Part shown: positions 1 to 64,000 of the stretch, in pieces
Position numbering within the stretch: position 1 is the first letter of the stretch
Layout of the letters: every line of letters starts with the position of its first letter
Assembly: GCA_003344405.1 (NCBI GenBank)
Contig: NOWV01000013.1
Coordinates: 124,001-188,000, forward strand
Reading direction: 5' to 3'
Length of the DNA: 64,000 nt
From: Trichoplax sp. H2
Lineage: Eukaryota
Notes under the pieces: model-generated
What the model was told of the DNA's origin: nothing
Seen by the model: only the letters and a program-made list of their open reading frames with translations
The model's database searches: none
Translations under genes and position numbers: made by a program

Positions 1-554
1 GGTAATCCGAACCGAACCGGGCCATCTCAGTACAGTCATGATACTATAATGTAATGTATAAGTATACGATATGTTACGGGTAAATACAGTACGCCTAGAT
101 GTACATATGTTAACCTATATATACAATATATATACAAGTATATACTGTACGAGTATACACATTACTTTATATGGCATATAGGGGGATTTAGGCTATCGCT
201 TGTACGAATTAATCCTATTCCTGCAACATTCGAACCAGCAGCATATCCGTGTATTACTAATGAATTAATTCATTAATTAACTCTGTCCAGGTGAAAATAG
301 TATTTAATCGCTTAGTCAGTCACAATCGAATAGGATCGTAGATTAGTGTGAATAAAGGAAATCTCTCTATAAGTATATTAGTCCTACTCTGTAACCCACA
401 ACTGAAATAAGCAGCAAGTACAAACTAGTTCTGCTCTGGAGGACTGAATTGATTGATTGATTTTATACTTACTGCACAGCGCGCTAAGATATTTAGCTTA
501 TAAATAGCTTATGTAATTATGTTTGGACCATTGATTTAAGTTTGAAAAGTAACG

Positions 555-575
555 CAGTACTGTACTGTACAGTAC
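555..575. repeat. Short palindromic TACAG/CTGTA cluster upstream of TPGS2
   Basis: cagtactgtactgtacagtac, about 150 nt before the TPGS2 ATG. Confidence 0.7.
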
Positions 576-727
576 AAACTTTACTACAGAAGACGAAATA
601 GAATTTAGCCAGTTATTAGTTATTAATCTAGAAAGTGTTGAACCATAAGAAATACCCAATCGAATCAACCTGCCAATATAGCATCGATATCAAAATACCG
701 CCTTAACAATCAAATAATCCTGGTGCA

Positions 728-3154
728 ATGGAACATATCAGTAATAGCGATCAAACAGACGTGGGCGAATCATCAGAAAGTCATCATCAGATTTTAATTT
801 CTAACATTATCAGCAAGATAGGTAAGAGACAACTATTGTACAGTTAACAATTCATATCTTCTAGAATTTCAATTCGTTACACATATATGTAGATTTTAAT
901 GAATATTAGCATTGGCAATCATATGTGCGTATGCGTATAATTATCTTCACTATTTCCTTACATTACAGTATGCTGGGAAATGATGCTAAATAAATGTCTA
1001 TGTAATGCTAAAAAATCTCTTATTCACTGTACTTTACATTTACTTCATGAGTGTTTATGATTGATAATATTTGTATTATCGTATAAGAATTGTTATTATT
1101 GCTAATATTTTCAATTTGATTGTGAATTCTACACAAATTAGACATTTACATAACTCCAATCTATCTGCATAACGTACTTTTAAGGCTGAACAATAATATC
1201 ATAATATACAGTATAGTATTGAAATTCAAACACGCCATCCATGTAAAGTGTGCAAGATAATGGTTTGAAAATCGTAACACAGTAGTTTAGTAGCACCAAA
1301 GAAAATTGAAGTAAACTCCATAAACTACAAACATTCAACTCTATGCAAAATTACATAGCAGCGGAACTATCCAATGATATTTACTATTGATATGGAATAA
1401 ATACAAATAACGATCATTAGAATGTACGTAGATGAAATTGAATGTTTCGTTGTTCTAAAATCTTAAATTGTCTCCTGAAAATAAGAAAGTCTACCCAAAG
1501 TCGTCAATGTCGATCATGTAGATTATCCACCAGTCGATCAAAATGATATTCAAGCCTGGGAACGGGTGAACATAAGTATATGCAAATAATTTTGTAAATC
1601 TATTAAATTTACTGTAATAAATTTATTAGGCATAATAACTGTATTAATTTAAGAAAAGCTAGCTGAGTAAAGTGTTAATATTGCTAATTTAACATGAAAT
1701 AATATTCAATTTCTACAAATTAATATCAAGTCTAGAGCAATAATGATCTACTTATCAAAATTAGATGAAAATAATATTTTACAATATTTTAACCTTACAA
1801 TCATACACTAGTATTTAGTTGTACCGAAGAAAACTGATCAAAACATATTAGTAGTTTATTAATTAATGAACAATTTACAAGATTTCATGTTAAACTTATT
1901 AATATATAACTTTATATCACAGAAACATACTTGTAGCATGCCGGACGATCTGAAAGCATTTTATATGCTTTCTAATGGTTTTCTACTGACGTGGTCAGTC
2001 CTCTTTGATGGTAAATTTAGTAATTTTATTACAATCGTACAAATAATTATGCGCTTATATATTTTGCTTAACCATACTCCATTCTAAGTCTCAGTACTAC
2101 TAACAGCTTAACCGTAAATGAAATTTGATTAGATTTCATTACGTCCCTGCATAAAAACTATTATTACTTATCAAAGGTCAAAAACAGTCTCTTGGAAGAA
2201 TGGTGGTCAATTCCTTAAAGAGCTTGAAACGAATAAATGATAATAAGAACATTAATGGATCAATTGCACTTGACGATATCGTTTGTTCTGACAATGATGA
2301 ATGTGGTAATAGGAAACCACAATTCGATCCATCTCAGAGTTGGATATTTGAACTAGACGATTGTGATGGTTACGGAAAAGTATGTTTGGTCTACAAGTTA
2401 CAATCAGGTATTATAAATACATCTTCTGTTTAAGCCGTTATTGTACGCGTTTTGGATAAGTTAGCATCTGTATCTGATACGTTTATTTAATTATATTTTA
2501 TATTTGGCTACCTTAGATTCTATCAATCAAATATCGCCAGAAGTATGGTTCCTTGATAGAGCTCTAGGCTGGCACTATTTAACTGATTCGTTTACAAAAT
2601 ATTTTCGTCTGATGATTATGCATCTTGGCCTACCGCAATGGCAGTACGCATTAACAAATATTGGTCTAAGCCCTATTGCAAAGGTAATATCTGTAGCTAC
2701 AACTTTCTAGACGTATTTTATTGATTTCAATTTAGCTATCATCATTCATTTTTAAAATGATTTCTCCATTGATGTAGAAATATTGCCGTACTAGGTAACT
2801 AATCTTAGCAATCTGATCGTCTTTTATAGCAATGGTTCCACATGTATGCTCCTGTTAGGTTAGCATTGGATACTGAGAAAATTGATGTAAATCCATCAAT
2901 TATGCAAAAAGACGAAACAACGCTTAATAAACTCGATTCCAAAAAGTTATTTGGAACCAAAGAAGATAAGCCTGAAAAAAATGTTACGAATGATCGCCGA
3001 AAACCATCTTCTGCAAAGTAAGACTAATCTGAGATAGCTATTCAATTCGAACATACCCTTATTTATAGTTATTATTCTGATAATCTTAATATGTTTTAGG
3101 AAGCCTGATAGCAATTCAAACTTAAACAAGTCTGCGCAATCAAAAATAAAATAA
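728..3154 (+). CDS. TPGS2: Tubulin polyglutamylase complex subunit 2, 7 exons
   Basis: Exons at about 728-821, 1486-1565, 1923-2010, 2177-2407, 2517-2683, 2830-3016 and 3100-3154 join in frame across GT-AG introns. The product contains MPDDLKAFYMLSNGFLLTWSV, IFELDDCDGYGKVCLVYK and EVWFLDRALGWHYLTDSFTKYFRLMIMHLGLPQWQYALT, which I recognise as the conserved TPGS2 blocks. Confidence 0.93.
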
Positions 3155-4256
3155 TAGGTAGGGTACTGCTGAAACATGTGCAACAGACCTTTTCATTTGT
3201 GAAATTCGAAGGAGTCTGAGATAATCATCTAATTCGATAAGGTGCTCTCTACAGATTCGATCTATTTAGGAAAACCAACTTTCTTAGCTATTGTATGTCT
3301 GCTAGTTTAATGAAATATAATAGAAAGTCTTCAAAACTTTGTTCATATACTTGCGCGTTAATCGAGAATTGTATGTATTTAATTTTCTATACACGAAAAC
3401 ATTTCAAAGTTCATGAGGATTCGTTTAATTGATTTACTATTCCTATAGTTACAATAGATGCGGTAATTTATAAGCCTTTCTTGTATTTATTTGGAATAAA
3501 AATAAAATTTATCTCTTTATTTGTTCTTAACTTTGTATGAAATTATCGAGTAAAGATATAATCGAAAAACTAAAGGACAACTCTTCTAAATTCTTAAAAA
3601 GCGATTAGAATAGCCATTTTTATAGATCAACCCTTTATAGCTTTAATGGTGAACCAAATTATAGGTTAAAATCATAATAAAAAGTATAGTTGAATTGGAT
3701 AGCCTTTAAATTATATGTCTAAGTTAGATTTCCGTAAGCATATGATTCAGAAAAAATACAGTGAAATCAAATAATACCATAATCAGCTAAGAATATCGAA
3801 ATAAATATCGTGTATCAAAATGAAGAAGAATCTGATCAAATGTAATTTATGCATATATCACTCCAATATTACCATCATGCGAATACGAGTAGATCTTGTA
3901 AGTTAATCGATTTTAACCTAAAATATACCGTACTGTATAAAAAATTATTTCAGGTAGATGTTGACGTACAGTACCTCAATGTATAACATTGAAAGTTAAA
4001 ATGTTTAGTTAATGGGATGATAATATCACAAATTTAATATTCTTCATAAGAAATAAATCTAGAATTAGTTAGGATTAATAGGAAGACAAGTACTCTTTAA
4101 AGTTTTCCTCAGTTATACTATTTTAAATTTATGTGATACGGAGTATACTTGACATCGGTAAATTTCAAATTCAGGATAAATAATATCATAAATTATCAAA
4201 ATTAGAAAATTACAATTTATTTCTAATTAAACTCTACGATCCGATCGTAAGATTGT

Positions 4257-7200
4257 TTACTGTGCACATGTCGAAAATAATATCGCAATATTAAAAGAAT
4301 TCCAAATAGAATGATGATACCTCCAACTGCGGCGATTATTGCGATATTTACGGGCGCTAACAAATTTAGATTATGATATTTAAATTGATTAGTAAAGTGA
4401 AGTATAATAAATTTCTAGATATCAGTATCAACAACGTACATAAAGTATGCGATGTCTTTATTGTACAAATTTCTTTACGATTCAGAGGTGGGAAAGTCAC
4501 ATTTGATGTAAGCCTGCAATTTTGAAAAAAATAACTAAGATGAAACAAGTGCCTTCACGAAGTTTCACGGGTATTATTATGATATTACACGTAGTACACA
4601 TACTTTTCAAAATCATTTAAAGGGCACAATCGCTTGCAGCCGGGCAGTTGTAAAGTAACTGTTACGGAAGAATTTCGATATAAAACTTGAACTAAATATG
4701 TCCTATAAAATAGTTTTTCAACCATATAACTTAAAAGATAAACAATATATACCTTTTCATTACCAATTTTATTAAGGGTAAATACGTATATGATAGTTAA
4801 AAGAAGAATATTCATCCTATGTAAGAGATACTCTACACGATATAAATTGTGTTGTATAATTCCAACGGTATCGCTTAATGTAATATACTATTATCTAAAA
4901 TTATGTACCCATTTTTATCTTTATACAGCTCAAGCATTACAGCTGCAGTATATGGAGGATTTTTCGTCAGATGGAAGCCTAAGGCTAATAATATGGCCAT
5001 AACGTTGGAATCATGCTATCAGTAAAATAATATTAATATTAGGTTAAGATAGATGAGATATATTTCAAATATTACAAGACCGTCGTGCACAATAAAATAT
5101 TTCAATATCCATAATTAACAAGAGCTTTTTAAAATTATACGTATGCGATATAAAAAAGTACACTATCTCACTGAAAAATAAAAACTTTACCGCTGAATAC
5201 ATCATGAGCTTAGTAGGATTCATTTTCGTTCCAGACTTTACTGATTTCATATCATGAATCATACGATACAATAATTCTCCTACATTAGAGATAGTTAATG
5301 GAATCAAGACAATGAATTGATGTACTAAGCAGTATATCGCAAAGTAGTAAAGTTAAATTATTTATTCATTGATTTATACACAGAAATGCTAAGCATGTGG
5401 GTATGGCACACCGACGCATTGACGCTCTCTTCTTGAGTCATATATTAGCTGTACATTATCTACAGAGGTATTGTAGACAATTTATCGGTACGTTGCTACC
5501 TGCAGTAACTTTTTGTTGGATTGGGCTACTATATTTCAGGAGCTTTACAAACAATGCAATTTTCCTTAGACGTACTAAAACGGTAGAATTGGCCCAGTGT
5601 GGCAACGTTAAATTGTGTTTTTGCTATAATTTATATCAATGAGTAAATCAAATCAATTACCGTCAATATACAATAAACATATATTTATATAACATGACAA
5701 GCCATAACGCTGATGAATCTGAAATTGTTTTATCATGACAGGCATTACCATGCAAAACAAAGCACCATTAATCTCATGTGCAGCGTAGTAAATGTTCTTA
5801 TGGGAGCCGTTATAGCCGGCAAGTTCGTAAATTTTTTTTACAAAGCCCTTTATTTGGAGATGAAGTATTACCAAAAAGGCATGGTTAAAAATCAGAAAAG
5901 AGTAATAACCAAAATTCCCTACAAACCCCATCTTTCTTAATGAAATCTTTAAATTTGTTTGATTTTAGGTTGTTTTGCACGCTTTGATCATATCTTGGGC
6001 ATGCAAGAGATTGACTTTTCAATAACTATATGTAACATTCCAAGAATAAAAATCATTAACACTTTAAAAGCATAGTACAATTGTAAGGACAACAAAGGTT
6101 CATTGCTACAGAAAAAAGGTATATACGCATATTATTTGTAGCCGTATGTATACTCAATCCATGTAATTCTAAAAGTACTTAGAAATTTTAAGCCAATGAT
6201 ATTCTTTTCACTACAGTAAGTTGATTTTTCCTTTATAGTTATTTTATGCTATCTACTTTAATGATAAGTTATTGATAATAAGAGTCGATATCTGTATATA
6301 AAGTCATCCTGGCCTTTAATGACTTTATTGCATTGCCGCTTACTAATATTCTACTGCTGTATAATGGTACGCAATTAATTTAGTAAACAAGATTTATTAC
6401 CGTATCATTAGCCCTGGGTACTGTGTGAATTGGTATTGGCTGCCATAATAAATTTTTGTTCCATATCTATACGATGACATCATAAAATACATTATCATCG
6501 CCTTAAATTATGATGTGGGTACGCAAGCTAATTAAGTTATTGCTTCAATGAGCAGTTACTTATTTATAGAGCTGTGTTCATTAAAAATTAATACACGTAT
6601 ATTTGACATGGTGGTAGTTGATAAACGGTTGTTAAATAGTAAGTAATATTATATTTTGAATGAATAAAAGACGTTGCTTAAAAATGAATCTACTGTATTT
6701 ACAATATCATATGTTAGCAATGTAAATAGTATCAAATGTGCACACAAATACGTACAAATCCATCAGTGAATTATTAAATTTTCGGAATAAGGAATCATTA
6801 CACATCATATCATTAATTTGGTATACTTTAGATACTGTATATATTGCAGCAACAGTTTAAGTGCTATATGCTTTAAAGATTGGAACACTGTATAGGAGTA
6901 AAATAGCTGTAGGCATATCCTACCTGTCTTCCAGCAGGCCGATATAGGGCGCTCAATTGTGCTTCTGCACTCATTAACGTACGATCATAGTCAGTGCTTC
7001 GAATTTTAACCTTGATATCACAAAATCAATAACAACAGTTATTTCATATCTACATACTATGTGTGTAATACAGTACTGTATATTCATTTATTTATTTATC
7101 ATTGTAAAGTGGTTCAATGCCTTCCTAGTTCTAATGAAGTTATTTAGTATAGTACGATAATATTACCGTATTATCTTCCGTATCCTCCTCATATACTGAT

Positions 7201-8295
7201 AGAGTGATAGATAATTCTACTTTGCTATAACATTACGACGATCTTGGATTAAAAGAGGAACAATATTTTGTCATACCTCTCGTCTGACATAAGTTGCGTT
7301 GATCAAGTGCAATTGGTGTACGTAACGATTCTTAAAGAATTCGCCTAATTTTGCTTCCTGACGCATCCCTTCCTACGCATTTTAGGATTCATTTTTTTTG
7401 TTAGCATTTTATAAATGTAATTATAAATTAATAGCCTCTACGAGTACATTATCACGTTGAATTGTAACAAGAGGAAAAGGTAATGGATAAATGTATACCG
7501 TAGTTAACATAATACAAGGCGTTGTATCACATGCGTGCTTAATATTTATAGCATTTACTTATTCGCACAATGTTGCCGATCCAGAACCTACCTGAGTTAG
7601 CTGACCTAATCCTTGTGGCCAAGGCTTCAAGGGATGTGGAAGATTAAGCAAGACATGGGTTGGTGATCGATCGCCATGACGGTAAAGCTAACGTAAAAGT
7701 GACGAAATTTAGGGATAGTGGTTTTACTTATTGCAATTATAATTCACTTTCACAGCTAGAACAATGCAAAAGGAAGATTGATTTTATTTTATGGATTCCA
7801 AGATGATAATACTATCATTTCTTCGTAAAAGTCAAAGATCTTTTTTTTATGTAATGTATCAATCGATGGAACGTAGATGTAAAACTTACTAAATTAAAGG
7901 AACTCAAAAAAGAGGTCAATGCAGAACTATTGTTATGTAGGGGAAAAGGCATGAAATATTATTTAGTGTGGAAGTAAACAGTATTACTATAATTCTACTA
8001 GTTTACGACATATCATGAGAATAGTAAATTACTGCATGACCAGATAATTCAGAATCCTACGAAAGATGTAGTGATTGATTACTATTGATTTAGCAAGTAA
8101 TCCTATTCGTTGCTTAATCTATAATATATTTATATGTTGTAAGTATTTTCTTGACTGCAATAGACTTACAACACTGGCGTAAACCAACTGTAAGCTTGAA
8201 TTAACTAGTGCAGCGGTATAATTTACTTTTACAAGTGAAAGGAGAAGACTGCATCGTATGGCGGCTATAAGCAGTGGCTGAAATTTTAGCGACAT
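4257..8295 (-). CDS. Histidine acid phosphatase, lysosomal/prostatic (ACP2/ACP3/ACP4) family, with C-terminal transmembrane helix; multi-exon
   Basis: Minus-strand exons encode LYRHGDRSP (~7660-7688, catalytic RHGxRxP), GMRQEAKLGEFFKNRY, RSTDYDRTLMSAEAQLSALY, WQPIPIHTVP, KLMMYSA|HDSNV (catalytic HD, ~5010), LPGCKRLCPLNDF and the hydrophobic IAIIAAVGGIIILFGILLIL (~4290-4345). The start (MSLKFQPLLIAAIR..., signal-peptide-like, 8295) and the stop (TAA 4257) are best guesses. Confidence 0.88.
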
Positions 8296-8833
8296 TGCAT
8301 CAACGGTATCGCCAATTTTTCTATCTGAACTTTCAATTGGATGTAGATACTCCACTATCTGAGATCACTCAATGAAAAATTTCCCCCTCAAGTGGCTCAT
8401 TTTTTATAGCAAAATAACCTTCAAGTCTGCCCACAATTGTGTTTACTCATGTGACTTTTCAGAGAAATACAAGTCATCTGACCATGCATCGACTGTAACC
8501 CGATTGATTGAAGCCAACGGACAGATGGACGCGACGATAAAATTCATCCAAATTTGCAGTTAGGCCTGACAAGAAAGTAAGCAAAGTGAGCGTTATTCTA
8601 CAGTATGACAGTCATCAGTTGATAAGCATCGAGGTTAAGAGACCACCTCTATGGTCATGAACAGTTGGATAGTTTTTCTTTGAGTGGTCAGTGTATTTAT
8701 TTTGTTGCTACTATATTGACGGTAGTTTAGTTTGGCTTAATTAACCTAATTCATTCATATTTCAATGGAAAGTTGATGTTTGTAAAGCTAAATCACTGCA
8801 ATGGACAATCCTCCAGATACAACCCATACTGAA

Positions 8834-10228
8834 CACTGTAGACTGTAGACTGTAGAGTGGAGGTAAATGAGAATACAGTACAGTAGAGTAAATGTGAAAG
8901 AAGAACAGCTTGTATGGGTCGTTGAACCGTTAAAAACGCATCTACCACATTCTTACTATACTGTACTGTACCTGTACCGTGCAGTACGGTACACTGAGTG
9001 TTGTCTACGGTGTACAGTGTACAGTATTTTACAGAACGTAGTGCAAGTGTACAGTACAGTACTGTTAAATGCGTTAGCGTTATCTGTAGCGCAACGCCAC
9101 GTCATACTGTACTGTAGATTGATCTGTACTGTTATTAGTGATATTATTGGTCTTCTTTTCTTGAAGGAATCATGCCCCAAGGACAGTACATTACTGTTCA
9201 GTGTATTTAAAATATACAGGAGCACAAAGCATACATCACAATGTATATACACTACTTAGAAAAGCAGGTAGTATCCACATACTTGTGTCTCAAGTCTGCA
9301 GTGTCAGCGTCAGGGCGAGGACGTACTGTACTGTAGACGTGGGCATCATCGCGCATATGATCACGCATTACTAGCTCACGAGGAGTCACGTCATGGAAAA
9401 ACTGTACTGTACTGTACAGTACAGTACAGTACAGTACGTCATCAGCTACAGTACTGTACAGTACTATACACTGTACACTGTAGAGTAGTACAGTACTGTA
9501 CAGTATAGTGGTCTGCTGTCGTACAGTACAGTACTGTACAAATCAGCGAGCGGTTCACCTCAACTCTCAACTGGACTGAACTAAACTGTATCGTGGAGAC
9601 AGCTGACTCGACGACGTCGAGTGTGTGTACTGTGAGCACGCGAAAATTCACTCAAGTGCAGCCAACTCTCCAGTATGGTGTCCAGTACCCAGTCCATACA
9701 GTACTGTACAGTACACTGTACTGTACAGTACGTCATCAGCTAGAGTACAGTACTATACACTGTACACTGTAGAGTAGTGCAGTGGTCTGCTGTCGTACAG
9801 TACTGTACTGTACAAGTGTACTAGTGTACAGTATAGTACAAATCAGCGAGCGGTTCACCTCAACTCTCAACTGGACTGAACTAAACCGTATCGTGCCCAG
9901 TCCATACAGTACTGGAACCGCATCAGCTTTCTTAGACAAAAACTGTACAGTACTGTACAGTGTACAGTACGTCATCAGCTACAGTACAGTACTGTACTAT
10001 ACACTGTACACTGTAGAGTAGTGCAGTGGTGAAGCACGCGAAAATGCACTCTAGTGCAGCCAACTCCAGTATGGTGTCCAGTACCCAGTCCATACAGTAT
10101 AATGGAAAAACTGTACAGTACTATACACTGTACACTGTAGAGTAGTGCAGTGGTGAAGCAAGCGAAAATGCACTCTAGTGCAACCAACTCCAGTATGGTG
10201 TCCAATACCCAGTCCATACAGTACTGGA
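8834..10228. repeat. Palindromic (TACAG/CTGTA)n array with duplicated cassettes in the acid phosphatase/TEAD divergent intergenic region
   Basis: Dense runs such as actgtactgtactgtacagtacagtacagtacagtac (9401-9437), interleaved with recurring 45-70 nt cassettes. Confidence 0.92.
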
Positions 10229-10548
10229 ACCGCAGCAGCTTTCTTGCTATAAAAAGCTTCTATCACGTTGTCGCGTCTGGGATTCACCAGGCGTTGTCTT
10301 GTGTGTAATATGCTTGGCCTACTGTAGTCCATTTGTAGTCAGTGGCTCACATTTTTGTCATTTTTTCTAAAAAATTCTGCTTCCGGCGGTCGTCAAAGGG
10401 TTTGCTTTAGCTGAGTTGTTGTGGCGTACAAGTTAGTCACGATTGGAAAAATTGATTATCCTATTGCAACAAGTTGACGATAGTATCGTTTTCAATCTTG
10501 ACGTCGTTCCATTGGTAGAACAGCTCGCGCTGTTTCTGTTCATTTAGC

Positions 10549-13500
10549 ATGAAGAACGAGGATGACAACTCCTCGTCACTTGATAGTTCAGACGAAGATG
10601 TTCCAAGAGGAGACGATGCTGAACGCGTTTGGTCTAGTGATATCGAGCAATCTTTTCAAGAAGCGCTAGCTATTTATCCACCGTGTGGCCGCCGCAAAAT
10701 TATCCTTTCTGACGAGGGTAAAATGTACGGTAAGTCTTGGAAGAAGTAGTCAAATAGGTGTAGGAGAGGATCATTCCTCTCACCTTAAGTCATCTTCAAA
10801 TTTGACAATGGCGGATAGACGATTGCCATACTAAAACCTTATTCAACATGATCTACAACCACTCATTGAAGTACAGTAGTAGTAACATACGTACGGAATA
10901 TACAATCAGTGGTGATGTTGTGATTTTGCTGTCTTCGCACGTATGGTGACAAGTGTAGTCTATTCCACTACTAATGGAGAGTTGTCCTATACAGTCCACT
11001 ACTGCCTTCATCTTCTCTCCCAAATCCATACGGCCATGCCTTGCCATGGCATTTCAACTAAAATTCAATTGAATTCTTCTTTTTCAACTCCAGGAGAACA
11101 CTTTGACTCATTACAAGTCTAACATTGACTTTATCTTCAAAGAATCCCTGTGCAAGTCTCATTCTTTCTTGCCGCAATAGATAAACTTGACAACAATTTC
11201 TTTCTTTTTACTTTTGCTGGAATGGGTTACAAACTGCGCTTGACTACCCCCATACTGTATCAATTCAATGCTATCCACTGGGGTTTTGCCTACTTCACAC
11301 CAGATACAAGATCGGATTAATTGCTAGTGGATTATTGTCATGACTCACTTGTAAACGCTCTCCTTACTCTAGCCTATTTAAAACCCCCCAAAACACATCG
11401 TCGATGCTAGGATGGCATGCACGGTTGCAATAAGTTTGTCGTCTCAAAGACTTCTTTTATAATTTCCGATCTTGCATGCAAATGATTGAAAGTGGCAGCA
11501 GCACATGACGCGTATAAACTACAATGCAATAGACTAGCGATGCTGTACTTCACAACATCAATTCGAGAACAAAATCCACATTAAAAGTAGTCTTGATGCT
11601 TTCATATTTTGCAGTTGGAAAGTAGCAGCAAAGGGAAGGTGTAAAATTTGCATTCTCAGTTTTCCCTGGCGCCATTGAAGTGTAAAAAAAAAAACTGCCA
11701 CATCGTCGTCTCCGATCCGCGTCAACCCGACCTTGTGTTGCATTTCGCCAGCATTGTCTCATTTTTTTCCAACCTCGAGACTGATCGATCAAATTAAAAT
11801 CAAAAATTAGACAGTAGCACTACTCATCTTGTTGGTTTAAAAAGTAAGAGCAAGTAATAGCGATCAATTGGCTAGGAGACGAATGAAAATAGCCATTTTA
11901 GTTCATTTGACGCTATTTCAACAAGCAACAACAGTATGAGTGACGATTTTATCACGAGTGCCCTGTTGGTGTTTATTCTTTACTTTGTAAATCACTGCCA
12001 TGAATTCGGGAGAGAGAAAGAATATTGACCAACCCCAAATTAAATACAAGGAAAATGGTAACGTGTTATTATTTAACGATAGCCATTAATTTCAAGACAG
12101 TTTTTTCAAAAACTGTCACCTTAGAACCCAATATAGTAACACCATAAAAGCATTTACCTGCAAACTATAGTATCCCGACTGACACATCGTTGCTTTCATT
12201 TATGAAAAGAGCCTCTATGTATCACAGGCTATCAATTGAAAAAGAGTTGTAAATAGTTTTATTATGGTAGGGGGTTATACCATGGTATAAGACAGTACAA
12301 GACTTATTCATAGTGTTATTCTATCTAATTGAATTTCAAATGCAGCTACGACTCCTTTTTTATACCCAGTACCAAAAAAAAACAACAAATTATTGAATCA
12401 AGCTATGATAAATAACTTGTGCAACGAGCGCTTCTCGACTATCCACGTTGACTTAGTAGACTTGAGTGATTCAATGAAAACCAAGCCGTATTGTTGTGTC
12501 TCCTGCCAACTTTTTAATTAGACATGGATACACTATCGAATAAAAAGGATATGGAAAAAGGCCTAAGATACATTCCAAAATGCACTACTTGTTTAACAGT
12601 ATTGCCGTTAATTAAGGCAATACATGTCGCTATTGCAATATGAAAAGCAAATCATTATAGTAAGCCAAACTTTTCAATGCATTTGTGGTTAATTAGAATT
12701 ATTCTAATTCACATATAACATCAAATTTATTAATCAAGGACTTTACATGATTATCCATTTAGTTGGTATTTGCAGCAGTATTAATTATTTATGATAACAT
12801 TGGCTGAAATTTGAAGAGTGCTATGTATTTTATAATTATTAATAAATGTACTGTACATTTGAAGGCATTGTAGATAATTAATTGAACGTATGTTTAGCTT
12901 GCAGCACAATTTTTCCAACATGTAATTCCCCAAATTTCTGTCTAATGTTTTGTTCACATACGCCCAATTGGTGGCATAGTGTATTTCCCTACATTTGACG
13001 TTGAAAATCCTTTCTAATATTACTTGAATTCCTACGGTGGATAGCCTAAGGATACTTCCTGCGTCATACTTTAAGCCGCAATATTGGTGATAAAATAATT
13101 TGGACTCTGTTGACGCTTCTCTACAGCCATACTGTAGATGAAAAGAAATATGGCAGTTATTAGTGTACGTCTAATGACTGCAAAATCACTTTTGCTATGC
13201 AATTTTCTGCTATTGTAATGCCTTATAGTTAACATCTCCAGGTTGATTTATTTAGGCGTTTGGTAACATTTTATGATTAATGAATAAGTTGTTGATGAGA
13301 CCTCATTTTTAGAGCCAGAATATTATAGAATGTGGGATAACTTCTTTACTATAGCGCCGTGGTAATAATTTTAACTGCCCTACTATTGCAGTACTGTATA
13401 TTGATAGAATACATCTAACTGTTTGTCTAATGTTATTAGTACAATATCATTTCAAGAGAAACTTCTGATTTTATTCACAATCCTAATATCCATTGCACAG

Positions 13501-16500
13501 TAGCATTGACCGTGAAATCTTATTACAGTATCTCGCGGTAACAAGCTGTCAATGATACAGCGAATCGAATACGGCCAAATACTGTAGTTGTTAAATGATT
13601 TGGCTGTCCTTTACGAAAAGATTCAATTTTGATCGTAGATTAATCTGGTATCTTCACAGTCAAATCTTTCGTTCATTCCGTAATAAAAAGCTGTGCCATT
13701 ATACTTAAAAATCGACAATCACCATACTGCAAGTTAGGCACAATTCCTTTCAAGACACCAACAAACCGTTATCACTGAAAAAAGTTAGTAATCTCCGAAA
13801 ATATGAATAGAATGTAGCATAAGTCAATTTTCCATTGGTAGCTGCAATGACTGCTTTAGCTTTAATACAGTACCTAATAACTTTACGGTATGATGCAGAA
13901 ACGTTCAAATGCGTTATCCACAATTGTACAACACCATTAATACTGTACCTAAATGGGAAATCTTTTCCTCTTTTAAAATATCTTGGCCTTTGCTCAATCT
14001 GCCAAAATATGCCGCCGGCAAACAATTCAAAATCATACCACATATTGTGTTGACTCATTGATTGACCACGGTGATCTGTATTCCATACATAAATCAGATC
14101 TACATACAGTACAGCCACAGACGATATGCCTAATATTATTATTATCGAAATATCCAAAATATTAGTTTTTAAGACAACCGGTTGTTAAATCGAGTTATAA
14201 TATGTATTTTACTGCTATACGCATATCTATATGTACATAATGCAGTAATAGGTAATTGCTCCTATAGATCTTCATAACTAGAGTAATAAGTCGATTGAAG
14301 AGTTTTTGCCTTCGGTTTCCTTTTAGACTACTATTCCATGAAATTACTATACTCTTTTCGAAATTGTCTTAACATTATGTGCAATATCTAAGCTAGCAGG
14401 TCGTCATATTTTATTTAATCTTTTATGAGGGTATATTGTAGTCATCTAAACTTTTCGGGAAAATCGAGATTTTACTGATTGGTCAGTACAGTACTGGATA
14501 TGATATCATCCGCTAATATTGGTCAGGCCGGGTGAGCAGGCGACAGTACAGTATATTACATACAATAAAATATTCGGAGAGCCTGGTTTCAATAGCAGTT
14601 TCGTTAAATTACCAGTATATGCCTAATGCTGTTATATTATCAGGCTATAACAGTAATGTAATAATTGTTACCGGCCAACGATAGACTTTAGCCTTTGTAA
14701 AGAATTAGTTTTTAATAATGTTGTAATACATGGATTACTAGAGTAGGAAAGATCCCTTCCAATAGTTCATCTCCTATCACATCAGAAGAGGACTTTCGCT
14801 GACGTAATAAAATTCCACAATCATCCTATAGTTTTAGTTAATATCAAGTAGAAAGAAAATTCTTTGCCGCTGGCTACTTTCCGGATGTTTTTTAAAATAT
14901 CAAAATATTATTATAATACGGTCGTGTAGATGAGATTGCGTCCTTTCAATTTACGTTTTCATGGTAAATACATTAGCTTCGTCTGTTCCTTCAATTCGTC
15001 ATCAATTCAATACGATAGTCTACGAATTAAAAACGTTGTCAAGCCGTAGATAACAAATAAAAGACACCGTTAACTATGCTTTATTGTCATTTTCGGGGTT
15101 GTTATCCATTAATCATTGATATCCAACTGTAGTCTCTTAATTAAATAGAAGAGAAAATTATCTGATGATAATAGAATATAACAGAAAGAAATAGGGAATA
15201 CTCATCATAGTTTAATTCTAGGTTCCAGTAAGCTTCGCTTGATTAAACCGAAGAGAGAGATTGTTTAATGATGACAATTAAAGGTTTCAAATATCATGAC
15301 TTGAGCTTAAGTCATAAAATTACTGTACTTAATTGCGAAGACTAGTCGATGATTATAGAATAGATGTTGTTAAAAAGCATCGAATATCATCATAGAAGGT
15401 CTTAATTGTTCATGACTACAGTTTAATTAAATTTAGAACAACTATTTGATGATCATCATACAGCTAAATCCTCCTAAAAACATCAAATGCTGCGAATTGA
15501 AATTAAAGAGAATAATCTCAAAAATGACGTCAAGCACCGTTGTTTAATCGTCTGTAGGTAGAATACTTACATTCATGTATGTATTCAGATAGAGCTTGCT
15601 AGATGTAACTAACTTATTAGCCAGGACTTGCTAAAAGAAGTTTATAGCCTTTACTATTGATTATGCGGCACAAACCAATGTCCTACTCTTTCAATACGCG
15701 TTCAATTAATTCTCAAAAAACGTACTAAGTGACGCACACTGACATCGCAGTCGTAACCATACGATAATTTACTTCTTATGTGTGCTTGGACGATAGCTAA
15801 ACAAGCTTTGATTTAACTTGAAATGTAGAATTAATGCTTATAAATATTTACGAGATTGGATAAGCTTAATATTTAGAATGAATATACTTTTAAATTTAAT
15901 ACTGCATTTGATTTATCGACTGTATGTATATCTTAAGTTGGTAATTATACCTGCGATTTGGTATTTAAGTATAGAATTACAGTGTTACATTCATTCAGTA
16001 ACTTAGGTGATATAAGGCAAAGTTAACTAGCCATCAGGCATGATTTGGCATTACAATCTTAAGCTTAGATAATTAATAGTTGATAACCTATGTTTTAGAT
16101 AATAATTTTCCAAAACTATCAATTCGTATATTGAAAATTAATTTAATTAAACTGTTACTTTATTCAATTACACTCTAGTTTAAAGTTAGAGTGTAACAAT
16201 TACCCATTCACATCAGGTGGGAGGGGGGTAAAAATTTTGCTATGAACTGCTACAGCACGGAAATTAACATTGCAATTTTAAGATTTGCGAATTATCACTT
16301 TGAAATTGTACGATTTACAAATATGAGTTGGTATAATTTGCGATCGATTTCTAGTTACGAACCATCATTTGACTGTAAAAATGTTGACAGTATTTGTATT
16401 TAAAAGATCATGCAAGATAGTTATAGATAAGGGGGGTTACTTATTTTACAAATTATGAAGTTAACTGGAAATGGTGTTGTATAACTTGCCATAGATAATT

Positions 16501-19500
16501 CTAGTTTTGTCCAATAATACAGTTACTGCACTACCATAGATATTGCATAGTAGAACTGATCTCTTTATAGTGCATGATGATAATTTTTATTTTATTCGTC
16601 CACCAATTTTAGTTATTATAATTACAAGATTAGTCATATCACTTTCCCAGTCGGTGCTGACAATGATTCTTTAGCGCATAGCTATATAAATAATCACTTA
16701 ATAATTATACTGTATAGTAGATGATTACCCTGCTGGTACTGTACTGTAGCAAGATATATTTTAAATTCTACGGTATAAGGGTTTTCATTGGGCTTTTCAA
16801 CGTACTCTATGATTCGTGCAAATTGTTTACTTAAACTCCTTTCAAGGGCTGCCATGGTACATAATGCGAACTATACCACTATAGACTATCGTACTGAATT
16901 GTTGTTTATTTTTGCCAATTGCATGTGGCTACACAATAGTATATGTTATTGGTCATGTAAACGCGTATAGAAGATAATGTTATCCCACTAGGAACTCTAT
17001 AGCAGACTGAATAATATAATCAACAATTACTCTCCAGTGCAGTATGTTATGTACGTAGCGTTGCATTTTTTCTAATACATGTTGCGACTTGTTTGCACAT
17101 GTTAAAACTCCAATTTACTGTGCATGCATATCTTTATGTTTTCATCATAACTTCGAGAATTAAAATTGACCTTGTTTACGATGTACTATATAGCGTACAC
17201 TTTAATTGTCCTCCGTTTTACGTGTTTTGTAATATACTAGATTTTACGAAGTATGAGACGCTATCGCGCGATATTGATAACTACTTACGATCCAAATAGC
17301 ATGATCGAAAACCTTTATATGATGAATTGCTTTTTCTAGGTCGGAATGAATTGATTGCTCGTTATATCAAGTTGAGAACAGGCAAACATAGGTCCAGAAA
17401 ACAGGTACTTTACAAACGATAGTCAAGAATTATAACTTTAATATTGTTATGTATCGTATGATTTGAATTTAGATCTACCTTGCATCAATGCTTTTAGTTT
17501 ACTCTGTAAAAATTAAATCTTATGTATATATACAAAAGGATTTAGTAAAGTTGCATTGTTTGTTGTGCGTTCAATTTAGTATTAAAATGTTAACATCTCA
17601 GTTTAAGTAATATATGGATCTGTATATAAATCAACCCTTATTAAAGCAACATTGGATACTATTGCACGATCATCGTCAGCATCGTGTACTATTTTTTATT
17701 GCCGTGAAAAATGAGTTGATGCACGTAGGCCTTAGTAAAATGATTTTAACGCTTGCGTTACTGTAATCATACTTATTCATACATTTTTTATACCCACAAA
17801 TATCTCCTACGATTAGAACTTCTTACTCTTTTAGACCGTAATTTATTTTACAGCTTAAATTACTCACTATTTCAAAGTCTTATACAGTACTGTATAGTAT
17901 TACCATACCTTTTGTAAATTATCGCTCTTAAGTCACTTTAAAAATTTCATACTTACGTTCTCACTATAACTAAAGATGCAGTGTTTACAGAGATGGACAA
18001 GATCTTACAGTGCTATTCCGAAAATATTGTAACTAAAAGTTTTTCTATCTATTTTAACAGGTGTCTAGTCACATACAGGTCTTAGCAAGAAAAAAGGCTA
18101 GAGAAATAAAAAATAATTTAAAAACGACGGATGTATGCACTAATAATAAACGAAATATTTTTTTTTCTAGACGTAGAGAGTTTTTAAATCTTTACTATTA
18201 CTAATTATAATTGATACTATCTAGAATCCATCAAATCGAGAAATTGCTTTGCAAGCTATTGCGACTATGTCGTCAGCACAGATTGTGTCGGCATCAGCTT
18301 TGTTTAGTAATTTAGTGTCAACTAAGCCAACGTTATCAACGTCAGGCGCAAAGGCTACAGCACAGCCAGTTAATGCATCTGGCCAACAGCCCATGGAAAT
18401 TGCTGCACCATCTTCTGAACTTTATCCTAATCAAGTTTCGATGCGTATCTTTTACTAGCTAAAACGAAATGTAGACATACGATTATGTATTATTGTAGTT
18501 AAACTAATAACAACGATATATTTATTACGAGATTACTACCTTTACAAAACGGTAGCTACTACATCAAGTACTGGATATGAATTGGGAAATAACGGCAACG
18601 CTAATAATCTAAAAGTAAGTCTAGGAATTGTAGACCATTATCATATATGGATATAAAAAGACATATATTACTTAATTAGATGTGGCCTTCTAGAAATTCA
18701 AATGACGCTACGAATTTGCGGTATGTATATAATATGTCCTGACTTATAAAGATATATTCATCAATGAGAGAAAAATAACTATCGGGACATAATTGCTGCC
18801 ATCATTGTTTAATCAAGTATTTCGTTTGTTTGTAATCTGGTAACAGAAATAACCAGAAATTAATGAATATGGAGCCAGTTTGTTCATCTTCGATCAACCG
18901 GAAAACCCTTCCAGATTCTAAGGTACTTTAGAAACTGACTTCGTTTACCATTTAATATTAAAAAATAATCCAGCTTTATCCATGTGCGGTTCAGGAAGCG
19001 GTCAGATCAGCCATTAACAACGGTGGAGAATCCAACAAGTCTGGAGCAATCACCGGCCATGTACGTAACAGTGTTAGCTATCGTCTTTACAGCTGTACTT
19101 TATAATGATACCATTTAATTAAATTGCTTACAACAGAATATAAAGCTGCAAGAATTTTCTGCCTTTCTTACATCGAAAATCGAATCGGAAGTTAGTTGGA
19201 TATCTCAATTACTACAAGTAATTTCTCTTAATATCAGGATTTACAGTACTCAAAGTAATTGCATTTGATTACAGCCTCGCAAACATCATTTTGTACGTAT
19301 TGGTCAATCAAACGACTTAAAAAATATAGAGGTAAGTCCCAGTATATCAATGTAGTAAGTAATGAGCCCCTTTACATATTATAGTTTTTGTTATTAATTT
19401 ATATTATTTTATATACGCACCCTAAGATTTTCTTTAACATACTAGTCAATAGACATCCAACAAATTCTCGATAAATTTCCTGATGGTCAAAACGGATTAA

Positions 19501-20219
19501 AAGATCTATATTCTAAAGGACCTCCAGATGCGTTCTACCTGGTTAAATTTTGGGTACATTCATTCTCAGTTATCGTGAATCAATTTTGCAAACTTTAAAA
19601 TAGTTTAAGCCAATATAAAATCAATTATTTGATTAGGGCGATATGAATATAACGATTCCAGAAGAAGGGGCATTTTATGGTGTTTCCTCTTGTTATGAAA
19701 GTGAAAAGCAGATGAAGATTCTAATATCATCGAAAGTTTGCTCATTTGGTAAACAAGTAGTTGAAAAAGTTGAGGTATAGCAAACGTAATTAGTGAATTT
19801 TTTCACAATTTTCTTAAAATTGTCTTCTTTATTTTAAGATTTTCTGATACGGATATTCAATTTATGTAATTGTATTCTTAGGGTGAACATGGATCATATG
19901 AAAATGGAAAATATGTATATCAGGCTACAGATTCCCCTTGGTGCGATTATTTGATAACGTTCATAGGAAAATTACGTAGCCTTCCTGAAAAGTATATGAT
20001 GAATAGTGTCCTTGAAAATTTTACTGTATTACAGGTAAAATTTCTGCAACACAGATATTTTCTTGTGCAATTTCTCTGTATAATGTTAAAAATCATTTAT
20101 TCTAGGTTGTAATTAACCAAGAAACGAAAGAGACTTTATTATGCATCGCGTACATTTTTGAAGTATCAAGCGGTGATCATGGTACTCAACATCGTGTTTA
20201 CCGGCTTGTCATGGGATAA
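10549..20219 (+). CDS. TEAD: TEAD/TEF-1/scalloped transcription factor (TEA DNA-binding domain plus YAP-binding domain)
   Basis: Exon 10549-10729 encodes [39 protein letters not shown], exon 17340-17404 [21 protein letters not shown], and exon 18061-18132 [13 protein letters not shown]-terminal exons encode [37 protein letters not shown]...[20 protein letters not shown] and [13 protein letters not shown]...HRVYRLVMG*. Exons in the middle linker are less certain. Confidence 0.97.
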
Positions 20220-22021
20220 TGGAGTAAACGCAACCTTTTCGTTTCTCCTACTAACCCGTAACAATATCGGCTTATGAACTCATTTACAGTATGTATTACT
20301 GTGATTTTACTTCTTTGTTTATTGTGCATTTTTGTCAAAAAATAATGCCCCGAATACGAGTAAAAAATATTAATTTCTTAACATGCATCTCACTAATACG
20401 ATTACTGGAACCAACTGGACAACTTGTTAAGCCGTAAAGTATGCAGTGATTAATATCGACATGTTTCGGTTTAAGAACTGCCATGGAAATCACGCCAGTT
20501 AAATTAGAGTAATACACGCTTTACTGTAATGACATATTGTGAATTTTTTATACAGTGCAGTGCGGTAAATATTGATAAGCCTTATCGTAGAAAGAATATG
20601 ATTTTGTTTTGATTTGTTGTTGTACTACAATACGTATATAGTACTCTGTATGAAAAAAAAATTAGCTGCATTTGTGCAATAACACCAGCACATCGTTAGA
20701 ACTTCGAGATTTCAAAATTACTAAATTAAGGGTTCAAAGTAACTCATCTACATCGTTCAACATTTTTTTTGTCCATTCTGACTTATTTCCGGCTTTGTTC
20801 CATAAATAAATTTGCTATCTTTTCAGGACCTTCCATTGCTGAGTGCTGATTGACGCACAAGCAGCAAAGTGTATTGTAACGTTATCATACAACCTGGTAA
20901 AATATATAAATACGTAACCACCAAATGTCGATTGTACCAGAATTTAACGAGTAATGAATAAAATAAAAAGAAAATACTTCGCGTCTTATCTCATAGCTTT
21001 ATGTTTGGTGAAAGAGGTACAGGACTGACTTATACAAATTATTTCCATGAAGATATATGAGTATATCTTATTTTAAGTCACCGTACAGAGTACAGTCAAG
21101 TTCGATAATCAGTGATTGAAATCTTACTGTAGATTTAGTAAACCATACATTTACAATGACAATTTGAAATTATATCTTTTTACAGGACCAATTTAATAAC
21201 AATCATCATCTTCAGTAGTTTTCATTAATAATATATTCAATTTTGCTAAAGATTACATACATTTTCTCAATGGGATATCTATGACCTAAATAGTACAGTA
21301 ATTTACATAATTTAGAAGCATAGCTTTTGTCATCATCACATGTATATATATACCGTTATATTAAAACCACTTCAAAATTCATCATTGTAGAGAAATAAAT
21401 ACAGTACAAAGATATTACATAGAATATTGTATAAGCAGTTAAAAGTTACATTATATACGTATGCGTATTGCATCCAATCGACAGCATATTATCACATACT
21501 GGTACAGTATCTTACGTGTATATCTTTACCATTGATGAGATTATATAAATTTCTACTTTTTATTAAGCTGAAATAATGTAAGGGTTATTATTTCGCATAA
21601 GGTTTAGCGCCAATTATTTGTAAACCTACTGGAAATTTAACAAATCTCTACTGATTAAACAGCACCATGTATAACTTTTGGTATGAAAAAGTAAAATATC
21701 AACATTTAAAAGATCTCAATTGCATTATTAAATCATTAAAGTTAGATATATCAATCTATCACGTTTCAATCAAATTTTATATTATAAATCAAATAGTACG
21801 GTTAACCTTCATAATGTAGATGATATACTCGTCGATTAATGTATGGCTTTGATGCATAATAGTCACAGATAATCATACAGTAGTACATTCTTCAAAAAAA
21901 TCTGATATAAATACATGTTGCATAACTCGTAAGCATCTCAAGATATTGTATGTTAAGCAACAAATTATCTAGGTACAGGTAATGATTCTAAAGTTCCGGT
22001 AGCCCATTACCACTTTCATTA

Positions 22022-25000
22022 TCAGAATGCTCTAAAGTTTCATAATGTAAAACTAGCTGTCCTCCACCCTTCCAAAAGAAATGCTTTACAGTTCTTAAAT
22101 CTAGCACCGGATCAATTACCTATAATTAACGCATGAAAACAGCATCAACAAATTAGTGAAGTTATTTTAGAGCACATTCATATAGTTGTACTGCTGTAAG
22201 AATATCTAACCTGATCTTGGCATAAAATTCGCAGTCTATTTGCATTTGTGGGAATACCACTAGGTTCGGCACTCTTGGAATGATTCTTATTGTTATCATT
22301 TCCTTGGTTCTCTGCTTGGCTTGACTTCTCATTGCTAATAACATGTTCGATAATTTTTTGAATGCTAACATTATCGCTTGCAGTAAATTGATGTCTAGAT
22401 TAATGCAAAAAATAACAATAAATTATAAATGACACCGTATATTAAATTCTATTTAAAGCTATTACTAATCAAAGCAGTTTTAAATAATTTTAAATAACAT
22501 AAAAAAGAGTATTCTTCAATTAACGAATACCATAATATCTTTTAGTGTTACCTTTTGGCAGATTTAGCTGTGCTTATATAAGGTATTAGGTTAAATGTCA
22601 TCTTGACTAATTCTGGAATTTTATCCTAGGTATTAAATTTGATATTGTAAGTGTACAAAAAATTAAAATCGAACGATATTGCTGTAAAGTTTCAATATAC
22701 CGCAAAAACTGCATTACTAATCCAACGCGGTAAGGCCTTAACATTTTGAGATTCTTCCTGTTCATACGCTGCATCTCCGCAGCTCATCCTTATAGTCACT
22801 CGGAAAGTTTCTCCTTGCTCCGAGATAATTAATGGAGTATGCTTAGGTGCACAGAAATGCTCTTGAATGTCTTTGGTTATCTATTTCCAAACAAAGTTAT
22901 AAAAATGTAAGAGTTGACTAAAGATTATCAATAAGTAAAACTGTACAATAAAACGAGTAGCAGCGTATCTAAATTTACCTGTGCTCTAGAATTTTGAGAA
23001 TTGGCATCTGAAGAATAATAAAAAAATTATTAATATTATCATTCATAAATATAATACAATAACCATTGAGATTATATTATCCACACCTGCTTAACAGTTT
23101 ACGATGTTAGATACTATGGTATAACTACATGCTCTTTATAATCAGCACTTATCATAAATATACTACATGTCCTCTATAATCAGCAACACATTATAAAATT
23201 ATGGCAAATAATCACATTTATGTAATGACTAATGTAGTGAATCAATTCTATCATAGTGATTCAAAATTAAATAGCAAACATTGAAAAATTTTTTACCGCT
23301 GTCATTCAATGTATTATTATCTTGCAGGTGATATTTTTCAGGAAAATAATTCATTAAAGCCTTTAATGTTACACAGCCTAAATTAACTGTACGAGAAGCA
23401 ATGATAGAAAAATGTAAAGCGCCTTTAATATATGCTGTTCAACAACAAACATATCTAAAAATGATAACTCATAGGGGTATATCTATGAAATTTATTTACC
23501 TTTACAATCGCTAAAATTATCTGAATTTCCTGGTAATAAATCTTTAGCTGATATCCAAGCAGAAAAGCAATCTGACTCCTCTAGTGATATATTCAGCATC
23601 TAGAAGAACGGCAAATAGTGATATTGCGTGAATTATTAGAAATGAATACATTATAATTATCATGATAAAAGTTTCACAATACAATACATACACCAGTTTT
23701 TACATCAACAGTAAACCAATTAGGTACATAGACTAGCTGTTTACGCTTTTCAATTTCCTTTTCATAATCTATTTCTCCAAGTTCTTCAACTTTACGAGCC
23801 TTTTACAAACATAAGTCATAACTCAGTAATGCAAAATAAATTAGCCAACGCTAACTATCATGAGAGTACCAATTTACCTTCAATACATCATATAATGCAA
23901 CTGAATCATCAGTATCCTTAGTCAGTATATGTCGACGATCGTTCATTACATGATATTTAAATATACCTGAGCTACCTGCATAAACAAAACTCAGCGAGTG
24001 AATAAGATCAAACACAATATTCATTTTTCAATTATTTGGCGATACAATCTTTATCTTTGACCAACCTTTAATAGTACAATCAGAAGTCGTTTCTAGGGGT
24101 CTTGACGATGCTGACGTCCCATTTTCTGTAATTCTTGACCCCGTAGCATCCTTATCATTAATTGGCTATATAAGAAATAATATGTTGGGTAAACGATTAG
24201 AACTCAAATGTAATTAATAATATGCTGCATATTTAATATTATATTGAGAAATTACCCATCTATGAACATCCGAACTTGTAGTTGCAACCCATAATGATTT
24301 TGGTTCATCTTGAATTATCATCTGTAAAGTTAAAATTAATTAATAATACTTATACATTATAGGACAATTTGTCTATCAATTGTACCAATAAATTCATAAC
24401 TACCTTTAAAACAGGATGCTTTTCGGTACAAAATAGTGCTCCTTGAGATTGCCTCATATCCGTATAAAATACTTTACAATCGTTGCCACCGGAATAAAAG
24501 CTGGTGAAATTTTCATCAACGCAAAGAGCCCAGACACCGGCTTCATGATTTTTAAATGTTGTAATACACCTTTGTTGACCTAACGACCATAACTTAACGG
24601 AACCATCAGAACTACCAGAAAGACACTATCATATTGGAAAGAACAATATTAATTATGTACCATTGTATACATTAACCTAGTGCGGCAGACTACCTTTGTC
24701 CCATCGGCGCTTAACATTACAGTCTTTACATTATCGGTATGACCAATTAGCTTCATCATTCTACCATTTTTACGAGGATCTCTAATATCCCATACCCTTA
24801 ATGCCTGAATTTGTAAATAAATATATTGTTAACATTATCAATCGCCTGATGCCTAGTTTACTGACATAATTTTCAAAGTTATCATTAGTAATTTTTTATA
24901 GAGTAATTTTCAACTTTAATGTTTTCATATTATAATGAATCTTCTACTGATTTGATTGTTATTATCTGATAATACTATACCCTTTCAGTAGATCCAGTTA

Positions 25001-28000
25001 CTACAACGGTTCCTCCTGCGTCCATAGCAATACTATACACTGAATTTTTCTGCCCATTTAAAGGCTTGGCTAAAAAATTACATATAAAGATCGTAAGTGA
25101 GTCTCTCTAGGTGAATAATGGCTGTTAAGAAAATATCATATATTTAGTTAATGTGAGGGTACTTTACAGACTGATGTAATCAATAAAAAACACGTGAGAA
25201 TAACATAAAGTTAAATCATATAATAATGTGGTCAGTCCTAATACTCTGCTATGATAGAATAATTATATATTGCTGACTTTGTAATGATTTTCTCTTTCAA
25301 TTATCTATGACATTAATATACTTACTTTTTAATACATTATTTGACGGCGTTAAAGCTACTAAAGTAGTTACATCCCATAAATATATTTGTTTATCGAAGC
25401 CTGATGATGCGAATAAGTCTCTTTGCTTAGAATAAGCCAAAGCGCGCACATAGTCGCGATGAGTGTAGAGAGTTGATTGGCAACAGCCACGAACAGCATC
25501 CCACACCTTGACTGTGGTATCAGATGAACCTGAAATAACTATAAGATAGGAAAGAGATGATAAGTATAACATGCTCTCCATTCGATTCGAGTATAAAAGG
25601 TAGTAAATATTTAGTTAGTAAACATTATTGTTGTTTTCGAAAGTTATAACAATTTTTGCTACAATATTAATTCAGACATTTTCCATACTTGTTTTCCCGT
25701 TGTGGCATAGTACCAGATCATTTACCCAATCTGAATGATGCTCCATGGATCTGATATATGTTCCCTGGGTAGTAAGAAAAATGAAATCCTTGTTATGCTT
25801 ATTTCTATTTCTTATTATCTATCAATAGATTACGTTGCAATCAGTATCGTAAATACTGTTAAAAGAAGTGGATGTGCTATACGATATTGCAGTGTAGCGA
25901 GAATAGCTATTTCATTAGCAGGTTCAATTACTGTTGATAACTTAGAATACAAAGAAATAATAGGGTCAATGTTGTTGAAGGTCAGCAAAACTAGATTGGG
26001 TAAAGGAATATAGCGATCGAATGATAACACTATTACACAATAATAGTAATAATTTTAATCAATTCCTATCATGTAAATTTAGCTGTTAATATCTTCAGCG
26101 ACCTTAGCATATAACTTATGTTCTACACCTCAAGTTGATGGAGGTATGTATATAATTAGGGCAAAGTTATCTTGCGAACATGCCAAGATCGATTTTGTAC
26201 AAAATTTGATAGAAATAATACATAGTGCCTACGAGTATTTTAATCTTTGTGTACATGAAACTCATTTAAAAAGTAATTCAAAGTATTAGCTTTGATAAGC
26301 AGTGGATAGAAATGATCTATTCACTTAATGTAACATTTCAACTTCATACTATTCTTTCCATATTCGACTAATTTAAAAGGTAAATTCAAAGTACTAGCTT
26401 TGATATTAAGTAATAGATGAAAATAATCTATACTTTACTGTAATATTATATTCCATTTTCGTACTATTCTTTCAATGTTCGAGTAATTAAATAGCCTCCT
26501 CAAATTATTGCCTTGATAAGCAAAGGATTGCAATAATTTCTCCCCTTTTTATAATTCATCAACTTTTACATTATACTTTCTATAGTTGACCAATTTAAAA
26601 ATAGGCTGCAAATATTAACTTTGATAATAAGCAATGGATAGGAATAATCTATCCACTTGTTCTAACTTATCAACTCTTACATTATTCTTTCCATATTGGA
26701 CTAAATTAAATTGTCTATTCAATGTATTGGCTTTGATAAGTAATGGACAGAAGCAATAATGTATTTCTCTATTCTAACATGATATTCCACTATTGTATTC
26801 TTCTTTCAATATTCGACTAATTTGAAAAGGATGCTTGAACTATTGCCTTAGATAAGCAATGGATTGAACTAGTTTATCCCCTTATTATAACTAATTAACT
26901 CTTTTTATTACTCTTGCGCTATTCGACCAATTTTAAAAATAGACTCAAAAGTATTAGCTTTGATAAGTCATGAGTTGAAATAACAATTTATTGCTTTGGT
27001 ATCACTTATCAACTCTACTATTATTCTTCCATAGTTGACGAATTTAAAAGTACGTCTACTCCAATTACAGCATATTATACGCGTCTCGACAGAGATATAT
27101 AGTATTACCCTTAAATTACTCGTATGCGAATTGATAGAGTAATCATGTACTGCTTGATTACTCTATTCGTAGTACTTACTCTTGTATTATTACAAAAACT
27201 GATTACCACTCAGAAATGGGATACTATGAAAGGAAGGTATTGATGGACACGGATAAAAAGAGATGGGGAAACTATTTCATACTATAGTGTTGAAAAACAT
27301 TTACTTGCAATGACGCAATAATAGCTGTCGATCCTTGTATACCACTGGTATGTTGTTATTGAGGACTAGATTGTCGCCATCGGAAGGATTAATACGAGTA
27401 TCGTTATTGTATGATGGCAAGTAACGGATTAAAAACGTCTTTGAACCTTGTAAGTGGGTTCATTTATTTCTTGAACAAAACATGATATTAACAAACATAC
27501 GAGTCTACTGTAAGATTGTACGGGGGGGGGGGTAGGCATTGGTAGAAGACGAAGCAGCGGTCGATTCTGAAAGGCTTGATAATATGTAGTAGTCCACCTA
27601 TCAACGATAGACTTATCTAGTGGAAAACTGCTACTATGATAAAGCTAGTATGACTATTTATAAGTGGAAAAAGGGGTAATAAAGTATGTTTTCAGTCGCA
27701 CCTAAGCGATAAATTATGATTGCCTGAATGAAGGAAAAAGTGAATGCAGATACAATGATTGAAATGGTGATCCATGCGTGGCTTAATACTCCCAACTAGT
27801 ATGGAATGACATTGTATTGACGTCTGCCTCTTCTATCCTAATACTATCGCTATCCCATTGTGTACCCTATTAGTCTAGATGAACGATCCTATCGGAAAGA
27901 ATAGATGGATCGATTGATAGATGATGATTGAAATCAATCAATCCATGTCTAGTGCAGTCATTGAGAGCAGATCGCCCAAAAAAGATTGGTTGAAGATACC

Positions 28001-28625
28001 AATTTGTCGTTGTGTATAAAGATGAAAATAGCCTACTGTAAAACAAGCCATTCCTGCAAGCTAATGGGTCGATTTTAGCCCTTTTCAAAGTTGGTAGTAT
28101 CCTATTGTCACTATTTGCAAAGTAAAGTAATGCATAGCAGGACATGGTTGATCGTTGTTATCGACACCTTGTCGCCATGATCCAAGTTGCAAGTTGTCCG
28201 CCATGGAGAGACACCCCCTAGCGTATCGCATCAACAAGGTTGCAAGGATACTTGGTTCAACCTGTCTCTCTCTCTACGATTATGATATGATAGCACTGGA
28301 ATGAAGCCACGATCACTCTCTGTATGGACTGTCTTGCATCATGCAATTGATACTATCGCCATCTTTGTTGGCCCTAATTGGCATTTTCTAGAGTAGAAAA
28401 GAAAGCAAAACACCAACTTACCTCATCATTGGAGACGTTCCAACATCGAATAATTGAATCCCTACAAGCTGTGTAGAGGTAATTATTATTTTGATCAATC
28501 TGTAGTGCGTTGATACCGGAACGATGACGCCTTTCCGATTCATCACGAATGGTAAAGGTCAAAATAGTTTTAACTTTGTGGTTGTTGGTGTATCCACGGC
28601 TGGAATTATAATGATTACTGGCCAT
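22022..28625 (-). CDS. WDR48: WD repeat-containing protein 48 (UAF1, USP1/12/46 cofactor), multi-exon
   Basis: Exon 1 (28422-28625) encodes [22 protein letters not shown]...[14 protein letters not shown]. Later exons encode [25 protein letters not shown]...[36 protein letters not shown] and [13 protein letters not shown], ending [20 protein letters not shown]...*. Confidence 0.95.
26275..27050. repeat. Diverged minisatellite, ~110 nt unit, about 7 copies, in WDR48 intron 1
   Basis: The motif aagtattagctttgataagc...attctttccatattcgactaatttaaaa recurs at about 26281, 26389, 26503, 26610, 26721, 26838 and 26949. Confidence 0.85.
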
Positions 28626-28824
28626 ATTTCTTCATTTTAATCGCCTCTCCTGTTTACTCCCCAACAATTGGACAAGAACGAAGGTTGCGCTCGCCTACAA
28701 AGCGCTGCCTTCCAACCATCCATCCGTCCCACGCGCCTGCCTACTACGGTAGTGCCTGGTCTCCACTCCTGGTCAGTGTATCGTGGAGCAGATTGAGCCC
28801 GGTGTAATCCACTGCATCATCGAA

Positions 28825-30552
28825 TGTACCGTCATGGCATACTGTACGACTTGGACAAGTCCACCGTACGGTACAGTACCGTACAGTACAATAGTCATCG
28901 TACTACTGTACTATGTACTGTAGTAAGAGACTGTAGACTGGAAAAACAAGCCACACTATACAGTACAGTTCTTCTATTGAAAGTAGTGTTCTATTGGGAC
29001 CATAAGGTGAAGCTGCGGAACTGGATGATTTGCTTCCTTTTGTGACGGCAGTGGGGCAGTACAGTACTTTTACTCTCTGGCTACAGTATTCGTACTGTAA
29101 CTTGTGTATTGTAGTACTGTAATAATCTACAGTACTGTACAGTCAGGTACAGTACTTTTACTCCCTGACTACAGTATTCGTACTGTAACTCTTGCAACTC
29201 TTGTACTGTAACTCTTGTAACTCTTCTTACTCCCTGACTACAGTACAGTATTCGTACTATAATTCGTGTATTGTAGTACTGTGATCGACAGTCCAGTACA
29301 GTACAGTATGTACTGTACTTTTACTGCCTGACTACAGTATTTAAACTGTAATTCCTGTATTGTAGTACTGTACACTGTACCGTACAGTACTGTACTGTAC
29401 TGTAATCTGCTGTCCGGTACAGTACTTTTACTCCCTGACTACAGTATTCGTACTGTAATTCACTGTCAGATCACGATCAGGGACTACTGTACAGTACAGT
29501 ACTCGACTCATGAGTGGATTGACTCACTTCTCAAGTCACACTACAACTGTCCGTCACAGAGAAATGACTGAGGAACTACGGTACAGTACAGTATAAACTG
29601 ACAGTGAAAGGTCTAGACAGTGTACTGTACTGTACTGTACAGTACAAAGAAAATGCGCCATCCTACAGTACAGTATATGACTTTTGCGGACTGAGGCTGC
29701 AAGTTACTGTTCGTCCGTCCAGGCGTAGCGATCCATCTGTCGACACAACAGTCTACAGCACAGTACTGTACTGTATAGAAATTGGCCATTGACAGAGACA
29801 TGACACCGTTCAGTACACTGCAGTACAGTACTGTATGTTGCATTAGTACAGTATGTACAATACCACGGACTACTGTACAGTGTACAGTACTGTACTGTAC
29901 GTGCAATGTAAAGAGACTGTACAGTGTACTGTACTGTACTGTACATTGTCGACTGTACGCACTACGCAGTATCATACTGTATCATACTGTACTGTACAGT
30001 ATGATATGATAGAGCATGGTTTGAATCGAACCTTTCTCAGGTCTATCAGTATCCATGAGAGATTGAGTGAACTGATATACTGTACAGTACATTGTACAGT
30101 AGACTGTACTCTACAGTGTGCAGTACTGTACTATTTCCAAGGGAACATCGCAACAGACCTGCAGTGGATAATACTCACTCTACTCACACTAGGCCTTGTT
30201 AACGCAGTCCAATCGTGTACAGTGTACAGTACAGTATACAGTACAGTACTGTACAGTTGGACAGTAAACCGAACATACTGTACAGTACTGTCGATAGACT
30301 GACCAACTCATTGAGTGAACTGATGTACAGTACATTGTACAGTAGACTGTACTCTACAGTGTGCAGTACTGTACTATTTCCAAGGGAACAACGCAACAGA
30401 CCTGCAGTGGATAAAACTCACTCTACTCACCCTAGGCCTTGTTAACGCAGTCCAATCGTGTACAGTGTACAGTACAGTACAGTATACAGTACAGTACTGT
30501 ACAGTTGGACAGTAAACCGAACATACTGTACTGTCGATAGACTGACCAACTC
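28825..30552. repeat. Palindromic (TACAG/CTGTA)n array in the WDR48/NDUFB2 divergent intergenic region
   Basis: Dense tacagtactgtactgtac runs, a ~40 nt cassette repeated about 5 times, and a ~248 nt tandem duplication. Confidence 0.92.
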
Positions 30553-31188
30553 TGGAAAAGGACGGACTGCTTCAACGGTGTGCTGTCGACGCCGTTTCTC
30601 CTCCAACTTCTCCGCAGCTGGCTAGTCCTGTTGCTCATCTCTTTTTCTACCTTCAAAACATTACTGGTAGGTTATTCAACTTGTTGTCTTTTTAATAAAT
30701 AAAACCACGTAGCGCTGTCCAATAAACTACTGACTGTAATGACGTATGGTATGGAATCAGCAACCCTCATGTGTACAACATAGCCAAGTCAATGTAGCGC
30801 GCACCACGCCATGTTTACCCTGTTGATGACTGTTCATCATGAACGTCTGCAGCAGTCTTCCAATAGTTTGCTCAGCAAACGCATTCCAATTCGATCCTTC
30901 TAAGGCGATAGTGGTTCATGACGTTATCCCTTATAAGTAGCTTGTATCATACGTATCTATCCAATGAATCGATTCATGTTCATTGCGATCGTTATTTTAC
31001 ACTCACTAGCGTTAACTTCGATCATTTTCAACTAAACAAACGACGATAATAGCGTATCAATTAAAAACAGTCCATGCTAATCAACTGTAGACAAGCTATC
31101 GTAATGTACAGCTACAAAAGCCATCCATAACATTTTGCTATAAATTAATGCCAATATCATCAATTCTTTCAATTTTAGATCCAATACA

Positions 31189-31604
31189 ATGAGGCGGGCT
31201 GTCGTATTACCTCCGCCTCAATTTAGGCAGGTATTTTTATCCAAATTTTTTGGTGGCATGATGTGGTTTTGGATGATGTGGCGATGTAAACATGATTGGA
31301 GAGATACTTTGGTGAGTTGATCCTTACTAATGTATATACATAAGTTAATATCGACTGATATATGGAAATGGATTATTGTACTACATCACTGTATCGAGCG
31401 TAATCCTGAATTTCAGAAATTGGACAGAGTCATTCACTTGCTAACCTTATCGTTCAATTTGTACAATTTACTACCATCAACCTATTTACTTTGCTATACT
31501 ATGAATATGACTCGATCCTAAAAGTTCAAATAATTCTATTATAGGGATTGGAACATCATTGGTCACTTGAAGTATATGAAAAGAGGCACAAACATAGTGA
31601 ATAA
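31189..31604 (+). CDS. NDUFB2: NADH dehydrogenase (ubiquinone) 1 beta subcomplex subunit 2 (AGGG)-like
   Basis: Not in the ORF track. Exon 31189-31311 (MRRAVVLPPPQFRQVFLSKFFGGMMWFWMMWRCKHDWRDTL) splices to 31545-31604 (GLEHHW...*). FFGGMMWFWMMWR.KHD...LG matches the NDUFB2 signature FFSGLMWFWILWRFWHD...LGH. An upstream, possibly non-coding, exon probably ends near 30666. Confidence 0.8.
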
Positions 31605-32039
31605 TATACAGTAAATGCTCTCCTAACGCATGCCGTCCTAAATATTAATTACCAATTGTAAGGAATCTATGATCATTTCAAGTACGCATAGCAATCAGCT
31701 GGTGAATCATCCTACCAGTTACACTTTTCTTGTTTACATGTCAAATTCGTTTTGCTACTGAAGCAACTAATGATAACACCATGTTACTATATTCGATAAT
31801 AGCCTAAATTACAATTTTGCTGTTATGACTTTGGTCAACGTTCAAGAAAGCAACCTGTCAAATTACTCTCTTCCGTAATACAGTACTATACTATCCTGGA
31901 AGAGAAAGACAATTTTTCGGGGATATTATCTCTGTGTTGTACAGTGTGCATGCGTGTCTCTATGTCGCTAAAACTCTGTTATACAATCTACGTAAAAACA
32001 ATTTGGTTCAAAATAAAGTAAAGCTTGCTCTAATTTTCA

Positions 32040-32340
32040 GCGATAAGATGAAAACATTGGATATCCAGTAATTGGTTCGTACTTTTTCAGAATAGCTCGG
32101 TACCCTGGTCATAAATGTAACTATGAAAGCCATGATAGCTCATCTGATACTTTATTTATCATTACTCATGATCTCTAAAAAATTTTAACCAAACCCTTTG
32201 CGATAAGATGAAAACATACGATATCAAGTAATTGTTCATACTGTTCACAATAACTAGGTACCGCGGTCATTGACGTAAATATGAAAGCTATGATAGCAGA
32301 TCTTATACTTTATTTATCATTATTCATGCTTTCTAAAATT
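32040..32340. repeat. Two-copy tandem duplication, 160 nt period
   Basis: gcgataagatgaaaacat...actttatttatcatta occurs at 32040 and 32200, with scattered substitutions. Confidence 0.85.
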
Positions 32341-32806
32341 TCAACAAAGAGTTAAAAAGAAACTCGATTAAGGCTACAAAACTTGAGTCAATCAATATAG
32401 AAATAATCTTCAAAAAATTCACCGACCAAATAATTATAAATTTGCTATCCTACATTATTTCCCAAAAACCTCACTGGGGTATGTACGCCGTAAATACAGC
32501 ATTGAAATGCAGTCCGCCATGAAATATAGAATCTTATATTCGAGAAATTTAAATTTTTCGATAGTATTACACAAATCATTAAAGTATATCGATACAAGAC
32601 TGGGTTTATAATACAGTAAATTTATACAACATCCCTTACAATGATGTTAACAAAGTGAAGGAAATCGAACAATATAGTAGTATTCGTTATATGTTTAATT
32701 TACTATGAAATAGATGCGATACTATGATCTAAATAGAGCTAAAACGATTTCGGTAGGACTAGCATGAATAAAATATTTCAACGACCCCATTTAATGTTGT
32801 GTCCTG

Positions 32807-35589
32807 TTACTTATCAGTTTTCGTTACTATATCGGAATAATCCTTCAGCGTATCCTTATCAAGATGAGTATTAGTAAACTTGAATTGGCGAGACCTTTTC
32901 GATTGCCTAGGATTTTTGCGCGGTGGTGCCTTTACATAACAAAAAAGAAGATATAGCTTTACACTAGACTATATTGAGTTAAAATGCGTAGCAATTATCG
33001 TACATTTAAAATTAAAAATCATACATTAAACTGTCACCAATTACCAGACTAGTATTTAAATACAAAATTGACAGTATACACATTGGTCAAGTGTTTTCAT
33101 AGAAAAGATAACTTCAGTACAAGGTAAGATGCTACGACAAAAGTTGACACCCTCAGCACAAAACTAACATCGGCAGTTGAAAATTATCCCATCGATCACT
33201 TACTTTTCTTTTGGTGCGACCTGAATCTTCCATGACAGTTATTCCAGCTAAATAAATTCGATAAATTAGAGGATACTCGCAATTACTCTCAACACTGTAA
33301 GAATGTCATGCTAATCAAGAGTAATCTGCTATCGCGATTACGCATTGCTACATTACCCTTTTTGAGGTACACTTCGATATCGATTTCAGATACATCTACA
33401 CTAACGCTATACCACAATTGTTTAAATTCTACAGAAAGTAGAAATGTAAACCATTTCGCGTTACTTAACAGCAAATCTGATTTTTATCAATGCAAACTCT
33501 GACTACCTTCGGATACGTCAAACTTATTCTTGATATCATTGAAGTATATGACTTGTTTTTTATCATTCGGTCTGGTAAGGATAGTAACCGAGTCATCTAG
33601 ATTCTTTATGGTACAAATATCAATTGGTATTTCTATGAGAAGTAGCTTCGTAATACCCGTTATAAAATGGGCACAGTCGAATCTATATACGTATTTATTA
33701 TTAAGCACCTTCTACGCATACTTATGAAAGATCAAAAGTTATAATTCTGTACTATCGAACTTTAGAATTGAATAAAAAGAGTAACCTTTATTATGTTTTC
33801 AGAGTTGGGCAAACTTTCCTTCACATCATCAATATAAACGCCACCTAAGCCATTCTCATAACGTTTCTTTAAAAATCGATAGAGCTGTTTCTTACTCTTG
33901 ATATCGAATTTTGGCTAAAAGTATAACAAAGATAAAACTGATGTATTACGTTTGATTTCAATTAACATTATCTAATATGCAACTTGAAATACTGTAGTAA
34001 CTATCCGATCGTTAATGCAGTACCAATACCATGTCACACAATTTAAAGCTACTAACTATTCTTAACTAACTAGCAACAAGACAATGATAGCCAATAAAGA
34101 TTTCATGCTTTGTAATACCTTGAATTTGAATTTACCATCTTGAATACTTATCTTCTCATTATTTACTAAAGCCTAAATAGATGGTAGGTATTTGTCATGT
34201 CAGGCATAAGCAGTCTAGTAATATTACAAATATTACTCAGACAATTACAAAGCAGCATCAATGCTTACAAATTGATCTGCTACTGAAATATTTCACCATC
34301 AATATCAAAATTATGTAGCATATGATGCTACAATAATACCAACAGTTATAGCATAACATTTGTAATATTTGTAGTTGTGTGGTAAGCTTACATGCTTTGC
34401 GAGCCAATCTTTGTCGGTAGATTCAATATCGGTAGTCTGAGTTCGATCAAGTAATTCATCAAGAGACAGTGGAGAATTTTCACCATATTGGTAGCGTTCC
34501 TATAGAGGCAACGCAAAAAAGTAAGCGTATTAGCGAAAAGAAGCCCACTACTAACATTCCTCTCGGTATACATCATAAACTCTACTTACTTTCATGTAAT
34601 TAACAATCTTATTTAATACCCCAAATCTACTCCGCGATCGTCCAGTAGTTAGCTTATAATTATATGATTTACTTCCTAGAAAGTAACAAGTCAGGTAAAG
34701 ATTTTACAAAGTATTCACTTAATACTTGAAGTATGAATAGTAAATATCCAGTGTAATAACATGCATTGTAATTAATGACTCTCTGTCGGAGTGTCGGTGA
34801 AGCAGTAAATCGTTTACAGTCTATGACTAGCTTCCACGACAGAAAACGAAAAGCAATCTACAGTCTTGGACAGGATAATTGTCACTCACTGCTTCAATTT
34901 ACTGTATCAATGATTAACAATTCATCCATTTATTATACTTTTGTAGGTTAAGCTACGGAAAAATCTTGTTTATTTGTTAGTGATTATGTTAAACAGGATG
35001 AAGGATTGATATATCTATAAATTTGAAAGTGCCTTAAGTTCAGTAGGAGACTATAACTGTAAGACTCTTTTTTTAAAGTCATCCTGCTAAGCTCCTATAC
35101 CACTAGTGCGAGTGTTCTCCTATCTATTAGAGTAGTTACTGTAGCAAATTAATGCATATTTTGATTACGATGGCGCAGTGACCTTCAAAGTAGTCATCTT
35201 TCTGCCAATCACATATATACTGTACGAGTATCTATCATGCTCAATTCTTTAGCAGATTACAGCGTTAGGACTAGGAGATCGATTCATAGAAATAGCATGC
35301 CCTCTAATCTAATCCATGCTAGCACATCCCTGTAGTAGTTACAATTACAATAAATCCATACTAATTTAGCCATAGCATCCATTGACAGCCTTTCGTCGAT
35401 AATTTAATACATTACTGTATGGTCGTGAGCAATATTGGTACCTGATGTTGCAGGAGTTGAAGTAAATGTTTTAACTGATTTCTCGGGCTTGAATTTAGTA
35501 ACCGGTTGAGATTTCCTTTTCTCCACACTTGGCTGAGCCAATTGGCGGTTAATAAATTTTTGACGTTCTTTAGCTAATGCCGGATCCAT
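32807..35589 (-). CDS. GTF2E2: General transcription factor IIE subunit beta, multi-exon
   Basis: Starts MDPALAKERQKF...PSVEKRK. Internal exons encode PLSLDELLDRTQ...DWL, ALVNNEKI, RPNDKKQVIYFND and EFKQLWYSVSVD...IEVYLKK; the end is RQFKFTNTHL...LKDYSDI. All resemble TFIIE-beta. Confidence 0.92.
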
Positions 35590-35985
35590 TGGAGTTATTT
35601 CTTGTTCAATGAGACGTAATATAAGAAAATGAAGGTAAAAGGAACTAGAGAATGAATGATAATACTGGAAGGGTTAAAATATTACTGTAAACTACTGAAT
35701 CATTATCCCTCTTGAAGTACTGGCAACGATCAAATTTGGCCAATATTGGTACTGCGTTCGAACAAGCAATCGCTAAAAGAGGATGCAGGCATTCAGTGTG
35801 TACTGTTCAGGTCCGGTGATGGACGTACTTCTGTCCGCGTTTTCTCTCTTTAGAACTCTTTTAGAGGTCCATAAAAATATTGATCAAGATTCTCTTCAAG
35901 AAGAAGCCCATGCCTTGAATGACAAAAAGAGCTCAGTCCTGCTGTTCCATATATATTGAGTACACTATGAACAGAATGACTGCTT

Positions 35986-36095
35986 TCATACAGTATACAG
36001 TACTGTGTCAGACAGTATTTAAAACTATCGTCTAGCCCAGCTGGCAAAGCCTTTTACTGTACAGTATGTGATAGAAAGACCGACATGATACAGTA
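35986..36095. repeat. Small TACAG/CTGTA cluster upstream of GTF2E2
   Basis: atacagtatacagtactgt and tactgtacagta, about 400-500 nt before the GTF2E2 ATG. Confidence 0.6.
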
Positions 36096-36184
36096 AAGTT
36101 GAATACATTAACACGAGCAATAGGGTTCCAGGTTGAAAGTGCAAATCCAAATTTTCCAAATTGATCATTGTAGCAATAATACAT

Positions 36185-36455
36185 ACTACAACTTCAACTC
36201 ATTTATGGAATTAAGTAGAGAGAAATGATGCTACTGTAAGGTATCATGCAGTGTACAAAGGCGTTTCTTTTCAAGTGAATCTAGTTTTAGCGTAGCTGAA
36301 CTCTGTAAACAGTCCATTTGACTACAACTTGAACTCGTTTATGGAATCAAGTAGAGAGAGACGATGATACTAGAAGGTATCATGCAGTGTACAAAAGCGT
36401 TTCTTTTTAAGGGAATCTAGTTTTAGCGTAGCTGAACACTGTAAATAGTCCATTT
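36185..36455. repeat. Two-copy tandem duplication, ~136 nt period
   Basis: actacaactt.aactc.tttatggaat...aaggtatcatgcagtgtacaaa...aatctagttttagcgtagctgaac...agtccattt occurs at 36185 and 36321. Confidence 0.88.
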
Positions 36456-38569
36456 TATACAATATAATATCATTAATGGTCGTCAATATTGCACTGACTT
36501 ATCATAAAGTCGAAATTCTTCTACAATCATAGGCTTGTATATATATACCACTATTAAGAACACTAATGTATTACCGTGTATTCGAAGAATGGACTAAGAA
36601 ATAAAAATCGTCAAAATATCGATTTGTAGAATATATAGAGTATTAACGATAAGCACAAGTGATCGAATATTACGGCATTAATTATTATAATTATACACGC
36701 ATTGTATACGCGTATAGTATATCGAGAATTATACAGCAGTTATTTATTATACAGTATAATGTACGTATATTGTATAAATTAACGTCCGCATATATACTGA
36801 ATAATGGCTTATTTCCATCGGTGTGTTACATTTTAAATCTATAAATATATAAAATCCAATCTTACTGCAGTAGAACCTGAATTTGTCATGAATATCGTGT
36901 AGATTTGTAATAAATTGTAAATTTCTCTACGATGGCAGTGTTACAAATAACCAACTGGGCACAGTACAGCATATTAGAAAGATAAGGAATAAATCATCAA
37001 AATATTGACGGGAATATCCAGGGGTTAACATACATGTGTGGCTAAATTGTTAAAACTATTTATAGCTCTTCAACTATAATTTTCAATAGCTCCTTATTTA
37101 AATCTTCACTGCATAACCTATTACTTTCTGTATTTATTTTTTATAAATACAGAATTGATGTACAGTATGCGTATGTTACGTTATGATATACGAGCACATA
37201 ACAACTATACGTATTGCACACTATGCACAGATGTGTAGTGTAGGGGCTAGGAAAAATAGCCGCATAAGTACATTTAAATATGCATATAGCCTGCTTATAG
37301 CAAAGTATACCAGTATGTGTCCGCATGCTTATTTCACATCGAGCTATTTTGCACATATGATTGCGGTGTCTATAGTACATTGGCAACATTAAAAATATAG
37401 ATATTAACAATTTATTTGAAAAAGGCCTTTATTACCGCCTATGATCATCGAGAGAAATCATAACCCCACTTAATTATATATTTAACAATTATTTATCTCA
37501 ACCGCATGTTACGTTTTACACATATAAAAATAAGTATATTGACCAATTTACAATAGGTGCTATAAAAGGTGGATGAGTGAGCATTATGAATGCATGTGGG
37601 ACTAACGCTCATGGCACATTGTATTAGGAAAGTATTACATTATGCCATACCAAACGATAATTACAGCACAGTAATATCTTGTCTACGTATATACGTATAT
37701 ACGTATACAAAATATATTTATTGTGCAGCATATCATAATATTGGTGTAATGGGATGCTGATAATATAATCATAAGTAATATATCAAATATCTAGATGTTT
37801 ATAATGATGATGTGTAAGGTATAAAATAGAATATTATATTATGAAAAACATAGCAAGAAAATAAAAAGTTAGTATCGTAGAAACGTGAGAATGCACATAT
37901 AAAATAGTAGCAGTGTACATTAGCATATCTACCAATGCTATTAGCAATGTACATCTTAGTATAATTAATAGCAAAAGAATATCCCTCAAGGCCTTTAATA
38001 TACAGTAAAATACCTTAGATACGTACGTATTCAAGCTGACACAGCATAATCGATCATAATGTTGTATCAAATGTATCAGAATAACTTTTATACCAGCTAT
38101 GCATATGCAAAGGAACAACGAATAACCAACGATTTATCGGGATAAGCTCAATAACCAATTTGATAAAGCCACCCATTGTAGCATAATAGTCATTTAAGAG
38201 CAATACATAACATCATGCAGCGATAAAATGGCGAAAGTCGATTATTGGAAATCGTAATTAATTCAGCAATATTTGTATGACATATTTTCTTATACTATTG
38301 AAGGAACATGTTTTAATTACACTTTTAGTACTACGGTATACAGTATAGTAAAACCTTTTATATCGTTGCGATAGTAATTTTTAATAATAAAGCAAAAATC
38401 ATTATCTACAAGTTGAATAGATGGAATGTATAACTGTAGGAAAGACGAGTACATGATATTATTGACATTCTATGGAATAAATCCCGTATCCAGCTTACTT
38501 CGCTATCTTTAATATAGCTAAGAGATGAGCATTTGGGGAGATAGAAAGAACGTATAATCGAGAGTGTTA

Positions 38570-39424
38570 TTACGAAAGACCAGACAACCTTCTCTGATTC
38601 TTGTTACGATTCACAAAAGGAGAATTTTGGCTATCCTTTAAGGGTGATCTTGGAATATCAGTACCATTGGCAAGTTTAGGATAGAGAATTTTTCCTTTCA
38701 TCATTTTATCAACACCAATATTTTCATTCTGAATTTGCTTCTTTCTTGGCTTTTTCTTTTTCTTTCCTTCAGTATTTTCACCTGCTTGCTGATTGCTTGC
38801 AGGACATGAATTATTACTGTCTCGGGATGCTATAACCTCCTGTTTATCTTTTGACTGCTTATTATCATCCATTTTACTCGTATCAAGGTGTAACGTTGCC
38901 AGTTTGGGTAGTACATCTTCACCTAATGATAAAGCGCCATCATCCACTTTTTCTTGGCCACTTACTGACTCTGTTAACTCTGCACGTTGAGCAAGGTTAT
39001 CATCTTGTGTATCATTACCTGACGTTAGAGATGTATCAGTTGCTTTTTGCTGCATAACATTATCCTCGATAGGCTTATGATACGACTCCTCCTGTTGGCA
39101 CTGTTCGATCTCACTGTCGGAGATGGTAAATTTGATTGCTTGACACTCGTTAACCAATTGACTAATCCGCTGACTAGCAACATAAACTGGAGTTCTAGCG
39201 AAGCGCATCGTCGGCGATCGTGGATCATCGAAGGATTCTAACTTATGAACAGGAGTCCGAGTAACGTTGATCGAAGGTGATCGTGGATCATCTATGCATG
39301 CCACCTTTTGAACTGGTGTTCGAGTAAAATTGGAAGAAGGCGATCGAGGATCATCGCCAAGCTGACTACTGACATTAGAAGGTGACGATGGCACTGAAGT
39401 CTCTTTACCCACTTGCGATCCCAT
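38570..39424 (-). CDS. CDCA3: CDCA3/Tome-1-like cell-cycle protein, single exon, 284 aa
   Basis: Intact ORF starting MGS, with three DPRSPxxxxxRTP repeats and a C-terminal RSPL...NSP motif. This is the motif layout of vertebrate CDCA3. The rest is low-complexity, so orthology rests on short motifs only. Confidence 0.72.
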   Translation of the reverse strand: MGSQVGKETSVPSSPSNVSSQLGDDPRSPSSNFTRTPVQKVACIDDPRSPSINVTRTPVHKLESFDDPRSPTMRFARTPVYVASQRISQLVNECQAIKFTISDSEIEQCQQEESYHKPIEDNVMQQKATDTSLTSGNDTQDDNLAQRAELTESVSGQEKVDDGALSLGEDVLPKLATLHLDTSKMDDNKQSKDKQEVIASRDSNNSCPASNQQAGENTEGKKKKKPRKKQIQNENIGVDKMMKGKILYPKLANGTDIPRSPLKDSQNSPFVNRNKNQRRLSGLS

Positions 39425-39676
39425 GGTACGCGTCTATGACGATTAAACGAATAAAAGAAAATAAGAATTGGCTAATTTTATTTTAACACAAGAGAAGAGG
39501 GATTCCTTGACTTAATCTAACTTGTTTTACTGGCTAAATTGCTGAATGAAACTGCTATCTGACAAGGAAGTTTGGAATTAATATCTGCTCATGTTGTCAT
39601 TTGTAAACAGTTTAAAATTGAATGTTACCCGTATGAGTGAAAGTTAAAAAGTGACGCTAGCAGTCTCGAATCTGTG

Positions 39677-39681
39677 ATTGG
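39677..39681 (-). promoter_or_regulatory. CCAAT box (AGCCAATCA context) upstream of the CDCA3-like gene
   Basis: tgattggct on + reads AGCCAATCA on -, a full match to the extended NF-Y consensus, about 255 nt upstream of the ATG. Confidence 0.45.
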
Positions 39682-39720
39682 CTGAAATTGTATTTTAAAT
39701 AACTGTCATAGAGAACTGCC

Positions 39721-40210
39721 GTACTGTACAGTACAATCATTACAATACGTACTGTACTGTTACAGTACTGTACACTGTAATGTACTGTTTTGTACAGTGC
39801 ACAGTCGGTTCTGGTGCTACAATGTATTGTACTGTAGAAAAAACTTCTGATTGTACAGTACAGTACAGTACTGTCCTATTCTGTACTGTATTGTACTGTA
39901 CTGTACTGTACTGTACAGTACATCATCCAGGACCGTGTGGACAGGATAAGGCCAAAGATTCCGTGACAGCTGTAGTGTACTGTACAGTACTGTACTGTAC
40001 AGTGCACTTCTACAGTACGGTGTACTCTACTGTACAGTACTGTACACTGTACACTGTAAGCCAAAGATTCCGCAACTGCTGTCCTGTACAGTGCACTTCC
40101 ACAATACAATGTATTGTAGAAGTACTGTACAGTGTACAGTACACTGTACTGTAGTCAAGGGTCATCGTCTTACAGTATGAAGACTGTAGTGTACAGTACT
40201 GTGTACTGTA
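39721..40210. repeat. Palindromic (TACAG/CTGTA)n array in the CDCA3/URB1 divergent intergenic region
   Basis: For example tgtacagtacagtacagtactgt and ctgtactgtattgtactgtactgtactgtactgtacagta. The cassette gccaaagattccg occurs twice (~39951 and ~40060). Confidence 0.92.
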
Positions 40211-40578
40211 GTTGCTTGCCACAATCCTGCTACTCGGAATCGACAATGTAGGGACTAATGCACATAACAGCCCATCCGCTAATATACTCTAGTATCACTT
40301 CAGGAGAATATCAAATTTCCCTACTTAATTAACCTTAATCGGATTCGCAGCCAGGGAAACGTGTTGAATGCAGCGAGCTGCCTCGCCACTGCAAACACCC
40401 TGCAGAGGAAAACCTTCAAGCTTGGCATTCTTCATTCCTTGCAATCGCCTTCTCAGCATCTAAATTATCATCAAGTAACAAGTAAGAAATGTAATTGGGT
40501 GCAATTCGAGCTCGAAGATAACTATAACAACTCATTTATCATACGTGCAGTAGAATCGTGATCAACGCAGGTTACATC

Positions 40579-43500
40579 ATGTCTCAGCTGGGAACAAAAA
40601 TTAGTGCAGCGATGCTGTTGGTCAACAAGAATTGGACTGAGCTATCACTCAATCAGGTAAAGCAATCGTTCGCTGAGATGATCAACTTTATTCCATGCGC
40701 ATGCTGAATACGTATAGAAGACTCCGCTAGTGTATAAAGCAATAAACGTAAAATAAGCAATAGAATAGCCAACTTTATTTTTGCACCTACCTGCGGAGAC
40801 CAATGCTGTGCAAATAGTTCTCATATTCGGGCATTGCTCAATTTTGCTTAATAAGTTCATAAGTCGATTATATCGTCGATCAATCTTCTACTTCCAGCTA
40901 TTTGAACCGACACCTAACTATAACTATTAACATCATGTTAGGTGTTTATTACCCTGCTACTAATCCATTTTGTATTTGTGATTAGTTAAATGACGCCTTC
41001 GATAAAATACACCAGACACTGGATGATGTCAAGGAAGAGAAATCTAATGTGTCAGCGGCCATTAACATTGTCAATAGCATCATAGAAAAGCATATGAGAT
41101 GCCTTTATCGCTGCTTTAGCAGGAAACCGATTGATATTGAAAGTGTTGCTTTTTGTTTACAATTGCTAACTTCCATGGTTGATGTCAATACTATTACAGC
41201 ACGTGAGGTCTCTTCCAACTTTAATTTTTCTTACAAACCATTCACCAATTTAGCACGCCGGCATTATGAGGTAATGATAATGTAAACCAATTATACTTTG
41301 CAATAATATCCAGAAAACCTTAATCAAGTCCACAAGCACGATATAGACTACCCAAATTAAACGTAAACAGATTTAGTAAACTTTGCAACTACAAGAATTT
41401 CTCTTCTACTATTAATACCAACCATGATCAAAATTCATAACATCAAAGTAAACGAATGACCAACTACCATGTGCAGAATAGTCTTGAAGTATCCTTGTTA
41501 GTAGCTTAGATAGTATCGACTCAATAAAATAAAATATTTACTTAACACAATCCTTACTGCAGTAATAAACCATAATTAATAAAAGTAGTTGTTTATAGAT
41601 CTAATATAGAAATGACAACCAGTACTGTACTATGGACTACAAGTAGAAGACCTTCTAGCAGTCCTTGCCAGTACATAAGACATGCACAATTGCACATAGC
41701 GATACATTTTAGTTGTATGCATTGTCATAAATAAAACTTCTTCTTATCATTCACAAAAGTAAAGTAAGATTGATAGCATAATTACATGAATTTTTTATAC
41801 TATGATAATACAGAAGAAAGATAGCCCTCGATACCATTACATCAAGTTCGCGTTAGCAATTCTACGATGTGGAGATTTGGAAGTTATCACACAGTCTCTG
41901 AAACTAAAAGGTCAGGTCTAACAGTCAATTCGATTATACTATTTTCGAACTACCGCAACTATCGGCATTCTTGGAACTAATAAAGTTACTTCCATAATCA
42001 TTTTGGTAGACTTTTTTCAAGTCATTATCAAAAATCTCACCGACGATCCTCCTGAATTAATTTTAAATGTTTTAACGACATTTCTTGATAGGGTATGAAA
42101 TATTAAGTGTATTCTATCCTACGCCAGTTATGGCAGGCAATTGATCAAAACCTTTGATTGCCATTTTATTAATTTTAAAGCACTCTGAACTAATAAACTA
42201 CGTTACACAGGTGATAAACAATGCTGAACTCCCTAAGAAGATCAAAGTGTTATTTTTTAATAGCTACAATTTAAGTCAGTTTGCTAGCCTTTACAGTAAT
42301 ACACAAAGTATCCCAAAGAGTAATCCAACATTACAATCAAATTCCAATTTCAACAAGCTAATACGGAAGTACCAATCGGACGATTCAAACAGAAATGAAG
42401 ACACAATTTCTATCCGCGTGCTAATACACACTTTCCTTTGTTATATATGCTGTTCTGTTAAGCATGGAGTTTGTTTCGCGAGTAAATCTATTACTGAAAA
42501 TAAAAAAAGGTTGGTCCCTTTATTGATCTATCACATAAAACTTTTACAATACCTTTTAGAGATGTCAACTACGAGTACTATCATCCATGTATATACAGAA
42601 TCTTTACGGAATATATTTTTAATCACTATCTTATCTATGCATTTATATCATTCAGGTCGATGACAACTACCAATAATCCTATTCTTCTGAAATTTTTACA
42701 AAATATCAACAAAATGAATGATGATACCCTCGTACAAAACTTAATATGTCGGATTGCTGCAAATTGCCATGATGTAGCGTTTTCCTACGTGCAAAATTTA
42801 CCTATAGCGATAGAACCGACAGCTTCTAATTGGGTACCAAACATGACATTGCTATGCAGAGTATGTACATACATACTGTAACGCTTTTCATCAATCACAT
42901 TTTGAAAATTTGTACCATTTACACTCTATCGACATAAATTAGCATTTAGTAATACTATATAATCAATATTTTAAATCTAACAATCCTTGTATGCAGCTTC
43001 TTACCTTATTACCTAAGCCTCCCGCGGAGCTATTGCCTACGAATTGTAATACCCAAAACATCGCTGATACAATTTTACCTTACATAATTCCAGCTATTGT
43101 AAGTCGTTCGACTTTGAGTCGTATTTTGCAGGTAAGAATTTTTCTCGAAATTACCTGATAAACGCTTTATAACCTGGGTTTTCAAAGTCCTGACTTCAAT
43201 AACCAAATACGCGTATATTCTATTTACCAGAATCCGTCCCACCTAACACAACTTACTGGATTAAATATTCTACTCATACTGCTTCAACGAACTATCGATT
43301 TTGTCAATATGCAAAGACAAATCATCGGTAACTCTAACGATGGCATCTTAAATGTTACACAAGCATCACTTTTCGCTCATCTACCCGATATCAAAACAAT
43401 AATTAAGATGAAGTCACTACTATCAGGTACCATTTACTCAACGTCTTGTCTCTCTGTTGCTAAATATCATTGTAATAACTGTATACCGTTGATCCCTTAT

Positions 43501-46500
43501 TCGAAATATTCAAAGTTGAAATGGATTTAATATATTTTTAAAAGATTCCGGTGAAGTACTTGATGTAGTTAAATTACGCTTCGTCCAAGTAATGAGAAAG
43601 TATCAAGAATTATCGCCTACAATATTTCAAATGGAAAGTGGTAGATTCGATGTCAGCAATATGTTATTGCAGACTAGAGAGTCCACAAACGAATCACTAG
43701 AACTCGAACTCATTCAATTGCTATCTAATGTTCCTATTGATAGCTTTAAATGGCTGCAGGTAAATCTCATTTAAATTGTGTAAGTTGCATACTATTTTCT
43801 AAGATATTTTTGTTTTCTATATGAAATATAGACCAAGTCATCTAGCAGCTCACCTTTCAGAATATTGCTTTCCATATATCAAAATACAGCACGTAATCAG
43901 ACACGAAAATTGACACTTTCATTAATTCGTAAGGTATTACCTTATATAATTAATGTCCGCTACATTATCAAATAGACAATACTAATCTCAATTACTTTAA
44001 AAGCAAATTTGATGCATAATTATGCACTTTTAATTTTTCTACATGTACAGATTTTAGCCAATACTGGACTATTTGAGAAAAATGAGCCGGAAATTGATTT
44101 ATGGATAGAATGCTTGAGAGATCATAGTGTACACGATATAGCATTCATAAATGATTGGTTAGATGAAACGATAAGGCAATTATTGCAAAACCCTTACGAT
44201 GCGATAGGTGTTCTAACTTCCGAAAACGCAAAGGCAGCGACGTCCCTAAATAAAGGAGAAGGCCCTAGGTAATTGACAGAAAAATCTATGTAATTTTTAC
44301 TATTTCAAATATTTCATTCATATTGCTGGCCCTACCTTTTTTAAACTTTTGTAATTTATCCTTTAGTCTTCCATGCAGTCCTCTTGCAAGTGCAAGCTTA
44401 CTATGTTACTCCAGATATATGGAAAGTGACAAAACCGAAAATTACCCAATCCTTAGTAAGTTATAGCGCCAGATTGTTATAAAAATTTTATCAAATTACT
44501 GCATTGTTCTTCGTTTTTGAATATTTTCCGTTAAAATTAAAGGAAACTTGGCACAATATTTGGGTAGGATTTTTAAAGGTATCAGTCGCTATCGGTGTGA
44601 CGTACTTGGAATTGTTCATAAATTAGTTCTAAAAGTGATCGATAAAGAAATCTTGTCTTCTAGGTAGGCGCAAGTATAAATGTAATTAATTATCAGACTT
44701 CATTTTCCATCATATATTCACTGAATGGTAAAATTGATATCATTCATTATCGCTCTGTTTTAATTGCCCATGGCATATAGCAAATCGTTAATCTTTAATA
44801 TGTGGAAGCTACAACATACAAGCATAGTCCTATATCATGGTAATCTTGACAAATTTCTCTCCGGATTCTGGCCTAGTGACAAAATTGAACAGGTGAATTC
44901 TGCTTCAACTAAAATCGTTATATTATGGACTCTAAAGTTTATTTATTTATATAGGCTGTAAATCCTACCATCAAAGACAGCCTAAAACTTGCTATGAATC
45001 GAATAAAAATCAAAGAAAGTATGAGAACCTGAACTTCATTAGCACTATCTTTAATATTTTGTGGATCTGTATTAAATTTTGCATCATATTGGTGTTTCAT
45101 TGTAGATGAATCAAGATCCATAAAAAAAGAATTATATGAATTACTAGCGCCTCTAAATTCTAATTCAATTTATAGCTCATTGGGAGATATTGTCAATTTC
45201 TGCAAAGACTTTCTAAAAAATGATTATGAAGTTGTTATCAACATTGTAAGGCATCGATCCTTAATTATCATAGGTATGTCGATGATTACTGCTGAAATGC
45301 TATAATTGTAGTAGATGTAATATTTGAAATATATTATAATTTTTTCATAGGAAAACCTATTGGAGAAGAATGTCTAAAAGCATTACTAAATCAGTATACA
45401 ATATCAGATCTACTTGAAGAATTGTTTTCATTATTAATTGACTCCGTCATTGTAGCTAACAGCGAAAATAGCAGTTACATAATACCATTATCGAAACGTA
45501 AAGCTGGAAATAACGACCTCGAGGGAACCTCAGTATCACCTAGGAAATTAAAGAAGCTTATTACTAGCGACTCAGAACCCTCTTATCAGCACACTGATAT
45601 TAAGTTGGAACCTTATATTTCCACAATTGTGCTTAATTCTATCAAAACATCCATGATTTCTTCGGATAATGTCGACGTACTATTAAGAGAGTTTTTGTAC
45701 TATGTAGCTATGGTCATGTCAAGCTTTCATATAGAAAAAGCGGTGAGTTAGTAATATCTTCGAGGAAAATAGCCTAGTAACAATTAAACTATCGTAACTT
45801 TTATTATTTCATAGGTATCTGATGAAGTAGAACTTATAGTTATCCCAGCGTTCGAAGAATTTTTTAATAAAATTTGCAATTGGATTGATAAAGTTATAGC
45901 AGTTGATAATAATGCCGAGTCCATAATATTGAACATCGCCAGTGTAATATTGCATAACTGTTTGATCGATCTCTGTTTTGAACTCAATTACAGCCGTAAA
46001 GCATTATTGAAGACCTGGCTGCTCGGTTATGCCAGAGTTGTATTTACAACTTATACAAAATTAAATCATGGCAATTCTAAGGAAGAACTTAAAGATCGTT
46101 TTATAATGAAGTATATTTCTAAATTGGGCTGTAACTACGATCTACTTGTGCACGAGCAATCCCAATTAGATGACTACAGTAAGTCAAGCGAACAACATTG
46201 CAAGCAACCATTATGATAATTATTTTATATATTATTTTGTAACCATACTGCAACTATCTTTTTGATAGAGAATCCTGACAACATCGATGTAGATATATGG
46301 TTGCGTTTGGTTCGTGAATTTTGTTCTAGCTTCGATGCAAAAAGCAACTTAAAAATTTTGAATATCGTTCTTCAATCAAAGTTGCCTCAGGATGACTTTA
46401 GATGCACCATTTCGTCAGTTCTTCCACATATACTACGAAATGATACCCTAATTAGTCAGATGCCGGAAAATCTTTGGTTTAACCTAGTGGCATCGACAAT

Positions 46501-49500
46501 AAATGAAGATTTCGGATCTTTAGAAACAGCTATAATAGACGTTATGCTTCAACACGTTAACATACGTCCACTACCATTAAGCACTGTAAATTATTGCTTA
46601 AAAAATAGCGGTATATCACATCTAAGTGTCCTGACGGCATTGATTTTAGATAGTCCTTTGCATGTGATGATCTTTGAAAATCGAATATTATCAAGCAAAT
46701 CCATTCCTCTTGAGTCTGAAACCTCCGAATTTTTAAAGCTTTTGGTTCATTACTGCGAGAACGTTAACCAGAATAATAAAATATCTGGCAAGTACAATAC
46801 TCCACACTTACGATTATACGCCGAAATTTACGTTTTTAATGAAAATTGTACTCTTTGTTCACGCTTTACCGTAGGTTACTCTTACTTATAAGACAATTTC
46901 TTTCTAGTTTCTTGTCTAAAGATGTTTGCTGAAATGTTTTGGCCAAATGCTTTTAACCTGTTACACAGTATTCCTGTAACATGTGATTCTCCGAATGAGG
47001 TTAGGGTATTAAGTAAATTCAATATCGTATTGATCAAGAAAGAATGCCTGAAGTTCTACTCTTTTTTTCTGTAGAAGCTGATATACAAGATTGTGTGTCA
47101 CTTATGCAAACTTGATCGTAAGTTCTGAACTTATACCAAATGATCGAATGCAACTTTAGTAATAATTATTATATTTTTCACATAAAAAGTTATACCAGAA
47201 AATATTCGTGATGTCTTGCATGAAATATTAACAAATCTACTGCATCGTGAAGACTTTATCTGGAATAAGTACAATTATTCTCGATAGAGTAGAGACTTAA
47301 TTCAATGTTTACTCTGTTTTAGTAACCATAAGAATAATTATGATCTAGATACCAGCTACTTATACTTGCAACCGTAACGGCAAAGTTGGATAGAGAAACT
47401 GAATTATACTTCATCACGGCCTGCTTTAAAGGTTTGCAAAAATTATTGGATCAAAAAGGTAAAATATCCTAGTAAATACATCGAATTCTATTTGTTTATA
47501 TCAGTCGATACTGTTTAACATTCTGGTCATCAATATCTGCTTAGTAGACGAAAACCAAATTACTCTAATGAGTCAGTATTCAAGCATCGTCCAAGCTAAA
47601 CTAACGGAGGTTTGTAACTATTCGAATAATTTACTACAATAATTAAATGTTTTCTAAGGTGCGTATATAATCCCTTAGATGCCTTTATTTTGCAGAGTTT
47701 ATGTCAAAGTTCTACATTTGAAATCGATTTTTGGAAAAATTTTGTTGATGCCATTTGCATGTACGTGATGTACCTTAAATTCGTATATCATCATCGCAAC
47801 ATTCAGCAATATTCGTATTTAGAAGCTCTTCAATAATACACTAAATATATTTTCTCATATCCGCAGGAAAGACACTTTCTTCAAACCTACCATAGATACC
47901 TTAGTTACAAGTATTGATATCATTTCCAAGATAAAGCCGCAAGATATCTCCGAACAACTTACAGTATTGTATCGACACTTCATGGTATTGATCTCAACTC
48001 ATAATAGTTTGCTACCACTGTTTGCGACAGAAAAAAGTAAATCAGCTATCATGCTCCGTTACTAGCATTTTTGTAACTGTTCGATGATCATTATGTAGAA
48101 TAAATACGCAATATTGGACTGTACTATAAGAAACAAAAATTTTTATTATGTAACGGGTTTGCCTCAGAAACAATTATTTCCCCTTCATAGATGTTACCGA
48201 AGATGATGAATGTTCGATATTGCAATTGCTTATCACCATTGAAAATTTGTCATCCGGAAGCTGCTGCGAACAAGATGATCTGGTACCGCTGCTGTGTATT
48301 TATACAGCCACATTAAAGAGGAAAGGTATGTTTAGTCCATACGTAATTCCGTACTACATATTACTATGGTATTGCTGTGCTAATAATTAGCGTACTTCGA
48401 TTATCGTAATTTAGATCAACAAACACTGTATCTCCTACAGAAATACGAATCGAATGATTTTCCGATAGCTAATGTTTGGTATGAATTATTAATTATCAAT
48501 GCTTCAGTCATAACATAATTTAAGTAATGAGAAATTATTGTAATACTTCGATGCTTAAATCTCCGGTCTTTAAGTTCACCTATAATTTGGGGCCCTGCTG
48601 CTAAAGAATACTTTAAAAATCGAAGTAAATCTGCTAGCTTTCAAACTCTCTGGGAACAACCTAGTATGCAGGAAATTTTATCAATTCTAGATCGTAAACA
48701 AATGAGAAAAAGTATCATTAATTTTCCTTTATCTCGCAATTTAAAGGTACATATGTTAAACTACTTGCGTTGTAATAAGCTGCGTGCAATATTCCTGTAG
48801 AGCATTCATGAAATAATACAGAATGTTGTTAATGTCATTGCAGGCGAAAATAGCACATTGGACATCATATTCCGACGATCCTACTCTATATGATCCTTGT
48901 TTCCTGTTACCACTCTTTTGTGGCCTGCTTCAACCAGGTACCGGCTTGAATGTAAAATACAATATCATGCTAAAGTCCCTGCAGTTTGCTTAATTTCTAT
49001 ATCTGTGAACATTAGGTTGTGTTGTTGACTGTCATCAATTCCTGGAAAGAGATTGTTTATGCTATTCTGCAGCTGCTCTTACCTCTGACGAAGATGATAT
49101 TCGTGCCATGGGTTACTACATTTTAAGCACGTTTGAGTCAGTTGCCGCTGATAGTAGATTTCGCGAAAAAACTCAGGTTGACGGAGTCTGATATCAATAC
49201 GCATGTTGTAATTCTACGCACTTAGTACCACTGATTAATTATTATTGATATTCGATTTAGATTTTCATGGTACTAGACACCTTAAAGAACAGTATCACTA
49301 GCCCAAACTACAAGCTAGCCGGCATTACAGTCAATTTAATTGCATGTTACGTCGATGTTGTCCTTCATCCCGGTAATATCGGTGCACCTAACTAAAAATA
49401 TAATTTTATCAGGTTATTATCTCTGATGCGTCTACAATATTGTTGATCTAGAGGATAAAATGTATCTAGTGCTCAACGAATATCTTCTGAAGAAACCAAC

Positions 49501-51621
49501 TTTAAATCTTCGTTCGTTACATCTGTTTCAAGGCCTGTTTACAAGCCCTAATGAGAAGGTTAGCAGTCTTCCATGATAGACCATCTAAAATTGATCTCTT
49601 AAAATGACCTTGCAAAAAATAATGTTATAGGAGCGATCATGGGCATTGAATCTCTTGAAAAATAGTTTTCGAAGAATTGAAGACTACAGCCTATACATAA
49701 AGGAAGAAATTACTCTATCTTTATTATGTTATTACAATTCCTTCTCTTGTGATACAGAGTCTCAGGTAGTCTTGTGCTCTTAAGAATCTGATAGAAATTG
49801 TTTTTTATGACCTCAAAAATTTTATTCGGTCCGTATAGGATGCTATCTTCCAGATTTTTTATAATGCTTGCAAAATACCCAGTATAGCAGTATCTTTATT
49901 AAAACATTACGGTTTCATAAATTGGATCCATATTCTGCTTCATGATAAGCGGTAAGAATAATATTAATGGTGGTGTTTATATATAGAGCCCAAATATCTA
50001 TACATCTTAACTTTGATTTATTAAACGTTCATTTCTAGGCGTGACTCGACTATTAGAACGAATCATGCTTTGAATATTCTTCTACAGTTATGGACAGCTG
50101 CTAAAAATTTGAGCGATGTACGCGTGGTAAATGATATTGCAAACCAAGTTTTCCCTTTGTGTCTAATTGTGATGAAATATTTCAGGTACTGCGAAATTAT
50201 ATTCACTAGCACGATATTATCTTGTCTTGGTTTTAATTTGTTCAAATTTTAACATTCTTTAGTAAAAAGTGCCCCTCCGAAAGTCAAATAAATTGCTTAA
50301 TTGGTCTCCTAGACTCGCTTACCAACTACTTTGCAAGCAACACCGAACCTCTGTGCTATGCAAGCGAAATTTTAAATCATTCGCCTAGTTATTTTTTGCT
50401 GTTACTGGGGTCACTCATAGTTCAAGTCAAGGACAACTTTTATAGCAATAACTCTAACTTAGGCTCTACTAGCGGTTTAAAATTTCAGATAAGTAAATTT
50501 CTTCAATTAGGTGTTATGAATGATAAAAATACCTCTACAGAATTATCTTTACAACGATTAAGCCAAAAGAGAAACTCACAAACAATGAAAGAGCATATAG
50601 ATGCTGAATGGCATTTAAAAATCGTAAATATTATCATCCGTTGCAAATTTACTAATAATACTTTACGTCCTTTAAGTGAATCATTACCTTGCACTAACCA
50701 TACTAGCGGAAATAGTAATTCTGATGGAACTGTGCAAAACAACACAGAACCTTTCATAGAAGTGTTACATGAACTCTTTAATTGGATTTATGCACTTATG
50801 AAAATACATAAATCGAATGAAGCCGGTTCTTACAAAACTGATGGAACAAAAATGGAAGATTGCGACAATTCCCAGAATTGGAGCTATTTATCTCAAAATG
50901 ATTTGATGATATGGCTTCATCATTTATTATTACATGTTCCTGCTTTACGTTTATCCATTTTGCGAAGTGAAAATAGCATTAAGAGATTACTATTAATGTA
51001 CAAATCATGTAAGTAACTAATAATAAATTAAAAGATTTTAATCATCTAACATACTCAAACCTTAATTACTGTTTTATTCCATGTAGATGAAAGCTTTAGT
51101 AATATGATCATGAAATGGTCCCGCTTAAATCAAATATTTATTATATTGTGGACAGAATTGCAAAAACATTCTGTTTACGACTCAACTGATTACAGGAATT
51201 ATATGGATAAAATTTGCAAGCTATTAACGGCCGATTCGAGTATATATCATCAATTTAGTACGAAAATACTGCCGCAATTCGACGCGGGTCTTATCGAAGC
51301 TGAATCACCATTAATGAATCATGGTATGTTAATTAAGATGATTACTGTATTTGGTAACCAATAATGCGTAAATACTCAATAAGTATCATTTTAATATTTC
51401 CTTGCTCAGAATATGTGATAGTATCCACTGGATTAATAACTCAAGAATTATGGAACGAGAAATTACAGCCAGTTAATTTCCTGTTATACATCGCACGTTG
51501 TGCATGCTTTGATGGCTCTTCCAGTATGGAGATAGGGCAAAATTACATCCAGCAATTAATGGATATCTTAGGCGGTGAGAAGAAAGTCAAGCAGATTTGC
51601 AAATTTAAAGACTATTTTTAG
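40579..51621 (+). CDS. URB1: Nucleolar pre-ribosomal-associated protein 1 (URB1/Npa1), many exons
   Basis: The N-terminal Npa1-like region has CLQLLTSMV...AREVSSNFNF, RYHYIKFALAIL and LTDDPPELILNVLTTFLDRV..N..LPKKIKVLFF. The C-terminal NopRA1-like region has YDPCFLLPLF, ALTSDEDDIRAMGYYIL, FREKTQ...LDTLKNSI, LHPEDKMY..LNEYLLKKP and ERSWALNLL. The true start may lie in a further exon near 40360-40480. Confidence 0.88.
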
Positions 51622-54600
51622 TGACTAGACGATAGGAACACAATTTGATACGCTGCGGAAATGTTCTGCGATAATTTGTACCGATTACCCATACATTGTG
51701 TATAAAGTTTGCTTTGTATAATTTCATAACGTGTCTAATGTAGATCCTATCATCAAATAACCGGCAAGATCACATATATTTGGTTGATTATTGAGCTTTG
51801 ATTCATGCCGGATTTGTACATATTTTGATATATGTGTTAAGGCTAATTTATGTTATTGATTCTGATATTAATAAATAAATTAACTATTAAGTGTTATCTC
51901 ATATTTAATTATTATCCTGTTTTATACGTATTACCTTTAATATTGATTTATATCACGTTGTCTAAAGAATGTTATTGACAAATTAAGAGATTCATATTCA
52001 GATGGTGTTATATTATTATATGACTAAGTAGACGTATAGAGTCTCAACATCAATTACATAAACCATCAATTTTATGCAATTTTGCTACAGTTTCTATTGG
52101 CAATAAATAAAGTGTTTAAAAGTTATTGTTAACGTCAACTAGGACATAGTATTATATTAGCAAGAAATGATAACATTATGGCTGAGCTAAATTTACCTAA
52201 AAGTTGCTAAAGTAGATCGATATCATGATCACTATGGATGTCTATTTTTAAGATTACTACGATGAAAAAGCATGACTCATCCAATTAGCTCCACCTTATT
52301 TTCGATGAGCTGTATGTAAAGTCATGACCTTAATTCTATTTTGAGTGATGCTACCCGAGGCTATTTCATGTCATTGAAATTTACCAAATTTGTTTTTCAA
52401 AGTGTAACCAGTTGTAAATCAAGAATAAATAAAAATATCAACTTTTTCATCCTTTATCAATCAATGCTACCCTATCTGTTATTATTAGTATTTTAATAAT
52501 TATTGTTTATTTAATATAATTCATTAATTAATTAATTAATTATTTTAATATACTATCGAATGGTATGAGAGTTGAAATAATTTCTACAGGCAAATGACAT
52601 GATCATAGTAGGGATAATCGCTGGGATCAATTTAAATAATGCCAATACTATTTTATTAATTGATCATCATGTCATGACTCATGAGTCGATATAGAAGGAT
52701 GATTATTATCATTATTACCAAAATAGATCTTAAAGTATACTTTATGATCATATAATAAATTGAAAGATTGAAAAAGGAATAAAAACTGATTGACAAGGTT
52801 AATCCTGTCAATAAGAAATTGACTGTGTCTGGTTATCTGTCTGCAAATTATTCTAATGAATGTTTACTCTATTTATCAACAGGTTATCTTTGAATTGCAC
52901 CGCAAACAGTCAATTGGCAATTTCAATGCGGATGAACAATAACTAAATTAAATGTCTTCAAAGTCTAGATGATCATCTCGAAATTTAATACAAACATGAT
53001 GCATGCCAACACTATGGGAAAAATATGACATTTCTTCATAATAAGAAATTATGGTACTATTTATCCAAGAAATTTATCCATCACTTCATTAACTCATCAC
53101 TGTATCCACGTACAAAATGGTATATTCATCACCATGCCTTTTGTAGTTTGGTCAAAAATAAATTTAACTTAGTTAGAGCTATATTAGAATGATTTTTAAT
53201 TGATCAATAGTTATAACTACACTATATGTAATTGCTCACTATTCGAGACTGCCTCAGGTAGAGCTATCTAACATTGAGAATTGAAATGCTCGTAAACTAT
53301 GCTACTAAATTATCATAACCATTCAGAACCATCCCATTAACTGTCTATTAAAAGATAGTAATGATATAGCAACTATGTAGCAAATAAAGATACAAAAACA
53401 ATGTAATTCAATTATAATTTGAGGTTAATTGTAATTATAATAAATTAATAATAACAATCTTCCTCATTAATGATTTAAACTTTCATTACATTAAATGATG
53501 GCATGATCTGAATAGAAGTATTGGCATTAATTAGTCTAGTTGATATAAAGCGATATCGTTAGCAAGTTTTTATATACAGACTTGTGTTAAAATGTATAAA
53601 TAAACAGTGCACAAATTAACGATCTTTCCACATTTGCTGATAAAAAAGGAAATGTATTGATAAGAAATTTAACCAACAGTAATGCAATATAGAATTAATA
53701 AATATAGCTCTGATATAAGAGAGTTATCATTTCAAACTCAACTGATTTCTGTAAATAATCAGACTAACAACATTAGTAGACGATTAATATACTATATGTC
53801 GTCGAATTCATGTATCGTCGTCTTGCATCATTGAAAGTGTGATGGTGATAAGTGATGACTAATCGGCTGTTGATCTATTGAGAATAGACATAATAATTCA
53901 ATTGTTTAGCTTTACTATAAGATTTTGATTTTGAATACAATCAATAGAGTGATCATAAAGTTTAATTCAAATTATGTCATTAACGATGATAATAGTAGCT
54001 AATTCATAAGGCTAATTTAAATATAAGCTAAAAGGATCAATAAGCTTGTTATTAATTAGTACGTTTATTCATCGACAACGTGCTATCTCGAATTACCTAC
54101 TCTAAATTATCGTAAGCTCAAAACGATGAAAGAATTTTAATATTTTCTCCTCCTCGATTCAGTTCATATCATAACTGTTAAGACCACAAAACCAGACGTT
54201 TTATTTAATTGTCAATGCGTATATTAATTTGTCTGTCTGATATAAAATGATTGTTATGGAATAATTTTATGTCTATGCTGTCCATGGCGCCTAATTAAAT
54301 GAAGTAAAAATTTAAGTTGTCGCACAGTACGCGCATCATTTGTAGACATTGTGTCTTGATTGTTTAGCCAACATTTGACAGTTTGTCGAAAATTATATTC
54401 ATGTCATATTTTAGGACACACCTGATAATTTTCACACGAGAACCTGAAATTAATAATATCAAGCTAAATAAAGACCAAGACAAATCGATAATATATTCCA
54501 GTATAAGTAGTAAAATGACAGTATTTCATTTATGCTGTGATGATCAATTCAGCTCCATTAAATTATATGTCACCTATGATAGTGGGAATTACAGTTTCAA

Positions 54601-57600
54601 AATATGTCTTTTAATAAACACTACTTCTGACTAAAGGGGGCCATCTTAGATAGAAATGATATCTCTCTAGTAATATTAAACTGTATAAACAAGAATTATC
54701 ATCTACAAAATGAACGGAATCTAAATTAACCTACTATCTTGCCATCATTAGCGAATACCGACATAAGATGATGCTTTAAAAGGCTAGAATACATATCTTG
54801 CAATTTTGAAGTAACATACAACTGGTATTTTTGATTAATAATAAGTTAATAATTCATCTTTTATTTCAAGCATATACGATAGTACTGAATTCTATTTAAA
54901 TCGACATGTCTAAAGACTCTATAATTAAAGGCCAATTATGCCTACGGTCATTACTACCTTTTAATCAAAACCACGTTCTCTCGTAGTAAGAATACTAGGT
55001 TACTCATATCATTATAATGGTATTTCTTAATGAGCCTATCATTATCATATAAGATAGTAAAAGCTATTAAATCTATGGTAAAATTTTGTCATGGATCGAA
55101 TTATGGTTTTTCAATACAATTGATGATGAAGGAGTATACAAAGAATACTTTTCAAAAAATAACAACAGATAATTGATATAATTATCCTAGCTAAACACAT
55201 AAATAGTTTTATACCTCTAGGCAACATTGATAGTCATCGAATGAAGCTGATAATTATTTTATTGTTAATGTATCATTTCTCTTTATATTCTATTTCTTTA
55301 GCGATGGAAGCAAGTCAAACATGACTAGTTACCATAACTAAGATGTACTTCTCCATGCTATGCTGTTGTATTGGGTTGAATAATACAAACTGATCTAGTA
55401 AATCGCGATGGTAAAGTACCCATATTTCTTTTCAAAACTAGATATACAAGCATTATATTATAAAAATTAAACTAAGCACATATTGAAAGCAATCAAGGTT
55501 AACGTATGTTGGATTCGGATAAGATATGGCTTTGGCGAGAGTGAATAATAATATATTGTAATAATAAATCTTTACGCGACTATTTTAAAAGTATTGACTG
55601 TTAGGTAGCAACTGGCGATTAAACACAGATCTGCTACACGAATACGCCTGCAGTGACCATATTTTGGGATGGAACTATTTATAGGAATGAGCTGAAAGGA
55701 AACTATAGACCTCGTAATCGAATAAAAAATAATCTACTTATGCATTGAGCACCATGCTAGATAATGTTACTGTCCAAAGGCGAGTTAATACTGACATCGT
55801 ATCTAGTTATTGATATCACGGTAAACCTGACCTTGCGATAGATCACAAGTTAATACCAAAATAATAATCTTCAGGAATAAATTTCTTATTTCAATTACAC
55901 TTTAAGTTCGCCCGATTGAATTAAAATAGGTAATAAATGTGTAAGGAATGAAATTTAAGTTATCATTTCCATATGGTAATAATAGACAGTTGATATAAAA
56001 TGTATACCAGTAGCTGCTCATTTTCTTAATCACTCTAGTCATAAATTAATTATTTATAAAAAAAGTAAATGCACAGGTATCAAAGTTTTAATATTCTCAA
56101 TTCTAACAGGGAGAATTTCGTAATACAGAAAACAACGAATGCATTGTATCGATTGAGGGAAGGTTGAAGAAATAATTCTTTATTTATCTAAAACCATATT
56201 CATCTGAGCAAATTATTATGACAACATAGCTTTGTGTAATGAATAAAAATTATGGAATATTAAATGTATAAAATCATAAATAAATATTAAAGTGAATTTT
56301 AATGCGATCCTTACTGATCCTTTGGTGTCATACTAAATACGTATAAGAGGTGTATAATCAGAAAATATTTAAAAATAGCATCTCCATTTTGTCCTTCTAC
56401 AGTTTATCTTGGACGAGTATCTAAGTCAAATCAGTTTCAATACGTTTATGCTATCTCAGTCTTGTTAACATTATCTACCTTGCTTAAATTATCATCAACA
56501 GCTAAGATCTAGACAGACTTCCTATGGTAAAGAGATCTAATCATATTGGTTTCAATTAATTTATAATAGAAAAGCATTGAAGCTTTATATTATATTACAA
56601 TTAATGAAAATCAGTAAATTATTAACGAAATTATGGTTAAATTGCTTGTGCAATGATAAGCTAAGTCAAATAGCTAGCTATTTATCGATACTGTAAGTAC
56701 CGTAACAGTCTTAACTCTTCGGTATAGCTCAGAATTGCCACTTAAAGAATTAATCTTGGCAGCATTTTCAGTCCAATCGAGTACAAAGCCTATTAATTAA
56801 CGCGCAGAGATATATTCTACAATACAATGGCAATTTTATTTACCGCTAACGGAATTTTAGCGATATTATATGATATACAAACTTAACGAATGGTGTTGGT
56901 TAATTAAATATCACTCTAAAATATTTTATTAAAGGCTATGATAACTTGATGCCTATACAAGTTGGGATATTAGCATCCAAGAAGGTCATTTCCTTTTTCA
57001 TAGGATATCATTTCTATAGCTAGTTAATGCAAATTGCTATATCATTCTAATAATTTTGAATTGTAACATCGTACATTCATCCTTATTATTTATAATTTAA
57101 TGTTATTCTGATTAAATACATACATAAAAAAGCCAAAAATTGTAAATTACTTCCTCTTTGAGTCAATCTAATTCAAACTGCATTTTACTCTCAAATTTGA
57201 TGATGAAAACAGTCGTTTCCTGCTCATTAATATTCTACTTTTTACGTAAAATCATCGTAGACTACCGGTATCCAATAGCTGTATAGTTAAAATTAACAAA
57301 CTAAACTATAGATTCACTATAGTTCTCAATCCGTATCGTATAAATTGGAAATAGTAGCTATATTTATAGTTACCTCCTACGCAAAATTCTTCAACTCCTA
57401 CCTAATAGGAACATTGTTCGAATGTTTCTATTTTAAAAATTATTGTCATAGGAAATAAATATAATCTTCAATCTATCAATGTTCTATTAATATCGTTTTG
57501 AATCATTCTGTAAGATTGCCTTTCCATACAGTACTACCGTATAAAATAGTAGCAAGACGCCTTGACTTTAAAAACATAATTCTGTAATTATCTTTTAATC

Positions 57601-60600
57601 AATCAATGTCTATAATATAAAACCCGTCAATCAAGATACGTCTATTTCCTAGATAAAGATTATTTATTATTAGCCTATTCAATTTAACATTAACTTGAAT
57701 ACTCTACAATAAAATAGTAGAACTGCTGGAGTTGATGGCTTAGAACTAAAAATATCCATTCTAAAAATACGGCTATTAACTAATTCACTATTTTAAAAGT
57801 CTAGACCAACTAATAAAACTTATTTGATCTTGCCTTCAATTGTGGTAAGTAGTCTTATCCTTTCTAAGTATCTATAAAAGTGGATTGTAGGATATTTTTT
57901 AAAATCTCATTCCTATTTATTGTTTTATCTATCCTTATGAGCCTGTAACTATGGTATGTTATGGATTAATCAAAGCATAAATTAACTTAAATAAATTAAT
58001 AAACTAATCTTAGGAGATACATCAATACTTCGATCCTATTCATTTGAACGATAGCACAAAAGTAACAATTGAATTTATCCATCGCTTTCTAATCCCGGAC
58101 AGAAATCGGAAATAATAAAATAACTTTTAACTACAGTAGTAATAGTACAGATAATAAGAAGAAAGTACCGGTGCGGAATAAAAGTGAATCAATATTAGTT
58201 CTCGTTAACATTTTTACAGTTAAGACGTTATCGAAATAAAATAATTTTAAAACTTACTATCAACTACGCACTACCAGCACAGACGCGTGTGCCTACATAT
58301 ACGTTATATGAATGGATCTAGAATATGTTTTAAAAAAAATTATTCTTCATCACTCCAACTAAATAAAGATTGACACTTCTATCAATCAATTATTACAATA
58401 AAATGGATGACTGAAAAGAAATAAAGTATGTATCGCCGACCATTTTAAGTAATAACATCCATCTTCTACTGATTGTATAAGCACGTCAAAATAAAAATTA
58501 GTGTAGTAATTTCTGTGCAATAATAAATAGTAGAAAGTGAAAAATAAAACGCCTCCACTTTTCTCATGTTTTAGTTAATCCCACTATTATCATTATCCTT
58601 GGAGGTTGTGCTATACTTACGTTGGCGGAAAAATAAAGTAAAATCTTTTGCCAGAAATATAAACAATTAATTTACGGCTCAATAAGCATTATTCAAATAA
58701 GCACCAACTTATTTTAATTGAGAATTAAATGCATGTCAGTCATATCTCCGACTTGTCTTGATTGGCTATTTAATTTAATTTTTATTTATCTACTAGGATA
58801 GATTTAAATCCCTCATAAATTAATAGAAAAAGATAAATATTAAACAGTTTACTGTACACTTAAAAGTCGAAAATAAAATACAAGTCTATTTTACCTGTCC
58901 AACTGCCCTTTTTAGAGAAATGATCATTTAATGGACAATATAGATACTAATCACTAGTTAAAATTTTGTTACGGAAAAGCCAATAACTGGTAGACGTTTA
59001 TATCTTTAGCATTGCTATGGTAGGCTTATTTAGTTCATGCCGTGTAAGTAATTTAATGGATTATTGTCTTATTTTCGAAATTTGAATCTTATTAGCGAGT
59101 CTACCCCTACATCGTATTGTATTTCATCATGATATTTTGCTATTGGATCTCATAATTTGCAGGGATCATTTCATAGCACAATGGCTATGCTGATTTAATA
59201 TAGTATACTCTTCCACTATGCCGTCATTTTAAGTTATAACACATAAAGAAGTAAATAACTTATACAATAAAATGAAGATAGAAAATAGATATTACTCATT
59301 CTTATATTTAAGGTCAACATTCTCTTCTTTTTCAGCTGCCAATAGAGTTGAATTATTCAATGCATTAATAATACAAGAAGATGAGAAAAATAACCATTAC
59401 TCATCTGCCTATTTACTCTAATAAATTCTTTACGTTGTTGTTAGGCACAACTGATTCGTATATACTTTATTGCCAACCAGTATTCATATATTATATAGCG
59501 CTAAACTGTACATGTAAATCAAACATTTAGTTAGAGAGAGGCTATTTATAACGTTGTAATATATTAAACTGAAATAGTCATGTCTACGGAGAGAGAAAAT
59601 AAATAAGATATGGCATTGCTATACTAGAGTCAAAATACACTATACGTAAGAAATGATTAACCATTCTATAAACTGGATTGCATCCATCTGTTCATCATTC
59701 AACGTTGCTATGTAGTAACCTTTGATCTACATCAGAATAAATTCAAAATATCACCATAAGCTATATACCTATACAACTACAATGATATAATTGTTATTTT
59801 CTTGTATAATTTATTCTAGAATACAAATTCTATTAAACAGCTTGGACCTAGTCTAAACAAAATTATACTATTGTACAGACAAGTGTATCCTAAGATACAC
59901 TATGGTGGATTACTGCAAAAGCACTAGAACGACGGCCACTGCATTCCATTACTGGTGCTTTATTACTCTCAACAGACAACGTTAACTATGCAGGATTGAT
60001 CAGCTGTCAGTAATCAAACTAGCATCAGTTCCGTAAAGTCCTTACAAAACTCAACATTATCATAACGTAACGGAAACTTAGTATAAAATAATTAATTCCA
60101 CTCTCTACTGAAGGCTTAAAAGTAGTTAACCATTAAGATAGCAGTAAATTATGCTAATTACTATGATACATATTCATTTGTCTGGTGAGATATCAGTATG
60201 ACGATTATTACATAAATATTTATCTTATTTTCAGCATGATGTAATACGTAGTAAATGACAACATCGATGTATCATTGGTGTTATTAATCATGTGAAATAA
60301 TAACTAACAGCTGGCATAATTTAATTAATGTAACCAGGTAGATGAAATCACGACAGAAAAATTGAACTAACATTATGGTATAAAGAAATGAGATAATAGA
60401 ACAATTTACTAATCCGATAATGAATAGTTAACCGATGAGTAAAAATAATTGCTATGAAAATGAGTCGACATAACACGATTAATATATCAAATACACTTGA
60501 CAGTAAGAATAGATCCAAACATTTCAATTATAATTTCATATGCTCTATCGCTACTAAACTGTACATTTAATCTTGATTTCTGAACGAGATAGAAGTCAGA

Positions 60601-63600
60601 AATTGTTTTTTTATTTATAATAAGAAAAGAGGGATGCTCCATCTAGTAGATAATGGGCGAGCAAACAACATTCAGAGGCGCCTAATGACTAGTATGTAAT
60701 GTAGAATAAAGACGGATTTGAGATTATGATTCTAATTTATTTCGTTTAGCCACCTTTGTATTACAAAATTCAATGCTGACTATTTCTATCACTAGACGAA
60801 ATATTTTCTATCTTCTCTTTATAGCTCTATCCATCACTTTATCGTTTACTAAACATCACGCATGATCGATATGAAAATTAGGCAACGATCTTTTTCCAAT
60901 TGAAATTTTAAGCTTGGTCAACTACTTGATGATTTAATCGGTAGGATGCCGCTATATTAAGTACAGGATATCAATGATGCAATCAATATTTGCTAGCCGG
61001 CTAAAGTTAAGTACATTTACATCTTACTCATTTGATGACGCATAGGTAACTTAACCTTATTTATTACGTAAGTACTATTGGCTTGATTGTTATGGTTATT
61101 ACTCTAAAGTTAGAAATGTAACTTTTTAGTAACACTATCAAGGTTATTGAGAACTCCAACTAGCCCGACAATAACAACTTAGAATGAAAGTAATCGATGA
61201 TATTTATCTCTCCAACACGTCAAGATGATTATTTTAACGATTAAAATTCTTGTTGATTTTGGTCTGAATAATCAATTTAATATTTAATTATTTGTCCAAC
61301 TATTTTTAGATCAATTAATTATGTTATTAAATAAAAGAAGAACGCTAAAGGAACTGGAAAATCATCTGTTGCCTTTATTCAATAATATTATCTTTATTTA
61401 TCAATGTTATTAATGAAGTGATGAAGGAATGAAGAATATGCTACCATCCTTAGCTTAATACACCACCATAGTCCATTTTTGACGGTAATTAATGCATGCT
61501 TATTCCCCTTTATTGATTTATCTACTAGTTCATTCCTCCGGAGTTATCCTAATTTTAAAAGAATTTGAGTTCTAATGGAAAAATCTAAAATGGATCATTT
61601 TTGGTCAATTTTAAATTTTATTTTTGCATAGTTACATTGCATGGCATGGTGATCATGATAGAGATTGATGTGATGTTTCTATTTTGGCATATTTTTATTT
61701 TATGGCATTATAATCTAACGCTAATAACAAAAGATCAACGTCATGATGGTCAAGTATTAGTCAATAAGTGACTCGATATTATTAAATGAATGAAAAGTTT
61801 TAAAATTTACAGACAAACTGTGTAGAGACAAAGTCCAACAGATTATAAAATCATCTTTTATACAAATAGTTTGTGTCTGATGCAATCGTTGAACTAGACT
61901 AATTGTCCTTGGTGTTCGTGATAGCATTATCATCAAGATGAGGAAGGAGAGAGAGAGTTAACGATCAGTCTGGAAAGCAGTTGAAATAATAACAGACAAT
62001 AATGGAAACCATCTAACTTGATGATGGACAAGTCAATTAAATAATAATAAATATTGAATATTATTGATAATTATGTATTGGATGCATCAAAAGAGAGCTT
62101 ACCGTTTTAATTTTGCCCCATTTCATTGATCCAATAATATTGTGGCATCTACTCTTTCAAATCAGACTGCCGATTAACTAACGCCTACGATGGTTGGCAA
62201 CGATGATGACGTTGGGAGAGTAATTGAATTAATCAGTTAATCAAATTGATTGTGATCGAGAATGGTCGAGACAATACTATCTACTGATTACTCATTGCGT
62301 GATCGGTAGAACTAAAGTCCAATTTACATAGAGGTAATAAAAAAAATAATATTTTGATACTAGCATTGACTTCTTCTTCTTCATTCAAAAATATCTTTCC
62401 ATAGTCGCCCATCTTGACAAATCATCTTGGTTATCATTGATCAATAAGCATATCCCCCATCCTACGTTGATTCTGTATCAATGAGTGGATAATATCTTGT
62501 TCATTTTAGTAGGGATATTCAATACAGTCGAGTAAGCTTAATTTAAATTAAATTATCCCCTTATCGATTGAATGTAAGTAGATTATTTCAATACAAGAAT
62601 ACAATCCATTGACATCGCTCTATCTTGACCCCAAACTTTTAATCATTATTGTTCAATGCGCTATCAGTAACGGAAGAGTGTATTAAAAATATAAAGCAGT
62701 TGTAATATTAATGCAGGAAGTTAATAAGCCGATTTTCCGCTTGATTAAGCATGCTATTTAAACTGACGTCATGGTTGTTATGAGATATAAAATATGGATT
62801 AATTTTACCTATTCAAGTAATCAAGAGTTATTTAATATTGCAAATTATCAAGTTGAATCCCTTCATCGATTTTATCCCTTTAAAGTAAAAAAAAGAAATA
62901 AAAATAAAATGACTCCTAACTCATGGCTAAAGCGTGGTTTCCTTATTCTATTAAATGGCTAATTAGCTATTTATAAAAATTGTAATATCCATTCTATTAG
63001 GATTTGAAAAGAGGAAAGAGTTTAATATTTAATGTTGACTCTGCTAGATACGATTACCGTTGTAATAACTATTCTGAAGTTGAACGCATATTCACTAACC
63101 TCTCCAACTTTTTTGAATAATATATTCAATTTTATTCTTATCTTACAATAAAACTCCATTTTACCTAAAAAACAATCAATTATCTTGCATTGCTTCCATC
63201 AGTTAATATTGTGAGGAGGAAAAAAGTTTTTCTCCTCTTTTTGTTTTGAATATTTTCAGTTATTATTTGTTTTGTCTAAGTTTGAAGAGCTAATAAATCA
63301 GCCCACGCTCCTCTTCATACTCTTGCTCTATTTACTATTGGATCTCATTGATTCAAGTAATGGAAAATCTCCTCCCTATACCATTCTATAAATCGATCAT
63401 CAATCCATTTGTTTGTATTTCTAATTTAAATGATATCGACATGTATTAAAGCACGAAAAGAGTTCTATTATTGTTTGGTAATAAAAATAAGGGGAAAAGC
63501 TTCTATCTAATCGATTAAATTATTGAAAGGTGAAGAAAAAAAATGGTGCAAACAGTAGAAGATTTCTTTGGGTTACAATCCATTACGATATATTCAAACT

Positions 63601-64000
63601 TAAGAATAAATTTATCATCACATATTCATTATTCATTTGATCATGAAGATTCTTGTCCTTCTTTATCATGTTGTTCACCAATAGATAGAGCAAGAATAGA
63701 AAAGATTAACAAGGTCCACTACGGGAGACACACTTAAAATATTGATCCAATGTCGTGATCAGCTTTGAAAAACAATTTGGACTTGCGTCTGCATGAAACT
63801 GATTCATACTATTATCCCATTCATTAACTGCATAATCGATAAGAATAGAAAACGCAATTTCTGATCCAATTGATTAATAGGGTTAGCTAATGCAGCTAAT
63901 TGAACTCAATTAATTTATGAAAATAAAGAAAAAAATAGTCAAATTGAGCTACTACCTAGAGATTATGTTATTTTTAATACTTGGAGAATAATTGATGGTT

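Follow-up and report, generated by a model that had tools for sequence, protein, structure and literature searches.

Three islands of a short repeated word stand out in the 64,000-nucleotide stretch of Trichoplax DNA analyzed here (the window), and each lies between two genes transcribed away from each other. The arrays within them are (GTACW)n, the spacer W being A or T in random order, and the effective site is the degenerate palindrome GTACWGTAC rather than a stranded pentamer. On balance we favor reading such promoter-proximal (ACAGT)n clusters as a multimerized, orientation-free site for a postulated factor at shared, mostly housekeeping promoters. The repeat itself is not new: (ACAGT)n islands are a real, genome-wide feature of Trichoplax that has been in print since Wang et al. 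(2010), contrary to the novelty implied by the first-pass annotation of this DNA. What we add is the (GTACW)n reading, the A/T spacer, the 5-bp steps by which arrays change, the lack of transposon hallmarks and the depletion of CpG.

The word TACTGTACAGTA had 16 matches in the 64-kb window in comparison with 0.01 expected, a number reached by none of 100 shuffles, and TACAGTAC, counted on both strands, occurred 144 times in comparison with 2.67 expected and a shuffle maximum of 8. For the counts, the islands were bounded at 8800–10300, 28800–30600 and 39650–40260, covering 3,913 of the 64,000 bases (6% of the window). These bounds enclose 121 of the 144 copies of TACAGTAC, leaving 23 outside; GTACAGT/ACTGTAC is 74-fold enriched (146 inside versus 30 outside), and GTAC reaches a density of 52.4 per kb inside versus 3.6 elsewhere. 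Defining an array as a chain of GTAC at 5 or 7 bp spacing, we found 29 chains with three or more GTAC, 28 of them in the three islands and one at 557–575; among chains with at least two, 7 of 58 fall outside the islands. The islands measure 0.5–1.7 kb and about one-third of their sequence consists of short arrays of two to seven units, including ACAGT repeats that run without mismatch for more than 12 bp (e.g., at 9404–9437, 29622–29645 and 39893–39921). Some 500-bp bins away from gene starts (17501–18000, 21001–21500 and 35001–35500) also hold six to seven pentamers each.

Gene identities come from Pfam matches on open reading frames (ORFs), and "5′ of a gene" means 5′ of its first recognizable coding exon. 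Island 1 (8835–10228) is a strandless collection of (GTACW)n arrays and locally duplicated modules, with 32 GTACNGTAC sites from 8963 to 10121. On its left, a histidine acid phosphatase gene on the minus strand (4226–7950; "ACP" in the first-pass annotation) turns its 5′ end toward the island; it has His_Phos_2 matches on exons 4878–5015, 6876–7025 and 7274–7372 and an RHGDRSP motif near 7660–7690, and its start is not fixed, a possible one lying near 7950. On its right is TEAD (10549–20109, plus strand), confirmed by Pfam matches to both the TEA domain, in an exon from 10519 with the ATG at about 10549, and the YAP-binding domain, in the exon 19882–20109. Island 2 (28825–30552), likewise strandless and with 43 GTACNGTAC sites, separates WDR48 (22181–28625, minus strand, ATG 28625; WD40 exons and a C-terminal DUF3337) from NDUFB2 (coding exons 31190–31518, plus strand, ATG 31190; NADH_B2 match). 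Reading of the sequence suggests a putative noncoding first exon of NDUFB2 at 30570–30667 (plus strand), as a GT donor at about 30667 could be joined to the AG acceptor directly before the ATG at 31190; transcription would then begin at the right-hand margin of island 2. Island 3 (39721–40210), with 21 GTACNGTAC sites and no strand of its own, sits in the middle of a 1.15-kb gap between a single-exon CDCA3-like gene (38573–39424, minus strand, ATG 39424), which is 100% identical to T. adhaerens TRIADDRAFT_54748, and URB1/Npa1 (40579–51618, plus strand), for which Npa1 and NopRA1 were matched and the ATG at 40579 was read from the sequence.

The first-pass annotation had reported five clusters and placed the long ones in these three head-to-head gaps, and the Pfam and ORF evidence bears out the gene placement. 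All five clusters exist at the stated coordinates, the two minor ones included. The strandless array GTACTGTACTGTACAGTAC at 557–575 is just 19 bp long and the only chain of three or more GTAC outside the islands; it lies about 155 bp upstream of a plus-strand ATG at 729, after which a GT donor occurs near 831. The other, at 35988–36098 and also without strand, is weak and degenerate, with one TACTGTACAGTA and a few TACAGTA, and precedes the ATG of a small ORF on the minus strand (35590) by 400–500 bp. The arrays are indeed absent from tail-to-tail gaps: an island occupies three of three divergent gaps and none of three convergent ones, a contrast that within this window alone (three versus three gaps) gives P = 0.10 (Fisher test), and the convergent gaps contain no chain of three or more GTAC and one or two isolated octamers each. 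The final 12 kb, described as holding only isolated copies, has a single TACAGTAC. Array ends are 240–680 bp from the flanking ATGs, and the arrays overall 240–1,900 bp from them; measured to ATGs, they are within the 1–5 kb upstream of the nearest gene considered by Wang et al. (2010). The claim that every gene start is marked was overstated, as the supplement of Wang et al. (2010) counts 5,548 loci with the motif in a genome of 11,520 genes, and looped promoters concern about one-third of genes in the account of Kim et al. (2025).

Neighboring GTAC words are spaced by 5 bp in 96 cases and by 7 bp in 16. The 96 single-letter spacers comprise 48 A, 44 T, 2 G and 2 C, and with a background G+C of 0.32 four or fewer G/C among them would be drawn with a probability of 1.5e-11; GTAC is intact throughout, and a spacer repeats the letter of its neighbor in 22 cases and departs from it in 24, as random order predicts. 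The A/T spacer thus looks constrained, although its composition could in principle stem from mutational bias instead of selection. The orientation flips noted earlier are real, both orientations being present in 19 of 25 chains. Since the unit ACWGT is a degenerate palindrome, identical to its own reverse complement, the flips and the 12-mer palindrome reduce to single A/T differences between spacers, and no inversion is needed to produce them; the point that strand symmetry suits bidirectional transcription is sound but has this simpler basis. For comparison, we used at least 114 metagenome loci with the same pentamer. Among the loci listed there, only 38 of 442 chains are of mixed orientation (Fisher P = 2e-14 against the chains of the window), and in the listed matches neighboring spacers are the same 1,298 times and different 163 times. 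The far greater share of mixed chains sets the Trichoplax arrays apart from ordinary one-strand microsatellites, a class that we rejected for them also on the basis of chain length, no chain exceeding seven units, and of the even split of neighboring spacers.

The islands change by two routes. In island 2, a tandem duplication at 30062–30552 (plus strand) repeats a block of 243–248 bp made of array, unique sequence and array; its copies are set apart by three indels, each of exactly 5 bp and each within an array, and by three substitutions, none of which falls in an array. In island 1, the region 9405–10223 (plus strand) is a mosaic of locally repeated modules at 82–96% identity: 9405–9595 resembles 9697–9895 (82%), 9411–9494 resembles 9942–10027 (93%) and 9986–10099 resembles 10110–10223 (96%). 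Array turnover is thus of the slippage type, with whole 5-bp units gained or lost, and whole blocks are also copied locally. As slippage is active, some of the array pattern could be mutational. In sum, the arrays behave as in situ, slippage-driven elements and not as transposon ends.

For the preference for upstream positions across the genome and for the connection with insulation, we rely on published papers. According to Wang, Zhang, Meyer and Bao (2010, Biol Direct 5:18), the microsatellite that dominates in Trichoplax is (ACAGT)n. They counted 5,624 ACAGT microsatellites in the genome versus 14 in ESTs, found 54% to be no more than 1 kb and 85% no more than 5 kb upstream of a gene, and suggested that the repeat serves as a site for a transcription factor. 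Their repeat is identical in sequence to ours, comes from the same genome and lies mostly upstream of genes. Additional file 5 of that paper lists six arrays of island 2, 770–1861 bp upstream of WDR48 (gene 22317), and one array of island 1 upstream of the TEAD4-like gene 22423; island 3 was not found among its rows under six number prefixes. Unlike here, perfect repeats longer than 12 bp were counted on one strand, and the main text describes no mixed orientation, GTACW reading, kilobase islands or divergent pairs, the strings "palindrom" and "promoter" never occurring in it. More recently, the Chimaera network, which learned from Micro-C data of T. adhaerens, returned repeated ACAGT, a cyclic permutation of the TACAG of the first-pass annotation, as an insulation-associated motif in that species, and the motif's impact on predicted contact maps was checked by in silico mutagenesis (NAR 2026, PMC12817080). 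In the text of that paper the motif is a one-sentence computational result, given without anatomy, factor or link to the 2010 study. The upstream bias and the insulation motif agree with the core of the earlier proposal of a lineage-specific promoter-proximal mark; its extension to every gene start, its CpG analogy at the level of sequence and its implied novelty are not supported.

Kim et al. (2025, Nature 642:1097, PMC12221973) reported that about one-third of placozoan genes form promoter hubs, that the hub promoters are mostly those of housekeeping genes and positive for ATAC and H3K4me3, and that the loop anchors carry an enriched motif, also present at orthologous promoters in other placozoans. 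NDUFB2, URB1 and WDR48 are genes of the same kind. The anchor motif and the ACAGT repeat may be identical; on the other hand, PMC12817080 equates the motif of Kim et al. with repeated ACGG and not with ACAGT, and ACGGACGG-like words are not enriched in our window (8 versus 7.3 expected). Kim et al. moreover tie the anchor motif to Mutator terminal repeats, a connection to which the window lends no support.

The analogy with CpG islands that the first-pass annotation had drawn does not hold at the level of sequence. Observed/expected CpG is 0.66, 0.63 and 0.46 in islands 1, 2 and 3 versus 0.93 elsewhere, a depletion instead of an enrichment, and their G+C (0.40–0.46), although above that of the surroundings, is only about 0.42, for which reasons we rejected membership in this class. 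Like vertebrate CpG islands, the Trichoplax islands are strandless, kilobase-scale stretches of compositionally distinct DNA at housekeeping or bidirectional promoters; unlike in those, the signal is a specific word and not a dinucleotide. A second parallel is found in Drosophila, where promoter words or repeats such as DRE/BEAF-32, Motif 1/M1BP and the GAGA-factor (GA)n recruit dedicated factors that open chromatin and form boundaries. These, too, are promoter signals made of a short word or a simple repeat, but the words differ, the Trichoplax arrays are much more densely packed, with about 50 GTAC per kb, and we know of no homologous factor connecting the two systems. The M1BP motif does score in T. 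adhaerens, because it has four letters in common with the local motif (PMC12817080).

In the explanation that we prefer, the (GTACW)n arrays would form a multimerized binding platform without orientation for a sequence-specific factor, which would probably bind GTACWGTAC-type sites as a dimer. Shared promoters, mainly those of housekeeping genes, would be held open both ways by such a factor, which would also turn them into chromatin boundaries and contact points. Alternatively, DNA structure might do this with no protein involved: GTAC at every half helical turn, a flexible TA step per 5 bp and self-complementarity could by themselves keep promoters open, the islands being poor nucleosome substrates or prone to form cruciforms under transcription-driven negative supercoiling. 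We consider this unlikely, although the arrays have a strong hairpin potential that is equally compatible with it. Folded as single strands, all eight array segments were more stable than shuffles that preserve their dinucleotides (z of −2.2 to −6.1; 0–5 of 200 shuffles as good), with perfect stems of up to 16–19 bp and 3-nt loops, and two flanking control segments were not (z = 0.17 and −0.61). The three islands contain 69 inverted-repeat pairs of at least 24 nt, and 10 of 13 two-spacer chains are palindromic, a nonsignificant excess (P = 0.09). A self-complementary unit is bound to give hairpin potential, however, which therefore does not discriminate between the readings, and many arms are imperfect owing to the random A/T order. 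The scarcity of G/C spacers (4 of 96) is not needed for hairpins, as G and C would pair equally well, and better matches base-specific recognition. It also weighs against a neutral by-product, in which a slippage-prone microsatellite seeds and expands, or merely survives, in open, G+C-richer promoter DNA without any promoter function. The 5-bp indels between the 243-bp copies, the local duplication of modules and the occurrence of the same pentamer as an ordinary microsatellite in the DNA of other organisms all agree with such an origin. Nevertheless we find it improbable: the arrays here stop at seven units, whereas the listed metagenome chains reach 42 and are 89% same-orientation; neutral decay of an initially pure array would bring G/C transitions and erode GTAC, whereas GTAC is kept and the spacer is randomized between A and T only; and the published in silico mutagenesis points to an effect on predicted contact maps (PMC12817080).

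We give still less credence to a transposon origin, in which DNA transposons of the Mutator type, favoring active promoters for insertion, left the arrays as remnants or as their terminal inverted repeats. Mutator elements target gene 5′ ends in plants, and the islands are rich in inverted repeats, but the array motif itself makes up all 69 inverted pairs. A Mutator-type origin is one reading put forward by Kim et al. (2025), whose looped promoters often have Mutator insertions with the anchor motif in the terminal inverted repeat. In the window, none of 278 ORFs matched a transposase family (150 of at least 55 aa outside the islands and 128 of 28–54 aa in 600–8850; ORFs inside islands were left out because they are array translations). 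Between the islands of the window, blastn aligned only arrays (45–171 bp at 68–84% identity), and their unique modules are not shared but duplicated only locally. Flanking duplications of 8–11 bp gave 218 matches from 270 block pairs in a test confounded by tandem duplications, and are confined to islands 1 and 2, where all are embedded in longer, local direct repeats; island 3 has none. Across the whole genome, Wang et al. (2010) detected by homology 6 fragments of MuDR and a single MITE family with about 20 members, versus 5,624 ACAGT arrays. The published link may have another source. EDTA calls TIR elements from structure, so that inverted arrays could be labeled as Mutator. This is the tool used for the repeat annotation of Kim et al. 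(2025). It is conceivable, and we suggest it tentatively, that the "Mutator terminal repeat" of the loop anchors is a mislabeled (GTACW)n array not derived from a transposon. The arrays would then be a promoter code without orientation that renews itself through slippage, and a postulated dimeric reader would use it to arrange bidirectional housekeeping promoters into boundaries and hubs.

In placozoans, gene regulation relies chiefly on proximal promoters and transposons are almost lacking, which would make one word at thousands of promoters a key to transcription in the simplest animals. The recent work on the 3D genome renews the topicality of a pattern published in 2010, and the palindromic GTACWGTAC site, its apparently constrained A/T spacer and slippage in situ sharpen the search for the protein that reads it. 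If in situ, slippage-driven behavior holds genome-wide, the published connection to Mutator would be read differently; and if the loop-anchor repeat is indeed a mislabeled array, the islands would be a placozoan functional counterpart of CpG islands, based on a word instead of a dinucleotide.

The pentamer clusters of the window are arrays of GTAC tetramers with a one-base spacer, (GTACW)n, of which ACAGT and TACAG are readings in shifted frames. Both long words of the repeat are vastly overrepresented in the window, the 12-mer palindrome TACTGTACAGTA occurring 16 times (0.01 expected) and the octamer TACAGTAC 144 times (2.67 expected). The copies are concentrated in three islands at 8800–10300, 28800–30600 and 39650–40260 (islands 1, 2 and 3), which represent 3,913 of the 64,000 bases and contain 121 of the 144 octamers. 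Similarly, 146 of the 176 GTACAGT/ACTGTAC heptamers are inside the islands, a 74-fold enrichment, and the density of GTAC is 52.4 per kb in them vs. 3.6 per kb outside. We defined arrays as chains of GTAC at 5 or 7 bp spacing; 29 chains had three or more GTAC, 28 of them within the islands and the remaining one at 557–575. The octamer and palindrome counts and their concentration confirm the clusters described in the first-pass annotation. Its claim that arrays are missing from the tail-to-tail gaps and the final 12 kb also holds, as we found no chains of three or more GTAC in the three convergent gaps of the window and a lone octamer in the last 12 kb. An array-like block at 56690–56709 was considered a match by chance. 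The region 52000–64000 has a G+C of 0.28–0.30, with no Pfam match in 15 scanned ORFs and no arrays, and could be a gene-poor stretch or a small-exon gene of a class without open-promoter marks.

To place the islands relative to genes, we used Pfam scans of stop-to-stop ORFs and located the start codons by reading of the sequence. Island 1 is flanked by a histidine acid phosphatase on the reverse strand (exons 4878–5015, 6876–7025 and 7274–7372), labeled ACP in the first-pass annotation, and TEAD on the forward strand (TEA exon 10519–10746, YAP-binding exon 19882–20109, ATG at ∼10549). Island 2 is flanked by WDR48 on the reverse strand (DUF3337 22181–22880, WD40 exons up to 28631, ATG 28625) and NDUFB2 on the forward strand (31144–31317, ATG 31190). 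Island 3 is flanked by a CDCA3-like gene on the reverse strand (38573–39424, ATG 39424), a 284-residue ORF with 100% identity to T. adhaerens TRIADDRAFT_54748, and URB1/Npa1 on the forward strand (40986–49188, ATG 40579). Given these strands and start codons, the three large clusters occupy three head-to-head gaps, as initially proposed. The wider claim that the repeat marks every gene start is an overstatement. The array at 557–575 is a minor cluster of 19 bp, ∼155 bp 5′ of an ATG that precedes a GT donor; the cluster at 36 kb is likewise minor and degenerate, 400–500 bp 5′ of ATG 35590 on the reverse strand; and a few 500-bp bins remote from gene starts contain six to seven pentamers vs. a median of two.

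Other features were recorded in the same region. A CDKN3 match at 941–1057 (21 bits) was taken as spurious, and Rfam gave no matches at the gathering score across the window. Tandem repeats unrelated to the pentamer are found within the WDR48 gene span (26264–27050, 333 bp × 2.4), 3′ of NDUFB2 (32040–32338, 158 bp × 1.9) and adjoining the weak 36 kb cluster (36185–36462, 136 bp × 2.1), while a 63-bp repeat at 39213–39356 (2.3 copies, 76% matches) within the CDCA3-like coding sequence codes for the recurring peptide DDPRSPS..TRTPV. Isolated GTACWGTAC sites or pairs at 12848, 14486, 16736–16748 and 17883–17894, located after the TEA exon of TEAD and before its YAP-binding exon, are probably intronic. 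The available text of Kim et al. (2025, Nature; PMC12221973) reports that part of the promoter contacts involve intronic elements.

Within the islands, GTAC recurs at 5 bp in 96 cases and at 7 bp in 16. The one-base spacer is A in 48 cases, T in 44, and G and C in two each, and G/C spacers are too rare to be background at a G+C of 0.32 (P(≤4 in 96) = 1.5e-11). The pentamer reads “forward” where the spacer is A and “reverse” where it is T, and the 12-mer palindrome arises where T at one spacer precedes A at the next. Since neighboring spacers are the same in 22 cases and different in 24 (P = 0.88), the spacer order is random, and switches from T to A (9) and from A to T (11) are both seen. Inversion events are unnecessary to explain the orientation flips; the unit ACWGT reads the same on both strands, and GTACWGTAC forms a 9-bp palindrome. 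For contrast, we scanned metagenome contigs with a pattern of five GTAC units with A/T spacers and found at least 114 loci. Among the matches listed, these are mostly one-orientation microsatellites from eukaryotes, with no placozoan relative, and their chains reach at least 42 units. Mixed orientation was found in 19 of 25 chains of the window vs. 38 of 442 metagenome chains among the matches listed (P = 2e-14, Fisher test), adjacent spacers of the latter being the same in 1,298 and different in 163 cases. Short, dense and without a fixed orientation, the Trichoplax arrays thus differ from ordinary microsatellites of the same pentamer. A few metagenome contigs, L084 (280–520), L032 (1–520) and L080 (1230–1680), carry GTAC-per-5-bp arrays with mixed A/T spacers, and that of L084 shows a higher-order repeat of ∼50 bp.

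The 40 array blocks take up 1,199 of the 3,913 bases in the islands, and the remainder is unique sequence with a G+C of 0.43–0.46 vs. 0.32 in the rest of the window. Despite the higher G+C, the observed/expected ratio of CpG is 0.46–0.66 in the islands vs. 0.93 elsewhere, and the suggested analogy with CpG islands goes too far. When the islands were aligned with each other using blastn, the arrays alone aligned, in stretches of 45–171 bp with 68–84% identity; copies of the unique modules are local only and none is common to different islands. Local duplicates are found in island 1 (9405–9595 and 9697–9895, 82% identity; 9986–10099 and 10110–10223, 96%) and in island 2 (30062–30309 and 30310–30552, 93%). 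The island 2 copies differ by three indels, each of exactly 5 bp and all within arrays, and by three substitutions, all beyond arrays, while the copies in island 1 show A/T spacer changes besides. The 5-bp indels and the spacer changes between copies indicate that the arrays change through slippage of units and through transversions at spacers, in blocks duplicating in situ. CAGTCC/GGACTG was enriched outside the arrays but was discounted, as the copies stem from local duplications. The module TACGTCATCAGCTA, with the CRE-like half-site ACGTCA/TGACGT, has three copies between the arrays of island 1 (9435–9448, 9729–9742 and 9968–9981), and ACGTCA is also present at 9090–9100 and 9385–9395. The islands, 6% of bases, hold 5 of the 29 ACGTCA copies in the window, and these are not independent because local duplication made them. 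At 10248–10255, ∼20 bp past the final array in island 1 and ∼300 bp 5′ of the ATG of TEAD, the word TATAAAAA may represent the core promoter of this gene.

The islands belong to the known ACAGT repeat class of Trichoplax. The available parts of Wang et al. (2010, Biol Direct 5:18) report 11,697 microsatellites, 61.8% of them pentanucleotide, with ACAGT making up 78% of the pentanucleotides; ACAGT was found 5,624 times in the genome vs. 14 in ESTs, was located upstream of genes (54% within 1 kb and 85% within 5 kb), was linked to genes enriched in translation and protein modification, and was suggested as a transcription-factor site. The identity is settled, and their table contains two of the three islands: in Additional file 5, island 2 corresponds to six arrays placed 770–1861 bp upstream of WDR48 and island 1 to a single array ahead of a TEAD4-like gene; island 3 was not found within the gene-number prefixes searched. 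Neither “palindrom” nor “promoter” appears in their main text, as far as it was available. Among the matches listed in literature searches, Trichoplax combined with bidirectional or head-to-head promoters gave no Trichoplax paper, ACAGT combined with placozoa gave only Wang et al. and the Chimaera paper (NAR 2026; PMC12817080) as treating the repeat, and the raw repeat words matched primers and microRNAs only. In the accessible text of the Chimaera paper, with Micro-C data of T. adhaerens as training input, a network finds the repeating motifs ACGG and ACAGT, assigning ACGG to a transposon and to Kim et al. and leaving ACAGT without explanation.

We favor the reading that the arrays are a multimerized palindromic candidate factor site at shared housekeeping promoters, because GTAC and an A or T at the spacer persist through changes in orientation and unit number, and because the network of Chimaera, in the text available, ties ACAGT to insulation. 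Neutral microsatellite growth in open chromatin is a possible alternative: unit slippage is seen here too, set against the kept spacer class and the mixed orientation. A protein-independent structural role is also possible and ranks above neutral growth. In single-stranded DNA folding, all eight array segments beat their shuffles (z from −2.2 to −6.1), with stems of up to 16–19 bp, vs. z of 0.17 and −0.61 for two flanks used as controls; this excess arises because the unit is self-complementary, and the folding scores make cruciforms possible without implying their formation. The third possibility, a transposon origin, agrees poorly with islands that align by arrays alone and with Pfam, where transposase families matched 0 of 150 and 0 of 128 ORFs outside the islands. 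The 69 inverted pairs of at least 24 nt in the islands (18, 44 and 7) are all built of the array motif. The 218 matches to flanking duplications of 8–11 bp, from 270 block pairs, all fall inside longer direct repeats local to islands 1 and 2, which confounds the test, with none in island 3. No clear transposon hallmark was seen at these loci.

A related question is raised by Kim et al. (PMC12221973), who, in the text available, describe about one-third of placozoan genes as housekeeping, ATAC- and H3K4me3-positive and forming promoter hubs, with an enriched loop-anchor motif, reported inside Mutator terminal inverted repeats and shared with orthologous promoters of other placozoans. This motif, whose letters are given in a figure, may be the ACAGT array. 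A de novo motif search at such promoters would encounter a word enriched 70-fold. EDTA is a structure-based repeat annotator, and with such a tool inverted arrays could pass for terminal repeats. EDTA v2.1.0 is the annotation tool named by Kim et al., and Mutator by homology is almost missing from this genome, the available text of Wang et al. giving transposons as 0.13% of the genome, with six MuDR fragments and one MITE family of ∼20 copies. On the other hand, Chimaera equates the motif of Kim et al. with ACGG in the text available, and ACGG is not enriched in the window: ACGGACGG, the repeated ACGG, occurs 8 times with at most one mismatch vs. 7.3 expected, the islands hold 23 of the 155 ACGG copies, in line with their G+C content, and GTACSGTAC has four sites only. 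The chance-level count and the G+C-matched share rule out repeated ACGG as an island feature.

Overall, the initial interpretation was broadly right, although overstated in two respects as described, and it had already been published (Wang et al. 2010). What is added here is modest, namely the reading of the repeat as GTACW with a random A/T spacer, its turnover in 5-bp units, the CpG depletion of the islands and the absence of clear transposon hallmarks from these loci.
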